A DNA stretch of 64,000 nt from a virus (IMGVR_UViG_3300025592_000986), one strand, 5' to 3'; numbered from the stretch's first letter, positions 1 to 64,000 are shown. Made by a program: numbers and translations. The notes: generated by a model not told the origin, from the letters alone.

Positions 1-1440
1 GACCTTAACAGCACCGATGTCACCACGATCTGCATCAGCAGTTACGCTTGCACGGAAACCGCTTGTGAACTCAAGAATGTTAGCGACCTCTGGAGAGCAA
101 ACAACAAAGTTTGCGCCGCCGCGAAGCGTCTTGCGGTGAATCTGAGCACTTACGTCATTGATCGTCTCAATGAGGGTCTCATACCACTCGCTAACAGTAC
201 CAGTGAAGTCAGGTGCCGCTGAAGCTGCACCAAGCTCATTTCCGTTGCTATCAACGAAGAGACCTGGAGCGCGTGACCAGTAGCGAGTACCGGCCTTAGC
301 ACCGACAATAAGATCACCAAGAATTTCCTGATCGATTTCAAGAGCAATTTGCTCAGAAAGAATGCCAGTTAATTCGACCTCGGCGTCAAGGTTGTGGTAA
401 GCATTGAGGTCCTGGCCAAGCTCAGGAGTCCATTTTGCTTTCAACTTCTTGGTCGTTGCGGTAACAGCGATACTGTCAACGCGGATGTCGATTTCTGGAA
501 TCGCTTCGCCGCCTTGTAGGATCTGCCCAGGCATTGAAGGATCTGAAACACCTGCACCTTCGAAAGGCATACCGGCGACATCTACTGCACCAACAGTATC
601 AGCAGCACCGAGTGTGTCCTTCTTAGGGTAGGTAATGCTTACTGCATCGGTGTTGACACCTGCGTCAGTAGCGTGGGTGAAGACGACGTTAACTCCACCA
701 TCAGTAGCGAAAGAAGTAAGTCTTCTAACCTGGGAAGCCTGATGAGAGTCAACAGAAGCACTTAATGCGAAAAGATTATTATCGTTAAGATCCGCTGGAA
801 CGCTCCCTACTGGAATCTTAAGAACAGAAATAACATCAGATGCTGCAAGAACGTCCGGGTCGAATCGAATGCTTTTCTTTTGCGCCTCTGTCAACGAAGC
901 AACAGCAACGTTTTCAAGAGCAGTATCAGCAGCAGCTACGTTAATAGCCGCAGATGAACCTGTAGCAGTCGTGTAACCTGTACCCAAGTTGTAAAAACCG
1001 CCGCCGTCGCCAGGATGAGATAAATTAACACCACCAGTCAACTGCGAAGCAATTACTCTACCACCATAGATAGATTCTTTTGTAACAGAAGCAGCCTTCG
1101 TGCTGTTGGTTTCAAAGTCCAAGAAGAAAATCAATCCACTTGGAAGACTCATAGGCTGAACGCTTACGAGATCGTTTGCAATCAATCCACCGAATACACG
1201 ACGAACGATTGGGAAAGCAACTGATGCGAAACCTTCGACATCACCTGCAGCCATTGATGAAGCTTCGCGAAGAAGCTCTTTAGCCTGATTCTCAAGGAGA
1301 ACGGCCATTGTATTTTGGGCTCTTTCACCAGTTAATCCTTCAAGAAGACCAGTCTTTTCCCACTTATTGAGAAGAGCAGTACCTTCCTTCTGGACATCGC
1401 GATGAACGATACCTTCAGTTAATGTTTGTAAAACAGACAT
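1..1440 (-). CDS. gp23: Major capsid protein, T4 gp23-like (3' end outside window)
   Basis: Missing from the ORF track. Manual translation from ATG at 1440 (SD AGGAGG upstream): MSVLQTLTEG...KWEKTGLLEG...LLENQAKELLRE...FPIVRRVFGGLIANDLVSVQPMSLPSGLIFFLDF...KLKAKWTPELGQDLNAYHNLDAEVELTGILSEQIALEIDQEI...RGGANFVVCSPEVANILE, all gp23-family motifs; frame runs to position 1. Confidence 0.96.
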   Translation of the reverse strand, partial: MSVLQTLTEGIVHRDVQKEGTALLNKWEKTGLLEGLTGERAQNTMAVLLENQAKELLREASSMAAGDVEGFASVAFPIVRRVFGGLIANDLVSVQPMSLPSGLIFFLDFETNSTKAASVTKESIYGGRVIASQLTGGVNLSHPGDGGGFYNLGTGYTTATGSSAAINVAAADTALENVAVASLTEAQKKSIRFDPDVLAASDVISVLKIPVGSVPADLNDNNLFALSASVDSHQASQVRRLTSFATDGGVNVVFTHATDAGVNTDAVSITYPKKDTLGAADTVGAVDVAGMPFEGAGVSDPSMPGQILQGGEAIPEIDIRVDSIAVTATTKKLKAKWTPELGQDLNAYHNLDAEVELTGILSEQIALEIDQEILGDLIVGAKAGTRYWSRAPGLFVDSNGNELGAASAAPDFTGTVSEWYETLIETINDVSAQIHRKTLRGGANFVVCSPEVANILEFTSGFRASVTADADRGDIGAVKV

Positions 1441-1454
1441 GTTATAGTAACCTC

Positions 1455-2537
1455 CTAATTATTTTTTTTATTATTGATGCCAGCTAAACGCTGCATCCGC
1501 TCAGAAAAGATATCATCATCTTTCTTGTGTTCTTTTCTTTGCGAGTTCAAAATTAGAGAAGAATTTCTACTGACTGCTTCGCTCAGTGATTTCGGTACGG
1601 AAGGAGCTTCTGTACTACCCACGGTGCTTTGAAGAGTTTCATAAATAACCTTCGCTTCTTTTGGTGTTTCTGCCTTTGAAATAGCTTCGACAAGTTTTCT
1701 TCTTTGTCGCTCATTCAGGGAGTCGCTCTCCAAGGTCTTGTTAATATAAAGTAGTTTCGCATTTGAAACATTCACGATTTCAACTTTCTCCTTCAATAGA
1801 AGTACGGCATCGACGTATTTTTTGTTTTCTTTTGCTAACTTGATTTGCTTTGATTTGTGTAATTTAATAGACTCTTGGAGTTCTTCGATCGTAGACTTGA
1901 GTGCATCCATTTCTTCGGCGACCTCTTCGTCTTGGCGCTTAGCCAACTCCATTGCCTCCATCTCTTTCATCTCTGACTCTGGCCTGTTCATATGGCCGCT
2001 CATCTGAGGTTCGATATCGACTGACAGTTTTTCCATAATCTGATCTACAATAGATTGTTCAAGGTCAATCTCTTCGTCAATATCGTCATCTTCCAACATA
2101 GGAGAAGCGGTGGCGGTGAGATCAACATCAGGAGTCGCTTGAGACATTTCTGGTGCAGCGTCAATTGCAGGTTCTAGATTTGTAGCAAGCTCGTCGCTAG
2201 TCATATCCGGTTCTGGCAATTCACCCATCTCTTCTTCATAGTCTCTTATTCTTTGCTTCAGTTGCGGAAGATCAATAACTATAGGCGTGTCTTCGTCGGC
2301 GACTTCGCTCTCCAAATTATCTGGTAGATCTTCTGCTGTTGCTAATGGAATTTCGTCCAACGAAGGATCAAACTCTTGATCGCCCTCGTCTTCGAGCCCA
2401 TCTTCTTCCAAAATAGAAGAAACGGCTTCCTTGATTTGATCAGAATACTTCTCTACAATCATTGCTTCGGCGTTCTTGATTGCCGATTCCCTGAGTGCGT
2501 TCGCGTCAATTATTGCTTGTTCTAACATGGATGACAT
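1455..2537 (-). CDS. Prohead core/scaffolding protein (gp22-like)
   Basis: Very acidic coiled-coil 360-aa protein directly upstream of the MCP; C-terminal RMQRLAGI; many (L/I)xE motifs. Confidence 0.75.
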   Translation of the reverse strand: MSSMLEQAIIDANALRESAIKNAEAMIVEKYSDQIKEAVSSILEEDGLEDEGDQEFDPSLDEIPLATAEDLPDNLESEVADEDTPIVIDLPQLKQRIRDYEEEMGELPEPDMTSDELATNLEPAIDAAPEMSQATPDVDLTATASPMLEDDDIDEEIDLEQSIVDQIMEKLSVDIEPQMSGHMNRPESEMKEMEAMELAKRQDEEVAEEMDALKSTIEELQESIKLHKSKQIKLAKENKKYVDAVLLLKEKVEIVNVSNAKLLYINKTLESDSLNERQRRKLVEAISKAETPKEAKVIYETLQSTVGSTEAPSVPKSLSEAVSRNSSLILNSQRKEHKKDDDIFSERMQRLAGINNKKNN

Positions 2538-2570
2538 ATACTTACCCCTTAAATGAAAAAATTCTCACTA

Positions 2571-2580
2571 ATAAATAGTA
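2571..2580 (-). promoter_or_regulatory. Putative late promoter motif TACTATTTAT
   Basis: Intergenic, about 35 nt upstream of the scaffold ATG; motif recurs before other structural genes. Confidence 0.55.
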
Positions 2581-2625
2581 AGCATAAATGCTAAATGACT
2601 GTAAAAATTGTAGGTACAAGTAGTA

Positions 2626-2790
2626 CTATACGCCTTGAGGGGCGTGCCTTAGTGATGGGCGACCGACAATTCCGAATATAAAAGGCAAGTCTTCCTGCTT
2701 TTGGTCGACTTGAACTTTGGTAACTGCATCGTTATTCTTAAAAGTCTGGATGGTAAAATCAGCATCTACTTGTTTTTTTGGTCGTCTCAT
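2626..2790 (-). CDS. Small hypothetical protein, 54 aa (MRRPKKQVDADFTIQTF...PFIFGIVGRPSLRHAPQGV)
   Basis: Below the ORF track cutoff; ATG at 2790 preceded by TAGGAG SD; fills the gap between paralog and scaffold. Confidence 0.6.
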   Translation of the reverse strand: MRRPKKQVDADFTIQTFKNNDAVTKVQVDQKQEDLPFIFGIVGRPSLRHAPQGV

Positions 2791-2799
2791 AGCCTACTC

Positions 2800-3246
2800 C
2801 TAAAAAGTTGATCCGGCGGCGAAGACATCTACATCGGCGTCCGTACCCACAAAGGCCACTCGGTCGATGCCGACAATATGATATAAACGATACTCTCTGT
2901 CATCGGGGGTTTGATCGGCAGGGGCGGCACCAGAATCTCCAACCACGATTGATGCTGCTGTCGCGGCGGAGTTGGCGGAAGCTAGATTAGTCTCAGGTAT
3001 CTCAAACCAGCGCTGAAAAGCGTGACAGTACCCAAACACTGTTACAGTCAAAGACGTCGACTCATTCGTGTCTGTGACTAAGACGTGTAAAAACCTTTGG
3101 TTCTCCGTAGCATAACCAGCAGTAGATGCGGTGACACCTTTTAGAGTGTTCGGATTTGCAAGAACTGCCACTGGTGTTCCGTTGGAACCTGCCAAATTTT
3201 TAGGGCCTCTCGTGCGACCCCAGCTTGTATTTTTATAAACTGACAT
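2800..3246 (-). CDS. Hypothetical virion protein, tandem paralog B (148 aa)
   Basis: Start reassigned to MSVYKNTSWGRTRGPKN at 3246 (GGAG SD; same N-terminus as the upstream paralog). Confidence 0.75.
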   Translation of the reverse strand: MSVYKNTSWGRTRGPKNLAGSNGTPVAVLANPNTLKGVTASTAGYATENQRFLHVLVTDTNESTSLTVTVFGYCHAFQRWFEIPETNLASANSAATAASIVVGDSGAAPADQTPDDREYRLYHIVGIDRVAFVGTDADVDVFAAGSTF

Positions 3247-3722
3247 TATATAGTCTCCTAAAAAGTTGAACAAGCAGCAAAGATGTTAACCCTTGCTGCG
3301 TTTGCGTTGACGAATGCCACCCTGTCAATTCCAGCTATTTCATATATCCTCTGTTCTCTTGCCGAGGGGACGTGGTTCGCTGGAGTTGTTGAAGAGTTCG
3401 GCGGGTCTATCGATGCTGCTGTGGCGGCGGTGTTAGCCGAAGCTAGATTGGTCTCGGGTATCTCGAACCATCTTTGGAAAGCGTGACAGTATCCAAAGAT
3501 AGTTGTTGCTGTAGCATTCGTGTCGCCGCCGTCGTTTGTTTCTTCTATCAAGACGTGAAGATATCTTTGGTTTTCTGTTGCATACCCCGCAGTGGAGGCT
3601 ACGATGCCAACAAGAGTTGAAGTGTCCGCCAGAGCCGTGATTTCACCACCCTGCGAGCCCGCAACATTCTTTGGGCCCCTTGTTCGACCCCAGCTTGTGT
3701 TTTTATAAACTGACATTATATA
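3215..3722. repeat. Direct repeat from tandem duplication (38 nt, 1 mismatch: 3215-3252 and 3685-3722)
   Basis: cgaccccagcttgt(a/g)tttttataaactgacattatata twice, 470 nt apart; ctcctaaaaagttga also repeated at 2797-2811 and 3255-3269. Confidence 0.85.
3258..3716 (-). CDS. Hypothetical virion protein, tandem paralog A (152 aa)
   Basis: Shares MSVYKNTSWGRTRGPKN, STAGYATENQR, FGYCHAFQRWFEIPETNLASAN and GIDRVAFV blocks with 2800..3246. Confidence 0.75.
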   Translation of the reverse strand: MSVYKNTSWGRTRGPKNVAGSQGGEITALADTSTLVGIVASTAGYATENQRYLHVLIEETNDGGDTNATATTIFGYCHAFQRWFEIPETNLASANTAATAASIDPPNSSTTPANHVPSAREQRIYEIAGIDRVAFVNANAARVNIFAACSTF

Positions 3723-3744
3723 ATCCTTCGTTATTCATACATAG

Positions 3745-3966
3745 TTAATACTTGTTTCTCTTTGCAGTATCTTCTTGAGAAAGTCTACGCTTTGTTCGTT
3801 TTTTGATTCTTTTCTTTTCAGACTTGCTGATAAAATATTTCTTCTCTCTAAGGAGGTCAATTAAACCCGCTTTCTTCACTTTTTTTGAAAACTTTCTTAT
3901 CAGGATATCATTTTCATCTAGACTTCTACTGTCGGACTCAACCGAAACATTTACTGCTTTTCCCAT
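3745..3966 (-). CDS. rpsU: Phage-encoded 30S ribosomal protein bS21
   Basis: 73 aa, highly basic; LIRKFSKKVKKAGLIDLLREKKYFISKSEKKR matches the bS21 pattern LRRFKR...G...E.R.R..Y.KPS..R. Confidence 0.85.
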   Translation of the reverse strand: MGKAVNVSVESDSRSLDENDILIRKFSKKVKKAGLIDLLREKKYFISKSEKKRIKKRTKRRLSQEDTAKRNKY

Positions 3967-3984
3967 CTTTACCTTCTTTCTTGC

Positions 3985-4395
3985 TTAAATTAAGTTTTTC
4001 CAGCGTGCGCCGCCGATTTTCAATATTCCATCTATGTTTATGCCTGGATCTTCAGGTGCTACGTCCGCCAAGGGGTTTGCTCCAGGTTGTGATTTGCTGG
4101 AAGACCTTAGCGGCTTCACGTCCTCAAAAATGTTTACACCGTTGTAACCATCAGAACCGATAGCCTTTGCCATTCGGTCTTTCGTCTCTTTTAGCTGTTG
4201 CCTCTTTTTCGTTTCCGCGAGGTGCTGGCTGACAGGCTCTTGCTTCAGGGATATGGATTCATCTATTCTAGAAGCCCCAAGACCTTGAACCACTTCAGAA
4301 ACAATGTTGGATAGCATCCCCTCTTCTAGGATAACCTCCTTTATACACTGTTTTATCAAGGGCTTCAATATCGTCTTCAGTTCGCTACTTTTCAT
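3985..4395 (-). CDS. Hypothetical head-module protein
   Basis: 136-aa ORF, ATGA overlap with protease stop; N-terminal MKSSELKTILKPLIKQCIKEVILEE motif. Confidence 0.7.
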   Translation of the reverse strand: MKSSELKTILKPLIKQCIKEVILEEGMLSNIVSEVVQGLGASRIDESISLKQEPVSQHLAETKKRQQLKETKDRMAKAIGSDGYNGVNIFEDVKPLRSSSKSQPGANPLADVAPEDPGINIDGILKIGGARWKNLI

Positions 4396-4988
4396 AGTTT
4401 CGTCCTTAGTATATTTTCGATTAGATTGTTTATCTTAACTTTCTCGTTGTTGACCTCTAACTCCTTGCCCTCTTTCACCATGTAGGCACCAGGGGTTGAT
4501 GGGTCAGCGACCATATCAAAGCAGATTAATTGAAAGTCGTCTTCCACCATAGTGACCCCGTTACTCTCAGTAACAGAGCCCATACCCCTAGAGGATATGC
4601 CGCAAGGAACACGAGCGTGTATGAGACTTTCCAAGATCTTTCCGGCCGGGGTTTGCAGCACTTCAATCTTGCCCATACACTTATTGCCTTCCATCCAAAT
4701 GTCTGTCACCAGGTGCGAGCAGTTTTGCAAATTAACAACTCCAGACTCGGGATGATCAAGTTCCCCTAAAGCTCGGCGGCCCTTAACGGACTCCTTGTAC
4801 CTCTCGACTTCTCTTTCTAGAATCGCGTGGGGATAGACTCTACCGTTACCGTTTTGCCTTTCTGACATTTGCATAACGCCCGAAAGTATAGTAGCTCCGT
4901 TTGCAACTCTCTCTTTCTCAGCTTCCGTGAGATAGTCTTGGCAGACGCCGCCTTCGCAAAGTTCGTAATATTCTCTTAATAACTTCAT
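4392..4988 (-). CDS. gp21: Prohead maturation protease (T4 gp21-like)
   Basis: NGNGRVYP, ALGELDHP, GISSRGMGSV and FDMVADPSTPGA motifs; likely start MKLLRE at 4988 with GGAG SD (in-frame ATG also at 5024). Confidence 0.93.
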   Translation of the reverse strand: MKLLREYYELCEGGVCQDYLTEAEKERVANGATILSGVMQMSERQNGNGRVYPHAILEREVERYKESVKGRRALGELDHPESGVVNLQNCSHLVTDIWMEGNKCMGKIEVLQTPAGKILESLIHARVPCGISSRGMGSVTESNGVTMVEDDFQLICFDMVADPSTPGAYMVKEGKELEVNNEKVKINNLIENILRTKL

Positions 4989-5004
4989 CAATCGTTCTCC
5001 AGTA

Positions 5005-5019
5005 GCGGGGGCGACCCGC
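5005..5019 (-). other. GC-rich hairpin GCGGG-TCGCC-CCCGC between an amber stop and the protease SD
   Basis: Perfect 5-bp GC stem starting 5 nt downstream of the TAG at 5025-5027; no U-tract. Confidence 0.5.
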
Positions 5020-5024
5020 ATCAT

Positions 5025-5090
5025 CTATGAGCCTTTACAGCAATTCGCTACAGGTCTGATCATCCATCTAATTTTTGTTAATGGTCTCAT
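5025..5090 (-). CDS. 21-aa peptide MRPLTKIRWMIRPVANCCKGS
   Basis: Strong SD AAGGAG, ATGA overlap with the upstream stop, TAG stop in frame with the protease ORF. Confidence 0.55.
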   Translation of the reverse strand: MRPLTKIRWMIRPVANCCKGS

Positions 5091-5407
5091 TTTAACTCCT
5101 TACCAACGTGGATTACTTTCTCCACTTTTATACCATTGTCATCAAAGACGACACCAAGCATATAAGATACAGCCGAGCTTGTGCTGGCGCAAAGAAAGGC
5201 TGTCACATATGAACTGTCAAGATTAATTAGTTGTGTATAGGAGGATAAGTACCATAAAAATATTCCAACCCAAAAGCCGGTGCACATCGTGCAATTAAGA
5301 AGTTTTCCAAAAAAACCCTTAGAAGGCCTAACCTTGTCAAATATCTTTCCATATACAATGATTTGTGTTGCGCCGTAAGATGAAAGGCAGAACCAGAGCA
5401 AGTCCAC
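5087..5407 (-). CDS. Small membrane protein with CxxC (DUF1360-like)
   Basis: Three hydrophobic segments; GKLLNCTMCTGFWVG resembles the DUF1360 L..C..C.xxW motif. Confidence 0.65.
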   Translation of the reverse strand: MDLLWFCLSSYGATQIIVYGKIFDKVRPSKGFFGKLLNCTMCTGFWVGIFLWYLSSYTQLINLDSSYVTAFLCASTSSAVSYMLGVVFDDNGIKVEKVIHVGKELK

Positions 5408-6012
5408 TATTTTTGTCCTTCCCTCAACAGGGAATACATATACTGATATCCGTACGGTCGAGTTCTGTGGTCTAGTGAGCCCTTCGTATCTGATTGTGGT
5501 ACTTCACCAAGTTCTGTTGAGTCTTCTTCATCTGGATCCAAATGATAAGTCATTAAGTCGTGTTGCAGATGCTTCCTGGCCAAAATGTCTGGCCTTTCTT
5601 CTTCCATAAAGAGGCTTACTGCAAAGAGTGCGCTCTGGACCTCGTCTACACCATTTATGACTGATTCATGTAACTTGCATTCCAGAGAAGAATAAACGTT
5701 GCCGCCCTGTACATCCCCTTGGTCTATCACGCCCTTCTTGTAAAGGAATTGAAAAAACCTGTTTTGAACTGGATATGTTTCTCGTTGGACCATATCCTTG
5801 GGGAAGACTACCACCTTCTTTTTGGACGGAGAGACGACGACATCAATTAGATCGTGTTCGTAAACCATAATATCGCCGTTCAATGCGCGGCGGGCTAACA
5901 TCTCCACTTTTGTAGCTTCGTCTTTTAGTATCTTTATTTTTATTGCACCAGATGCTCCAAGGCCTTCTTGCGACAGAGCGTCGTCTGGAACTATCTTTAT
6001 GTTAACTGACAT
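5407..6012 (-). CDS. Hypothetical head-module protein
   Basis: Long ORF within the operon; ATG at 6012 (MSVNIKI) preferred over TTG at 6021. Confidence 0.7.
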   Translation of the reverse strand: MSVNIKIVPDDALSQEGLGASGAIKIKILKDEATKVEMLARRALNGDIMVYEHDLIDVVVSPSKKKVVVFPKDMVQRETYPVQNRFFQFLYKKGVIDQGDVQGGNVYSSLECKLHESVINGVDEVQSALFAVSLFMEEERPDILARKHLQHDLMTYHLDPDEEDSTELGEVPQSDTKGSLDHRTRPYGYQYMYSLLREGQK

Positions 6013-6826
6013 AGCTTTCAATCTCTTTCTTAAGTTGCTGAACCTTTAAGACCTTTTCAACCATACCGTTAGTAACTTCTTCGTTGGCCATTGCCTCAAG
6101 AGACGAGACGACTTCCGATACTCTATTCTTTAAGTCCTCGTTTTCTATTTTAGTTCCGACTTCTCTCAGACTAGACTTCAAATCTCCAACCTCTTCATTC
6201 AAAAACATCTTTAGCTCAAGGCCGCCGTCGGCAAATGATGTAACGAATTTTGTCATAAGGCTTTTCTGAGATTCGGTTAACTCCTCGTGATACTTTTCGT
6301 TAAAGTTCTTGACGAAAGACCTGTATATCAGATTATTTATTGGGTGTTTTGGTTGGTGTGATTCTGCCTGTTGTCCCTTTATTGCAGACTTTATTAAACT
6401 CTGTTCCAAGAGGACCTTACTCTTGATGGAGGTCGAACTATTGAAAATTGAGTAAATTGTTGCAAGGTTTTTGTAATTCGGCACGAAGTTATCGTAAACG
6501 TTTACTCCAAGTTGCTTGTTTATCTTCTCAATCATTTCAGATTGTTCTTTAAAGATAGCGTCCTGATCAAGCTTTGAGTGTTGGATCTTTGCTTCCATAA
6601 CAACCTTTTCGATTGTATCACTGGCAAGTTCTTCCAAACCAGTTAGACTATGGTAAGTGTCTAGTTCTTTTTTTAGATTTTTATTCCTTGAGAAGCTCTC
6701 TTTGATTATCTTGGTTATTTTAGTCTTCCTGCCTGTATCTTTCTTGATGATGCTCTTTGTCAACTCTCTGACCAGGACTTCATATATGAAAGCGGTATTT
6801 CTTTTTTTGTTATGCTTTATCTTCAT
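6002..6826 (-). CDS. Hypothetical alpha-helical protein downstream of portal
   Basis: 274 aa, MKIKHNKKRNTAFIYEVLVRE N-terminus; overlaps neighbouring genes. Confidence 0.75.
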   Translation of the reverse strand: MKIKHNKKRNTAFIYEVLVRELTKSIIKKDTGRKTKITKIIKESFSRNKNLKKELDTYHSLTGLEELASDTIEKVVMEAKIQHSKLDQDAIFKEQSEMIEKINKQLGVNVYDNFVPNYKNLATIYSIFNSSTSIKSKVLLEQSLIKSAIKGQQAESHQPKHPINNLIYRSFVKNFNEKYHEELTESQKSLMTKFVTSFADGGLELKMFLNEEVGDLKSSLREVGTKIENEDLKNRVSEVVSSLEAMANEEVTNGMVEKVLKVQQLKKEIESYVS

Positions 6827-8771
6827 TTTTGCCCCTCAACTCCAAATTCTCAATTAACTGCTTTAGCTCCTGTCCAACTTGGCCAATAATTGCTTCCTCG
6901 TTATTATAAGTAGTATCTTTGCGTTCATAAAGACTCTTCAATTCGTGGTAGCCCTTGTGTGTGTTTCTTCTAGAGGATGAAGCGATTGAGGCTCCTCCTT
7001 GAGCTAGTTGAGATCTGCGATGGGCACCTTGCGGGCGGCTATCGTTTTTTACGGGAGTGTATTCTTTCCTCCTCTTAGCCGGCGAGCGGCCCCTATTGTC
7101 CACACTATCGTCTCTCTTGCCAGGGGCTGCCAGTAAGCTACTCTCAGGATCATCAGAATCTGCAGCTACATCATCCAAGCCGGGTTCTTCCTGTCCGACC
7201 GTACCGGTTCCGCCTTCTGGCGCACCGGCATCATCAAGGTCAAGAGGATCTTCACCACCAGATGTTGGATCGTCAAAAGAACCTGCGCCAGTGATCTCAG
7301 CCTGAACTTGTTCGGCCACTGCTTCGAGGGTAGCCTCGAATTTTCTGTCATAGAACATCTCTCTCTGATTTCTGAGAAACTCTTCTTCTGACATATTGAA
7401 CATCTTGGTGGCAACCCACCTCTTACTAAAGTATCCCTCGGTTGCATTTGAGGCTGCGTCGAACTTGACCTTCCAATGTTCGAGTTCTTGTAACTCTGCT
7501 ATCTTAGATGGGTTTGACAAAGATATTTTGAAAGACGTGAGGTCAGCGCCCCTAAATCCAAGTATATAAAGGTGCACCAGCCCGACCTTTTCCAACTCCG
7601 TCACTACCGAGCGTTGCATTCTCTGGACAGTTCTAGCAAATCTTATATCTTTTTGAGCTAGCGTCGCCTTATCTTCTTCTGCGCCTTCAGTTGCGGAAAG
7701 GTATGATGGTGGTATTTTCAGTGCTGAAAAAAGCTTGTCGCGGAGATATTTAACATCGTCTATGTCTCCAGTATAGGTTCCACCCGGCAGTGTTTCTATT
7801 TTTGTGCTAACTCCGCCACGTACTGGTACAAAATAATCCTCATCTATAGACATCGGATTGTATCTTAAGTCAACCCTTCCTGTGTTCGGGTCAACAACTT
7901 GATGCCTCTTCATTTGTGTCATAACTTTTTGCATATATTGTTCAACATCTTGTGGTGCGATACCTCCAGTGTCGATGTAGAACACCCTTCTCTCTGGAGA
8001 TCTTACAATTCTATACGCCATCATAGCATCCTCAAGGAGAGTTAATTGACGCCAAATTCGTCGGGCAGGTTCGAGGGCGCTCGTCCCGTATGGTGCGTGT
8101 TTGTCGTTGCCCAGGATTCTAAAGTGAGCAATTTGCCAATTTTCGAAAGTCATTCCGGCACTATTCCATTGGTACTGAATATAGTTAGGATTTGATTTAT
8201 CCTCCCCTTCAAGACGTTCTATCTCTTGACCGGGTAAACCTATGCAACTTTTTATACCAAGGGTTTCATCGATGTCCATATATAAAAAGAAGTCTCCATA
8301 CTTGCACATCGTTCTTGACCAACCAAAGAGATTAAACTCGATGTTCATTATATTGTGATATAGAGAGTCAAGTATGTTTTTGATTTCGTCATTAGGACAA
8401 TCTATCGTAAGCAAAGGCTGCAAGTTAGAACTTGTGGTCATCTCATCTGCATAGATGTCAAGAGCAGAAGCGATCTCAGGTGTGTACTCCATCTGATCGA
8501 AGTCTACATATCTTTCAAGCCGGTTTTGATTGGCCATGACGCCAGCCATAAGATTGTCGAATGGATTATATTGGGTCTTTTTGAACTGCTGACCGCTCGC
8601 TGATTTGAATCTCTGTGCGTATTTGTCTAATTGTCGGCGTCGCAACCTTCTAGCTGTCTGGGTGCGGTGAACTACTAGTGGCCCAGAAAGCAACCTAGTC
8701 AAACTTTTAAATAAGCTGTTTTCTGGATTTCTGGTGTTGTTTGTGTTTATATTCTTTTTGTTAGAAGCCAT
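6810..8771 (-). CDS. gp20: Portal vertex protein (T4 gp20-like)
   Basis: PEIASALDIYADE, RRIWRQLTLLEDAMMAYRIVRSPERRVFYID, EDYFVPVRGG, IETLPGG, DIDDVKYLRDKLFSALKIP. Confidence 0.95.
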   Translation of the reverse strand: MASNKKNINTNNTRNPENSLFKSLTRLLSGPLVVHRTQTARRLRRRQLDKYAQRFKSASGQQFKKTQYNPFDNLMAGVMANQNRLERYVDFDQMEYTPEIASALDIYADEMTTSSNLQPLLTIDCPNDEIKNILDSLYHNIMNIEFNLFGWSRTMCKYGDFFLYMDIDETLGIKSCIGLPGQEIERLEGEDKSNPNYIQYQWNSAGMTFENWQIAHFRILGNDKHAPYGTSALEPARRIWRQLTLLEDAMMAYRIVRSPERRVFYIDTGGIAPQDVEQYMQKVMTQMKRHQVVDPNTGRVDLRYNPMSIDEDYFVPVRGGVSTKIETLPGGTYTGDIDDVKYLRDKLFSALKIPPSYLSATEGAEEDKATLAQKDIRFARTVQRMQRSVVTELEKVGLVHLYILGFRGADLTSFKISLSNPSKIAELQELEHWKVKFDAASNATEGYFSKRWVATKMFNMSEEEFLRNQREMFYDRKFEATLEAVAEQVQAEITGAGSFDDPTSGGEDPLDLDDAGAPEGGTGTVGQEEPGLDDVAADSDDPESSLLAAPGKRDDSVDNRGRSPAKRRKEYTPVKNDSRPQGAHRRSQLAQGGASIASSSRRNTHKGYHELKSLYERKDTTYNNEEAIIGQVGQELKQLIENLELRGKNEDKA

Positions 8772-8776
8772 CAGTT

Positions 8777-10363
8777 TTATCCCTTAAATAACCACGGAAA
8801 GTTTTCGTGATTGCTTTTTGTTTTTACTATACCATCAAATACACTATCTTTTTTGTAAGAATTCATACCTGGTATACTTGTATTCAAATTCGTCTTGGTA
8901 CTAAACATAGCCCCCATTGCCGCCTTTTTGTATTCTATAGCCTTGTAGTTTTCAGAGAGTGTTGTATCTCGGACCCAACAACCAATCGAACAAGCTAATA
9001 TTAAGTCGTCATTGTAAGATCTCATAGCAGTAGGTTTACCGTTGTGCCATACGAACGTTTTCATCTCGCTTAAAAGTCTCGACGAATATATCTTAATTAG
9101 CTTGTTTCTCACGAATTCTTCAAATTTAGCTATTATTAGTGGCCTAGTCTTTGATGATGTCGTAAAGCCAGCTATTGTGTTACTTCTATACTCAGCCTCG
9201 ATGGGGTCGATGTAGTCGTGACTAGACTTTACAGAAAAATAAACATTTGGATACCCTCTATCTACCAACTTTTCAAGCACAGAATATCCAACAGAGTTAT
9301 TTTCGACCACCAACATACAATTTCCGTACTCGACACCAGCGTTGAAAAGCAGTTCAGAGAATATGTCGGGGGTAACTTTTCCTTGGTATTCTGCAATTAT
9401 CTCCATACTGTCAAGTTTTATTATGTGAAACACGGAGTAGTCTCGCCCGTCGCCTCTAGCGACGTCTGCAGAGATTAAGTATTGCACACCTTGCTGATAT
9501 TCTTGCCAAATCCAAAAGTTTCTATCGAATCCAGTCCTGTATTTGGGTTCAGTGATCAATTCCGCAATCCACTCTAGATCTTCTGGGTGGAAAACGGTTT
9601 CACCAGACATATTGAAACTGCACTCAAGCTCTTGCGCGATCTCTCTTCTAGACATATTTTTTGTCTCTCTGTCAAACCAATCTTTGTCTCGGTCTGGGTG
9701 GACCTCCCAGGGCAACACAGTTGGAAAGAAATCGTTAACCGAAGATTCAGATTCTGAGTATATTTTATGAAACCAATTACCGACGCCGTTTGGAGTGGAA
9801 AGCGCGATGCATCGCCCACCAGTAGACAGTGTAGGATACAGCCCCATCCACAACTCATCCAGTCCGTCGATGTGAGCAGCTTCGTCTATAACTAACAAAG
9901 ACAAGGCCTCTGAACGCCCTGCGTCGCCGGAGGTAGAAGAAGCTTTTATTTGAGAGCCGTTTGATAATTCGAAGGAAGTCCTGTTGTCTATAGTCACATG
10001 TGCGATGGTCAACCAGTCGGGAACGTTTCTTAGTATGTTTTTGACCTTCTTAACCAGGTTTGCGGCGGTGCCGAACTTTGTAGCAATAACCAGAACGTTC
10101 TTTTCTTTATGAAACAACATTTGCCATACAACAAAGCCTGCAGTAATCGTAGAGATACCTAGCTGCCTAGCCTTCAATATAACATTGAAACGGTGATCTA
10201 TAAAATTCTCTACTAAGTCTTCCTGAAATGGGTATAACTTGAATGGAATCAGCCCACGCTGCGGGTGAGTGATCTTGGCGTAGTTATTGATAAAGTAGTT
10301 TGGATTCTTGCCACACTTTATTATTTCTTTGCGGATATCTTGCTTGGTGAGTTTAAAAGACAT
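8777..10363 (-). CDS. gp17: Terminase large subunit (T4 gp17-like)
   Basis: LYPFQ, KARQLGIST (Walker A), LLVIDEAAH (Walker B), STPNG, ISADVARGDGRDYS and NDDL nuclease motifs. Confidence 0.95.
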   Translation of the reverse strand: MSFKLTKQDIRKEIIKCGKNPNYFINNYAKITHPQRGLIPFKLYPFQEDLVENFIDHRFNVILKARQLGISTITAGFVVWQMLFHKEKNVLVIATKFGTAANLVKKVKNILRNVPDWLTIAHVTIDNRTSFELSNGSQIKASSTSGDAGRSEALSLLVIDEAAHIDGLDELWMGLYPTLSTGGRCIALSTPNGVGNWFHKIYSESESSVNDFFPTVLPWEVHPDRDKDWFDRETKNMSRREIAQELECSFNMSGETVFHPEDLEWIAELITEPKYRTGFDRNFWIWQEYQQGVQYLISADVARGDGRDYSVFHIIKLDSMEIIAEYQGKVTPDIFSELLFNAGVEYGNCMLVVENNSVGYSVLEKLVDRGYPNVYFSVKSSHDYIDPIEAEYRSNTIAGFTTSSKTRPLIIAKFEEFVRNKLIKIYSSRLLSEMKTFVWHNGKPTAMRSYNDDLILACSIGCWVRDTTLSENYKAIEYKKAAMGAMFSTKTNLNTSIPGMNSYKKDSVFDGIVKTKSNHENFPWLFKG

Positions 10364-10367
10364 CTAG

Positions 10368-10949
10368 TTACTTTAGGTCTGAGTTTCTTTGCCCTGTGGT
10401 CACATTAAAAGGGTCAAACTGTTTATAGTTATCGCTTTTTGACTTATCATTCTGTGGCCTTTTAGCTTTACCGCCAAGCTCCAAGAATTTCTTAAAAGTG
10501 TCATCTAGTTTTCTTTCTGGTTCTTTCGCAAGTAAACTTGACGCTAGCTTAAACTTCTGAACGGCGGTGACACTAGTTCTAATTTTAGAAATATACTGGA
10601 CTAGTATATCTACCTCTCCATCCTTTGTTAACTGCAAGGCTGATCCAGTTGCGCTCTTGTATTCTTTCTTTAAGTGCTTGGCAAGGTCAGCCATAGTAGA
10701 TTCAATGTCGCTTTCAAATGACGTGTTGTGCACTTCCTTGATTTTAGTTTCAAGGTTGTAAGTGAGAACAAGGGTCTCACCCTGTATTCTAGCGTTGAAC
10801 CCATCCATAACCCTAGGGTCAAATATAGGGTTCCCGTCCTCTCTTTTGAGGCCAGATTTAACTGGCTCTCCATCTTTGTCTGTCGCTCCGTCGTAATTGC
10901 TTGACAGCGCTTGTGATATTCCGTTGATAACGTCTAATATAGTAGCCAT
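10368..10949 (-). CDS. Hypothetical protein upstream of TerL
   Basis: 193 aa, GAGG SD, preceded by late-promoter-like motif. Confidence 0.75.
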   Translation of the reverse strand: MATILDVINGISQALSSNYDGATDKDGEPVKSGLKREDGNPIFDPRVMDGFNARIQGETLVLTYNLETKIKEVHNTSFESDIESTMADLAKHLKKEYKSATGSALQLTKDGEVDILVQYISKIRTSVTAVQKFKLASSLLAKEPERKLDDTFKKFLELGGKAKRPQNDKSKSDNYKQFDPFNVTTGQRNSDLK

Positions 10950-10970
10950 TTAAAAACCTCGCTTTATACT

Positions 10971-10980
10971 ATAAATAGTA
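10971..10980 (-). promoter_or_regulatory. Putative late promoter motif TACTATTTAT
   Basis: Identical 10-mer to 2571-2580, about 22 nt upstream of ATG 10949. Confidence 0.55.
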
Positions 10981-10983
10981 TTT

Positions 10984-11379
10984 TTATTTACCAAAACCCC
11001 TAGTATTATTGGGTCTCCAACCAGAGAGCCAACGTTGTGTACGACCCTCCACATATTGTATGTAGCACCCAAAACAACAATCGTACTTGGTAAAATACAC
11101 GTCGTCTCTAGAATTAAAGGAGTATGAGTCACACGTTTTACAGGAGCGGTCCATAGTTTGAACCTCCGACTTCCTAGATATGAAAAACCCAGACCTCTCT
11201 TCCCTTTCAGACTCCACCTTACTTAATTCAAGTTTTTTGTAAAACTCTTTCATTTGTTCTATATAGGTTTTCTCTTTTTCATCAGTCCAGTCGTTCTTGG
11301 GGTGAGCAACGGCTTCTTCGCCATATTTCTCTCTTACGGCCTTTTCTATTTTGGCCACCTGATTAAGATCTTTCTTCAA
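10984..11379 (-). CDS. Hypothetical zinc-finger protein
   Basis: Likely TTG start at 11379 (TTGA overlap); C-terminal CKTC...CCFGC then WLSGWRP. Confidence 0.65.
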   Translation of the reverse strand: MKKDLNQVAKIEKAVREKYGEEAVAHPKNDWTDEKEKTYIEQMKEFYKKLELSKVESEREERSGFFISRKSEVQTMDRSCKTCDSYSFNSRDDVYFTKYDCCFGCYIQYVEGRTQRWLSGWRPNNTRGFGK

Positions 11380-11819
11380 TTTACAGCTTCCACGATCAGG
11401 ATAGAGGATACAACACCTGCAAGAAAACCTGCTGAAACAAAAACATACCAATAACTGTTCGGTTGTTTCAGGGCAAGTGCCTCTAGTTTTTTATTTTCAA
11501 CTTTCAAAATCTGTATTTTTTTGCCGCTTACCGATTTGTAATACTCATATTCTACCTGAAGCTTTCCCATTTTCAAGGTGAATTCCGCTTTCTGTCTAGA
11601 GATCGCGGTATCGATTTTCAATTGGCATCTTTCTGGTTCTGTCTCTTTGTCGGCTAATAGCTGCGCTGCTGCATGCAAGTCGAAACAGTACGAATCAAAT
11701 GGAGTGGGTTCGCCCTTCTTTAGTCGGGCGAAACTTGGTGGGGATGCTAATGAAGTCGACAAGAAACTAGTTAGCGTTAGTAAAACCAAAAAGGTTTTCA
11801 AGCTTTTTGTCAATCTCAT
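11376..11819 (-). CDS. Exported coiled-coil protein with C-terminal TM; putative outer spanin-like component
   Basis: Signal-like N-terminus (..STSLA/S), coiled coil, C-terminal hydrophobic helix; overlaps the i-spanin-like gene. Confidence 0.45.
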   Translation of the reverse strand: MRLTKSLKTFLVLLTLTSFLSTSLASPPSFARLKKGEPTPFDSYCFDLHAAAQLLADKETEPERCQLKIDTAISRQKAEFTLKMGKLQVEYEYYKSVSGKKIQILKVENKKLEALALKQPNSYWYVFVSAGFLAGVVSSILIVEAVN

Positions 11820-12156
11820 CTGGTTGTTCCTTTGCTATTCTTGCAATCTCTTTGACTTTCTTTTTATTTTTTCTAGAAAGCTGTTCTTCTTTGAGATTGT
11901 ACTTTTCATCTATCTTACCAAGAGTTAGTCGATAATTTAAGTCAAGTTGTTCTATTTTTTTAATTTTTATCGCTTGTTGTTCTTCTAGGGCCTTGATTTG
12001 ATCTTCATACGATTTCTTCTTGGCATTCAGTACTTCAAGGGCGACCTTTGAATTTCCTCTGGACACTATCCACACTATTAAAGTCCAGACAATTAGTGCG
12101 GACACCTTCCAGTTCTTCTTGGCCCAAAGCCAAATGAATTCAAGCTTCGACATCAT
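11767..12156 (-). CDS. Putative inner-membrane spanin (Rz-like)
   Basis: N-terminal TM followed by a long Lys/Glu-rich coiled coil; follows the holin-like gene. Confidence 0.5.
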   Translation of the reverse strand: MMSKLEFIWLWAKKNWKVSALIVWTLIVWIVSRGNSKVALEVLNAKKKSYEDQIKALEEQQAIKIKKIEQLDLNYRLTLGKIDEKYNLKEEQLSRKNKKKVKEIARIAKEQPDEIDKKLENLFGFTNAN

Positions 12157-12353
12157 CACTTGCCGTGTTTCCATTGAGCTGCCATATCTACAAGCGCCTG
12201 GGTTCCAATGTACGCTAAAGTTACCGCAACCCAGTCACTGCTAGTAACCGTGCCGACATAACAAAGTCCCGTTGCTGTTATCCAAGCCAAGAATTTTCGA
12301 GAAATAAACCTCTCCGTATATTTATCTGCAATTGATTTTAGTACCGCCACCAT
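12156..12353 (-). CDS. Putative holin
   Basis: 65 aa, SRKFLAW motif followed by two short TM segments, basic C-terminus. Confidence 0.55.
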   Translation of the reverse strand: MVAVLKSIADKYTERFISRKFLAWITATGLCYVGTVTSSDWVAVTLAYIGTQALVDMAAQWKHGK

Positions 12354-12362
12354 TATATCCTC

Positions 12363-15300
12363 CTAAACGTTTACGTGAGCGTAACTTCCGAGCTTGTCAA
12401 TGTTAATTTGAGTATCTACAGAGTCCTTGAGCGCATCTAAATGCGATATCAAAATGACAGTCTTAAAATAAGTCTTGGCCATATCGATAATTCTAACAAA
12501 ACCTTCCATATTGTCCTCATCCAAAGCCGTGCCCGGTTCGTCCATAATAAATAGGTCCGGTTTTGGTAAATTCGTAACTGCTAGTAACGCAAGCCTAATT
12601 GCCATAGAGGCTATTGTCTTCTCGGCACCGGAGCCCATCTCTAATGGCCTTGGGTCATACTTCGGGTGCTTGATAAATATGTTCAAATCCTTGTCGTCAT
12701 CCAATATAAACGTCTCAAAGTCAACAATACCCGTCAGTATTTTTGCGATCTCTTCGTTAATTACCGGGAGTCTGTTTTTAATAATGTCGTAAGATATGCC
12801 ATTAGAATGACAACATTTTATATACAATTCAAAAGCGGAATATTCTTCCCTCAGAGATTGTAGTTCCAGCTTTTTGGCCTGCAGTGTCTTGACCACCTGT
12901 TCATTAGAACCTATCTCCCTAAATAGATCGTTCGTATCTGATTTGCAAGCGTCCCATTCCCTCTTGACTTTTGGTGACTCTGTCTGTAGGGCCTGCCTTT
13001 CAAGTAACAGTTCTTCTAGGCTCTCCATCGCGTCCTTGTTGCCTTCATATTCTGCCATCCTGGAATTCAACGGCTTTAAGTCTGCCTCTTCTTTGTAGAT
13101 TAAACCTTCGTTTCTTTCCTTGTTTAATTTCAAACTGGCCAGAGACGAAGCTAATCTGTTCTTTTTCTCTACAAGTTGATTGTATTTCTCCAAATATTCT
13201 CCAACCTTGTCTGGCTGCAATTCAGATATTTCGTTTCCGACTTCATTTGCCTTTTTGGAAACGACAGACATCTTGGATTCAACGACCTTCACCAGGTCTA
13301 AAGAACCGTAAGCGTCTTTAATAAATTTACAATTAGGAAACTTGTCACCACAAGGAACCTCTGACAACAAGTCTTGTTTCTTGTAAAGTCTCGTCCTCTG
13401 TTCCGAATAGCTTTTGATTTCCGACAGCAAGAGGTCCAGGTCTTTCGACTTTGTATTTATCAGGTTCAGTTTTTCTTGGTACGAACCTACATCAAACTGC
13501 TCTACAAACTTTTCCATTTTCTCTAAAGTCACGGAGTCTGAGCTTATCTGTTCAGTATACGACTCGTTTTCAACTTTGGCAGTGGATATCGTATTCTCTT
13601 TAGCACGTATCTGCTTTTTCAGTCTAACTGGGTCTATCAGTTCCGACGGGGCCGAATCTACCTTTGCCTTGATGCCCTCCATCTTTATTGCCAACTGTTG
13701 GGCTTGTTCCTCCAGGGACGAACACTTACTCTGGCTCTCCACTAGGCGTTTGTTGCTGAGTTCAAGAGCTTCATTCGCTTCCTCAAGTTGCCCCTCGAAA
13801 TCTATCTCTTCGAGCTTTTTCAAAAGAGCTTTCGCTTCCGCTGAATCTTTTTTAGCCATCTTAAACTTTTTATCAAAAATTTCTAAATCTAAAAACTTTG
13901 CCAGAATCTTCTTCCGCTCTGTGACGCCTTGATTGATAAAGGTTAGAGAATCCATTTGGCTGGTCATAGAAGTCATCAAAAAGTCTTCTAACGTCCCGAA
14001 ATACCTTCTGATCTCTTTGTCCGTACCTCCTCTGGCCAAGGCGTTGAGTTCTTCGACCTGCCCCATTGCGTCGACACAAACAAAGTCAGCACTCGTCTTT
14101 GCCTCGATTGTTTCCACACCTTTTAATTTTTTGAGATACTTTTCCGACTTTCGTTCTATCGTATAAGTCCTATCTCCAATCTCGATAACAGTCCTGCCAA
14201 ACGCATTGACCTCGTTCTGGTTGATGAAATTCAGATTCTTCCTGACGGACTTTGACGTGCTGTTGTACATCGTATAAAGCAGGCTATCTATGATCGAAGA
14301 TTTGCCTGAAAAGTTCTTACCAAAAATACCGACGATACCCGACAACTTGTCAAAATTTACCTTGTTGCCTTTTCCGTAGTTAAACAGATTGTCCCACTCG
14401 ACACTCTTGAGGGACCAGTTTATATTTCTGTAAACCTCTTCTTCCTCCTCGATAGACGTGTTGTACTTTGAGTTCAGGAGCAGGATCCTGTTCATAACCT
14501 CGTCAGTTATTTCGTAATCATTCAAGTACTCCCTGATTAGGCGTTGTTGTACTTCGATGTCTCTTAGATCTTCTTTAGTGGAAACCGAACTAACATCCAC
14601 CTCAGAACCTTTTGAGCTTGCCCTGTTCATATACGTCAAGGTGTCTGGCTTGTACTTGTGTTTTACAAGATCAAGGGCCCTTCTCATTCTGGCCAAGGGA
14701 ATGTTGTTTTCCGATACGACCCTGAGACGTGCCCCAGGAGGAGCGTTTATGTTGTTCGGAAGCTCGCCCTTGGAGTTTAAGAAGATGGTAACAAAGGGTT
14801 TGGGATTCTTGAACGTGTGCAACTTACAGGTAAATTTATCTTTACTTGTGATATCCCAAAGCAAGTAGCCTTTGTCTAGAGACTCTCCAAAATTCTGCTG
14901 AACTGTCGAGCCGGCATATCTTACCTTGCCTTTATGATCCAGAATTTGAGTCTTGTGTATGTCTCCTAAAAAGGCAAAGTCAAACCTGTCGAAGATACTG
15001 ATGTCGTGGTCGCCGGTCAATGTCCAGTTCAAATCAGTTTTCGATCTGTCGATTGCACCGTGGTACAGGGCAATGTTGACAAGCTGTTTGTTGGAGGGCT
15101 CACTCCAGTTCTCCTCATCGAACACAGACAAGACGTTTAAAGCGAACTTGTCCTCCAGCACTACCTCTTGGGCCCGTTTAAGTATAAACAGATTAGGGTT
15201 TTGCAAAGCTTCAGCGATGGGCGTTATCGCATCTTGACGACTTGCATTTTTCAGGTTACCGTCGTGATTTCCCAGGATCACGTACGTTGGGGCGATGTTG

Positions 15301-15503
15301 GCAAGCCTGGATAGAAACTTGGAACACATCTCGACGAACTCTGGTGATATTTGAGTCTTCGTGTGTGCGATGTCCCCACAATGGACTATGTAATCGACAT
15401 CTTGCTCCTCTAGAGATTTGTATAATTGATCAAAAACTTCATTATATTCATGATGATACTTCAAATTTCGGATATGAGTATCCGCTATGTGGGCAAAACG
15501 CAT
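12363..15503 (-). CDS. Fused SbcD/Mre11 nuclease - SbcC/Rad50 ATPase (gp47-gp46 fusion)
   Basis: N-terminal phosphoesterase motifs ADTH, GDIAH, GNHD, GDIHK; Walker A GKNFSGKSS; coiled coil with PCGDKFPNC; signature GSGAEK; Walker B FIMDEP; ISH. Confidence 0.93.
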   Translation of the reverse strand: MRFAHIADTHIRNLKYHHEYNEVFDQLYKSLEEQDVDYIVHCGDIAHTKTQISPEFVEMCSKFLSRLANIAPTYVILGNHDGNLKNASRQDAITPIAEALQNPNLFILKRAQEVVLEDKFALNVLSVFDEENWSEPSNKQLVNIALYHGAIDRSKTDLNWTLTGDHDISIFDRFDFAFLGDIHKTQILDHKGKVRYAGSTVQQNFGESLDKGYLLWDITSKDKFTCKLHTFKNPKPFVTIFLNSKGELPNNINAPPGARLRVVSENNIPLARMRRALDLVKHKYKPDTLTYMNRASSKGSEVDVSSVSTKEDLRDIEVQQRLIREYLNDYEITDEVMNRILLLNSKYNTSIEEEEEVYRNINWSLKSVEWDNLFNYGKGNKVNFDKLSGIVGIFGKNFSGKSSIIDSLLYTMYNSTSKSVRKNLNFINQNEVNAFGRTVIEIGDRTYTIERKSEKYLKKLKGVETIEAKTSADFVCVDAMGQVEELNALARGGTDKEIRRYFGTLEDFLMTSMTSQMDSLTFINQGVTERKKILAKFLDLEIFDKKFKMAKKDSAEAKALLKKLEEIDFEGQLEEANEALELSNKRLVESQSKCSSLEEQAQQLAIKMEGIKAKVDSAPSELIDPVRLKKQIRAKENTISTAKVENESYTEQISSDSVTLEKMEKFVEQFDVGSYQEKLNLINTKSKDLDLLLSEIKSYSEQRTRLYKKQDLLSEVPCGDKFPNCKFIKDAYGSLDLVKVVESKMSVVSKKANEVGNEISELQPDKVGEYLEKYNQLVEKKNRLASSLASLKLNKERNEGLIYKEEADLKPLNSRMAEYEGNKDAMESLEELLLERQALQTESPKVKREWDACKSDTNDLFREIGSNEQVVKTLQAKKLELQSLREEYSAFELYIKCCHSNGISYDIIKNRLPVINEEIAKILTGIVDFETFILDDDKDLNIFIKHPKYDPRPLEMGSGAEKTIASMAIRLALLAVTNLPKPDLFIMDEPGTALDEDNMEGFVRIIDMAKTYFKTVILISHLDALKDSVDTQINIDKLGSYAHVNV

Positions 15504-15525
15504 TCAGCCTCCATCTTTTTTTATT

Positions 15526-15554
15526 ATTATATTGTATTACTGTTTTTAAATCAA
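15526..15554 (-). promoter_or_regulatory. Sigma70-type promoter TTGATT-N17-TATAAT for the sbcCD fusion
   Basis: Exact 17-nt spacing, followed by GGAGG SD and ATG 15503. Confidence 0.6.
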
Positions 15555-15742
15555 GATATTTTGTCGTTAACTAATTTTACAAAGTTTTCTAAAAATATTT
15601 GTTGGTTGGATGAGTCAAGGTTGGCGAACTGTTCAAATAGGCCGTTGGCCATTTCAAGCCCCTTGCTTTTCTCTTCTTCAACAGTCAAGCGGGTGACCTC
15701 TTCTTTTATCATCTTTCTTATTTGAGATTTAGTGATTTGCAT
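15551..15742 (-). CDS. Small protein, putative internal head protein
   Basis: 63 aa, AAGGAGG SD, MQITKSQIRKMIKEEV N-terminus, own late-promoter-like motif. Confidence 0.7.
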   Translation of the reverse strand: MQITKSQIRKMIKEEVTRLTVEEEKSKGLEMANGLFEQFANLDSSNQQIFLENFVKLVNDKIS

Positions 15743-15752
15743 AATAACCTCC

Positions 15753-16685
15753 TTATAAACTTAAGCACTGATATAAATAGTTGGTTTGATCAATAAGAGC
15801 CGCACCTTCTTTTCTTTTTAGAAATTCACCCTTAGTCATAGACCCAACATCATCATAGCCCGACGTGCTCACTTTGTAAACCTTTAAATCGTATTGGAGT
15901 AATAATTTTATAATTCTCATTTCTTTTTTGGCTGCATCTGCGTCCAAGGCCATATAAACTGTTGGGCACTCCTCTATTATTCTCTTGAACACCTGACTTC
16001 TTTCTGAGAGTGTCGACCCCAACAGTGGTAGCGCATTGCCCGCGACTATCGCGTCGAACACACCCTCAACAAGTATGACAGGTTCTTGCCAGTCTATGTA
16101 CAATTCATTAAATACCACGTTCCTATCTACGGGAGGGTTTTTATATTTAGGAAAATCGTTCTTGTAAGTTCTTGCTATAAAGTAGCTTAAATTTCCCCCC
16201 TCGTCAAAAGAGGGTATGCATACCCTTCCTGCATACGCTCCCGTGCGGCAGAAGCCGATTCTCCACCTCACAATGTCATCCCTGGTTACGTTCCTGTACT
16301 TCAAATAGTTAAGAGCCTTCCTGTACTCGACATCGTTCATTCTTTTCGTCAAAGAGAAAAAATCTTCTGGGAGGCTTGTTGTTCTTTTGGGGATGTCGTT
16401 TGGATCAATCTCTTCGAACAAGGAATCAAAAGAGCTTAAGTCCACAACCTCATCTAGTTCTGACCACGCGGCGAAGTGACTCCTGTCTCCATACCTTTTT
16501 ACCAGGGAGGAAAGCTTCAGGCCAGAGTAGTCACAGACCCAGCACTTGTACACACCCTTGTCTAGATTTACTGAGAATTTCTTCTTGTGATGTTTGCAAC
16601 TAGGGCACTCAAACAAGTATTCCTCGCCAGAGACATAATACCTGCCGAGGATGCTCTCTAGTATACTTACCTTTTCAGATTCCAT
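15753..16685 (-). CDS. DNA primase (zinc finger + TOPRIM)
   Basis: CPSCKH...YKCWVC zinc finger; GRVCIP, FIAR, KYKNP; LVEGVFDA and ALDADA TOPRIM motifs. Confidence 0.92.
   Translation of the reverse strand: MESEKVSILESILGRYYVSGEEYLFECPSCKHHKKKFSVNLDKGVYKCWVCDYSGLKLSSLVKRYGDRSHFAAWSELDEVVDLSSFDSLFEEIDPNDIPKRTTSLPEDFFSLTKRMNDVEYRKALNYLKYRNVTRDDIVRWRIGFCRTGAYAGRVCIPSFDEGGNLSYFIARTYKNDFPKYKNPPVDRNVVFNELYIDWQEPVILVEGVFDAIVAGNALPLLGSTLSERSQVFKRIIEECPTVYMALDADAAKKEMRIIKLLLQYDLKVYKVSTSGYDDVGSMTKGEFLKRKEGAALIDQTNYLYQCLSL
15773..15782 (-). promoter_or_regulatory. Putative late promoter motif AACTATTTAT (inside primase 3' end)
   Basis: About 30 nt upstream of ATG 15742. Confidence 0.45.
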
Positions 16686-17203
16686 TGTAGATAACCCGCC
16701 CTTGCAATAACGTAGCTGTCAGACCGATCCATTGTTCCTGGTTTCGGATTTCCAGCTTTTGTATATTGTATGACGAAGGAAGGCTCCCGGTCAAGTACAA
16801 ACTCTAAAGTTTTTTGTTTGGCGTTGTCACCTCTTTTGATCTCTACCCCGGCCTGTTTCCTTGCGGAAGTTGCAGCTATCATCTCCGGTTCGGTCTTAAA
16901 AATTTCAAAACAAAGCCAGGATACAATACCATTAAATCTAGATAGTGTCGAGAGGGTCTGTGCAGAGGAAAAACCAGAACGGAACGAGTGCAAAGATTGC
17001 TCTATAAAAATCGACCTTACGTTGTAACTCTTTTTTACTTCTTTCAGGTTCTTTTTGATAAGGTCTGCTTTTTGGTACAATGTTGGAAAGTGATTTTTAT
17101 TTCTTGTGTCCCATTGTTCGTTAAAAACCATAACACCGTCCTCATCCATAATTGTGATACCGGTGATGGTCGTAGATATATCTAGTCCTAGTATATGCTT
17201 AAT
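16667..17203 (-). CDS. RuvC-like Holliday junction resolvase (apparent ATT start at 17203)
   Basis: In-frame upstream extension IKHILGLDISTTITG supplies the first catalytic Asp; IFIEQ and DRSDSYVIA motifs downstream. Confidence 0.8.
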   Translation of the reverse strand: MKHILGLDISTTITGITIMDEDGVMVFNEQWDTRNKNHFPTLYQKADLIKKNLKEVKKSYNVRSIFIEQSLHSFRSGFSSAQTLSTLSRFNGIVSWLCFEIFKTEPEMIAATSARKQAGVEIKRGDNAKQKTLEFVLDREPSFVIQYTKAGNPKPGTMDRSDSYVIARAGYLQWNLKR

Positions 17204-17204
17204 T

Positions 17205-17894
17205 TTAATTCCCCATATTGTGGTAGACGTAGTTTATGTAATCTTTCATCAGCAAAATTTTCTCGTCCTCGTCATTATGATACCATCTCCAGGCCGTAGA
17301 TTTTTCTATTGTTTTTATTTTTAGCCTAACTTTGTTCACATTGCCCTTGGCCAAGTCGACATCCTCTTCTGTTGGGTCTGGGAACTTAACATTCAAATGC
17401 AGTGCGACGTCCATCAAATCTATAAAGTTTTCATTATTGAACGCCTTTTGTGCTCTTATGAACAGATTCTCTTTCTGTAATCTTTCTAATTCTGGCAGAT
17501 CTTTAAGTTTGTCAGGGTGAGTGATTTTCGCTACTTCCCGGTAGACAGATTTCAAGTGCTTCGGAGCTTCTCTCTTTGGCTCGACTTCTCGATCAGCTTC
17601 TTGTGGCGTGGAGGCTGATTCGGTTTCAGCGCTAGCCTCCGGCTCCTGGTGGCGTTCTTGGGCGCTCTCTTGCTCGGGCTGATTGGCTGTTTCTCCTGGC
17701 TGTTCACCTTCCTCCTGTTTCTTAAAAAATTCCTTAATTTCATCTGGCATTCCTTTTAGGGTTTCCTTGAACTCTTTTGAGAACAAAGCCCCCGCTTCAC
17801 TCTCTGTCTGCCTGTGGAGTGTCAGCTTTTCTTTTAGGAACCTTATCTGTAGTATTAGTAGTTTAAACTTTTGCTGCTCACTAACCGAAGACAT
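17205..17894 (-). CDS. J-domain (DnaJ-like) protein
   Basis: LKSVYREVAKITHPDK...FIRAQKAF J-domain helices with HPD motif. Confidence 0.8.
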   Translation of the reverse strand: MSSVSEQQKFKLLILQIRFLKEKLTLHRQTESEAGALFSKEFKETLKGMPDEIKEFFKKQEEGEQPGETANQPEQESAQERHQEPEASAETESASTPQEADREVEPKREAPKHLKSVYREVAKITHPDKLKDLPELERLQKENLFIRAQKAFNNENFIDLMDVALHLNVKFPDPTEEDVDLAKGNVNKVRLKIKTIEKSTAWRWYHNDEDEKILLMKDYINYVYHNMGN

Positions 17895-19189
17895 TAGAAA
17901 TCCATCTTCAGTTTAAACGTCAGGTCCCTAGTTTCTGTTTTTCTGACTGGGGAGGCCAGCTTTGCGATTGCTATCAAATTCATATTGTCATCGTAAATTC
18001 CGATCTTCGATATATATGTTTGCTTGTCAAAAGATCCCGAATCTCCATATTTGTTGTGTTCTAGACTCTTTATCTTTAAGTTCGAGTTTTCATAAAAATG
18101 ATAAGAAGATGTGCTAGGTGTTGAGGGCTCGTTCTGATCTTTCTGGATGAAAGTTGGATTCGTTGAGTTGTTAAGTTCACCTCTCTTCGCGTGGGCAAAC
18201 ATTGTAACAGTTGGAATTTGATTCGTACCTTCGAAATGCACGGCGAAGGCAGAACCTGTCAAGACTGCTGCAGCCTTTCCGTCGTTGGCTCCAGCGCCAA
18301 AGTTATACCACTTTGGACTTGAGTAATCATTGCCAACATACTTGTCTTGAAAATTAGGATTTATGTCCCAGCTTCCAGTCAGCGCGATAAAACCTTCGTT
18401 GTAGAGCACCAGGCCTGCCACCTTGTTGCTGTTTGTGGTCGAACCAATCGTCCCAGAGACTTGAACCAATTCTCCGTTCTGGTTTACATCCTGCAGTTCT
18501 GCTGCGAGTGTGCCAGTTATGTAAAATTTTAAACTAACAGACCCCTTTCTTATGGAAGATCCGTAAAATATTGACGGTATCTCTATCAAGCTCATTTCCT
18601 GGTTCGATTTGTCCCAGGAGACCTTGGCATTTAAGTGATCGTCTATCGATGATGTGTTAAAAGCGTGGTGAATACTTTGTGGTACATAATTGTTGAATGT
18701 GTTCTTGAGCGCGATGATCCTTTGTTTGTTCAATGACGCTTTGACAAAACTTCCATTTTCCTCTTCGACTGTGGATGTACTTGTTGTCGTCGGCGCGAAT
18801 CGAGTCCTGAAGATACTAGAGCTGAGCGGGTAGTGAGACTTGATAAAATCTCCATAAGCAAACTGCGACGTAGAGTCGAACACCGATGTGCTTATTGACC
18901 TAAACGCAGTTCTGGCCCCTTCTTTTGTTACAAAGGGGTAAATAGAGGTTCCATCTGGAGGGGCTTGGGTTCCGACACTTATGTTAGAGGCAACGTTAAG
19001 TTCATACAAGCTGATGAAGCCTTGTGGCACATTGTTCTCGTTAACTGTGGTAGTGTGGTTTTTTACGCCAGCATTCTTACCGCCGTCGATATAGACTTTC
19101 GCATCATATATTAGAAAGTCTTTTTTCGGGTAAGTCTTTACTCTGTTGTAAAATAAGTCTTCTTGATTGAACTTGTATACAGTCGACAT
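17894..19189 (-). CDS. Virion structural (tail/baseplate) protein
   Basis: C-terminal ISKIGIYDDNMNLIAIAKLASPVRK..LTFKLKMDF; paralog of 19194..20477. Confidence 0.65.
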   Translation of the reverse strand: MSTVYKFNQEDLFYNRVKTYPKKDFLIYDAKVYIDGGKNAGVKNHTTTVNENNVPQGFISLYELNVASNISVGTQAPPDGTSIYPFVTKEGARTAFRSISTSVFDSTSQFAYGDFIKSHYPLSSSIFRTRFAPTTTSTSTVEEENGSFVKASLNKQRIIALKNTFNNYVPQSIHHAFNTSSIDDHLNAKVSWDKSNQEMSLIEIPSIFYGSSIRKGSVSLKFYITGTLAAELQDVNQNGELVQVSGTIGSTTNSNKVAGLVLYNEGFIALTGSWDINPNFQDKYVGNDYSSPKWYNFGAGANDGKAAAVLTGSAFAVHFEGTNQIPTVTMFAHAKRGELNNSTNPTFIQKDQNEPSTPSTSSYHFYENSNLKIKSLEHNKYGDSGSFDKQTYISKIGIYDDNMNLIAIAKLASPVRKTETRDLTFKLKMDF

Positions 19190-19193
19190 AGCA

Positions 19194-20477
19194 TTAGTAA
19201 TCCAACCTTACTCTTAAAGTGAGTTCGTTCGTGGGATCCTTTCTGAGTGGCTCAGAAAGCTTCGCTGTGGCCATCAACTCATTGTCTGATGAGTAAAGCC
19301 CCACAGATGTTACGTAACTTATCGGCATATCGGAAGATACGTTCTTTACACGAATTTTGCTCTCCTGGAGATACGTTGGATTAGAACTGTAATTGAATTC
19401 ATTGTGGTGCGCTCTGCAAAAATACACTGAAGAATTAAGTTCTGTGGTATTGTTGAAAGACACTGACTTTATTCTGTGTCGCAACGAATCACAGGCAGTT
19501 TGGATTGTAGACCCTGTAAATAAGGAGTACACATCCGACTGCGCTGTAGCTGTGATATCCAAGCCAGCTGCGTCTGTGATCTGCTTGTGCATCATACAAC
19601 TGGCAGAGTTCAAAAGACCTCCGGTTAAATGATGTACAATTCCTGTCGAAGCAGTGACTTGACGAACACCGGCGTCGCCGCCGCCGTCGTGTGTTGCTTT
19701 TGCAAACATTCTTGCATCGAGAACTACGATACCAGCTTGATAGAAAATCAATCCGATATTTGAAGGCTTGGTTGGGTGAGCAGAGCCTGTAGTTAGGCCG
19801 TGGGCAATTGCGCCAGCGATGTTGCCCGCGCCAGTAGAAGCTGAAAGTATACCGAATTCTCCTGCGGGAGAGTTTACCCTATAGTCGTTTGCCGCGTTTG
19901 TATCCTTAATGGTTATAATTCTTGAGGCATACTTCCTTAGATCACCTGATTGTTCGACCGGACCAATGTAATGAGGTGAGACGCCAACATCCATAGAGAA
20001 GGAGCCTTTCTTTATCTCATCCTTGGTTAAAAGTCTTGAAAAATTCAAAAAGAAACATTCGTGAATCTTACCCTCGGATGGGTTTTGACCAGCAGTGTTT
20101 CCATCTTGGTCAAAGGCTCTGATGTTTCCATCTTTATCATGCCCCATAAGAACTTGCGCCATCTGGTTGTAAATTTGAATCTTCTTTTCCTGCTGTGTTC
20201 TCGCTACCTCATAGACGTTTCCAGAAAGTGCGCTGCCAGTGGAGTACCCAGAAGTGATATCAAATATGTGGTTGGCAGAAGAACTTAAAAAAGGATAGTC
20301 AAACACCGATTGAAACATTCCGTGAGAATAATTTTTTATGTTTATTTCTGTTCCGTCTGGCGAACCTCCGTTGTAAGTACCTGATACAAGCGCTCCCGTG
20401 ATCGGAATTGCTTCGTGAAGTAGCGTCTTTGTCGTTACAAGGTCGCTGTTAAGAAAAGTTTTAAACGTAGTTGCCAT
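19194..20477 (-). CDS. Virion structural (tail/baseplate) protein
   Basis: C-terminal EFNYSSNPTY...YVTSVGLYSSDNELMATAKLSEPLRKD..LRVRLDY. Confidence 0.65.
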   Translation of the reverse strand: MATTFKTFLNSDLVTTKTLLHEAIPITGALVSGTYNGGSPDGTEINIKNYSHGMFQSVFDYPFLSSSANHIFDITSGYSTGSALSGNVYEVARTQQEKKIQIYNQMAQVLMGHDKDGNIRAFDQDGNTAGQNPSEGKIHECFFLNFSRLLTKDEIKKGSFSMDVGVSPHYIGPVEQSGDLRKYASRIITIKDTNAANDYRVNSPAGEFGILSASTGAGNIAGAIAHGLTTGSAHPTKPSNIGLIFYQAGIVVLDARMFAKATHDGGGDAGVRQVTASTGIVHHLTGGLLNSASCMMHKQITDAAGLDITATAQSDVYSLFTGSTIQTACDSLRHRIKSVSFNNTTELNSSVYFCRAHHNEFNYSSNPTYLQESKIRVKNVSSDMPISYVTSVGLYSSDNELMATAKLSEPLRKDPTNELTLRVRLDY

Positions 20478-20492
20478 ATCGAAATCCTTATA

Positions 20493-21515
20493 TTATGTAG
20501 TCTTCTTCAAGAACCTTATTGGAATGTCTACAGAGACGCCGACAGTTGCGGCGGTCAATCTAACAAACGTGTCAATGTAGTAAAGCGCAACGCCAGACCT
20601 GAATAGCTGGTCACCTGCGGTGGCGGCGGTGCCGCCTAGCAAAGTAGTGGTGGTCGTCAGAGTAGATCCAAGCCTCTCAAACAAATATGTTGAATTTGCA
20701 AGAGTTGGATTAGGTGCAATCTTAAACGATACCACCTTGTCTCTAGGTCCTCTAATTCTTTGCCGTGTTGTACCTTGATTGTTATCGTTTGTGGAAGTGA
20801 GCGTGTCTAGGGGCCCGCCAATGATATTGCTTCCGGCTGCAGCGCCCACAAAGTAAGATGCAATCTGATCGTCGTCAATAAAAGAGACCGATACTGGTTG
20901 TCCAGTTACATCAACGAGGGTGCCCAACCTAGAATCAAGCTCTATTATGAATTGTGTCTCTTGCAAGTCAGATGGGTAAAGCTGGGTCGGTGACAATTGA
21001 GTCGTGTCTAACCCAAGCTCGACTGCAATGGTTGCCGAATCAGATGCGGCGACTGTCTGAACCGTTGAACCTTTAATCAGACCTAACCCATTAATATTCA
21101 CGTCCGCAAGACTGTCAGATGTATCTTCAGTGTTTTCGTCGACAGTGATAAGGTAGGAAGAGAGGTCTCCGCTTAGCTTTGTGTTTAGGCTGCCCGCTGC
21201 TGTGCCGTTTAGACCGCCGTTGTGAAGCTTTAATACCGGCAAGTGCAATATATTTGTTCTGGAGATCGTCATCAATTTTGACTTCATTCCAGATGTGTTG
21301 TTAGTGAAGGCTTCTAAGATCGGAGTCTTCAGGACCTCAAGGTCATAAAAAGCCGATCCACTGGGGTGTGCCTTGTTATATAAAGAATAATCTATCTCGT
21401 CATCGCCGAGGGCGAACTTCGTTATTCTAAAGTCGCCGCGAGCCATTCTGTATCTACCGGTGTCGGTCAGAACCGCATCTAAAAGTATATCACCAGAATT
21501 ATCAAGAAACGCCAT
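20493..21515 (-). CDS. Virion structural protein
   Basis: N-terminal DAVLTDTGRYRMARGDFRITKFALGDDEIDY, resembling tail-collar/fibre-attachment N-termini; GAGGAG SD. Confidence 0.65.
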   Translation of the reverse strand: MAFLDNSGDILLDAVLTDTGRYRMARGDFRITKFALGDDEIDYSLYNKAHPSGSAFYDLEVLKTPILEAFTNNTSGMKSKLMTISRTNILHLPVLKLHNGGLNGTAAGSLNTKLSGDLSSYLITVDENTEDTSDSLADVNINGLGLIKGSTVQTVAASDSATIAVELGLDTTQLSPTQLYPSDLQETQFIIELDSRLGTLVDVTGQPVSVSFIDDDQIASYFVGAAAGSNIIGGPLDTLTSTNDNNQGTTRQRIRGPRDKVVSFKIAPNPTLANSTYLFERLGSTLTTTTTLLGGTAATAGDQLFRSGVALYYIDTFVRLTAATVGVSVDIPIRFLKKTT

Positions 21516-21553
21516 ATTTTTTACTCCTCACAAAAATGCACCTAAAACACAAA

Positions 21554-21563
21554 CTAATTAGTT
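21554..21563 (-). promoter_or_regulatory. Late-promoter-like variant AACTAATTAG (within palindrome aaactaattagttt)
   Basis: Intergenic, about 40 nt upstream of ATG 21515. Confidence 0.35.
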
Positions 21564-21591
21564 TTTTAAAAAATAAAACATACAAATTTTA

Positions 21592-24500
21592 TCAAGCATC
21601 AAAGTCGAAACCGCTGTTCGTGTTAACTCCGCGTGTCGAAGCCGCCGCTCCATTGGCAAAATCATCGTAATCTATCTTGCCGTCAGCGTCAACAATACCA
21701 TCTTTTCTCGTAAATTTTAGTTTTAATTCAACCATCTTACCAGTTGTTTTAGATTTTACCTTTATTACAAATTTCTTTCCCCAAAGCGGGTTTGTTGAAA
21801 CACCTAATCGACGACCGGCCGTTCGCCACCTAGAGTATGACAGATCTCCCGCATTAGAGAAATCTAACTCTGTCTGCAACAAAGCAGGTCTAAGGTGTAA
21901 GTATCTCTGAAAAGATTTAATAAATATCTTTTCTTCCTTTTCTTTAATCTTGTGTACATCAGATAACAAGTACATAACCTCACCATCCGAAACAAGTTCG
22001 ACTTGATACACGTTGCTAGGCATAGATACGTGTCCGTGAATGTCTTTGGATCTAAACGTGTACCAATACTTCTTGTTTGGAGAAATCGTGTCTATAAACG
22101 CCCCGGATGGGGCACCGTTATCTATGGTTTGGATTTCCTTGTCTTTGAAATCGCTCAAGCTTGTTGGCTCAGTATCTAGCCTATACACTTCGAATTCCAA
22201 AGTTAAGTCATCATTCTTAAAATGTATCAAAGAGGCTTCCATCGGAGAATCATCATCAGACGGGCCGAGCACTATAGCCGGCTGTAGGCCTTGATTTGCC
22301 GCGAGGAGTGCATAATCGAGGGCGTCCGAATCTTTTAGGATGACTGGTTTGGCAAACATTTCGCCAGTCATACTGTTGACGTTAAGCAGAACCTTGTTTT
22401 TGACCCCCTTGTACGGAATCACATCTACGTCTGGTGGTATCGGTGGCTTGTCAAGGATAGCGACTGTTAGGGTCTTGTCGAAAATTTCACTTATAGTGAC
22501 TTCAGGTTTATTGACTACGCCGAAATACAATTTTGGGCTAAGATGAATCGGACCCTCTGGGCCACCCATACCTTCGCTGTGCCAGTTGTCCCACCTTCTA
22601 ATAATGTCCAACAGGGCAAATTCCTCAGTGGGGGGGTTCGCGACTGAAACTTTAACCCTCCCATCACGATTAAACGACCTGACTGCTCTACGAGTCATTC
22701 CATCGATATAAGCGTACTTGTTGCCTACAGTCATAAGAACAGTGCTTATATCTAGTTGATAAATTTTTCCATATTCTACTTGACTGTCAAAGTACTTTAT
22801 CAGATCATCTTCATTCGTTGAAGAGAAGTATTCTGTTTGCACTAACTCTCGATTGCCTTCTGCGGCAGATGCACCAGCGATGATTCTATATTTGTCAACC
22901 TTGTACCCTAAGACCTCAGAATGTGCCAGTTTGCCTCTCATTATGTCAGCATAACTTCTAGAGTGCTTTTCGATAAAATCTTCCAGCTTTGCCTTGGTTA
23001 AAAGAAAGCCAAAAGATGAGTTTATCCTTTCCAGATAGCTTGAAAAGTTGTTTGGATTTTGAAGCGAATCTTTGACATCTTTCAGCCAAGTGTCCAGTTT
23101 TACCGTCTTGACCTGTTTCGGCGTCACCGGACTCTGGTCTTGAACTTCCGTAGATCTGATAAGCTCCTCTTCGGAAGTTATGTTCCCCTCTTCATCTCTC
23201 TGCTCTGACCTTAATGTGAACTGATCTCTTGTATTTAAAATAATAGCAGACTTGTTTCTAACCGGATTTGATTCTTGTCCAAATTCTCCCAAGGTCTTTA
23301 ACAGTGGGGTAGAAAAATCTATCTTGCCATACGCATTAAAAAGGTCAACCAACAAACTCTTACTCTTCTGTTTGAGTTCAAAATCAATCACCATCGGTGA
23401 TGTGTTCTTTAACAGGTACCTTTGCTTAAAGTCTTGAGATGTTAGCCTCGAAGAACCAAAGACTTGAACTGGTGGAAGTGGTTCTGGGGGGATGTTGTAA
23501 TCTTTAATTGATCTGTCAGATAAATTTGCATAATTTGCATACCTAGACCATATAATTGAGCTTGGCCCAATGCCATTTTCTACTGTCCTTCTGAATGAAA
23601 GTTGCCCACCATTAGCTTCATAGTCTTCAAAATTAAAAGAGTATGGATCTGGTAAGGATCTAATATCTTCTACTGTTTCTATGTTTGCCAATATGTTGTT
23701 TTCATAAAATTCATCGTAATAGTTGTAGTGGCCTTTAGCATCACAATAAGCAGAAATAGCTTGGTCGTTTGTTTCAAGCTCAACTCTCGATGCAAAAGTT
23801 TGCATCTTTGTCGCAAGGTCTACAAAAATAGCGTCCTTGCCAACCCTAGGAGGCCTGGTATAATACGAGGTATGCGGACTAAATTGCAGTTGGCCCGGTG
23901 ACATCTGAGGTGATGCGGTCCAGGCGTTGACGCCCTGCTTCGTAATTTCCTCTGTGTAGCCTTGTGCAAGAAATTGCGCTGCTGGTGGTGGCAATTCTAA
24001 ATCAGGAATATGCAAATGCGTTGCGGCGCTTTCCACTTCAACTTCATCTGGAAGATACCTGTTGCCCCAAAACGGGATTACAGGGAATAGGTTTTCAGAA
24101 TAGCTTTCATTAAAATCGACCATGGACTCTCCGGCCCTTTTGCGTGACATAAGATCTGCGGCCATAGACGATTTATCGTTTATGGCTCCGAAACCAGCAC
24201 CTGACTGTCGGTACAAGTCTCTCTGTCCCGTTATAGATACCATAGACTCATTCATTCGTAACAGCTTGTCATTCGGATGATAAAGAGAATTGTCTACTAA
24301 CGGCTCTGTCAAAAAATTTCTAAAGTGCTTCATATCACTATATCTTTGACTGACAAGTGGGTAGAAGCCATAAAAATAGTTTCTCCAACTCCAACCTGAC
24401 TTCATGTAGGTTTGATATTCCGGGTGCGAGATAGAATATAAATTTCCAGCGGCGTCGAGTGATGCAGGTAATAACTCGACTGATGCAGGTCTCTCTACGT

Positions 24501-25341
24501 TTTCGCACTCAATAGCATACTTTTCAAACTTGGGTTCAAATTTTATTATACTGTCCTCTGCATCTTTAAAGTCTTCATTGTCCAGAAGCTCAGTCAATTC
24601 CTCAATGTCGCTCAAGCTTTTAAATTTGTTTTCACTTTCTTGTGGGGTTGCTGGTCTTATTTCTGCTGATCCTAACGATTGGTTCGGTAAAATGCTAGTA
24701 CCCCTATTAAGGAAAGTTACACCATTCCTTGATGGGATCGAAGTCAACACAGCAGATAATCCGTTTTCTGTCTCATCCAGATATGAAAAATGCTTACCAG
24801 TAACATATCTAAAAGAATCGAATTTGTGTAGATCAAAACCCGGTGAGTACAAGGGTAGCTTGGTGGACGGGTTAAGCCACGACTTTTGATAGGTATATGG
24901 CCTTGGACCTAAAGTTTGACTGCCGGGTCGTACGAGCCCGAAAGCCAAAGCCTGTCTTGCCAGAAGGCTTTGACTTTGTTTTAAAAAATACTCTCCCATA
25001 ATTGGAGCGTTGTATGCGTATGGCGCAAACTCTTGCGCCAGAAACCGAACTCTTGTGTTGAGATGTGAACCACCATTGGGAAATATGAATCTACTTTTTG
25101 TAAAGTTCTCTTCGCTTTCAACTCTTGGTCGAGGGGGACCTGGTTCAAATTCTGGCGGCGTTAGATCTATGGGATTTGGTGTCAGACCTAAGCCTGGCGG
25201 CTCAACAGTGATGATCGCTTCAGGGTTTTCTGCTGCAGTTTCTCTAACACCTTCAATAAATCCTTGGCGTGGATTGTTTGAGCTTGGTGTTGTCCCCCCT
25301 CCGGGGGTTTGGACTTCGCAAGGATCTTGAATATCTGACAT
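21592..25341 (-). CDS. Large hypothetical virion protein (1249 aa) with FN3-like C-terminal segment
   Basis: PPIPPDV...FEVYR...KYWYTFRSKDIHGHVSMPS resembles an FN3 fold; located in the tail module. Confidence 0.6.
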   Translation of the reverse strand: MSDIQDPCEVQTPGGGTTPSSNNPRQGFIEGVRETAAENPEAIITVEPPGLGLTPNPIDLTPPEFEPGPPRPRVESEENFTKSRFIFPNGGSHLNTRVRFLAQEFAPYAYNAPIMGEYFLKQSQSLLARQALAFGLVRPGSQTLGPRPYTYQKSWLNPSTKLPLYSPGFDLHKFDSFRYVTGKHFSYLDETENGLSAVLTSIPSRNGVTFLNRGTSILPNQSLGSAEIRPATPQESENKFKSLSDIEELTELLDNEDFKDAEDSIIKFEPKFEKYAIECENVERPASVELLPASLDAAGNLYSISHPEYQTYMKSGWSWRNYFYGFYPLVSQRYSDMKHFRNFLTEPLVDNSLYHPNDKLLRMNESMVSITGQRDLYRQSGAGFGAINDKSSMAADLMSRKRAGESMVDFNESYSENLFPVIPFWGNRYLPDEVEVESAATHLHIPDLELPPPAAQFLAQGYTEEITKQGVNAWTASPQMSPGQLQFSPHTSYYTRPPRVGKDAIFVDLATKMQTFASRVELETNDQAISAYCDAKGHYNYYDEFYENNILANIETVEDIRSLPDPYSFNFEDYEANGGQLSFRRTVENGIGPSSIIWSRYANYANLSDRSIKDYNIPPEPLPPVQVFGSSRLTSQDFKQRYLLKNTSPMVIDFELKQKSKSLLVDLFNAYGKIDFSTPLLKTLGEFGQESNPVRNKSAIILNTRDQFTLRSEQRDEEGNITSEEELIRSTEVQDQSPVTPKQVKTVKLDTWLKDVKDSLQNPNNFSSYLERINSSFGFLLTKAKLEDFIEKHSRSYADIMRGKLAHSEVLGYKVDKYRIIAGASAAEGNRELVQTEYFSSTNEDDLIKYFDSQVEYGKIYQLDISTVLMTVGNKYAYIDGMTRRAVRSFNRDGRVKVSVANPPTEEFALLDIIRRWDNWHSEGMGGPEGPIHLSPKLYFGVVNKPEVTISEIFDKTLTVAILDKPPIPPDVDVIPYKGVKNKVLLNVNSMTGEMFAKPVILKDSDALDYALLAANQGLQPAIVLGPSDDDSPMEASLIHFKNDDLTLEFEVYRLDTEPTSLSDFKDKEIQTIDNGAPSGAFIDTISPNKKYWYTFRSKDIHGHVSMPSNVYQVELVSDGEVMYLLSDVHKIKEKEEKIFIKSFQRYLHLRPALLQTELDFSNAGDLSYSRWRTAGRRLGVSTNPLWGKKFVIKVKSKTTGKMVELKLKFTRKDGIVDADGKIDYDDFANGAAASTRGVNTNSGFDFDA

Positions 25342-25360
25342 AATATAAATACTCTCTTAA

Positions 25361-28300
25361 TTAATAAAATCTATTCGCGGTTACACCAGAAAAACTTCCT
25401 ACCCTGCTGGCTCTGAATCTGGTAGCTGCTGTGGTTTGTGTAGATTGAACTGTTGCACTCGTTGCAGTGGTCGAATTGGCGGTAGTGGTAGCCAGGGCCG
25501 CTGATGGTGCGGCTTCGACTGTCGCCTTTGACTTTACAACGAAGGTAGAATCAATTAAACTTACATTCTTGTCCTGTGTTATTCCCAAAGCTGGGCTTTC
25601 AAACGGCAGCGTCTTGTATGTCCCCGGTTTTAATCCGGCTCTCATTTCTCCGACCGTGACTGGTTTCAGAATAGGTTTGTCAAGTTTGGGTGTCCCAAAA
25701 GCATCTTTCTCGAAGCCAACCTGCTTCTGTACAGACATCATATTTCCATACAAACTCCTCGACAAAAGACCTTCTTTTGTGACTCCTAAAACTTGTGGCT
25801 TCTTTATCGCACCAGCTATCTGCCAAGGCAATTTTTCTACTTCCGGCAGGGGACCGTTGATGATTGATGTCTTGTCGAACATCCTTAAAATAGAACTTTC
25901 TCTGGTCAGCGCAGGGAACGTAGTGGATTCAGAAGTTTCTCTACTGACATCTCTAATCTGAGGCTGGGCTTGCCCAATCATATTCATAATAGAGTTTGTT
26001 CTATTTCGAAGTAATTCCATAGCCCGTTCGGACCTTTGTGTCGATTCCTGCATTCTTTGGGAAGATATCAGTGCGTCGATACTAGACCGTGATAAAGATT
26101 CGCACTCACTTAGTGCAGCCGGTGAAATATCACGCGGGTCATCTCCGTCCTGGGATATTATATTGAAGCTCCTTGTCACAACTCCGCTTTGGGCAGGCTG
26201 TTCTGCTTGGATCTGTTGTAGTGCGCCTTGGGTTCGCTCTCTTGTGTAGGAATGCATCTCTCCATACCCTGCTCTACTAAAAGAGTTGTTTGAAATTACC
26301 GCGTCTAAAAGAAACATCTGCTCTGTTGCCAAGCTGTTTCCACCTGTTGGGGCACTTGTCGTCGAACCAAAAGAGTACATCATAGATCCAAAAAACTCGA
26401 ATGGTGCAAAATAAGCGATAGACTCGTTTAAGGTTTCCAAGTCTTCTTCTGAAACATTTGAACTTTCAAATCTTCGAATCTCGTTTTCTTGAAGTTCCGC
26501 CAACGTTTCCGACTCGTATGATTCTAGAAAAGGGTTGACCCTACCTGGTAAAATGGCCGCTCTCGCTTTAGTTGGAACTCTGAGGTCTACAACCCCCTCT
26601 GTGTCCATTTGTGTTAAAAACTGCCCCATTCTTGGATCCGATATAAACTGTCCGCCTGTAACTTCTTTAAAGAATTTTTTAGCCTTTATAAGCGATGGGG
26701 TCCTACCAGAAACATGAGACTTGTCAAAAGTCTGTCCGGCAGCGTCGACGTTGCTTGCTAGGTCTAACATTTCAGTTAGACTCTTGATAAGTAAATCGTA
26801 GTGACTTTCGAACAAATAAAAGTTTTCCAGATTTTCTGGACTAAACGCACCGTTTTCAGAGTTAAAAATTCCCTGCACTAGTCTGTCCAACAGCAACCCT
26901 GGTAGGCTTTCTCTGTCTCCAGTGCCTACGAATTCAAACATAAATTGCAAAACGCCTCTTTCAAAAACCGAGCCAGAAAACTCATCACCAGCGTAGGCGT
27001 TAGCGTATCTCGTAATAGTTTCTTCGTCTTGACTCATCGTATATGAAGTGAACAGCATCATTGCGTCAGCATAGGCACTGATCATAAACAGCCTAGTTAC
27101 AGTATTATTTCTAAGGTACTCCAAAAATTGATCGTTAAACCTGCCAGGCCTATCGTAATTTGAAGTGTTTTTTGTTTCGGAAGAAAGTTCTTTCAAGAAC
27201 GTCTGATTCTTTTTAAGATTGTCTATCACTTCAAAAATATATTTTACTAGTCCGTCTTCGTAAGTCAACTCCACACCGTATTGATATACACCTGTGAGAT
27301 TCTTGTTTTGCTCAAACGTGTAATCTTCCATCACTAAGTTCCTAACCCAAGGGAAAAGTACCTCTGACGGGTCGTCAGGGTTCGTACCGTACGTTTGAGA
27401 AGACTGTATCGCACCTTGTAACGGCAAACCTCTCGTAATCCAGTTATGATCTCTAAGTGTTGCCTTTACAGGTTCAGATACAGGCAAAGCATCTACGGCG
27501 GACTGGGCGGAACTTAGTTCTAATTCCGCAAGAGAATTGTCCGAGGCAGCCTGCTGCGCTGCTGACTCCGCGTCCCTAAATAGGCTCTTTGCTTTTCTTA
27601 ACCCAATTGCACTTCCTACCTTTCTTACATTGTCTAGATCAACTCTTGCCCTTTTGTAGTCGGCTGTTGCTATAGTTAAATCTTTTTTGCTCTCGCCGAA
27701 AACCTTGTTGGCCACATAAAGTCTATTTTCAACTTCGCGGCGATGGCTGTCTAGCTCTGTACTTAACCTTGTTGAGTCTAAAAGCGAGCTTGGATCGTAG
27801 TAGTCGGTGGAAGATAACCTCTGTTGTCTTTCGGCGTCCAGTCTGGGAGTCGTTCTAATTTGATCTATCACGGTGGAGTTTGTCTCCCCTGCGCTGACAA
27901 TAACTTCTTCTATTTCGTTCGAATCAAAAACTTTCCTGTCAGGAAACCCGTTCTTGTCATGACCGATGTATTCGTTCGTCAACCTTCTTCTGATTATCTT
28001 AGCATCTACTAGACGAAACATGTCTCTCCACCAAAGAGAATATAGTTTCTGTCTTGGTAGCAACGCATCAAACAGAAACCCAAAAGCTGATCTCTCTCTC
28101 ATAATCTCAACCTGATCTATCTTGATTTGCCCTGAAACAACATTATCAGAGAAAAGTTGCGTTTCGATTGACGTGTTATTAAGCTCGTAACTATCACTAG
28201 TCCTGTTTCTTAGCTTTATCTTTTCTTTCATTGCTTTTACCGATTCGTTGGCAATTGCGCTGAAGTTGTTCAACAGGCTGTTGAGGTTGTTGAAGTCGTA

Positions 28301-29182
28301 TGGATTTGGCTGATTTCTAGAAAAAGTTCTAAAATCTTGCACCTTATCATTTCTTACTGCAACCTTTTTCAGGTTTCTATGCGGAGTCTGCTGGTGGAAA
28401 GATCCCTCCATATATGTTTCGGTTGGCGGGTGATAGTGGTACGGCCCAGTATATTGACCACCGTTCTCTCGAACTAAGACAAACGAAGTTGGATTTAGTC
28501 TTCCGTCCGAAATAATCAAATCCTCAATGCCAGGGCCCCTGATCGATGAAACTAAATACGCTCCCGTTTCTGTTATAGAATCGGATGCAACAGGATTTCC
28601 AATAAGACCTAGCTCTGGAAATATGTCAAACAACCTATTCTTATCGATGTAGCAAAAAGATTGTATGTGAAGATAGTTCAAGTCTTTCGGTAAGCCCTCG
28701 ATAGTAAACCTGATCGGGTATCTTGCGCCGAGGTCGTTGTCTGAATCTAACACTGCGTCGGAACTTGCTTCTGGTGTTTGTAGGATCGTTATATCATTTG
28801 ATATAAAATTTAACCTCGAAGATCTCTTAGCGGGGGCGGTAGTGAAGTATACCGAATTGGATTCTATCAAATCGCCGAATGCTGGTCCTGAAATTTGTAT
28901 TCCGCTTCTTATGATTTGATCTGCCGCTAGTTTTGCCTCCAGCGATGTTGACACTATTATCGCTACCTTGATGGTGTCCGCGATACCAAATGAATCGCCA
29001 GGCTCTACTATTTCCCCAGTTGTTGATACGACCCTACCGGTTACAGCGGGGTCGATATCGTCAAACGTCTTGTCCTCCGAGTAAAGGTTGACGCTTAAAT
29101 TTATATCTCCAGAGGGCGAGGTGGTAAGCGTGACCCTGTTCGTATTTATGGTTGGAAGTAGCGCACCTAAAATATCATACAT
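25361..29182 (-). CDS. Large hypothetical virion protein (1273 aa)
   Basis: Long ORF in tail module; His motif YTGPYHYH..YMEGSFH; Ala/Thr-rich C-terminus. Confidence 0.6.
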   Translation of the reverse strand: MYDILGALLPTINTNRVTLTTSPSGDINLSVNLYSEDKTFDDIDPAVTGRVVSTTGEIVEPGDSFGIADTIKVAIIVSTSLEAKLAADQIIRSGIQISGPAFGDLIESNSVYFTTAPAKRSSRLNFISNDITILQTPEASSDAVLDSDNDLGARYPIRFTIEGLPKDLNYLHIQSFCYIDKNRLFDIFPELGLIGNPVASDSITETGAYLVSSIRGPGIEDLIISDGRLNPTSFVLVRENGGQYTGPYHYHPPTETYMEGSFHQQTPHRNLKKVAVRNDKVQDFRTFSRNQPNPYDFNNLNSLLNNFSAIANESVKAMKEKIKLRNRTSDSYELNNTSIETQLFSDNVVSGQIKIDQVEIMRERSAFGFLFDALLPRQKLYSLWWRDMFRLVDAKIIRRRLTNEYIGHDKNGFPDRKVFDSNEIEEVIVSAGETNSTVIDQIRTTPRLDAERQQRLSSTDYYDPSSLLDSTRLSTELDSHRREVENRLYVANKVFGESKKDLTIATADYKRARVDLDNVRKVGSAIGLRKAKSLFRDAESAAQQAASDNSLAELELSSAQSAVDALPVSEPVKATLRDHNWITRGLPLQGAIQSSQTYGTNPDDPSEVLFPWVRNLVMEDYTFEQNKNLTGVYQYGVELTYEDGLVKYIFEVIDNLKKNQTFLKELSSETKNTSNYDRPGRFNDQFLEYLRNNTVTRLFMISAYADAMMLFTSYTMSQDEETITRYANAYAGDEFSGSVFERGVLQFMFEFVGTGDRESLPGLLLDRLVQGIFNSENGAFSPENLENFYLFESHYDLLIKSLTEMLDLASNVDAAGQTFDKSHVSGRTPSLIKAKKFFKEVTGGQFISDPRMGQFLTQMDTEGVVDLRVPTKARAAILPGRVNPFLESYESETLAELQENEIRRFESSNVSEEDLETLNESIAYFAPFEFFGSMMYSFGSTTSAPTGGNSLATEQMFLLDAVISNNSFSRAGYGEMHSYTRERTQGALQQIQAEQPAQSGVVTRSFNIISQDGDDPRDISPAALSECESLSRSSIDALISSQRMQESTQRSERAMELLRNRTNSIMNMIGQAQPQIRDVSRETSESTTFPALTRESSILRMFDKTSIINGPLPEVEKLPWQIAGAIKKPQVLGVTKEGLLSRSLYGNMMSVQKQVGFEKDAFGTPKLDKPILKPVTVGEMRAGLKPGTYKTLPFESPALGITQDKNVSLIDSTFVVKSKATVEAAPSAALATTTANSTTATSATVQSTQTTAATRFRASRVGSFSGVTANRFY

Positions 29183-30246
29183 TAGTCACAATCCTCGTCG
29201 TCTTCTGTCGGAAGAAAGTTGTCATACAGATTACCTACAAGATTTTCATTCTCGCCTGAACCTGCAGGTCCAAAATTATCACCAGGCCTAAGAACGTCAT
29301 CAGTGCCCTTGTCGGCAAATTCTTGTTCTGATATTTCTGCATCAAATTCTATGTGGAAGTAAGTATCGATGTACTTTTGCTTGTCACTAAACTTTTCATA
29401 TGGTGGTGCAAACAGGAGCCTTCTCAACGATTCCTTTTCTTCTCTAACTACCACTCCTGATGAGTTTTCAGTTTCGACTGTTTCCTCTTCTACAATGTAA
29501 AACTCTATATCAAAGTTTTCTTTTTGAAGCTCTATGTTTTCTTCAAAAAAGTCGAGAAGCACTTTTTGATCGTCTACCAGCACTCTCTTGGCGTCTTTGA
29601 AAGTTATGTCTCTTGATGTAGCGGGTTGCGAGTCTAGCATTTCTTCGGTGTAATCTTCCGTGTCCTCGTAAGTAAAAGTACGATAGTCTATGTCTATTTC
29701 AATGAGGGGTGTCTTTAACGATGGACCAACGCCAGTGTCTCTTGAGGAACTAAGAAATATAGGAGATTTAAATTTTTGATTGTTTAGTGATTCTATCTTC
29801 CACGCTGGTACATTCTGGTTTCCGATCTGGGCTTTGCCTAGTATGTTTCTGAATAAACTTCTTTTTTCTGGCTCCATCCCAATGTCGTCGATATAGTCTT
29901 TACCATAAAGCTCATCAACAGGGATTTTGTTTATCTTACCACTCCTAGTGACCAGGCCACTGCTTTTGTTAGTTTCAAAAGAATGTCCATTTAACTTCAA
30001 CACCCTTTCTTCTGCACTGTCACTGTCATAGAGGGTCTTGGTTCTTATATTCTTTCTCACTATTCTTTCGAAAGTTTCCTGCTTTGACTCAGTAGATCCA
30101 GTAGTGTTGTAAGATGGGTCGTAGATTATCTCATCATCAGAAAATGCATAGTACGCTGGCTTCAGCTTCCCTTTAGAAAGTAGGTACCTGCCGTATTGTG
30201 TCAGCTCTATATCTATTACATCTTCTTTTTTGTTAAAAAAAGCCAT
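29182..30246 (-). CDS. Virion structural protein (N-terminus paralogous to 20493..21515)
   Basis: MAFFNKKEDVIDIELTQYGRYLLSKGKLKPAYYAFSDDEIIY vs MAFLDNSGDILLDAVLTDTGRYRMARGDFRITKFALGDDEIDY. Confidence 0.65.
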   Translation of the reverse strand: MAFFNKKEDVIDIELTQYGRYLLSKGKLKPAYYAFSDDEIIYDPSYNTTGSTESKQETFERIVRKNIRTKTLYDSDSAEERVLKLNGHSFETNKSSGLVTRSGKINKIPVDELYGKDYIDDIGMEPEKRSLFRNILGKAQIGNQNVPAWKIESLNNQKFKSPIFLSSSRDTGVGPSLKTPLIEIDIDYRTFTYEDTEDYTEEMLDSQPATSRDITFKDAKRVLVDDQKVLLDFFEENIELQKENFDIEFYIVEEETVETENSSGVVVREEKESLRRLLFAPPYEKFSDKQKYIDTYFHIEFDAEISEQEFADKGTDDVLRPGDNFGPAGSGENENLVGNLYDNFLPTEDDEDCD

Positions 30247-30254
30247 CTACTAAA

Positions 30255-33200
30255 TTACTCCTCTAGCAAACTAATGCTCGGACCCTCTGTGCGCTGGGCT
30301 GTGCCTTCTAGCCTCTGAGCGCGACTTTTGTCAAATACTGTGTTAGCATCAATCTTAATTAGTTCAACCAGCGAGAAATAATCATAAGGCCAGTTAAACC
30401 CGTAATTGAATAAGTCTTTCTCCGACCTGCTTCTTTCAGGGTGATTAGTTGGCAGGCGGTCTGTGTCCATCTTTTCAAAGTAATTCTTTTCAGCGCTTCT
30501 CTTAACTTTAAAAACCATCCACTGAATTTCCTGCATCCTCCCGTCACGAATGTATTGCTCAATTGGTGTTCCCTTGATAGAGTGAGCATTTCTAACTTCT
30601 TGATTGATTTCGTCTCCATCCCTGTTGTAGTCGTCAAGAGCTATATCAGGCGGCAAGTTTTGCCAAATAAATCCCAAATCCTTTTTCGTGAGCGTGTGAG
30701 TAAACGGGAAAGTGTACATCATAAATGGTTTTATATACTTTCCAGATCTACTGTCGTTGTACTTTAGAAAATTAAATCTTGGAGGGATTACATGTTCCAG
30801 CATAGTTCTGACCATTCCAGAAACAAAACTATTTGTAAAGAGCCCCAAGTCTTCCATTTCGGACCTCCTCAGACCAGACTTTATTTCCGAGTCCCATTCC
30901 CTGTATTGTTCATAGCCTTGGGTGTTTTTGACTTCTTGATATATTCTCTTCACAGTTGCGTCGCCAAGCTCTAAGAACTTTTTGGTGCCCGTTTGTGTTT
31001 CTAGGAAAGGTATCGCAATAACTGCTTCTGAAATGACCTTTCTTTCTTGTATTGTTCCGATTGCCTTCTGCTTAACATTGCTATCTAGTTTTTGCCCCCC
31101 AACTTTAAAATGCATACCTAGGAGTTCTGACAAGTCGCCATCCGAGGGGTTGCTAGGTGGTAGTATTTCAACAAACGTTGACTGGGTGTCGATGTTACCC
31201 ACTTGATGCCACATACCCTTTGGCACGGATAAACCAACAGACGAAGCTCTTGTTGTGGCAACTCCCTTAAAGTCTATATTTGGACATTCCCACTTGGATT
31301 GTATTGAGAGCGACTTCCTTATTATGGGTCGGCTTGAGTCGTTGTTCTCGAAAGTGCTAACGAATGCCGCGTCATCTAACCCCAAGCCTCTGAAACTTGC
31401 AGACATCTGCATCGCAACTGCCTTGTTGAGTGACGACGTTACCGGGTTGACATCCGCTGTTGCAAAACTTGAGTCAGTAGGCCCAGAGTAAATTGTCCTA
31501 CTGCCCAGTCCGGCTGCACCATAAAAGCCACTATCTTTGTAATTCTGCAGGCTTGCATCAGAAAAGCTACTATGAACTGAACCTGTAGCTTTAATGAACC
31601 TGTTGTATTTTATAGTTGGCGTCGTCTTGTTGTCTATTGCAATTCTGGTTAAAATTGATTCAATGGCACCAGGGTTACTCATTTCATAGTTCTCGCCCTC
31701 ATCTGGAGTAAAAGAGTATTCAACTTCCGCGTAAGCATCAAAATGCGGTGGAGTGTAACCGCTATATCCGTGAGCAAAGTGCGTGTCGTATCCATAGTCG
31801 CTGGTCTCTCCCGACTGCAACTTTGCAGAGGCGTCGACTGGTGGCCCGAAAGCCTGGGGTAGGTTGTATATTGGGAAATCCTTTCTGTCAGACTTTCTCG
31901 ACATTCTTAATTTCATCCTGTAGGTCTTTCCGTACTCTATTGGTCTTTGAGGTGTGTCCTCAGAGGCTATAACTGTTGAATGTCCGTTTTCCAAGAAGAA
32001 GTTCATAGTTTCAGCATAAAAGTTATTGGCAGCCTCTGAGTAGAGAGTCTTTCCGAGCGCCCTCATAGCTGTCAAACTGAAGCTAGATGTCATCATAGAA
32101 GAAGTGTTTGGCATCCCAAAGAATGCATAACCTCCTTCGGCAGCATCGGCTTTGGCGTCGTCCGTAGATACCGAAATTTTCCTGAAGTCTAATCCAGAAT
32201 TAATCGCCGTCCTGTAGCCAAGCATAGCTTCCGGCACCACCCTAACAAAAGAACAGGGTTGGAGACTTGCGCTGGGGTGTGGCTCTGTTTCATACAGAAC
32301 AAGAGTTTCATCAAATTGGCCCTCCGTGACCTCTCTTTGACCGTTAGAAAATAAAGACCTTGCTGGATCTACAATAGCTTCGAAAGGAATTCTTTCCACT
32401 CTTTGAATACCATATTGGCCCGAACCTCTTTGCCAGGTGGTTAATGTCTGATCTTGATCTGAGTTGAAGAAGTTCGCCCAAGATGCAGAACCTATTCTCG
32501 GTATGCCACCATCTGCAGTTTCATTAAACTGTGACCCGGTTATATATGATGGGTACTTAAACGCACCTGTTAACTGGTGCTGAGATGAAATAGATGACAA
32601 CAGTGTTACACCATACCCGCCAGAGAACCCTCTAAACTTTGCCGTGGATAGTGAAGAAGAATAATCAGAACTCCCTATAAGTTGAGTTCCGTGAGGGTAT
32701 TCTAAACCGTGGTCTGATATACTGTTTGTGCGGGTCTCCGAACCGGTGTTGTGATAACTCAGATTATTAAACGTTCTGTGTTTTCTCGAATAGTTCAGCC
32801 AGGCCTTATTTGACATTGGCTTTCTATTTGTTCTGTTTGCATCGTCCGAAATTGTACCAGATAAGGTCATTATTCCAGTATCGTTGCCCATCCTATACCA
32901 AGCGACCAAACTGTTTCTCATTCTTGGCCTAACGCACATATCTGGACGCCACGGGCCTCTATATCTTGATCCAGATCCATACAGACCCACCACATCTGCT
33001 GGTGCGAGCTTTTTGTTAAATATGCAAACCTCTGCGATGGACGCTTCTGGTGATCCAAATTCTCTACCAGAATACGAACCTGTTGACCAAGATCTAGAGT
33101 TACCTATTGTGCAGTTGTCGTAACCGTCTATGTCTAACTGATTTAAGTTCGGCATTGCGCCCGTTGATGACGCTGCTGTTATTTGAGACCCGGTAAAATT

Positions 33201-36200
33201 CAACCCGTTTATAAAAAATATCGGAGGCTCTCGTGAGCCGTCAGTTTTTAGTTTGCCTAGAGGCAACGTTACGCCTACATGGTTCCACGAATCACCTATG
33301 AGTCTCCTCTTAGCGGCAGCAGAGCCAGAAGATCCCATCGAGAAGTAGGCCTTCTTTCCGCTCGTGTCCCGGACATAAAGCTTGAGATTAGAGCCGGACA
33401 TATAAAAATTAAAACCGTTGTTTAGCTCTGTTTCCCCATCCTTGCCTCTGCCGCCGAACTGAACTAATGTTCCCTGAATCTGAGACAGCTCGCTCTTAGT
33501 CGAGGATGCAGGGTCTGGATAAATCCACATAGAAACAGATATCGCAGACGAGCTTAAAGAGGTTGCTGACCTTGCAGAGCCAGAAAAGACTTGTGCCCAT
33601 TCCAATCCGTCTCCGATTTCTACCCTATTTACAGCAGAGCCTGAAAACTTTGTACAAACCTCCATAAATGGTCGGTCTTTTTTCGGAACAAAGACGGGAT
33701 AGTCAACGGCAATGCCGGACTTTACTGAATTGAATCCGATACCGGGCGCGTAAAAAGGCGCGAGTGCTGTTCTAAAACTACCCATTGAGGTTCTAGTGTT
33801 GTCGTGATTCTCTTGCATAACTTGCGAACCAGGCCCGTAAGATTGACTAAACAATGTTGCTAATTGAGTCATTCTCTGCACTGGGTAGAATCCCTCATAG
33901 GGAAGCAATTTCTTCAGCCCCTTGCAACTCAGACTAAAGGTAGCAGGGTTTGTCCTAGAATCCATCTCTTCTAATTCATCCTGAACTACGTTAAAATACT
34001 TCATAAAATCAGAGTGACCATAAACTTCGTAAAATTTATCTTTAGAGCTATCTGAAAAATCGTTTTTGGAGCCGGTGACTGTCAAGAAATCTCTTTGCGG
34101 ACAATTAAAAAATGGGTCTTCTGAATCTGTACCAATGTAATTGTTCATTTCTTCACTGATTCTATACTCGGACACCAATGAATAATCTTGCCCCATCAAT
34201 CTTATCTGTTCTGCATAACTCTTGTAGTCGCTAAAGTTAAATGGATATCTTTTCGCCAGGTCTCCTGCAGTCCATTTTGTAGCGCCAGCAAGGTAGGTGC
34301 TGTTTGAAATCGATGCAGAGAAATAAGCATCACCAACCGGTCGTCTGTCCTCTAAAGGTGTAGGCGAACTTGATACTTTGTCCATCGTTGTGGGCATGTT
34401 GGCGCGGAGCGGGGTGATTCCAAATTCTTCTCCGTCGGTGAAATAACCAGAGTTGCCTATTGAGCCCTGAGCGCCAATATTTTTGCCAAACTCTTTTGCT
34501 GATGGTTTTCTAGAATTTTGATAAGATTGAAACATTTCTAATATTATTGTTCTTTTGTCAGCATCAAAAGTGGCCTTGCCTACGTCCTTAAACCTAAGCC
34601 CCATAGAAAAAGAGTCGTTTCCTTCGAAAGAGTTTAAGCCGTCCACGATTTGCTCAACTGCTTTTCCAGTCGTGGTGGCGCTTTCGGAAAGCTTGATATA
34701 TGCCAAAGTCTTGTCCGGGAAATTAGTCTCAGTATCTGGGTGGTGTGGGGGTACAATCGTTATATAGTTTATACTTTCTGCTCGGAAATCGGTGACAGCA
34801 GGCTTCATATAGAATGTGGCCTCCCTTAAAACGTTTAGTGATGCAGATGTTGTAGCATACCAAGATCTGAACTCACCTTTGTTATAACCGAATGGGCTGC
34901 CATCGTGATCGTGCAGTGGACTGTCCCCAACGTCTGGCAAGCCGTGGATGACAATTGGTAGATTGTCGGAAGTTACAGTCATATGCATCGAGTTCTTGAC
35001 AACATCTGTGCCGCCTATGTTTCCGATTGCATCGACCCATTTACCAGTGTTGGTGCCATAGTAGCTAGTAAAGTTTGGATTCCTAGTCAACGTTTGCGAC
35101 AAAGTGAACGAACCGGGTGTAGATCCAGATTCGTAGAGGAGCACTGCTCTGCTGCCCTCTGCGTCGTTGTTATCCGTGTCGTTCCCACTTACTGGTCTAG
35201 ATATTGAAATCCAGCTTGGAGTCGCAGATACAAATGCCCCAAAGTAATTCTTTTCCGTGGTTACTGGGTTGGTGATAGTCTGAACGTGTACCTTCGTTCC
35301 ATCATCTTTGAATCTCCAAATTTGTACCGAACCTGTTCCAGCGCCTGCGCCGCCTCGTATACCTTCAGGTTCACCGATAACAACGTGTTTGTTGCCCAGT
35401 CCAAACGAAACGTTTGCTCCAAATCTCGGACCAGTAGTGTGGGTTGGGTGGGACGATGTAAACACACAGACGGGTGCCCAGGAACCCGATGTAGATCCGT
35501 TGACAGGTGTTGAGCCCGACTTATATATATGAACGACGCCGCCTTGGACCATTTGGTCTGAACTGTTTGATTTTACATACTGCCCCGTGGCACTAATAGC
35601 AACATATGAACCTGAGAATCGTACCTCTCTACCAAAGTATTGACCAGTGCTCGGGTCATCTGAAACAATTTCCGCTTCTTGTTGCCAGCCGCCCACTGCA
35701 CCACTAGACACTATAAAGGCTTTACCAGTTCCAGAGGTCATCACGCCCGAGGAACTGCTCTTATACATACCGTAAATTAGAGAAGTTCCGTCCTTACCGA
35801 GTGCAAGGTTTTTGCCAACGGATTGTGCTGTGGCCTCACCTTTCAAGATAAGAGCTTCGTGCTGAGAGTTTCTAACTGTAGAGAGCTTATATATGTATAT
35901 ACCACCGGCTCCGTTAGTTGAGCCCTGACCCGATGACGACTGGCGACCGGGTGCTCCAACAGCAAGATAGTCCCCTTGAGTGTCTATATGCCAGCCAAAC
36001 TCTGCGTTGGCGGGACCAGTTTGGCTAGGAGCATCGCTCATTGTTAGCTCAAACGCCAAGTCCTCAACCCAAGGTATACCAGGGGCACCATTGGCTCTCG
36101 TGTCTCCGCTGTCTGGAGTGTAGTTAAATTTATGAACCCTGCCCCGGTTTGTGCCGGAGGCAGGTCCAGACCAGCCGCCGACATACAGAGTTGTCGCATC

Positions 36201-39200
36201 TGCCAAGCGTAAGGAGTGTCCAAAGTATGCTGCGTCTGAGCCCCCCTCTGATTCGTTTTCCCTATACGATTGTGCGCTTTCTGAGATTGTGTACAAGGGT
36301 GCCGAATAATTGTGCGTGCCTGACATATCAGCATAAGTAAATCCGTCCTGTTTTATGTGTATTTTAAAAACCTTCGGCGTCTCAGGAAACCTTCTAGCAT
36401 ACGTAGCTGAAGCACTTGGGAATGTTTGAGTATTCTGGAGGAAGCCGCTTTCAACACCAGAATCGGCGTGGCCCTCGATTCCCCTAAACAAACCAGTCGC
36501 AGAAACTAACTCACCTTCTCCAAACCTACCTGGATGGTCGACACCTAAACTAATTTCTTTAGAGGTTCCAAAGTTTTCCTGCGCGTCAAGAGGCCACTTT
36601 GAGGAGTTTCTTATAAGCTGACCTTGGGAGTTAAATGATTTCGTTTTAACTCTGTCGGATCTTTTCAGTGACCACCAATTAGTGTCGAAATCTTCTCTTT
36701 CCCTGGTACTCTTAAGGAACGCATTCTGTTCTTGAGGGAATAGAACCTCTTTGTAGGAGATGGAGTTCGCGTCCGCTACAGACTCTATTCCCTTAAAAGA
36801 CTGCAAATACTTCGGGTGCACTTCTTGATCGAGCCTTAAAAAGCTCTTCAAATTTAAATTGGAGAAGTTACTTACAAGGTTTCCGTAACTCACATCCGTA
36901 TATGATGTTGCCGTGGTGGATAACCTGTCTGGATTTCCTACTGGGATTGGAATAAAATTATTATTTTCATCTGTCGAGTAGTTCTTTATGAATCTTATCG
37001 GTATGTTTTGATTTGTTAAAGCAGACTCTGTAAATCTTGTTAGAGTGCTGTCTACACGCCTAGAGGATGTTCTCTTTGAGAATTCTATACTGTCTGGCCA
37101 GTTGTACGCGCTGACTGCGAAAGAATCCATTGCTCTTCTCTTGTACTTAGAAGGGTCGGAAGCCTCCAATATTGCAGGATTGCTTTCAAGTTCCGTTGCA
37201 ACGAAAGAGTAGATATTATTTCTTCTCAAACTAGTGGCTATCGGATGTTGCCCGGCCCTTAATTGTTTCCAAGAAGGGTATCCATATTGCCCGCCTCGGT
37301 TTGAGATTATAGCATTTAACAACAAATGAGATCCAATAGCGCCTTGAGAACCGGTTAGACCATCAATCATTTGTCCAGATGGGTCAACAGTCGATGCACC
37401 TTCGTTGACGGTTTGATTCGAATTCAAAAATTCGTCATTGATGTAATTGAAATCACTGAGGTCGAATTTGTTTGGTGATGGGCTCGTTCCAACATTTACT
37501 GTTGTTTTTGATGCAGCGTCATATCCAAGTATATTACTGTCTTTGTCAACATTATCCAAAATTATCGTTCTCAAGCCAGCAAAGTCAACCGGTGTGAAAT
37601 CAATGAATCTATTTTTATCGTTTTGGATGATCTGTTTCGTAGCCAAAAGCAATCTTGATTGTGGAGACGATTGTAATGCTCCATCCTGAATGGCAGCGCC
37701 AAATAAATCCATATTGATATTCGTTTTGAACGACCCAACTTCACTAGCACTTAAGAACAGTGGTGAAGAGGATGTTTGAGCACTTGTCCCAAACTCAACT
37801 GGCTCAGTAAAATCAGACTCGAACCTTCTGTAACTTCCTGTAGTCTCTATGGTCGAATTCCTAATCCAGGCGTAGCCAAGGTCAGTTTGCGGTATCTGAT
37901 GCTGAACAAAGAGGTTGTCAGACCTTACAAATATATCGTCGCTGCCTCCATTAGAAATCGCAGCGTATCTGTGGTTTCTGTTAGTCTTGTGGTAAGACGC
38001 ACTAGGTGTCGAAGAGCTTACAGAACTTAAAAACCTATGACCGAAAGCTTCTGATCTCTCCGCTGCGAAAACATCCAACATCATTCTTTGAGTTAGATTC
38101 CTGTAGTTTAGAGAACTGTATGCTGATATCTGATTTGTCGCAGTGTCTATGTGAGGGCCGCCGTGGGCTGTCCCTGCAGTCTCAGGGCCACCTGGCGATG
38201 AAAATCTGCTAGTAATTAAATGTTTTTTAACTTCTCTTTCTGGTCTCACTGTATCTTTATATCCATAAAAGTAGGATGAAGAGAACTCTTCTGTTAGTCC
38301 GAAGTTAGTGGCTACATACCCACCCTTATCGGAAGAGTGAGAGAGGAAGTGATCAACCGAATAAGTCTTCTTCTCATTCTCAACAATGTGATCTTTCGAC
38401 ATCTCAACAGAAGTGCCAAGAACGATCTGATAGTCGTGCTGGTAGTTGCCGAGATTCAAACTAGCTGTAGATGTTTTTATGTTTCGAATGTTGACTGGCC
38501 TCTTTGCAAGAGGATCTCTCAGTACGTTTGAACGACCAGCGTACGAACTAGTCAAAGATACTTTAAATAGAGATGGGGACTGCCCAGTAAAATTCGAACC
38601 TTCCATATCTGGGTTTAAAACATACAATTGATTGTGTGAGGCGCTTATAAAAAAAGCTTCCCTTCTGTCCGATCTCCCGTCTAGCCCAGTTTTGTATGTA
38701 CCTGCCTTTGACTTTCTCCCTATACTAACACTTGCGCTTCTGTTCAGTTCTATGTGCCTGTGGAAGTGGCCACCGACGTGATGCTGGGTGAACGGGCCCT
38801 GTATTGGTATCTCCCTGTCATCGCCGTAAGCGTCATCGTGAAGGTTTGTTATCTCAACACCCTTCTTGAAGTTGTCGTATATCTCTTTCTTATAATCTGT
38901 CGGAACGTCTATAGAACTACTGTAAAGGCTGAATGGAAGAACCGTACCAATATCAAAATCTCTGTTTGTGTCGCTTATATCAGCAGTGCCTCGGAACTTC
39001 TTCTTTTCAAATACCTGTCCGCCCTGCAATCTATACTTAGGAATATTAACATCATCACAAACTGGGCCCGCATCAATGTCTGATCCACTAACTCTTATGT
39101 AGTCGTTGCTGCCAGGGTTTGTCGTTCCCTTAAAGAAGTCCAACTTTTTGTTCAGGTGAAAGTTTGATCCGCCGTGAAGAACGTGCTGGATACCTGCCTC

Positions 39201-42200
39201 TAGTTTGTATGGTTTTGTAAGCCTTCTGAGAGTATAAGTCGACCCGGAGGCGACTGTATTTATCCTCTTTCTTAATGTCTCTCTTTGCGCGTCGACGGCA
39301 GCATCGCCTGTCGAGATTCTTGTTGCCTTTCTGTTGGTCCTGTCTTTCCACCATCGGCAGTTCTCACTTTGTTCCAGCAAGATGTCAGCGCCGCCTGTAA
39401 AGCTAACCGCCGTGCAGTCGGTAACGGTTTCTGTTATGGTAGTATTTCCGGTGTCCCCTGAGATTGCCTGAGTTAGCGTTAAAACATTATCAGTTCGGGA
39501 TACAGTAATTTTTCCATTGTGCCCACCAGCGCTTTCAATAGCTGTCTTTAGTGCTGCCGCCTTGTCATCAAATCCGTTATCCTGGTCGAAGTGTAGATCC
39601 GAAGCTGTTGCGTCAGACTTTGGGATATACACCCTGCTTGTTCCATCTGTAGATATTATTGTAATTGCACCGCCGTCAATACTGCCACCATCAACGTCAG
39701 CAAAGGTAATTGTAGCTGTAGCACTGACGGGCCCAACGGTCGAGGGAAGAGGCGCGTGACCGTGCTCCCAGTCATATGTCAGTTCGTTTATACCTAAGAT
39801 TCTACCTTCGGGATCAGCCTGCTTCATCTCCAAAGTAGGAAATTTAGCCCAATACTTATTTCTCTCTAGGGCGTGGGACTCGATAACATTCTTTATACCG
39901 TCAGTGAACGTCGTACTAGCTGGTTTGTACTGGTCCAAAATGGTGGACAACGAGTCGTCAATCCACCTATAGAACTCGATATATTTTTCTACGTCTGGGT
40001 CGTTTTCTACGTTTTGAAAAAACAACGCTCTCAGTTTGTCTAGTGGTTTATAGGTCTGGCGATACCTGTCTACAGGCTCCCCTATGACGTTGCCAAAATC
40101 TCTTATCGATGAAAAGAGATCGATCATTTCCTGTGAGATAGACTGGTACATACTCTTTTCAAAGGAGAAGACATAGTTTACGGGCCTGGAGCCTCTGGTA
40201 AAGGTCTTGTCATCATCCGAGAGAATTCTTATCATGTCCGATGAGACAATGTTCTCGAATTCCCTTTGTCTGTATGCCGGGACGTATTCCAATGCTATGC
40301 TGGATGTAGAACTCGCCTCAAAAAAATCACCTCTAGCTGGATGGTTGTACGCTACTATCTGACCTATATCTCCATAGCTCGTCACCTTATCAATTGAACC
40401 AGAAGAGAAATCTTGAACTACTAGCTGGCCTCCAGCAGTAGAGCCAGTAATCATTGCGAAGTCCCAATTCATCGCGAGAGTCTCTATATTCGGTATGTGA
40501 TTGTCTATACCCGGCTGCAGAGAGAATGCGCTCTCATAAGGATCTTTTACTCCATAATTTTTTGGGTCTACAGCGTGCTTTGTGATGGTCTCATCATCTA
40601 AGTACTTTACCCAATGTCGTACTGAAGATATCTTTACATCTGATTGTTGTAGGACTGATCCTGTAAAGTTTCTCCTATGTGCGCCCACAAATATTCTTTT
40701 AGAGAACTTATGAAAGTCTGCGCCTTGGGCCTTGGTTATGTCTTGAGATAGTTTAAATTTGTCTTTTACCTGTCCGGCTTCTACATTTACACCAAACAAT
40801 TCGACTGTATACGCAGCATTTGAACCACTAATTAAACTACCAAAGGAACTACCAGATGGAGCTATTCTAAAGGCAAAGTTCCATTTCTCGCCATCGTACA
40901 CATCTCTAAATACTTTGGTTTGTTGTTCAGATATTATCCCAGAGGTCGACTTTAATATAAACCTAGCATTCTTTGAGTCTTCTTCCTCTTTTGCAGCTAA
41001 GATTTCAAAGTTGGCAAAGTCTTTGTCAGAAGCTCTAAACGTAAGGTTACTTGTCGAGTCTCCCTGTTGAACCGTGTGTGCCCCAAACAAGGACGACGAT
41101 ATGGGCGTAGACTTATACCTTCCAGTGTTGTCATTTTCTGGAAACAAATGGGGAAATATTATTTCAGCTTGTGTAGTGAAGGATAAACCTGTGTCGCCAA
41201 GAGTTGATCCGGTTATGAACCCTCTTGTTGGCAACTCTGCAGATGTTGTATCCAAACCAAAACTTGAGCTGTATTGAAAAATTGTCGCTGACTTGTTCAC
41301 ACCTTGAAAGTTTGCATACCTTTTCTTGACAGAATCGGCCTCGTAGTTCGGTTTTAACTCGTAAGTAGCGTTATCGGAATACGCCTTGAGCTTTATAAGC
41401 TCTTCGTCCACACCGTGAGTCCTCAGTATGTTTCTGAATGCTTTTTCGGTTCCCTTCGACTTATTTATTGTTACTAGTGAATTGTAGAGATTTCTGTATA
41501 TAAAATTCTTTATATCGTGAAGCTTTTGCTCGAACTCGAACTCTTCTGTTTTATCGGCCAGTACTTCTAGGGCGGTGGCGTCTAAAAACATCTCCGTAGT
41601 ATCTAAACCGTGAGAGGCCAGTACTTGTGACATGAAAGGAAACGGCTTCACCTCATCATAATCGTTGTATTCTAGATGCTTAAGTTTTGGAAGCTGTCCA
41701 ATCTGAGCGTGAAGGACGTCGAAATAGGATCCTATTATTTGTAACAGTTTTCTTGTTTGGCCTCTCTCACCGTCCTCCTCCAAAACCCAAGCAGGGATTG
41801 TATGAATTAGACAACTAGAATTTGCCAAGTCTCTTTGTAGACCTGCATCAGTCTTCTCATCCACGAACTTGTTGAGTCGTGGGTTTTCTGTGTGTATTAT
41901 AGGATCTTTAAACTCGCTACTAGCAACACCAGACTTGACTATCGCAGAGTCAGTCGATCTATTGCTGTCTGTATACCCGACAAAAATACCGTTAGAAAGC
42001 CTGCCAGAGTAATCCAAAACCAAACTGTCCACGCTCGATGTTAAGGACACACCTTCATTGAATTTATAATAAACACCCAACTTGGAGTTTGCTTCGTCTG
42101 TATTAGTACCGCCATTGATTTGTGTAAACCAGTGTCTCGCGATCTCCTTCGGAGACCTTTTAGTCTTCCAGTATCTGAATTCGTCTAGTGATCCAGACAG

Positions 42201-43190
42201 CTTGCCCCATCCCAAGTTAGAGTTGCCGACTGTGTTATACGGAGGATCTTCAGCTTCGCCCTTTCCGGCCTTACCCGTTGCAAGAGCGCCGATCGTGCCC
42301 ACTAGTCTTCGATTTACCTTGTCAACCGTCGAACCAGACAAAACCGCTTTATCCAAAGCTCCGTCAACGTAGACACCCCAAGAAAGATTGCTACCTGTAT
42401 TTTGAACTGTGATTGCGTAATGATGCCACTTTCCATCGGAAGCGCTGGTCGCTAAGTGTGAGCTTCCCAATTCCGCTTGGTGAACACCTGCGGATCCAGA
42501 TTTGTAGGTGACTACAAAGGGTGTAGAACTAGCAGCAGCGTTTTGCTGGTCAAGCTCAATGGTAAATCTCGCATACTCGTGATGATCTGGCAATGAAGAC
42601 GAAGACCAAATGTCCAGTAAGACTTCTCTGCGATTGCTCGCACTGAAAGCGTCTTTCTTCAGCCAGAACTCTACAGTGTTGCCTTTGCTTGCGTTTATCT
42701 CAAGGTTTGAGGTCCTGTAACTGGAAGTGTTCCAGATATTGTCGATGTGAGGACCACCCTTTAAAGAGATATATTCTTTTACTGTCGGGTTTCTATGGTT
42801 ATTGACCGAACCTGAAGTAGAAACCGTTGATATACTACTTCCTGGGTTGAACCTAACAAAGCCGTTGGTTCTTGGATATTCCTTTTCAAAGAGGTAAATC
42901 TGGAGCGGATTTGAATCGTTTACCCACTCTAGCTTCTCTTTGGCGGATCCGTCGTATGGATAGTTCTGGTAAATAGATTCTATAGATGACTTGTAGTACT
43001 CTTCTGCGGAGCCGTACACTGCAAAGTTGGATGCAGTAGAATAGTCTACAACAGATTCATACTTATATTTGTTGCGAATATATTCTTCGATATAGTCAAT
43101 AGACTCAACATCTTCTAACAGTTGGTTAGAGTTTGTGGGCTTTTGGATATGTTTTGATTTATTTTTATCAAATAAATTATTTAAACTCAT
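30255..43190 (-). CDS. Giant (4311 aa) baseplate/receptor-binding protein with LamG and FG-GAP repeat domains
   Basis: LamG motifs TVEFWLK..WHHYAIT..LDEFRYW and SVSMWIY..WNHVGVT..IAEVCIFNKKL..LVAWYRM; NKSKGTEKAFRNILRTHG baseplate-like motif; FG-x-s-v...VGAP repeats. Confidence 0.8.
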   Translation of the reverse strand: MSLNNLFDKNKSKHIQKPTNSNQLLEDVESIDYIEEYIRNKYKYESVVDYSTASNFAVYGSAEEYYKSSIESIYQNYPYDGSAKEKLEWVNDSNPLQIYLFEKEYPRTNGFVRFNPGSSISTVSTSGSVNNHRNPTVKEYISLKGGPHIDNIWNTSSYRTSNLEINASKGNTVEFWLKKDAFSASNRREVLLDIWSSSSLPDHHEYARFTIELDQQNAAASSTPFVVTYKSGSAGVHQAELGSSHLATSASDGKWHHYAITVQNTGSNLSWGVYVDGALDKAVLSGSTVDKVNRRLVGTIGALATGKAGKGEAEDPPYNTVGNSNLGWGKLSGSLDEFRYWKTKRSPKEIARHWFTQINGGTNTDEANSKLGVYYKFNEGVSLTSSVDSLVLDYSGRLSNGIFVGYTDSNRSTDSAIVKSGVASSEFKDPIIHTENPRLNKFVDEKTDAGLQRDLANSSCLIHTIPAWVLEEDGERGQTRKLLQIIGSYFDVLHAQIGQLPKLKHLEYNDYDEVKPFPFMSQVLASHGLDTTEMFLDATALEVLADKTEEFEFEQKLHDIKNFIYRNLYNSLVTINKSKGTEKAFRNILRTHGVDEELIKLKAYSDNATYELKPNYEADSVKKRYANFQGVNKSATIFQYSSSFGLDTTSAELPTRGFITGSTLGDTGLSFTTQAEIIFPHLFPENDNTGRYKSTPISSSLFGAHTVQQGDSTSNLTFRASDKDFANFEILAAKEEEDSKNARFILKSTSGIISEQQTKVFRDVYDGEKWNFAFRIAPSGSSFGSLISGSNAAYTVELFGVNVEAGQVKDKFKLSQDITKAQGADFHKFSKRIFVGAHRRNFTGSVLQQSDVKISSVRHWVKYLDDETITKHAVDPKNYGVKDPYESAFSLQPGIDNHIPNIETLAMNWDFAMITGSTAGGQLVVQDFSSGSIDKVTSYGDIGQIVAYNHPARGDFFEASSTSSIALEYVPAYRQREFENIVSSDMIRILSDDDKTFTRGSRPVNYVFSFEKSMYQSISQEMIDLFSSIRDFGNVIGEPVDRYRQTYKPLDKLRALFFQNVENDPDVEKYIEFYRWIDDSLSTILDQYKPASTTFTDGIKNVIESHALERNKYWAKFPTLEMKQADPEGRILGINELTYDWEHGHAPLPSTVGPVSATATITFADVDGGSIDGGAITIISTDGTSRVYIPKSDATASDLHFDQDNGFDDKAAALKTAIESAGGHNGKITVSRTDNVLTLTQAISGDTGNTTITETVTDCTAVSFTGGADILLEQSENCRWWKDRTNRKATRISTGDAAVDAQRETLRKRINTVASGSTYTLRRLTKPYKLEAGIQHVLHGGSNFHLNKKLDFFKGTTNPGSNDYIRVSGSDIDAGPVCDDVNIPKYRLQGGQVFEKKKFRGTADISDTNRDFDIGTVLPFSLYSSSIDVPTDYKKEIYDNFKKGVEITNLHDDAYGDDREIPIQGPFTQHHVGGHFHRHIELNRSASVSIGRKSKAGTYKTGLDGRSDRREAFFISASHNQLYVLNPDMEGSNFTGQSPSLFKVSLTSSYAGRSNVLRDPLAKRPVNIRNIKTSTASLNLGNYQHDYQIVLGTSVEMSKDHIVENEKKTYSVDHFLSHSSDKGGYVATNFGLTEEFSSSYFYGYKDTVRPEREVKKHLITSRFSSPGGPETAGTAHGGPHIDTATNQISAYSSLNYRNLTQRMMLDVFAAERSEAFGHRFLSSVSSSTPSASYHKTNRNHRYAAISNGGSDDIFVRSDNLFVQHQIPQTDLGYAWIRNSTIETTGSYRRFESDFTEPVEFGTSAQTSSSPLFLSASEVGSFKTNINMDLFGAAIQDGALQSSPQSRLLLATKQIIQNDKNRFIDFTPVDFAGLRTIILDNVDKDSNILGYDAASKTTVNVGTSPSPNKFDLSDFNYINDEFLNSNQTVNEGASTVDPSGQMIDGLTGSQGAIGSHLLLNAIISNRGGQYGYPSWKQLRAGQHPIATSLRRNNIYSFVATELESNPAILEASDPSKYKRRAMDSFAVSAYNWPDSIEFSKRTSSRRVDSTLTRFTESALTNQNIPIRFIKNYSTDENNNFIPIPVGNPDRLSTTATSYTDVSYGNLVSNFSNLNLKSFLRLDQEVHPKYLQSFKGIESVADANSISYKEVLFPQEQNAFLKSTREREDFDTNWWSLKRSDRVKTKSFNSQGQLIRNSSKWPLDAQENFGTSKEISLGVDHPGRFGEGELVSATGLFRGIEGHADSGVESGFLQNTQTFPSASATYARRFPETPKVFKIHIKQDGFTYADMSGTHNYSAPLYTISESAQSYRENESEGGSDAAYFGHSLRLADATTLYVGGWSGPASGTNRGRVHKFNYTPDSGDTRANGAPGIPWVEDLAFELTMSDAPSQTGPANAEFGWHIDTQGDYLAVGAPGRQSSSGQGSTNGAGGIYIYKLSTVRNSQHEALILKGEATAQSVGKNLALGKDGTSLIYGMYKSSSSGVMTSGTGKAFIVSSGAVGGWQQEAEIVSDDPSTGQYFGREVRFSGSYVAISATGQYVKSNSSDQMVQGGVVHIYKSGSTPVNGSTSGSWAPVCVFTSSHPTHTTGPRFGANVSFGLGNKHVVIGEPEGIRGGAGAGTGSVQIWRFKDDGTKVHVQTITNPVTTEKNYFGAFVSATPSWISISRPVSGNDTDNNDAEGSRAVLLYESGSTPGSFTLSQTLTRNPNFTSYYGTNTGKWVDAIGNIGGTDVVKNSMHMTVTSDNLPIVIHGLPDVGDSPLHDHDGSPFGYNKGEFRSWYATTSASLNVLREATFYMKPAVTDFRAESINYITIVPPHHPDTETNFPDKTLAYIKLSESATTTGKAVEQIVDGLNSFEGNDSFSMGLRFKDVGKATFDADKRTIILEMFQSYQNSRKPSAKEFGKNIGAQGSIGNSGYFTDGEEFGITPLRANMPTTMDKVSSSPTPLEDRRPVGDAYFSASISNSTYLAGATKWTAGDLAKRYPFNFSDYKSYAEQIRLMGQDYSLVSEYRISEEMNNYIGTDSEDPFFNCPQRDFLTVTGSKNDFSDSSKDKFYEVYGHSDFMKYFNVVQDELEEMDSRTNPATFSLSCKGLKKLLPYEGFYPVQRMTQLATLFSQSYGPGSQVMQENHDNTRTSMGSFRTALAPFYAPGIGFNSVKSGIAVDYPVFVPKKDRPFMEVCTKFSGSAVNRVEIGDGLEWAQVFSGSARSATSLSSSAISVSMWIYPDPASSTKSELSQIQGTLVQFGGRGKDGETELNNGFNFYMSGSNLKLYVRDTSGKKAYFSMGSSGSAAAKRRLIGDSWNHVGVTLPLGKLKTDGSREPPIFFINGLNFTGSQITAASSTGAMPNLNQLDIDGYDNCTIGNSRSWSTGSYSGREFGSPEASIAEVCIFNKKLAPADVVGLYGSGSRYRGPWRPDMCVRPRMRNSLVAWYRMGNDTGIMTLSGTISDDANRTNRKPMSNKAWLNYSRKHRTFNNLSYHNTGSETRTNSISDHGLEYPHGTQLIGSSDYSSSLSTAKFRGFSGGYGVTLLSSISSQHQLTGAFKYPSYITGSQFNETADGGIPRIGSASWANFFNSDQDQTLTTWQRGSGQYGIQRVERIPFEAIVDPARSLFSNGQREVTEGQFDETLVLYETEPHPSASLQPCSFVRVVPEAMLGYRTAINSGLDFRKISVSTDDAKADAAEGGYAFFGMPNTSSMMTSSFSLTAMRALGKTLYSEAANNFYAETMNFFLENGHSTVIASEDTPQRPIEYGKTYRMKLRMSRKSDRKDFPIYNLPQAFGPPVDASAKLQSGETSDYGYDTHFAHGYSGYTPPHFDAYAEVEYSFTPDEGENYEMSNPGAIESILTRIAIDNKTTPTIKYNRFIKATGSVHSSFSDASLQNYKDSGFYGAAGLGSRTIYSGPTDSSFATADVNPVTSSLNKAVAMQMSASFRGLGLDDAAFVSTFENNDSSRPIIRKSLSIQSKWECPNIDFKGVATTRASSVGLSVPKGMWHQVGNIDTQSTFVEILPPSNPSDGDLSELLGMHFKVGGQKLDSNVKQKAIGTIQERKVISEAVIAIPFLETQTGTKKFLELGDATVKRIYQEVKNTQGYEQYREWDSEIKSGLRRSEMEDLGLFTNSFVSGMVRTMLEHVIPPRFNFLKYNDSRSGKYIKPFMMYTFPFTHTLTKKDLGFIWQNLPPDIALDDYNRDGDEINQEVRNAHSIKGTPIEQYIRDGRMQEIQWMVFKVKRSAEKNYFEKMDTDRLPTNHPERSRSEKDLFNYGFNWPYDYFSLVELIKIDANTVFDKSRAQRLEGTAQRTEGPSISLLEE

Positions 43191-44728
43191 TACTTCCCTA
43201 CTCTAAACTTATGAACTTTATCCTGAACTGTGTTCTTGCCATCTGTCTCATACATAAACTGAATTCCGTAAGAATAACCAGATTCTAAATTAGAAAAATC
43301 TAAATCAAAATAGTTTCCATTCTTATCGTGAGAGAGTTTGGTGTAGTCGGTTTGCTGGCCACTGCCAGTACCGAACGGTATTATGTCAAGATCGTCAATA
43401 ATCCTGAAGATCCTGTAGTAACCGTTTTCTATCGTGTAACCCTCTATGTTATTTGATGCGACGGTATAAATATTCGGCTGCCAATTCTTTTCACGAACAA
43501 ATAACCTAATTCTAGTGTTGTCGGACTGTTGATACTCTGTCTTTAAATTTGTTATCGTAGTTGTATAACTTGTGCTTGGGTTGTAATCTGCCGCTGTGTG
43601 CGTCCTTACCCTGAAGTTTGACCCTGTTACGAGCTGCACACCTTGCACAACGCTAGTTGGCTTGCTCCACACATCAAATATTTCTTTTTCAGAGCCTGTG
43701 AAAGCAAAAGATGCCGAGTATATACCCGTAGAAACCCAACCCCCAGTGACTACAGTTGCTCCGGCGACGGTGACGCCACCTCCGATTGGAAGGGTTTTAG
43801 GCTTGATCACTTGATTTTTTATGTTGCCAGACGGAAATACTTGCAAATGTATCGATGTGTGTGCACTATTGCTTCCAGAATTCGCTCCGAGGGCGGGTAT
43901 GTTCTTGAGTCGACCCCTCACAACGTTGTACAAGTACAATGTATTCAAGTTATCCTCGCCCGACATTAAAGAACTGCTAAGATAAAAACTGTTTCTATCG
44001 TCGGGAATCGAATCATCCCATCTGGCTTCTATCATAGGCCGTTTGTAGAAGAACTCAGTCGATCTAGAAAAGAATTTCTTTGTGTAAAATGACCTGTTTT
44101 TTGAACCATCTTCGAACGTGCCAGACATTTTGAGCATCACGCCGTAATTCTCTCGATCTGGGTCTACTGTTGATTCTGCGACCAGCCATTCTTCGACTAA
44201 CGCAGTAACATTTACGCTTAGGTTTTCTACCCCTTTTGTGAAAGTTTGTTTGTAATGTGGGAGATTTCTTCCAGCAGTATACCCCACCTCGTGAAAGTCC
44301 CCACCTTGCGCTACCCAACTAGTTGCCTGAGTTGGTTTAATCCAATTTGATGCAAACTCGTCAGAGTAACCCTCCATATCCAACCCAGGGCCTTCGTCCC
44401 AAGACTTTGAAATTGGCAATACAGCCATATCAAAATTCTTTGGAAGGGTCTGACCGTGAGGGGCGTTGAACACTCTAAGAAAAAACTTCACGTTCCCAGA
44501 CAACGGCAAGTCGCCGCTGTTCCTCTTCGTAAGGATGTCGGAAACTGGAAAATTTAATAACGCTCTCGATTTTTCAACTGAGCTTGTTGATGCCTGGCCG
44601 AGAATAGAAAACACTTCCAAAACGTCAGAGGCCCCCATATTAGAACCCGTCCCCCTATTTATAAGGCCGTGCTTGAAGGCATTTGTGATTGTATTGTCCG
44701 CAGTGCAGAAAAATCTCTTAATCGCCAT
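43190..44728 (-). CDS. Structural protein with DNRLRE/CBM96-like domain
   Basis: SRALLNF, ISKSWDEG, VTALVEEWL, NYGVMLK and FFSRST..RPMIEARW pattern. Confidence 0.6.
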   Translation of the reverse strand: MAIKRFFCTADNTITNAFKHGLINRGTGSNMGASDVLEVFSILGQASTSSVEKSRALLNFPVSDILTKRNSGDLPLSGNVKFFLRVFNAPHGQTLPKNFDMAVLPISKSWDEGPGLDMEGYSDEFASNWIKPTQATSWVAQGGDFHEVGYTAGRNLPHYKQTFTKGVENLSVNVTALVEEWLVAESTVDPDRENYGVMLKMSGTFEDGSKNRSFYTKKFFSRSTEFFYKRPMIEARWDDSIPDDRNSFYLSSSLMSGEDNLNTLYLYNVVRGRLKNIPALGANSGSNSAHTSIHLQVFPSGNIKNQVIKPKTLPIGGGVTVAGATVVTGGWVSTGIYSASFAFTGSEKEIFDVWSKPTSVVQGVQLVTGSNFRVRTHTAADYNPSTSYTTTITNLKTEYQQSDNTRIRLFVREKNWQPNIYTVASNNIEGYTIENGYYRIFRIIDDLDIIPFGTGSGQQTDYTKLSHDKNGNYFDLDFSNLESGYSYGIQFMYETDGKNTVQDKVHKFRVGK

Positions 44729-46521
44729 TATACAACCGTCCCTTTTATGTCCCTGTTCGGGTATTTCAACTCGAATATGTGGGTTTCGGGCAAAGTTATA
44801 ACTCTACCATCCAGGGAGGTGTTCCTTTCTACACTGAAAGAGACGCCAGAGTAGGGGTATCCGTTCTTGTTAATAACATCAATTGAAATAACATCAAGAA
44901 CTTGAGGGACTCTTTTCAACGCCTCATAGTACTCGGAGATGTATATAGGTTCTCCAATTTCTTTCTTAACGGTAAACAAATTTTTCAACTCTAGGTTTGC
45001 TGCACTTAATGCGTCAAACTTATTTTGGTCTCTTTTGACAATTATCTTGTACTCGACTCCATAGTTTATAATAAACGGATCAAGGATATCGATTGTATCA
45101 CTAATCATTCTTGCACCGTTTAGCCAAGTTTTTAAGTTATTTTTCAAAGTTCTGTTTGATACTGCTAATTTACCTTCGGTATCCTCCGACAATACGTAGA
45201 GATTCAAGTTCCTCTTGAAAGAATCTGCATCGCGAATGACAGTGCATCTCTTGATAGCGCCGAAGTTGCCAGGCATTGCATAAGTTAAATTAATGTAGTC
45301 CTGTTTTGTCACTGCCCTGTTTTGAGAGGAGAATGCACCCAGTGCCCGGATCTTGACCTCATCTACGGTCGGCAAACTAACATCTCCCACTATCGGTTCT
45401 TCGTTCAAGACCTCTATTCCGTTTATTACATAATCACGAACAGACTTGTTTAGTATTGTCAGGTTATCAAACTCTGCCAAAATCGAAGTCTTGTTCTTAA
45501 CGGATCCTGCCGACGCATTGACAAACTCTTGTGTATTTTCTCTGTAAGATATTGACAGTACCGTATTCGCTGGAGCTACTCCAAGTTTGTCATTTGATGT
45601 AAGTTTCGTCGGATCAAAGGTTGCGTCAGATATGTGTGGGCGGGCATGCCTCTTTAACACAACACTGGAGGGGTCTGCGACAGAACCGCTTAAGTCTTGA
45701 ATTGGAGATCCGTGGCCGAACTGCAAGATCGTGGAAGACCTGTTGTTCTCTACGGTATATCTTCTCGGTACTGTAACTGTTTTTAATAAATTAGGTATCC
45801 TGTCGGCGGAGAAGCCAGGGTTTGTAACCGGAACATACACTATTTCTTGAGTCAGGTCGTCCACTTGTGCGTATTCGTTTCCGTCTGAATCAATTACTGA
45901 TAATATTTCCGAGACGTTTTCGCCCGGTACTTCAACTTTTAGGAATCTCTGGAACGCTCCCACAGTCTGCGTGTAGGTTTTTGTAACCCCAGAGACGACC
46001 CGGCCATCGGATTTAACCGCGTAATATGTAGGAGTGCCGTTGGTCTCATCAACTTGGGCCACGACGAATTCACTTGTGGCGACGCTAAACCTCACGTCAT
46101 CCAATAAAGTAAAAACTGCGCCGGTGTCACTGGAGACCTGACTACCTTTCTTTATAGCTGGTAAATAATTTAAGTCAGGCTCGGCTGTGTTCGGTATCGC
46201 AGGCACTAAACAAAAGAACTGACAGACGCCATAAGAGGATGGGGCTTTACTAAACTTATACCCCATAGCCCTGGACAGTTTTATGACATTGTCATACTCT
46301 GCTGCCGTTTCTAGAAAGCTCTCATTTGCCTGATAGTCTAAATAGAACGACATTACGTCGCCAACGTAAGCAACTGTGTCAATCATCAACGAACCGAACG
46401 AGGCCTCATTGAAGTCCTTATAAGAGTTCGGGTAATATCTTTTTGCGTGCTGCAAGAGAGATTGTCTTATAGAACTGTAATCTCTATCAGTGTAATTTAT
46501 GGGAATAATTTTTTTAGCCAT
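44728..46521 (-). CDS. gp6: Baseplate wedge subunit (T4 gp6-like)
   Basis: INYTDRDYSSIRQSL, DFNEASFG, AYVGDVMSFYLD..NESFLETA, LQFGHG, QNRAVTKQDY. Confidence 0.88.
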   Translation of the reverse strand: MAKKIIPINYTDRDYSSIRQSLLQHAKRYYPNSYKDFNEASFGSLMIDTVAYVGDVMSFYLDYQANESFLETAAEYDNVIKLSRAMGYKFSKAPSSYGVCQFFCLVPAIPNTAEPDLNYLPAIKKGSQVSSDTGAVFTLLDDVRFSVATSEFVVAQVDETNGTPTYYAVKSDGRVVSGVTKTYTQTVGAFQRFLKVEVPGENVSEILSVIDSDGNEYAQVDDLTQEIVYVPVTNPGFSADRIPNLLKTVTVPRRYTVENNRSSTILQFGHGSPIQDLSGSVADPSSVVLKRHARPHISDATFDPTKLTSNDKLGVAPANTVLSISYRENTQEFVNASAGSVKNKTSILAEFDNLTILNKSVRDYVINGIEVLNEEPIVGDVSLPTVDEVKIRALGAFSSQNRAVTKQDYINLTYAMPGNFGAIKRCTVIRDADSFKRNLNLYVLSEDTEGKLAVSNRTLKNNLKTWLNGARMISDTIDILDPFIINYGVEYKIIVKRDQNKFDALSAANLELKNLFTVKKEIGEPIYISEYYEALKRVPQVLDVISIDVINKNGYPYSGVSFSVERNTSLDGRVITLPETHIFELKYPNRDIKGTVV

Positions 46522-46535
46522 AGGAAATTTCCTCT

Positions 46536-46931
46536 CTAATAAATAGTTTCAGTCAAATTTATTGCGAGAGTATTGACATCATCTGTTGGCAAAATAGTGT
46601 ATGTGACGTGAATACCCAAAAAACTATCATCAGTTCTAAATGTTCCGTCTGGACCTTCGAACATAATTTCCTCTATCCTGATGAAAGATAAATACTTTTT
46701 TACTTGAGTTCTTATTCTGGCGCTTATATCCCCGTAAAGCCCTTCGTCTATATTCCTGAATAGATAGTTTCTCAGGCCTACGCCAAAGGCTGGGTCCATA
46801 ACCCTCTCTCCTGGCGATGTCAACACGATCATCTTCAAATTTTGCTGAACGGTTTCTTTTATCGTCTTTGTTAATCTATACCCGTCAGTCTTATCTAGTT
46901 GAAGTGGTAGTTTTGGTGCTATACCTGGCAT
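46536..46931 (-). CDS. gp25: Baseplate wedge protein gp25-like
   Basis: VQQNLKMIVLTSPGERVMDPAFGVGL, typical of the GPW/gp25 family. Confidence 0.9.
   Translation of the reverse strand: MPGIAPKLPLQLDKTDGYRLTKTIKETVQQNLKMIVLTSPGERVMDPAFGVGLRNYLFRNIDEGLYGDISARIRTQVKKYLSFIRIEEIMFEGPDGTFRTDDSFLGIHVTYTILPTDDVNTLAINLTETIY
46539..46548 (-). promoter_or_regulatory. Putative late promoter motif AACTATTTAT
   Basis: In the last codons of gp25, about 18 nt upstream of the gp6 ATG. Confidence 0.4.
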
Positions 46932-46932
46932 A

Positions 46933-49900
46933 TTATTCTTCCTCCTCGCAAATCTCTACCGGTAGTCCTGCCGGGTTTGCCCCTTCGACCGTGCAGTTTG
47001 CTTGTTTTTGTCTTCTTCCTGGCTCTTCGCCTGGTAAGTGTGGTAACGAAAGTGCTAAAAATCCAACTGGACCGAGAAATGGTCCGTACGCATTGCCTGA
47101 TCTCTGGGAAACTGAGTTTACTGTATGGTTCACCGACTTTAATAAACTCGCTACACCTCGTCGGACTTTGCCTGCATTGGGCGGAAAGATGCCGCTGATT
47201 ATCTGAAGTACAGACAAAGAAATATCAACGGGTGCTGCCAAAGTCAGTGGTGCAACTGTATTGTCATCGGTGTTTAAATATCCAGACGTGAATGATCTGC
47301 TCGAATTTGAAGATAAATATGGAGGACTCTTTATGGAGCCCCAAGACAACCCATCTCTCAACTTACAGGGGTCTCTGTCGTATATCTTCTTCATCTGAGC
47401 GAATGCTGGGTCTACGAGTGCTGCCTGTCCCTTTATAGCGATTATAGGTGCCATTACCACCATCTTTGCTATCTGCGGAACCAGATCACCCAAGAGTGCT
47501 TCCGCTACGTTCCCAAAAGGACCAGAAGCGCCTTGGTTACCCTTCATCACAGCAGGATATTCATCGCCACTTATGAGGCCTTCATCGCCAGAACCTATAG
47601 ATTTTTTGTTTTGCAGTATCCTGTACATAGATCTTATCGACCCTCTAGTCCCACCAAGAAAGTCTCTAAATCCACGTTTTGAATCGAAAAAGTTTTCTTC
47701 ATTTATAAAATACAGTGCAGCCATACGATTTAGTGGGAAAATCTCTTCGAATAACATTTTGACGTCGGAATTGTAGTCTTCGCTTATAATTTTTCCATCT
47801 TTCAATCCAAGTAAAGAGTTTATTAGTGTGTCCTCATATGAATTAAATACGTTCTCCGCTGTTTCTCTTGGCTGTATTCTGCTGTTTGTGTATATGGCAA
47901 AATTGCCCATACAATCAACAAGGTTTTCTACCTTTGCTAACTCAAATACAAAGTGTTCAAATTGATCGACTCTGACTGGTCCGAGCTTCATAGATGATAA
48001 ATATTGAGAGTAATTAGACAGGTTTATTGGGATAGACCCACCCCCTTCGCCAATAACAACCTCTTTGCTAGACGTGCTACCAAAAATGCCGATGTCGCCT
48101 TGATATTCGTCGAAATTTGTAAACACAGGGGCGGTCAACTGAAACGTTTCATATCCAGGGATGTAAATCAATCGTAAACCAACTACAGTATTTTCCAAAA
48201 CATAATGCAGCGCATTTTGAAAACTTGTTCCGCTTTCATTGTTTATAAAATCCGGTGCGACTGGGGTGTTGAGAACCTCTAACAGTTGTTCATACTCGCC
48301 AAGTGTCATTCTCCTGCTTAAAGCGAAGTGCAAGTCTGGATTAACTAATCTATTATCTCTTTGTCCATCTTGCCTTTTAGCATAAAGCCTGTATCTGTTT
48401 TCGGACGAGTCTCTTTGACCGTTCGCGGTCGCCAAAGCATAATACAGAGCATCAATCGCTTTTGCCAAATAGTTTGGATCATTTTGCGGTGGCTTTACAT
48501 AAAAATACTGTTCTACCCTGAATTGTCCGTGAGGATTTTGCCGACCTAGGGTAGGATAGGATGAGTAGTCCAAGTACAAACTGTTAGGTCTGGAATCGCC
48601 AAAAATTTGAGAGCGGGACAAGACACTCTTGCTCGACTCATATTGATCAATTAATTGACTAAAGAATTCTTCTTTGTAAGATGAGAACTCTGGTTCAAAC
48701 AAATCCTCTGCCATTGTGATAACTTCCTGCTGAACGTCTTGCATTAGTTTAGCTATAACCGACACCAACGCATCCTTATTGTCAGATTGATTTGCTATTT
48801 TCTTAACTCTGTCATAAAAGTTTATCTTATATTGTTGAGAGTTTTGAAAATCTCTCTCAAGAGTCGTCTCCATATAATCATATAGGTACTGTACAATAAA
48901 ATCCTGACCTAGAATTTGTGAAGGTCTAAATCTAGAAAAAAGAAAGATACCCTTCAAAATAAACTCGATGACAAAAGTTCTGATATACAAAAATACTAGT
49001 TGATCAGAAAAGCTTTCTTCGAGAGGGCCTGGTTTGCTGAAGTCTCTATTTATTGGATTATTTTCTTCCCTACTTAACGAATCTTTATAGTCTTCCATTG
49101 CTTGTTGTCTTATCTTTTCGAAGTCTATTGGGCGATCTTTGTTCTTTATAAGACAAACCTTATCAGACCTTACATCTTCAAAATACTTTTCGGAGATTCT
49201 TGTTGATAATTCGCTTATTTGTCCTACATTAAAGTATCTGGAAGTCGAGACGCTTTCGGCAATCTTGTCCATAAAGTTTTGAGACAACATTGTAAAATGA
49301 GAAAGTTCGTAGCTCGATTCATCTGTATCTCCGTATGAAATCGCTTTCCATAGAATTGAGTCAGTGTTCCAGTTTTTTAACATTGGCTCTGTAAAGTATC
49401 TATTCTCCGCCAGGTCCCTGAAATATAGCCTGTTAATTTTTGATTCTTCCACGCTTTTCTCAAGGGAGTTCCTTACAAATTGCGCAAAGGCTTCTGGCCT
49501 TAAAAGCTTCTTTGTATCAGTGTTTTGCATATCCGGTGCAGACAATCTGAGGTCTCTTAATTGTTCAGACATCTCTTCGTGATAATTGAAGGTCTGCATT
49601 TGTCTCAACTCACTTTCAAAAACGCGAGCAGGTCTATCAACCTGAAAGCAGTCCTCTGGAGTGTGGACGAAGAACTGATCTACTATTTGACAATTGAATT
49701 GATCTTTAACACGATTGTCCACAACTGAATCAGTAAACTGCTCCAAATTATCTTGTGGAAACTTGGTTGTAGAGTTTATTCTATATTGTAATTGTGGGCC
49801 TTGCTTTTCGAGGTCGTATGTCCCAGCAAGATCGAACGCTAATTCAAGAAGGCCAGTAAACTCTATGCCTGTAAACTTTGGATATGGTCCAGAGGTTATT

Positions 49901-52900
49901 CCAACAAAGTTGTTTTTTGGCTCCAAAAGATAGTTCCTAAATGAGGGAAAGATACTCGCCTCCTGTCTGATGTTCTTTGAAGGGATTAGCATTATCTTTT
50001 CAAACAAGTCCGAGTCAATCTTGTCAGCTAAATTGAAAACTAAGTCAGGGGCTGGCTCTACATTTGTAACTCTCCCATTATCATCAATAGTGATGACGCC
50101 TGGTTTTTTAATTTTGGTAAAATGATCATCGGCCGGATTTGGTTCTTCGACCTGACGGCGTACAAACTCGTGTTGTGCCATACCAACGTGGTCATATTCT
50201 GGGTCATCTGGATTTAGCGGTCTTTGTGAAGCTTCATAAAATGTCGGGACATATCCAGATAGATCGTTGTCAAACACCATCTCTATGTTTCCAAACACGC
50301 CCTTAGAGGCCAATCCCGCCAGTTTGAGACTGTTTTCGTTCATATATGGGTTAGGCAAGCTTTGAGGCCCTAACTCCGCCACAAGGGCATCCATAGGGTT
50401 CTTTTTGAGCAAACCTCTCATCGCCTCCCTTCTTGCAGATGCGTCGGCAAGCGCTCTTGATATTTCATCCTCAGATGCATTCGCTGACTCTAAGGTTTCT
50501 CTAAGAAGTATATCGCCAGCGCCGATATCATCTGGACATCGAACATCGCCTAACACTATGTCTGGGTTTTGTGAAATCTTGTTTAAAAGGTCATCACTTA
50601 CAAAATCACCAACAGTTTCAAAAATTTCTTGAACGACTCCCGTATCTTGAACGTAATTCTTTAGGTCTGAGCAATCTGATTTTATTACAGTCAATATTAT
50701 GCCTAGAGTGTCTTTGTCCGCGTTGCCGGTTAATAACGAGGATATCTCGTTTGGAGTCAAGGCCAAGGATATGCTTTCAAATATGTTAGCGATATTGGCC
50801 AGCATATTTGTTGGAACCCCAACTCTTTCAAAAGACTTTATTGCAACCGTCGTTATTCTCGCTACTTCGCTGGGGCCTGTGCCCCCGTACACTTGAGAGT
50901 TTGAAATGCTAGGCATCAAGTCTTTTGATAGTTTACCGTTTATGAGATCATTTATCTTTATGTCTCCAACGGCACCTCCAAGAAGATCTGGCGCGTTCTT
51001 CGATAACGTCTTTAAAATATCCCTGATCAACCCACTTAAGAGACTTGTAAGTATATCTGAAATCGCGACCTCTAGATTCTTAACGATAAGTTTAATTGGA
51101 TCAAACGTTGGGAGCTTTGGTATTTCAGGTATTTTAAAATCAAAATCCCATTCCGACAAAACCTCTTCCGCATTCACGTCGGGCAATATTTTAAGATAGT
51201 CTATAAACAGTGCCCAGAAATCGTACCTATCGAAAAACTCAGCAAACAACTCTCCAAGATCTGAGAAGTCCATATCGTAGTTCAGTTTGTCAGTCACAGA
51301 GTAGGCACCTTCAATTGCATTTTTATAAAGCGTATTCTTCGCGTTTAAAAACCCAGGGTCTAAATCAACATTTAAAGATTTGGAAACAAGGTTGATAGGA
51401 CTATTCAACACCTGTCTTACGTCCACGTCTGCTAAATTAAAATCAATCTTCGGCGTAGGGTGATGGTGTTTCAACAGGAATGCGGACGCATTTCCATAAC
51501 TACTGGGGCTTTGAGAGATCGATGTGTTGTTTGATTGAACATTTCTTTGCTTCTTCAACAGTGGTAATTGCATTAAGTAACTGACTGTCGTAGAGTTTGT
51601 AATCGGACTAGAGTTGAGAAAACTTTCAAATCCAGATGTTAAAACACCAGGCACATCGTTTAAAGACACCAGTGCGATTTTCTTTATTTTTGCACCAGCG
51701 AATCCCCCTATGCCCTCACCCGGTCTTATGGTCGGCTCATAAGATATCAATAACGTTCCAGAATTTTCCTTGCTTATTATAAAATCGTTATCTTTTGCCA
51801 ACTTCTTTAGTTTACCAAGAAGTCGAGATAAACGATCGGCCTCCTTGTTCAATGACAAGTTCTCGGGCTTTATTTTAATTCCGGTTTCGGAGAATGACTT
51901 TACCTGTTTGTCGTACGACTTCATCAGTTTAATAGCAGCTTTGACATCCTGTTCAATATCTGAAATCTTGTACGGGATTGTCACCGGAAAAGGCTCGAAG
52001 TCCATCCTTTTCTTTGCAAAATCTGCGGCTTCCTTCGCAGATTCTAGATCCACTAACTCAGATGCAGATTTTATCCCCAAATCGTATTGTTGTCTCAGCA
52101 TTGACAACTCTCTCTCATACTTCTTAAGAAACTTTTTTACAGCCAGAGCATCTCTAGACTTCTGGATTAGAGCGTCCTCATCATAATTGCTTACATCCAA
52201 GCCTAGTGACTTTAACCTAAGCGCAACCTCTTCCAATACTGGGGCAATTTCCTCGTCTATATCCACCAGTTCAGTAAAGGCGGTAGTGCTTGTTATAGGG
52301 GCTCGCGGAATTAAGTCAAACATTTCTGTTCTAACACGAACAAGCGCTTTAAAGGTGGAGCTTGCGCGAGTCTCTGGTATGTATATTTTTTTTACGGCTG
52401 CAAAGATGGGCTGGTCACCTTCTGCAGTGCTTTGGCCAAATAAAACATTGATGGATTTTCCCGACTCATCTGCACCTACCGTTTCAAGAATGTTTAGGTC
52501 GTCGACAGTTAAGACACACCTTGTGTTCTCTAGTGGTCTTTTTTGGTATTTGATTATGGGCAAGAACGCTTTTCCCGCATCTGTAGATAAGTCTACTTCC
52601 CACTGGGTTTCTTTATTATAATATTTGAACATTTCCCTTACGCCGCGAGCAAGGATATCAGTTCCGTTGTTCTTAAGGTACGACTCGATGCTTGTGCCGC
52701 CGAGCTGGCTTCGAGTTACGCCGATTGAAGTAACAACGTAGTAATAATCTGGATCCTTAAACGGCTCGTTGACGACTTCTGACGGTCTCAAGCTTTCTAA
52801 TATATTGTCCGGTTCCAGAATCGCTTCTGGTGTTACTGATTCCAGTTCCCTCAAGACCGGATCAACACAGTCAGCAAGGGTGATCCCCCCCTCTGGTAGC

Positions 52901-53301
52901 GTTACCGATGGTAGTGTGACTACAGTGTGAGGGTCACTGTAAAAGAAATCTGAGGTTAGGGGGCTCAGGCCAGCGACGGACATTGCGCTAAATGTTGCTG
53001 GGCCAAGAGAACCAAGCTCAAAGTCAAATTCAGCAGGAGTATCTAGACTGCTGTTGTCGAGTGGTGACCAGCCCGCAATCTTACTTATAGTATCAACGTT
53101 CTGCCTCTGCCACCTCATAAGGTGGCTTTTCGTGTCCGCGTCAAACAGGGCATTACTGTCAGGCAGTCCAAGAAACTTTTTTAGGACCAAAATATTAGTG
53201 TCTTTGGCTCCCATTGACAGAGGCAAGTGAAAGTTTACACTCGTACCGACGTCTGAAACGAGGAGAAAGTCTTTTTGAGTTAGTAGTTTTTTATTAATCA
53301 T
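46933..53301 (-). CDS. Large hypothetical tail protein (2122 aa) with N-terminal peptidoglycan-binding-like domain
   Basis: LSMGAKDTNILVLKKFLG...LFDADTKSHLMRWQRQN...GSLGPATFSAM resembles PG_binding_1; remainder largely helical. Confidence 0.55.
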   Translation of the reverse strand: MINKKLLTQKDFLLVSDVGTSVNFHLPLSMGAKDTNILVLKKFLGLPDSNALFDADTKSHLMRWQRQNVDTISKIAGWSPLDNSSLDTPAEFDFELGSLGPATFSAMSVAGLSPLTSDFFYSDPHTVVTLPSVTLPEGGITLADCVDPVLRELESVTPEAILEPDNILESLRPSEVVNEPFKDPDYYYVVTSIGVTRSQLGGTSIESYLKNNGTDILARGVREMFKYYNKETQWEVDLSTDAGKAFLPIIKYQKRPLENTRCVLTVDDLNILETVGADESGKSINVLFGQSTAEGDQPIFAAVKKIYIPETRASSTFKALVRVRTEMFDLIPRAPITSTTAFTELVDIDEEIAPVLEEVALRLKSLGLDVSNYDEDALIQKSRDALAVKKFLKKYERELSMLRQQYDLGIKSASELVDLESAKEAADFAKKRMDFEPFPVTIPYKISDIEQDVKAAIKLMKSYDKQVKSFSETGIKIKPENLSLNKEADRLSRLLGKLKKLAKDNDFIISKENSGTLLISYEPTIRPGEGIGGFAGAKIKKIALVSLNDVPGVLTSGFESFLNSSPITNSTTVSYLMQLPLLKKQRNVQSNNTSISQSPSSYGNASAFLLKHHHPTPKIDFNLADVDVRQVLNSPINLVSKSLNVDLDPGFLNAKNTLYKNAIEGAYSVTDKLNYDMDFSDLGELFAEFFDRYDFWALFIDYLKILPDVNAEEVLSEWDFDFKIPEIPKLPTFDPIKLIVKNLEVAISDILTSLLSGLIRDILKTLSKNAPDLLGGAVGDIKINDLINGKLSKDLMPSISNSQVYGGTGPSEVARITTVAIKSFERVGVPTNMLANIANIFESISLALTPNEISSLLTGNADKDTLGIILTVIKSDCSDLKNYVQDTGVVQEIFETVGDFVSDDLLNKISQNPDIVLGDVRCPDDIGAGDILLRETLESANASEDEISRALADASARREAMRGLLKKNPMDALVAELGPQSLPNPYMNENSLKLAGLASKGVFGNIEMVFDNDLSGYVPTFYEASQRPLNPDDPEYDHVGMAQHEFVRRQVEEPNPADDHFTKIKKPGVITIDDNGRVTNVEPAPDLVFNLADKIDSDLFEKIMLIPSKNIRQEASIFPSFRNYLLEPKNNFVGITSGPYPKFTGIEFTGLLELAFDLAGTYDLEKQGPQLQYRINSTTKFPQDNLEQFTDSVVDNRVKDQFNCQIVDQFFVHTPEDCFQVDRPARVFESELRQMQTFNYHEEMSEQLRDLRLSAPDMQNTDTKKLLRPEAFAQFVRNSLEKSVEESKINRLYFRDLAENRYFTEPMLKNWNTDSILWKAISYGDTDESSYELSHFTMLSQNFMDKIAESVSTSRYFNVGQISELSTRISEKYFEDVRSDKVCLIKNKDRPIDFEKIRQQAMEDYKDSLSREENNPINRDFSKPGPLEESFSDQLVFLYIRTFVIEFILKGIFLFSRFRPSQILGQDFIVQYLYDYMETTLERDFQNSQQYKINFYDRVKKIANQSDNKDALVSVIAKLMQDVQQEVITMAEDLFEPEFSSYKEEFFSQLIDQYESSKSVLSRSQIFGDSRPNSLYLDYSSYPTLGRQNPHGQFRVEQYFYVKPPQNDPNYLAKAIDALYYALATANGQRDSSENRYRLYAKRQDGQRDNRLVNPDLHFALSRRMTLGEYEQLLEVLNTPVAPDFINNESGTSFQNALHYVLENTVVGLRLIYIPGYETFQLTAPVFTNFDEYQGDIGIFGSTSSKEVVIGEGGGSIPINLSNYSQYLSSMKLGPVRVDQFEHFVFELAKVENLVDCMGNFAIYTNSRIQPRETAENVFNSYEDTLINSLLGLKDGKIISEDYNSDVKMLFEEIFPLNRMAALYFINEENFFDSKRGFRDFLGGTRGSIRSMYRILQNKKSIGSGDEGLISGDEYPAVMKGNQGASGPFGNVAEALLGDLVPQIAKMVVMAPIIAIKGQAALVDPAFAQMKKIYDRDPCKLRDGLSWGSIKSPPYLSSNSSRSFTSGYLNTDDNTVAPLTLAAPVDISLSVLQIISGIFPPNAGKVRRGVASLLKSVNHTVNSVSQRSGNAYGPFLGPVGFLALSLPHLPGEEPGRRQKQANCTVEGANPAGLPVEICEEEE

Positions 53302-53315
53302 AGTCTACAAAAAAT

Positions 53316-54926
53316 TCAATTTACGTTGTTGAATTTACTCCTTATCGAGCGTGCTGAGCCTTGTCTTAAATATTTCCATTTAAAAGAATTTATGTTCCAT
53401 TTCATTGCAGAATTAGAAAAGGTCTCCACACTTACAAATTCAATAAGCGATGCGACGCACTGTGGTCCTCCGTTTGGAGATGGTAACGTCGGGACACCGT
53501 AAAACGGAGAAGGGTGAACGTGAGTGGACAGCGCTACGTCAAGTTGGGCTACGTTATTTACAGTAGTCTGCAGCGCTCCAACCAAAGAATCAACGATGTT
53601 GGCAAGATCGTTGATGCATTCTGCAGTGTTGTCGCCAAGTGTCATTGGCTGGAGGTTTTTGTCATCGTTGTTTGCTATGATGTCGACGCCGCGTATCTTC
53701 TTAATTCTACCACCCTGCGAATTCATCTTATCCGTTTTAGTGACGAGTTTTATACCCTCGTTGGCCACCAACCTCACTGAATCTGCCTTTATGCCCACTG
53801 CCGATCTCGCCTCGCTACTTCCAATCGTGCCTTCAACTATATTAAAGTAGGAATCGATATCAGACTTTTGAGAAATGTATATTCTAGCTGCATCAACAAG
53901 GGTACCATATTCAGTTTCCACAGGCACAAACATCGGTGAAACTTCTAGAGGTGAGTCTTTGTCGTCTACTGCTCTAGGGCTCGGTGACATTCGACCGCAT
54001 ACTATGTCTATTGCTGCTGCTTGGGAATTGCCCTTACCACCGTAACCAGATGTCAATACAGAGTTCCTGTCCCTAGTCAATACTATTGAAGCATTGTTGC
54101 TATTTGATATTATCTTATCTCCCTTGAACGGTTTGAAATTTGGCACCGGCTCGGCCATATGATCGCCGGCGACCCCCTTTCTTCCGTCAGAAGCGTCTTT
54201 AGCTCCGACTGAGCCTTGTTTTGAAAAACCAGGCATACCGGTCAAATCAATCAAGGGTTTAGTGCTGGGTAATATACCAGTAGCCCGATTGAGAAGACGG
54301 CCATAAGTGGCATTAATCGTAGAGTCTATCGAATGTCTGGACAGCGCCTCTTGGTTTAGATCTAAATCTGCTTCAATGTCTGTCGGTATCAGGCTGTCTG
54401 CAGTGTCCGGTGCTCGGGTTGAGTATTCTACACCACTGATAGTAGATATCGATCCATCTAACCCCTGCCGCAATTGAACCGTCTCCGTATCCGAACACTC
54501 TTCTTCGGTGTCAGGACGCTGGTTGGCGACACCTGAAAGTCCAGATTGTTTAATGAACTCATTATACCCTTGCAGAGATAGTCGGATCTCTGCTGGCGAG
54601 GCAACCGAGAGAGTGTTTTGCTGAACATATTCTTCGAATGTGACTATTGAAGATGACGCTGATGGATTAAATGTTGTGCTCTTTTCTCTTAATTTCCCGC
54701 TGGAGTTGAACTTATTTTTGGTTATGTTTCCTGAAAACCCCTGAGTTGATATATCGATATTCAAGTATTTCGAATTTATCCAGTCGTAGGCCTCGCGTAA
54801 GGTCTCTTCGGACGGCTTCCTCTGTATCTCGTAAGTCTCAAATACCGCTCCGGTGTGTCGCCCCAAGATGCGGACCAACACAGACTCGTAATTGTTGTTC
54901 TCAATGTGTGCTCTAACCGTAAGCAT
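53316..54926 (-). CDS. Baseplate hub/central spike-like protein (gp5/gpV-like C-terminus)
   Basis: Beta-strand repeats IKADSVRLVANEGIKLVT and HVH metal-tip motif; near gp25/gp6. Confidence 0.5.
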   Translation of the reverse strand: MLTVRAHIENNNYESVLVRILGRHTGAVFETYEIQRKPSEETLREAYDWINSKYLNIDISTQGFSGNITKNKFNSSGKLREKSTTFNPSASSSIVTFEEYVQQNTLSVASPAEIRLSLQGYNEFIKQSGLSGVANQRPDTEEECSDTETVQLRQGLDGSISTISGVEYSTRAPDTADSLIPTDIEADLDLNQEALSRHSIDSTINATYGRLLNRATGILPSTKPLIDLTGMPGFSKQGSVGAKDASDGRKGVAGDHMAEPVPNFKPFKGDKIISNSNNASIVLTRDRNSVLTSGYGGKGNSQAAAIDIVCGRMSPSPRAVDDKDSPLEVSPMFVPVETEYGTLVDAARIYISQKSDIDSYFNIVEGTIGSSEARSAVGIKADSVRLVANEGIKLVTKTDKMNSQGGRIKKIRGVDIIANNDDKNLQPMTLGDNTAECINDLANIVDSLVGALQTTVNNVAQLDVALSTHVHPSPFYGVPTLPSPNGGPQCVASLIEFVSVETFSNSAMKWNINSFKWKYLRQGSARSIRSKFNNVN

Positions 54927-54943
54927 TTAGTTTATCACCATTC

Positions 54944-56623
54944 TCAAAAAAAGTTTATTCCATATATGACATCCTTCATTTCTTGAAGGGATCTGTTCAT
55001 TCTTCGTCGTCCTCCGCCAAGCTTAGATTGGATAGTTTTTCCGCTAGCGAAGTAGTTCCTGGTGTATCCGAATCCGTAAACTTTTAAAAACTCGTCTGCA
55101 AAGTTAGATTTTCGTCGCACCAAATCTTTTGTAAACTGGTAGTGCCACCACTCAGCTTGCTGTTTTGGATCACCGTAACCCTTCACTAGCCGACCACCTT
55201 CGCTCAATGCGCCGCCATAAAATTGAAGCGGATTTCTGGTTCCTGGGAAGCCTTTTAAGGATCCTATTCTGCTAAACCCGTAAAGTTCTAAATAGTGTGT
55301 CATGTCTACAAACGGACCTTCGACATACTCCAGGTAGTGACCCCCACGAGTATTACTTGGAATCCAAGCAAGTATACGTTTGTTTGGAACTGCAGGGGTG
55401 GAAGGTGCCCCAGGGTTCAAAAAGTCTGAAAAAGCTTGTCTTACTCCAGCCCTAGCGTAAAATCTAAATTTACCAGAATTGCCAGGTTCAGGGGACGCTA
55501 TGTACAAAACCTGATTATCTTGATAATTTCCCTTGTGTTCTATCAATAGATTTGTATTAAAATCAATCGCTCTGCCCAAAGTGTGCAAACTAGTGCTGCC
55601 AGGCCTACCCCCGCCGCGCTGCACAAGTCCGCCTGACGTACAAATTGGGACGCCAAGTTCGCGTGGTACCTTCATTGCCTTTTGAAATTGAGCTTCAATA
55701 TCAGCCCTTAATTTGTTCGTCTCTGGCTTTCGATTTGCTTTTGATGGTTTGAAGTAGTATCTGTTAGTTTTCGGATTGACTCCTCTTTTGACGTCAGCTA
55801 TATATGCAGGTGGCAAAGGGATCCCCTCTGGGATCGGATCTGTTTTAAAACTTTTGGAGCCAGGGATTGGACCGATAGAAGCGAAGTCTTCCATATTGAA
55901 CATTGTTGCAGGAGTGATTCGGGCGGAGCCACCGACAAAAGCACCCGACGGTGAGGGTACACTAGGTCCTCCTGGACCACCTGACCCTCCTCCACCAGAG
56001 GCTGGTCCTTGGGACGTTTCACCTACCAATCCTTTGAAGACACCGTATCTGTGTTCATCTCTGTCCAGAAACTCAACGCGAGCAGTTTTGCCGACGGCGG
56101 CAGTTAACACATCCCCGAAATCACTAGAAACAGGATTTAGTATGGAGTAAAATCTTGGATAGTTTATTATCTTTGCGTAGTCTATTTCATTTGGGGAGCC
56201 CCCAGATGATAGGGCGCTTGGAATTTCATTAGAGGTCGCAGTTCCGCCAGCGGGGATACAATAGAATACGTATACTAGTCCGTCGCCGGACTCGAACTCT
56301 TGTTTTTGTTCCTCTGTTAGCATTTCCTTTAGTTCGTTTATGGTCTCTATATCCGGGCAAGAGGCTGGGTCTTTCTTTTCTACGTGTATTATTCTGGCAA
56401 CACGTTCGCCGGTGACACCATCATCAATTCTTAAAGGGGTAGAGTTCCTAGACAAGTCTTGAAACAATAAAGAAAACATATCCACACCGTTAGCTAGGCC
56501 GGGTGCGGGATCTAGACCATATTTGGCGTCAAACGTGCTAAACCTTCTACCGGAAAGACCTGCATCTGGGTTGGCTATAAGCTTGAGTTCTTCAATCTCT
56601 TTTTCAGTGAGAGCCAAAATCAA
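54944..56623 (-). CDS. Virion-associated peptidoglycan hydrolase with M15 peptidase domain
   Basis: SLHTLGRAIDF (SxHxxGxAxD) and EWWHYQF (ExWH) zinc motifs after a Gly/Pro linker. Confidence 0.75.
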   Translation of the reverse strand: MILALTEKEIEELKLIANPDAGLSGRRFSTFDAKYGLDPAPGLANGVDMFSLLFQDLSRNSTPLRIDDGVTGERVARIIHVEKKDPASCPDIETINELKEMLTEEQKQEFESGDGLVYVFYCIPAGGTATSNEIPSALSSGGSPNEIDYAKIINYPRFYSILNPVSSDFGDVLTAAVGKTARVEFLDRDEHRYGVFKGLVGETSQGPASGGGGSGGPGGPSVPSPSGAFVGGSARITPATMFNMEDFASIGPIPGSKSFKTDPIPEGIPLPPAYIADVKRGVNPKTNRYYFKPSKANRKPETNKLRADIEAQFQKAMKVPRELGVPICTSGGLVQRGGGRPGSTSLHTLGRAIDFNTNLLIEHKGNYQDNQVLYIASPEPGNSGKFRFYARAGVRQAFSDFLNPGAPSTPAVPNKRILAWIPSNTRGGHYLEYVEGPFVDMTHYLELYGFSRIGSLKGFPGTRNPLQFYGGALSEGGRLVKGYGDPKQQAEWWHYQFTKDLVRRKSNFADEFLKVYGFGYTRNYFASGKTIQSKLGGGRRRMNRSLQEMKDVIYGINFF

Positions 56624-56919
56624 TCCTCCGCTTCGTCGTCGTCCAATTGTATTAGATCGAAGAGTTCATCCTTCTCCTTATCAGTAATACCTTCGTGTCT
56701 AGATACCTGCTTTTGTAAAATCGCTGTCAACTTAACAAGCTGCTCGTTGGACCTTTGCAGGGTTTCTACGTATTTGGCCGCTATCATTCCCACCTTCTCG
56801 TGACGCTCTTCAGTGACCATCATATATTTCATAAGATTGGTTAAGAGCGTCTTGGTCGCTGCGCGATCATCTTTAATATTCTTAATAGAATTTGCTATAA
56901 AAGTTTCTAAGTCATTCAT
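56620..56919 (-). CDS. Hypothetical protein
   Basis: 99-aa helical ORF; GTCTAATTAT motif at 56927-56936 just upstream. Confidence 0.65.
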   Translation of the reverse strand: MNDLETFIANSIKNIKDDRAATKTLLTNLMKYMMVTEERHEKVGMIAAKYVETLQRSNEQLVKLTAILQKQVSRHEGITDKEKDELFDLIQLDDDEAED

Positions 56920-56946
56920 CGTACTAATAATTAGACAAGATAGAAA

Positions 56947-57648
56947 TTATATCCTATCATAGTCCCCTCGATCCCATCTCGTCTTAAAGATTCTATACTT
57001 GTCCCTAAGTTTATTGAGATTGTTAACGACTTGTTTGGTGTTCAACCCTGTTAATTCTCTAAGATAAAGATATACAGCTTTCTTGTTGAATATCTCAATC
57101 TGTTCAGCACTATTCAGCAAGATCTTTATAGCCTCTACTACTTTTTTCTCGTTCTCTTTTAAATTAACAGAATCCCACCTGTCGATCTCTGTCATGAGTG
57201 AGTGCCAGAACTCCTGCTGCTCTCTTCTCTCGATATAATAGTTACGGTCTTCAATTAGAGTTTCGTGATTCGCCTCTTGTATCACCTCATCATAGCTTAT
57301 TTCTTTTTTATTTCTGCTTGAGTTCTTCTTTATCTTGTGAATAAACCAATGCTTTGTTATAACAGAAAAGTAAGAAAACGCCTTGGAGCCTTTGTCTGGA
57401 TTATATTTGTCTAGAACAGTAGTTAGCCAAACCTTGCACTCTTCCTTCAACGGATCTATGTTTGGCAGGTTAGTAAATTTATAAGTGTAGATGATCTTCT
57501 CAACCATTTCACTGAACGCAGGTTGGATGAACTCGATATAGAGTTGCGACCTCGTAGAAAGATCATTTGCCTCATTGTATTGGATTATGGCATTTTCGTG
57601 ATCCTTGGTGAAATAATGGTTTTTAGTTTTAGCTTTCCTCTTCTTCAA
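56947..57648 (-). CDS. Phage sigma factor (gp55/late sigma-like)
   Basis: YFTKDHENAI..LDKYNPDKGSKAFSYFSVITKH, a region-2-like motif of gp55-type sigmas. Confidence 0.7.
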   Translation of the reverse strand: MKKRKAKTKNHYFTKDHENAIIQYNEANDLSTRSQLYIEFIQPAFSEMVEKIIYTYKFTNLPNIDPLKEECKVWLTTVLDKYNPDKGSKAFSYFSVITKHWFIHKIKKNSSRNKKEISYDEVIQEANHETLIEDRNYYIERREQQEFWHSLMTEIDRWDSVNLKENEKKVVEAIKILLNSAEQIEIFNKKAVYLYLRELTGLNTKQVVNNLNKLRDKYRIFKTRWDRGDYDRI

Positions 57649-57937
57649 GTTCCTCTTCCTCCGTTAAGGACTCTAAAGAAAATATGCTTTCAAATTCTTG
57701 CAAGTCGACTATTATGTCTTTTGTTTGTTCCATTAGAGTCTGAAGTGACTGGTCTCCATAATACATCTCTGATTCGTGCATAGCCTGCACCGACGCTAGG
57801 AAAGATTCAAAAGTCTCCTTCAACATATCGGTGTTAGTGCTCGCGATCATTAACCTCTTGGCCACTTTTGCTGCGTAGTATATCAAAATAATATTAAGAG
57901 TTATTGAAACTGCTAAGAACAGATACTCCATAGTCAC
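57629..57937 (-). CDS. Hypothetical membrane-anchored protein
   Basis: N-terminal TM, acidic C-terminus. Confidence 0.65.
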   Translation of the reverse strand: MTMEYLFLAVSITLNIILIYYAAKVAKRLMIASTNTDMLKETFESFLASVQAMHESEMYYGDQSLQTLMEQTKDIIVDLQEFESIFSLESLTEEEELEEEES

Positions 57938-58188
57938 ATCTCCTTCTTCTTGATAGTTTTCTTTTCCTGTCGAATTTCTCTTTTGGCGTCTTTAATAAAG
58001 TTCTCCACCACATCTCCGACCTTGGCCGTCACAACAGGTACGGTAAGTTTACTAACCAACATAGATGGAATCTTTTCGATTGTATCGACTTGCTCACACA
58101 AAGAACAGACTTCTAGTGCCTCACTCATTAAGTGAAAAGCTTCAAAAACACCCTCACAGCATTGACACTTATAGGTATAAATGGGCAC
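57934..58188 (-). CDS. FmdB-family zinc ribbon protein
   Basis: MPIYTYKCQCC..FE...CSLC. Confidence 0.8.
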   Translation of the reverse strand: MPIYTYKCQCCEGVFEAFHLMSEALEVCSLCEQVDTIEKIPSMLVSKLTVPVVTAKVGDVVENFIKDAKREIRQEKKTIKKKEM

Positions 58189-58391
58189 TAATCACTACCC
58201 GAGGTTGCTTTGGTTTCCGAAAGGTACTCTTCGGGTACTTCAAAGGTTGGTGGGTTGACAACTTGAAGCTCTTCGTCGTCAGAGACCGAAAAGTCGAATG
58301 ACTTTAAAATTGGAACGATGTCCGTCTCTGATAAGATGCTTTTTTGCAAGGCCATCATGACTGCACCTAGCGCTTGGTTTGAAAGTTTCAT
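58188..58391 (-). CDS. Hypothetical protein
   Basis: 67 aa, translationally coupled on both sides. Confidence 0.65.
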   Translation of the reverse strand: MKLSNQALGAVMMALQKSILSETDIVPILKSFDFSVSDDEELQVVNPPTFEVPEEYLSETKATSGSD

Positions 58392-58933
58392 TAGTCTTCT
58401 CCTATGTTTTTCAGAATGAAATTGACTAAATTGTCAACGGATTCATCTACTGTCTGGTTCATTGTGTTGATCACGAGGTCTGGGCTCCTTGGTTCTTCGA
58501 AAGGGTCCGATATTCCCGTAAAATTGTTTATTCTGTTTGGGTCGCCGATGGGAAGAAGTGCCTTGGCGTACAGTCCTTTCGGGTCTCTTTCGATCAGCTT
58601 CTCGATATCGCATTCGACATACACCGTTCTCGCGAGGCTGTTCTGCTGGGTAACCTCTTTGCGAACATTGTCATATGGATTGATCGCAGACATGATGCAG
58701 ATTACATTGTTTCTGGATAACACTTTTCCTACAAAAGATAGTCTTCTAATGTTTGTGTTCCTGTCCTCTTTTGAGAAACCTAGGTCCTTGCACAAACCTT
58801 CTCTATATTCGTCGCCATCAATAATTTCTACATTATGGCCCATCTCTTTTAACCTACTAACCGCCTTGAATCCCATTGTAGATTTCCCAGCGCCGGACAT
58901 ACCCGTCATTTGAACAAAAATACCACTCATCAC
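58391..58933 (-). CDS. cysC: Adenylyl-sulfate (APS) kinase
   Basis: TGMSGAGKST, IDGDEYR, LGFSKEDRNTNIRR, RDPKGLYAKA, NFTGISDPFEEP. Confidence 0.95.
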   Translation of the reverse strand: MMSGIFVQMTGMSGAGKSTMGFKAVSRLKEMGHNVEIIDGDEYREGLCKDLGFSKEDRNTNIRRLSFVGKVLSRNNVICIMSAINPYDNVRKEVTQQNSLARTVYVECDIEKLIERDPKGLYAKALLPIGDPNRINNFTGISDPFEEPRSPDLVINTMNQTVDESVDNLVNFILKNIGED

Positions 58934-59331
58934 ATATCCCCTAAATACTTAACAACCAAATTATGAATTGAAGAATCTACATTGTCTTTCCAAGAATCGT
59001 TACCAATTCTAACGCCTTCTCGTATGCTTGTTGCAGATATAAAACCAATGTTCTGCGGAGGGACGTGCTCGTTAAGTTGGTACCCAACGCCGCGTCCCCA
59101 ATTGACACTTTCAATGTCTGGGATGGTAACAACTTCAACATCGTTATCTTTGTAGACTTTTTTGATCATCTCTACTGTCTGCTGGGTTGTAAACGGGTTT
59201 TTTTCATCTGGTGGTATATCTCTCACTGCGATGAGGATCGGTTTGTTTTGAGATAACTTTTCATTAATCAGCCACTTGTGTCCGTTGTGAAATGGTTGCC
59301 ATCTGCCTATAAACATTGCTCTTTTATCCAT
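58930..59331 (-). CDS. Small HxGH-superfamily (cytidylyltransferase-like) nucleotidyltransferase
   Basis: FIGRWQPFHNGH, NPF and ISATSIRE motifs. Confidence 0.85.
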   Translation of the reverse strand: MDKRAMFIGRWQPFHNGHKWLINEKLSQNKPILIAVRDIPPDEKNPFTTQQTVEMIKKVYKDNDVEVVTIPDIESVNWGRGVGYQLNEHVPPQNIGFISATSIREGVRIGNDSWKDNVDSSIHNLVVKYLGDM

Positions 59332-60184
59332 CTGAAACTGCCCTTCCTTTTAATTTTTCCCAGTCTTTCTCTGGTCTTACATTTAAATTTGTTTTCCAAG
59401 CCCCCTTGAGGACGTTCATATTTATTCCGATTGAGTCTGCGTAAGTCATAAATGCATTAATATCTTTTGGAAAGCAGGAACCGCCAAACCCTCTACGCCC
59501 GTCGGGCCCAGGTACTTGTAAATGGGAGTCCCCAACGCGGCCGTCAGATACAAAACCTTCAACTGCCTTGTCCCAGTCGACATCTAACAGTTTATCAGCT
59601 ACTAACTTCATCTCGTTCATAAAAGAAACCTTGACAGCAAAAAAGAGATTGTTGAAATACTTTATCATCTCGGCTGTCTCGTACGTTGTTTCAATAAAAT
59701 AATTTGAACTAAACCTAGTTTCATAAAGCTCTTTCACTTTTGCAGAGCCTTGTCCGGCGGTTGAACCAAGAATAATTCTGCTCTGGTTGAGAAAGTCGAA
59801 CCTAGCGTGGCGTTCAGTCAAAAACTCTGGGTTGAAAACAACATTGATGTCTGGGTATTTTTCTGTCAGCCTGCGGGTTGTACCCGGTGTAACTGTGGAC
59901 TTGAGCACAAATACTGTTTGGCTCTCTGGGTGCTTCAGTCTTTTTATATCGTCGAATACACTCTCAACAATAGACAAGTCTATCAAGCCATCACTTGTCA
60001 TCGGAGTTGGGACGCAGACGAACACCACATCAGAATCATTAACCACCCCTGCAAGGCCTTGCGTAAAGCCGTCACCTGAGCACTTGTCTGGATCTTTGTC
60101 GTAGACTTTGACCTCCATAAACGGAATAAATGCGTGTGCGATCGCATTCCCAACAAAGCCGTTCCCAATAATACCTAACTTCAT
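59324..60184 (-). CDS. UDP-glucose/GDP-mannose dehydrogenase family (short form)
   Basis: GIIGNGFVG, FVCVPTP, KSTVTPGTT, NPEFL, AEMIKY, GFGGSCFPKD. Confidence 0.92.
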   Translation of the reverse strand: MKLGIIGNGFVGNAIAHAFIPFMEVKVYDKDPDKCSGDGFTQGLAGVVNDSDVVFVCVPTPMTSDGLIDLSIVESVFDDIKRLKHPESQTVFVLKSTVTPGTTRRLTEKYPDINVVFNPEFLTERHARFDFLNQSRIILGSTAGQGSAKVKELYETRFSSNYFIETTYETAEMIKYFNNLFFAVKVSFMNEMKLVADKLLDVDWDKAVEGFVSDGRVGDSHLQVPGPDGRRGFGGSCFPKDINAFMTYADSIGINMNVLKGAWKTNLNVRPEKDWEKLKGRAVSDG

Positions 60185-60211
60185 ACCTCTAACCCTTCTT
60201 TGACATTTAAA

Positions 60212-61084
60212 CTATTTTGTCAAATCTTCTTTTAATCTCTCAAAAACATTTTTAAGTCCACTCTTGAGTGAGACCTTCGGGACCCACCCTAGAGCTTTAA
60301 ACTTCCCTAGATCTGCCTCGGTATACATAACATCGCCTTCTCTTGGTTCGACAAAATTAAATTTAACCTCTGGAAAATATTCCTTAACAACGTCTGCCAG
60401 TTCTAGTAAACTTATGTTGTCACCAGAACCAATATCATACCACGTACCCCACAGTTTTTTATCACTTATATTCTCGGCACAAAAGATGTTTGCAGAAACG
60501 ATGTCATCAACGTGTGTCATGTCCCTCCTCTGCTTTCCGTCACCAGTGATGAATGGGATTTTACCTTCAGTTATAAACTTTTTCCAATTACAGACCACAG
60601 TAGCATACTCACTATTGGCCTCTTGGTCGTAAGAATAAACATTGAAATACCTAAGAGCGACAGTCTTTAAACCATAAAGCTTGTTGTAGAGCAGGGTTTC
60701 CATCTCACCAACATATTTAGAAAGGGCATATGGGCTTGCAGGGCCATCACCATTCCCTATAACGGACGATGAACTACTGTATATTACTGGTATGTCTTTC
60801 TTTTTTGCCCAATCCAATATAACAGTTGTAGAGTTTACATTGTTTTCCATAACTAGACGGGGAAACTCTACACTAAAAGCCACCCTAGGTATTGCGGCGA
60901 AATGCACTACGACATCTATCGCGTTTGCCTCGTGCCCAACGTGGATACCCTTTATACCGCTACAAATGTCAAATGCGTGATTATTCTTGTAATCGTATCC
61001 GACCCAGGTGTGACCAAGCTCTTCCCACTTTTTAACAAAGTTTCCACCAATATAGCCGAGGTGTCCCGTGACTAGTGCTCTCAT
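60212..61084 (-). CDS. NAD-dependent nucleotide-sugar epimerase/dehydratase
   Basis: VTGHLGYIG, HFAA, SSSSV, YALSK, LRYFNVY, GDGKQRRD. Confidence 0.92.
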   Translation of the reverse strand: MRALVTGHLGYIGGNFVKKWEELGHTWVGYDYKNNHAFDICSGIKGIHVGHEANAIDVVVHFAAIPRVAFSVEFPRLVMENNVNSTTVILDWAKKKDIPVIYSSSSSVIGNGDGPASPYALSKYVGEMETLLYNKLYGLKTVALRYFNVYSYDQEANSEYATVVCNWKKFITEGKIPFITGDGKQRRDMTHVDDIVSANIFCAENISDKKLWGTWYDIGSGDNISLLELADVVKEYFPEVKFNFVEPREGDVMYTEADLGKFKALGWVPKVSLKSGLKNVFERLKEDLTK

Positions 61085-61767
61085 AGATATCCCAATTCCT
61101 TTAGATATTTTTCAAAAACTGGTAATTCTTCAGGTGTACAGATAGATTTGTAGGCTTCCGAATCTTTGCCAATAGCTTTGTCGCTGACTTTTCTTTTGCC
61201 GTACTTCTTTTCGTTACCCAAACCCGCCCGAGCCAGAACCGAAACATTCCAGTCAAAAACCCAATCCTCTACATAATCAGGATATTCCGAAAAGGAGCTT
61301 TTAGATTTCAATCCAAACTTGGCCTCTATTTTTTTCTGCACCTGGTTAGGTGTTCTAACCAGGTCTTCGTAGGAAATTTCCAAATCTACAAGGTTGCCAA
61401 ACAAAACTTTATCCCTTTGCTCGATGCAGCTAATCCACCTTTCCGGCTTTACATAGTTACCATCTGACAAGATAACATCTCGACCGTCGCGAACAACGTT
61501 GATTATGCTGATATTGTCTTTAAGAACCTTGGCTGCTTGATATTGAGCGGATTTGTGGTAAGTCGTACTGAGAAATGCTGGTGGGTGTCTCTTTCCTATA
61601 ACGAAGTCTTGGTTGCTTTTGTATTCTAGAAACTCTTCAAAGCTTAGCTCGTGGCCATCAAAACCTTCTTTGTAAACGACCTCAGTGTCCCTGAAGGCGT
61701 AACACATCCTTAATAACAGTGTGGTGCCCGACTTTGCGCAACCTGTGATAAAAATCTTTTTACTCAT
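61081..61767 (-). CDS. PAPS-dependent sulfotransferase
   Basis: IFITGCAKSGTTLL (5'-PSB), VRDGRDVILS (3'-PB), ISYEDLV..P. Confidence 0.8.
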   Translation of the reverse strand: MSKKIFITGCAKSGTTLLLRMCYAFRDTEVVYKEGFDGHELSFEEFLEYKSNQDFVIGKRHPPAFLSTTYHKSAQYQAAKVLKDNISIINVVRDGRDVILSDGNYVKPERWISCIEQRDKVLFGNLVDLEISYEDLVRTPNQVQKKIEAKFGLKSKSSFSEYPDYVEDWVFDWNVSVLARAGLGNEKKYGKRKVSDKAIGKDSEAYKSICTPEELPVFEKYLKELGYL

Positions 61768-62384
61768 TATATCTCCCAAGTCTTGTACTCTGGTTCTTTT
61801 GTTTTGTTTGAGTCGTGCATTCTATACCTATAAAATGGAATCCTCAAGTGGTGGATTTTGTATTCTTCTCCCAGTCTTTTCCTCAGTTCCTCTTCTTCTC
61901 TATGTCTCATTTTACCATTGTAGCCGCCAGAGGACAAAAAAAGATCAGTTCTGTACATTATACCACAAGAGATGTTGTTTTTTTCTGCATATTTCCTGTC
62001 GATCGTATCTTCAAAATTGTTGACTATCAGGTAGTCGGAAGAGACGCAAAAAGCGTCATGATTAGCCTCAAGATATTTAGACATTATAAAAGACATATCT
62101 TTATTTATGTAATCATCCGCATCTACACGAAAGAAGAATTGGCCACGAGCCTTTGAAATTCCTAAATTTGCTGCTGTGGCAACTCCAGAATTCGTGTTTG
62201 TCTTGAATGTCTTTATCTGATCTCCGAAGGGTTCTATCTTTGAGAGACTGTCATCAGTACTGCAATCATCAACCAATATAACCTCAGTGCCGGTGCCGTG
62301 TTGATCTAGACAACTCCTTAGACATCTTGGTAAATATTTTCCATAATTGTAATTTGTAACGATGATCGAAACCTTTGGACTCAT
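61767..62384 (-). CDS. Glycosyltransferase family 2
   Basis: VSIIVTNYN, EVILVDDCSTD, NSGVATAANLG, VDADD, YRMH. Confidence 0.92.
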   Translation of the reverse strand: MSPKVSIIVTNYNYGKYLPRCLRSCLDQHGTGTEVILVDDCSTDDSLSKIEPFGDQIKTFKTNTNSGVATAANLGISKARGQFFFRVDADDYINKDMSFIMSKYLEANHDAFCVSSDYLIVNNFEDTIDRKYAEKNNISCGIMYRTDLFLSSGGYNGKMRHREEEELRKRLGEEYKIHHLRIPFYRYRMHDSNKTKEPEYKTWEI

Positions 62385-63088
62385 ACCGCCTCCATAATAT
62401 CAAATTGTCTGATCAAATCTTTAAATTGTTTTAGAGACTCGTAGTCGAAAGACCCAAGGTGACCTTTTTCTCTATTTGACTGTGAAAAAATACTGCTTGT
62501 GTAGTGCTTCTCTAATATCTTTGCGCCGTTCAAGTAGGCCTTGAGTGCAGGCACTATTCCGATCGCGTGGTCACTGTAGCCGTGGTATCCACTCTCAGAA
62601 AACCTGCTTGGCATAATCTTCAACAGAGGGTCATCTAAATAAGTAGGATATTTAGAAACGCAGAACAAGTACCTTATGTTCTCCGAAAACCCAAATGGAA
62701 ATTCGTTAAGGGCGCAGGCACCTGTAGAAATAATCGTTGGTATGTCTAAACCAAGTATGGATTCACACAGAGACCTGTCTTCTCTGACTGTTCTGCTAGC
62801 TATCTTCATCCTTTTGATTCCGGCATCGAGTATCCACTTCAGTCTTTCTGAATCGAAAGGGGTCGCCATCAGTTCAATTGAGTGTTGGTCACAGAACTCT
62901 GTAAGTTCAAAAAACTGTGTTTTAGTCACATCTCGATATTTCTTGTCTTTTGTTCCGAAGTGTTTTTCGGAGTCTATCAATTGCACTTTCACGACGTCAG
63001 CACCCGAAATAGAAGCATTCAATGCCATTCGTTTTAGTTCAGACAAAGAACCATGGTGCTGATTGCATAAATCGACTATTATTTCCAA
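62381..63088 (-). CDS. neuB: N-acetylneuraminate/nonulosonate synthase family (no C-terminal SAF domain)
   Basis: NQHHGS, GADVVKVQ, ATPFD, KIAS, IISTG, CVSKYP, GYSDH, LEKHYT; TTG start with AAGGAG SD. Confidence 0.85.
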   Translation of the reverse strand: MEIIVDLCNQHHGSLSELKRMALNASISGADVVKVQLIDSEKHFGTKDKKYRDVTKTQFFELTEFCDQHSIELMATPFDSERLKWILDAGIKRMKIASRTVREDRSLCESILGLDIPTIISTGACALNEFPFGFSENIRYLFCVSKYPTYLDDPLLKIMPSRFSESGYHGYSDHAIGIVPALKAYLNGAKILEKHYTSSIFSQSNREKGHLGSFDYESLKQFKDLIRQFDIMEAV

Positions 63089-63113
63089 TTAAGTACTCCT
63101 TGTTATTAGTAAT

Positions 63114-63142
63114 ATTATACAGACCATCTTTTGATAACTCAG
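63114..63142 (-). promoter_or_regulatory. Possible sigma70-type promoter upstream of neuB (TATAAT -10, weak -35 CTGAGT)
   Basis: ctgagt-N17-tataat in the intergenic gap. Confidence 0.3.
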
Positions 63143-63194
63143 ACTCAACTTGACAAGAGCCGCATTATAAAACAGTTTTACTGGAATGTTCATA

Positions 63195-63860
63195 CTACCA
63201 CCAATACAAGCTTATGTTTTCGTTTTTATAACTTTCTAACACGTTAGCTTTTAGTTGGCGAAAAACGTTACTAGGCATTTTTCTCGAATGATCCTCGAAA
63301 TATATTGATTTAACGTTCTTATACGCGCCAGATTCATATAATCTTTGTAATATCTCATATTCCGCGCCCTCTACGTCCATTTTCAACACGTCTATGGGCT
63401 TGTCGATGGTGGCAATAAGCTCGGAAACATCCAGGCAGGTCACTTCCACGTTTAAACTCAAATCTGTTATATTGGTTTTTTCAGACATGAGTGTAGCTCC
63501 GCCGTTAAGCGCTGAAGCTGCCCTCTTGAAATAGAAAGTCTTTTTCTCGTTAGTTTTCCATATCGCAGAATTAGACAATACAATATTGTCGTTATCTGCA
63601 TAATTCTTCTCAAGCATAGAAAAGAACAGTGGGTGGGGTTCAAAAGCATACACCTTGCAGCCAACGGGCGACAAAACCCTCTCTACTTCGCCGTAGTTGG
63701 CCCCAATATCAAGAACGATCGAATCTGAGTTTAGGGACTCTATTTCTATCAACTCTTTAGTCTGCATTGCAGTCTTTTCTCGATCCGAATATTTGTCTGA
63801 TAAAACTTCTTCAGAAAATCTAAACTTTAAAAAATTAATCCCATCTAGGCCGTGCTTCAT
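63195..63860 (-). CDS. FkbM-family methyltransferase
   Basis: VLDIGANYG, YAFEP, LKMDVEGAEYEIL. Confidence 0.92.
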   Translation of the reverse strand: MKHGLDGINFLKFRFSEEVLSDKYSDREKTAMQTKELIEIESLNSDSIVLDIGANYGEVERVLSPVGCKVYAFEPHPLFFSMLEKNYADNDNIVLSNSAIWKTNEKKTFYFKRAASALNGGATLMSEKTNITDLSLNVEVTCLDVSELIATIDKPIDVLKMDVEGAEYEILQRLYESGAYKNVKSIYFEDHSRKMPSNVFRQLKANVLESYKNENISLYWW

Positions 63861-64000
63861 CTCTGGGTTCTCCCTTCTATTAGTTTTATGTCGTCGATGG
63901 TGTGTATATCGTGCACATCACAAACAAAGACACCGGTCTTTGTACTCAACTCTTTCTGGTTTACATACCAGGGCCTCATAATCCTAAAAGCAGCGTTCAT
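63857..64000 (-). CDS. C-terminus of an acylneuraminate cytidylyltransferase-like protein (5' part outside window)
   Basis: Manual translation ..MNAAFRIMRPWYV...HDIHTIDDIKLIE*, resembling the NeuA NG(A)xY and DIDTxxD motifs; ATGA overlap with FkbM. Confidence 0.5.
   Translation of the reverse strand: MNAAFRIMRPWYVNQKELSTKTGVFVCDVHDIHTIDDIKLIEGRTQR

Follow-up and report, generated by a model that had tools for sequence, protein, structure and literature searches.

GtfA and GtfB prime the serine-rich-repeat adhesins of Gram-positive bacteria in the cytoplasm, at Ser-small-Ser contexts, and variable glycosyltransferases (GTs) elongate the product. The Aah/TibC (BAHT) heptosyltransferases also act in the cytoplasm, O-glycosylating serines in short inter-strand loops of AIDA-I, TibA and Ag43. 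Chloroviruses and mimiviruses encode their own cytoplasmic glycosylation of structural proteins, at atypical sequons and with no host secretory pathway; the chlorovirus glycans are N-linked on the capsid and those of mimivirus sit on fibrils. The general O-glycosylation system of Bacteroidota recognizes the sequon D-[ST]-[ALIVMT] and is periplasmic: the glycan is assembled in lipid-linked form and needs a flippase as well as an oligosaccharyltransferase. Its O-glycans often carry uronic, methylated and nonulosonic sugars. Mycobacteriophage glycosyltransferases have been proposed to put O-linked glycans on the phages' own structural proteins inside the host (Freeman et al. 2023, as cited in PMC12619734), on the Ser/Thr-rich C-termini of capsid and tail-tube subunits in the account given there (PMC12619734).

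Here we compare these systems with IMGVR_UViG_3300025592_000986, an uncultured T4-like phage. The window, which is the whole 64,000-nucleotide stretch of DNA analysed, carries a T4-type structural module by Pfam and PHROG (Gp23 capsid, Gp20 portal, TerL and gp25/gp6 baseplate wedge; Table 1). The tripeptide [ST]GS on its outer tail proteins is a candidate, and probable, attachment site for the phage's own sugars, because a branch of relatives without the sugar cassette is also without the tripeptide. That branch is what is new here: a nested subclade lacking the cassette, in which the tail proteins are at background for the motif.

As in the mycobacteriophages, the glycosyltransferases are phage-encoded (a GT2 in the window; GT4, GT-B and further GT2 genes by Pfam in the collinear contig G001). 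The sites here, however, are internal, single tripeptides scattered over folded distal tail proteins, the capsid is at background, and the cassette is much larger and variable. The adjacent GT4-type enzyme and second GT-B protein near variable further GTs, the Ser-small-Ser candidate acceptor contexts and the proposed cytoplasmic modification recall GtfA/GtfB. They differ in that isolated sites in folded domains replace long low-complexity serine-rich repeats, the accessory Sec system is absent and the pair survives motif loss; the GT4 similarity is generic (TreT, 1e-6; Gtf1, 4pqg, E 0.011), and the GT-B protein had zero PDB matches. BAHT systems are approached by the large, surface-exposed, β-rich acceptor, by the placement of all 16 modelled candidate sites in loops or at strand ends, and by a split HldE-like heptose-activation pair (PfkB plus a cytidylyltransferase-like protein) in a relative's island, whereas Pfam detected no GT9/BAHT-like enzyme among 33 island ORFs, several of them without an assignment, and the targets have no β-helix repeats. 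Like chloroviruses and mimiviruses, the phage has its own sugar-nucleotide and GT genes and a non-canonical candidate acceptor motif on virion proteins, but those are eukaryotic giant viruses with unrelated enzymes. A three-residue candidate O-glycosylation sequon is shared with Bacteroidota, although here it reads [ST]-[GAS]-S and the island encodes neither flippase nor oligosaccharyltransferase: no oligosaccharyltransferase family was found in it, and flippase, polymerase, priming phosphoglycosyltransferase and ABC exporter families matched 0 of the 33 island ORFs scanned.

The tripeptide is in excess on distal tail proteins

The initial annotation had counted by hand about 30 SGS/TGS tripeptides in the 4311-aa protein, against about 6 expected. 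We found 31 (18 SGS and 13 TGS) against 7.2 ± 2.7 by shuffling (z 8.9; enrichment 4.15-fold); shuffles within blocks of 10–60 aa, which keep local composition, gave z 7.7–8.3 and reached 31 in 0 of 1000. Sites of the broader form [ST][GAS]S number 70. The pentapeptides that had been listed for the 512-, 431- and 427-aa proteins were present, and all three proteins are enriched (5 observed against 0.73 expected, 3 against 0.5 and 3 against 0.7, respectively). SbcCD, TerL and the primase contain zero [ST]GS, as had been noted.

The excess is confined to a subset of tail proteins, those of the distal baseplate and fibre. The Gp23-type capsid protein does contain the ATGSS pointed out earlier (residue 159), but this single site is background (1 against 0.56 expected), and the portal is not enriched. 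Three large tail proteins of the same module (2122, 1273 and 1249 aa) are depleted, with 4 [ST][GAS]S sites observed against 13.4, and the motif is likewise absent from relatives' orthologues of the 2122-aa protein; the 1249- and 1273-aa proteins had zero family matches. The earlier proposal that the modification coats the particle was overstated, since enrichment is limited to distal tail proteins.

Table 1 Features of the window
Feature	Coordinates	Strand	Assignment and remarks
Gp23-type capsid protein	1-1440		
TerL	8777-10363		
SbcCD	12363-15503		
Primase	15753-16685		
431-aa paralogue of the 427-aa fibre-module protein	17894..19189	minus	Motif-enriched
Fibre-module protein, 427 aa	19194..20477	minus	Motif-enriched
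Two tail-module proteins, 1249 aa and 1273 aa	21592..29182	minus	[ST][GAS]S observed/expected 1/3.3 and 1/5.1 (depleted)
Giant distal baseplate/fibre protein, 4311 aa	30255..43190	minus	Pfam: Laminin_G_3 157-351, FG-GAP 2502-2539
Baseplate-peripheral protein, 512 aa	43190..44728	minus	Directly after gp6-like gene; CBM-like jelly roll and Ig/FN3-like domains
gp6-like baseplate wedge protein	44728-46521	minus	PHROGs; inner baseplate, no motif enrichment
gp25-like baseplate wedge protein	46536-46931	minus	PHROGs; inner baseplate, no motif enrichment
2122-aa protein	46933..53301	minus	Upstream of gp25-like gene; motif depleted, 2/5.0
Late sigma factor-like gene	56947..57648	minus	PHROG 234; downstream boundary of sugar cassette
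APS kinase	58391-58933	minus	Pfam; sulfate activation
HxGH cytidylyltransferase-like enzyme (nucleotidyltransferase), 133 aa	58930-59331	minus	Pfam; sulfate-activation part
Short UDP-glucose/GDP-mannose dehydrogenase-like gene	59324-60184	minus	Pfam
SDR epimerase/dehydratase	60212-61084	minus	Pfam
Sulfotransferase	61081-61779	minus	Pfam
GT2 glycosyltransferase	61767-62384	minus	Pfam
NeuB-family nonulosonate synthase-like gene	62381-63088	minus	Pfam
FkbM methyltransferase	63195-63860	minus	Pfam

Residue order matters: TGS occurs 13 times against 4–8 for its permutations, and SGS 18 times against 5 each for SSG and GSS. Background triplets gave observed/expected counts of 4/3.0 (SGT), 1/2.0 (TGT), 1/2.3 (NGS), 3/2.5 (DGS), 0/2.6 (AGS) and 4/3.3 (GGS), and the variants [ST]AS and [ST]SS are more weakly enriched (2.6- and 2.4-fold). 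Codon usage at the motif sites is mixed, so the signal lies at the protein level.

Motif sites are conserved and lie in loops

Compared with a 56%-identical orthologue of the giant protein, 16 of 23 [ST]GS sites are identical (70%), against 24% of all triplets and 17% of other small-Gly-small triplets; for a 47.5%-identical orthologue the figures are 13 of 23 (57%), 15% and 24%. Conservation of [ST]GS is thus about 3–4 times that of other small-Gly-small triplets (57–70% versus 17–24%); the tripeptide is under strong purifying selection.

The annotation had described single sites scattered in folded domains, and its suggestion to map them on predicted structures gave isolated tripeptides in loops. 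In an AF2 model of residues 100–960 of the giant protein, 11 of 11 [ST]GS are in loops or at strand ends; in that of the 512-aa protein (pLDDT 85.9; best Foldseek match 8wab), 5 of 5 are in loops, one of them disordered. The motif typically comes just after a hydrophobic strand end, and tight two-residue hairpins account for 3 of the 16 modelled sites. Loops are the usual place of Gly-containing triplets anyway, a point against the glycosylation reading.

Such positions after hydrophobic strand ends, in loops or turns, would also be expected if the motif were purely structural or served assembly in the β-sandwich and fibre domains of the clade (for example, as a hydroxyl-capped turn after a strand), with the cassette acting elsewhere, for example on polysaccharide or lipopolysaccharide at the surface of the infected host, and its joint loss with the motif (see below) being coincidence or a tail-module swap. 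We consider this unlikely: the other turn-like triplets centred on Gly show neither enrichment nor conservation, tight hairpins are few among the modelled sites, one site lies in a disordered loop, and no export or lipid-priming genes were found in the island.

The excess extends across a clade with variable sugar cassettes

The sugar genes that had been placed just upstream of the sigma factor and tail module are all present by Pfam, in a cluster at 58391–63860 directly upstream of the late sigma factor and baseplate genes. Of this cassette, the first 5.5 kb lie in the window, and its continuation past the window end is seen in G001. With the collinear relative included, the cassette encodes a sulfotransferase, PAPS supply and methyl-, carbamoyl- and formyl-transferases; its content varies between relatives.

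With the gp6-like/gp25-like region (44728..46931) as clade marker in the relative search, a motif excess of 3–9-fold was seen in tail-protein orthologues from about 70 relatives in IMG/VR. Enrichment also holds for the isolates Mel-JY01, immuto and RM378 (genome-wide ratios of 2.5–2.9), whose fibre proteins share the C-terminal domain of about 100 aa found in the 427-aa protein. Part of the immuto excess comes from fibre-shaft repeats, F[ST]GSF[ST]GSFxGDGSxLTG, which look structural; a motif within regular repeats of a tail spike is a point for a structural role. T4 speaks against that role, since the motif is not in excess in its fibre and baseplate proteins (13 observed against 18.4) and its genome-wide ratio is 0.7. 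The marine T4-like phages S-PM2, P-SSM2 and HTVC008M have genome-wide ratios of 1.3–1.6, which we do not count as excess. P-SSM2, at 1.3 despite five epimerases and with zero GT pair, indicates that sugar genes alone are insufficient for the excess; marine phages such as this one commonly have sugar cassettes without known protein targets, as the structural alternative would have it.

The GT4 and GT-B genes are adjacent in G001, immuto, Mel-JY01, RM378 and 20 or more contigs. Neighbours of the pair are a nuclease of the PD-(D/E)XK type and a PhoH-PIN gene, and in RM378 ribonucleotide reductase. These neighbours would suit an alternative in which pair and cassette have phage DNA as their substrate, giving glycosylated, hypermodified bases, and the motif plays no part; DNA-glycosylating phage GT-B enzymes are known (as cited in PMC12619734). 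We regard this as very improbable: the thymidylate-synthase/dCMP-hydroxymethylase family PF00303 was not found in G008 (100% complete), Mel-JY01, RM378, G007 or G031, and the decay of the motif upon cassette loss would be left unexplained.

Taken singly, the gene families of the cassette do not follow the motif, generic SDR enzymes excepted, and Mel-JY01 and RM378 are enriched without any SDR. Additional glycosyltransferases and sugar enzymes are the only class that is constant in enriched phages and missing from depleted ones, whereas tailoring enzymes differ from phage to phage. This pattern tells against the motif being the site of another cassette-dependent interaction, be it a different covalent modification of Ser/Thr, such as phosphoglycosylation, sulfation or acylation, or a phage-made glycan that the tail proteins bind non-covalently. 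Motif–cassette coupling is silent on chemistry, the tailoring transferases and PAPS supply are encoded, and a CBM-like domain forms part of the 512-aa protein, all of which would accommodate such an interaction; 30 or more scattered single sites per protein fit binding pockets poorly, and we hold it to be improbable.

A subclade without the cassette has lost the motif

Nested inside the motif-enriched clade is a subclade of nine loci (L094, L105, L123 and L179–L184) whose orthologous tail proteins are at 0.6–1.9-fold. Its five informative contigs (G007, G017, G025, G026 and G027) retain GT4 and GT-B intact, about 11 kb from gp6, but all genes between the pair and the late sigma gene are gone, so that GT-B adjoins the sigma gene. 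Homologues of G001 cassette genes were 0 of 27 in G007 and G017, where GT2 is likewise absent, and the SDR epimerase is absent from all five. Cassettes are present in the nearest enriched sister, G021, and in ten other enriched contigs.

Motif decay in the subclade is complete. The gp7-like proteins have a mean of 12.7 sites in enriched phages and 0–2 in the subclade, and the N-terminal 860 aa of the giant protein 16.8 and 1–3. Sites carrying the motif in 25–34 of 35 enriched gp7-like sequences have become TDS/TDA, EGE, IGT or KRK, the replacements often being charged residues, and no substitute motif appears. Because the orthologous folds persist with these sites replaced, the motif is dispensable for the fold, a further point against a structural role. 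The GT pair, intact without the motif, either does not read it or has another job. Cassette loss and motif loss were one evolutionary event; replacement residues are common to L094 and L105/L123. That the co-loss happened once is a point for the structural alternative, and it may have come about by coincidence or by a recombination that exchanged the tail module. Overall, the comparison supports a coupling between motif and cassette.

A possible route of tail glycosylation

The reading given in the initial annotation is partly borne out. Its core, a functional link between the tripeptide and glycan genes that the phage itself carries, gains real support from comparison (purifying selection, loop position and decay with cassette loss), while the chemistry, covalent glycosylation, we infer. 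We favour O-glycosylation of the tail proteins as the likelier reading, with some reserve. That further large tail-module proteins are depleted in the motif counts for it; that GT2 and GT4 acceptors are usually lipid-linked or sugars counts against it. A literature search found no paper in which mass spectrometry or staining showed a glycan on these virion proteins.

Under this reading, [Ser/Thr]-[Gly > Ala, Ser]-Ser would be both recognition and acceptor site on outward-facing baseplate and fibre proteins. Their modification would take place in the cytoplasm of the host, ahead of tail assembly or while it proceeds, and would be the work of soluble glycosyltransferases of the phage: the GT4 and GT-B pair found throughout the clade and one or more additional, variable GTs. 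The variable cassette would provide the activated sugars. The purpose may be shielding, solubility, adhesion or mimicry. A fuller account, to which we lean neither way, is that this large aquatic T4-like clade has a self-contained cytoplasmic system for tail O-glycosylation, in which the conserved GT4/GT-B core and a variable third GT read a [ST]-[GAS]-S sequon on exposed distal baseplate and fibre loops, a rapidly changing cassette diversifies the glycan, and one lineage dropped the system and erased the sequon. If true, the changing cassette would in effect give phage tails serotypes.

The window would contribute PAPS supply, the sulfotransferase, UDP-sugar dehydrogenase, SDR epimerase, GT2, NeuB and the methyltransferase, a gene content that suggests a sulfated, methylated acidic glycan in this phage. 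Its sulfotransferase/GT2 segment (61081..62384) has orthologues in G001 that are 74% identical.

A T4-like myovirus with a tripeptide excess in distal tail proteins

The window is part of a novel T4-like myovirus in which every gene lies on the minus strand. Alongside the capsid protein and the tail module, it encodes a prohead protease, a Gp20 portal, a T4-type TerL, SbcCD and a primase. A megablast search against 50,697 phage records returned no match. The gp6-like protein shares approximately 30% identity with its counterparts in Microcystis phage Mel-JY01, Flavobacterium phage immuto and the uncultured phage LR756508; capsid protein identity to Mel-JY01, immuto and Rhodothermus phage RM378 is 33-36%.

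The initial annotation proposed that the tripeptide [ST]GS, a candidate glycosylation sequon, is enriched in virion proteins. Comparison with shuffled proteins bore this out: a giant protein of 4311 aa, assigned to the distal baseplate or fibre, contains 31 [ST]GS sites against 7.2±2.7 expected (z = 8.9). The 512-aa protein at the gp7 position contains five (0.73 expected), and the 431- and 427-aa proteins contain three each (0.5-0.7 expected). The latter two are paralogues. Their C-terminal domain of roughly 100 aa recurs in many fibre proteins from Mel-JY01, immuto and RM378 and may act as a fibre tip or in assembly. Capsid, portal, TerL, SbcCD and primase are at background. The tripeptide excess is therefore real and strong in distal tail proteins, but the suggestion that a modification coats the particle exceeds the evidence, given the background levels in capsid and portal.

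We considered several trivial sources of the excess. Generic loop composition does not explain it: the z score of the giant protein remained at about 8 after shuffling inside blocks of 10-60 residues, which preserves local composition, and SGT, TGT, NGS, DGS, AGS and GGS were all at background, against 4.15-fold for [ST]GS and 2.4-2.6-fold for [ST]AS and [ST]SS. Residue order also mattered, with 13 TGS against 4-8 for its permutations and 18 SGS against 5. The residue preceding the motif is hydrophobic more often than expected. In the enriched proteins compared with the motif-poor subclade described below, TGS (70 observed, 10.4 expected) and SGS (81 and 14.4) rank top among all tripeptides. 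Codon usage at the sites is mixed, which rules out a DNA-level motif and points to selection at the protein level. A domain repeated internally was also excluded as the source: BLAST among the enriched proteins found no repeat family other than the C-terminal domain of the 427- and 431-aa proteins.

The tail module also contains three large proteins (1249, 1273 and 2122 aa; no family match) that are instead depleted, with 4 [ST][GAS]S against 13.4 expected. This depletion may mean that proteins which have to remain unmodified avoid the motif, or that these three are internal.

Coordinates of features in the window and in related phages
Feature	Coordinates	Strand
Gp23-type capsid protein	1-1440	-
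Fibre and baseplate module, including gp25-like and gp6-like wedge proteins	17894-53301	-
431- and 427-aa proteins	17894-20477	-
1249- and 1273-aa proteins	21592-29182	-
Giant protein, 4311 aa	30255-43190	-
512-aa protein (gp7 position)	43190-44728	-
2122-aa protein	46933-53301	-
Late sigma factor	56947-57648	-
Sugar-gene cluster	58391 to window end	-
APS kinase and overlapping 133-aa HxGH gene	58391-59331	-
Dehydrogenase-like gene, 286 aa	59324-60184	-
Dehydrogenase-like gene, 266 aa, in a relative	L014:14359-15159
GT-B with fused C-terminal domain, in a relative	L015:1870-3963
PIN-PhoH fusion, 379 aa, in a relative	L015:7566-8705
GT4 with two-piece match, in a relative	G013:C1:58572-59780
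Immuto tail spike, 1053 aa	L011:35287-38448
P-SSM2 597-aa protein	W06 18953-20746

Motif sites are constrained and lie in loops

We examined constraint on the sites in two orthologues of the giant protein. In the 56%-identical orthologue L001, 16 of 23 aligned motif sites were identical and 18 were still a motif, whereas triplets were identical in 24% of cases overall and in 17% for other small-Gly-small triplets. In the orthologue from L002 (47.5% identity), 13 of 23 sites were identical, compared with 15% of all triplets and 24% of other small-Gly-small triplets. Substitutions mostly stayed within the family (TSS/TGS, SSS/SGS and SGS/TAS).

The 512-aa protein, which Foldseek relates to a CBM-like jelly roll and Ig/FN3-like domains, was modelled with AF2 (38-sequence alignment, pLDDT 85.9); all five sites lie in loops, one of them disordered and another a tight hairpin. 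In the model of residues 100-960 of the giant protein (pLDDT 74.6), all 11 sites fall in loops or at strand ends; two of these are in two-residue hairpins and none is in the helical segment.

A conserved glycosyltransferase pair and a variable sugar-gene cassette

The motif was then compared across genomes. Genome-wide, its observed/expected ratio is 2.49 in the window and 2.92, 2.52 and 2.63 in Mel-JY01, immuto and RM378, respectively, where the excess falls in a subset of tail proteins. It is not a general property of phage fibres, as T4 stands at 0.71 and S-PM2, HTVC008M and P-SSM2 reach only 1.3-1.6-fold (1.51, 1.61 and 1.32). Among IMG/VR orthologues, the excess is kept in the gp7-position and giant proteins, and not in the gp6-like protein or a protein of 2100-2600 aa. 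The immuto tail spike has 26 [ST]GS sites, many in regular N-terminal fibre repeats (F[ST]GSF[ST]GSFxGDGSxLTG) or paired 6-7 residues apart; here the motif belongs to the repeat architecture, which accounts for part of the immuto excess.

The window carries eight sugar genes, encoding an APS kinase, a 133-aa HxGH nucleotidyltransferase, a short UDP-Glc dehydrogenase-like protein, an SDR epimerase, a sulfotransferase, a GT2, NeuB and an FkbM methyltransferase. We found no ATP sulfurylase within the window, and the HxGH enzyme, which is cytidylyltransferase-like, may supply APS. The UDP-glucose/GDP-mannose dehydrogenase-like genes of the window and of a relative are short (286 and 266 aa); in both, Pfam matched the N-terminal and central domains and not the C-terminal domain. 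Past the window end, the island can be followed in a collinear contig, G001 (74-77% identity), which adds a formyltransferase, a PIG-L deacetylase, a CMP-sugar synthetase, methyltransferases, a carbamoyltransferase, a cupin, a split HldE-like pair and further SDR, GT2 and dehydrogenase genes. The last genes of the island encode a 697-aa GT-B fusion and a 420-aa GT4. Flippase, polymerase, priming transferase and exporter families had no match in the island. Sugar-cluster genes are thus present as initially described, but the specific assignment of a sulfated, methylated acidic glycan goes beyond the evidence.

The GT4 and GT-B genes form an adjacent pair that is conserved in immuto, Mel-JY01 and RM378; the only carriers of the GT4 among the 50,697 phage records are these three and LR756508. 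Pair, baseplate type and motif thus all belong to a single clade, and phylogeny confounds any inference from their co-occurrence alone. In enriched phages, the slot after GT-B is always occupied, either by a fused C-terminal domain (GT-B of 647-697 aa) or by a separate glycosyltransferase of approximately 280 aa, and the occupants belong to at least two families. In the GT-B of L015 and its homologues (G008, G009, G010, G021 and G031), this C-terminal glycosyltransferase domain of about 300 aa, from two or more unrelated families, is fused in some phages and a separate gene in others; it is absent from the motif-poor subclade described below.

Loss of cassette and motif in one subclade

A gp6-like profile search recovered 578 or more relatives, of which 80 were kept. 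In the resulting tree, nearly all members have a 3-9-fold excess in the downstream tail proteins; three loci at 1.0-1.9-fold (L094, L105 and L123) are nested within this enriched clade. A search with the L105 protein found further members of this subclade (51-100% identity), all at 0.6-1.6-fold, and 16 other loci at 3.9-7.7-fold, with none between the two groups. Replacement residues shared by L094 and L105/L123 indicate a single loss.

Five subclade contigs extend far enough upstream to be informative: G007 (145 kb, 80% complete), G017, G025, G026 and G027. All five retain an intact PD-(D/E)XK nuclease gene, the GT4 (416-430 aa) and a short GT-B (385-390 aa). Only about 11 kb separates this pair from gp6, and in G007 the pair adjoins the late sigma gene. 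None of the 27 G001 cassette genes has a homologue in G007 or G017, both of which lack GT2, and the SDR epimerase is absent from all five contigs. Cassettes occupy that position in the nearest enriched sister, G021, and in G001, G008, G011, G019 and G028-G032.

Where 25-34 of 35 enriched gp7-position proteins have the motif, the subclade shows TDS/TDA, EGE, IGT or KRK, and we found no substitute tripeptide there. The mean number of [ST][GAS]S was 12.7 per enriched gp7-position protein versus 0-2 in the subclade, and 16.8 versus 1-3 in the N-terminal 860 residues of the giant protein. Since the folds persist without the motif, it is not needed for structure.

These comparisons also bear on which genes matter. 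Every phage with the excess in our data carries the pair, but the converse fails. The pair alone cannot explain the excess, because five contigs have it without excess; the pair without further glycosyltransferases, and sugar genes without the pair (P-SSM2, five epimerases, 1.3-fold), show none. No single cassette gene was found to track the motif. Only generic SDR enzymes do so (11 of 12 enriched versus 0 of 3 depleted), with the exceptions of Mel-JY01 and RM378, which are enriched without any SDR and whose additions are of GT2 type only. The motif is retained only in phages that have additional glycosyltransferases and sugar genes. Glycosylation of DNA via hydroxymethyl-pyrimidines is unlikely, because neither G008, a complete contig, nor most other clade genomes have a PF00303 gene.

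Interpretation

One clean natural experiment, together with the selection and structural data, supports a link between the motif and the glycan genes, although it does not prove it. The reading that fits best is covalent O-glycosylation of distal tail proteins, which we favour with moderate confidence. A literature search found no publication on this motif and cassette phenomenon. If correct, the motif would be the first defined sequon for tailed-phage protein glycosylation, and a widespread marine and freshwater group, comprising over 578 IMG/VR contigs as well as isolates from Flavobacterium, Microcystis and Rhodothermus hosts, would sugar-coat its host-recognition apparatus with variable phage-made glycans. 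This would bear on host range, adsorption and particle stability, on the reading of structural and proteomic data from such phages, and on what 'auxiliary' polysaccharide genes signify in viral metagenomes. With three members of the clade in culture, the hypothesis can be tested directly.

Additional observations

A 597-aa protein of cyanophage P-SSM2 contains 15 [ST]GS against 3.8 expected, in a genome that lacks the pair and is otherwise at background. In the enriched contig G013, the GT4 match is split in two inside a single 419-aa frame, which may reflect local divergence or an assembly problem. Clade-wide, and including the cassette-less subclade, a PIN-PhoH fusion and the PD-(D/E)XK nuclease lie directly upstream of the pair.
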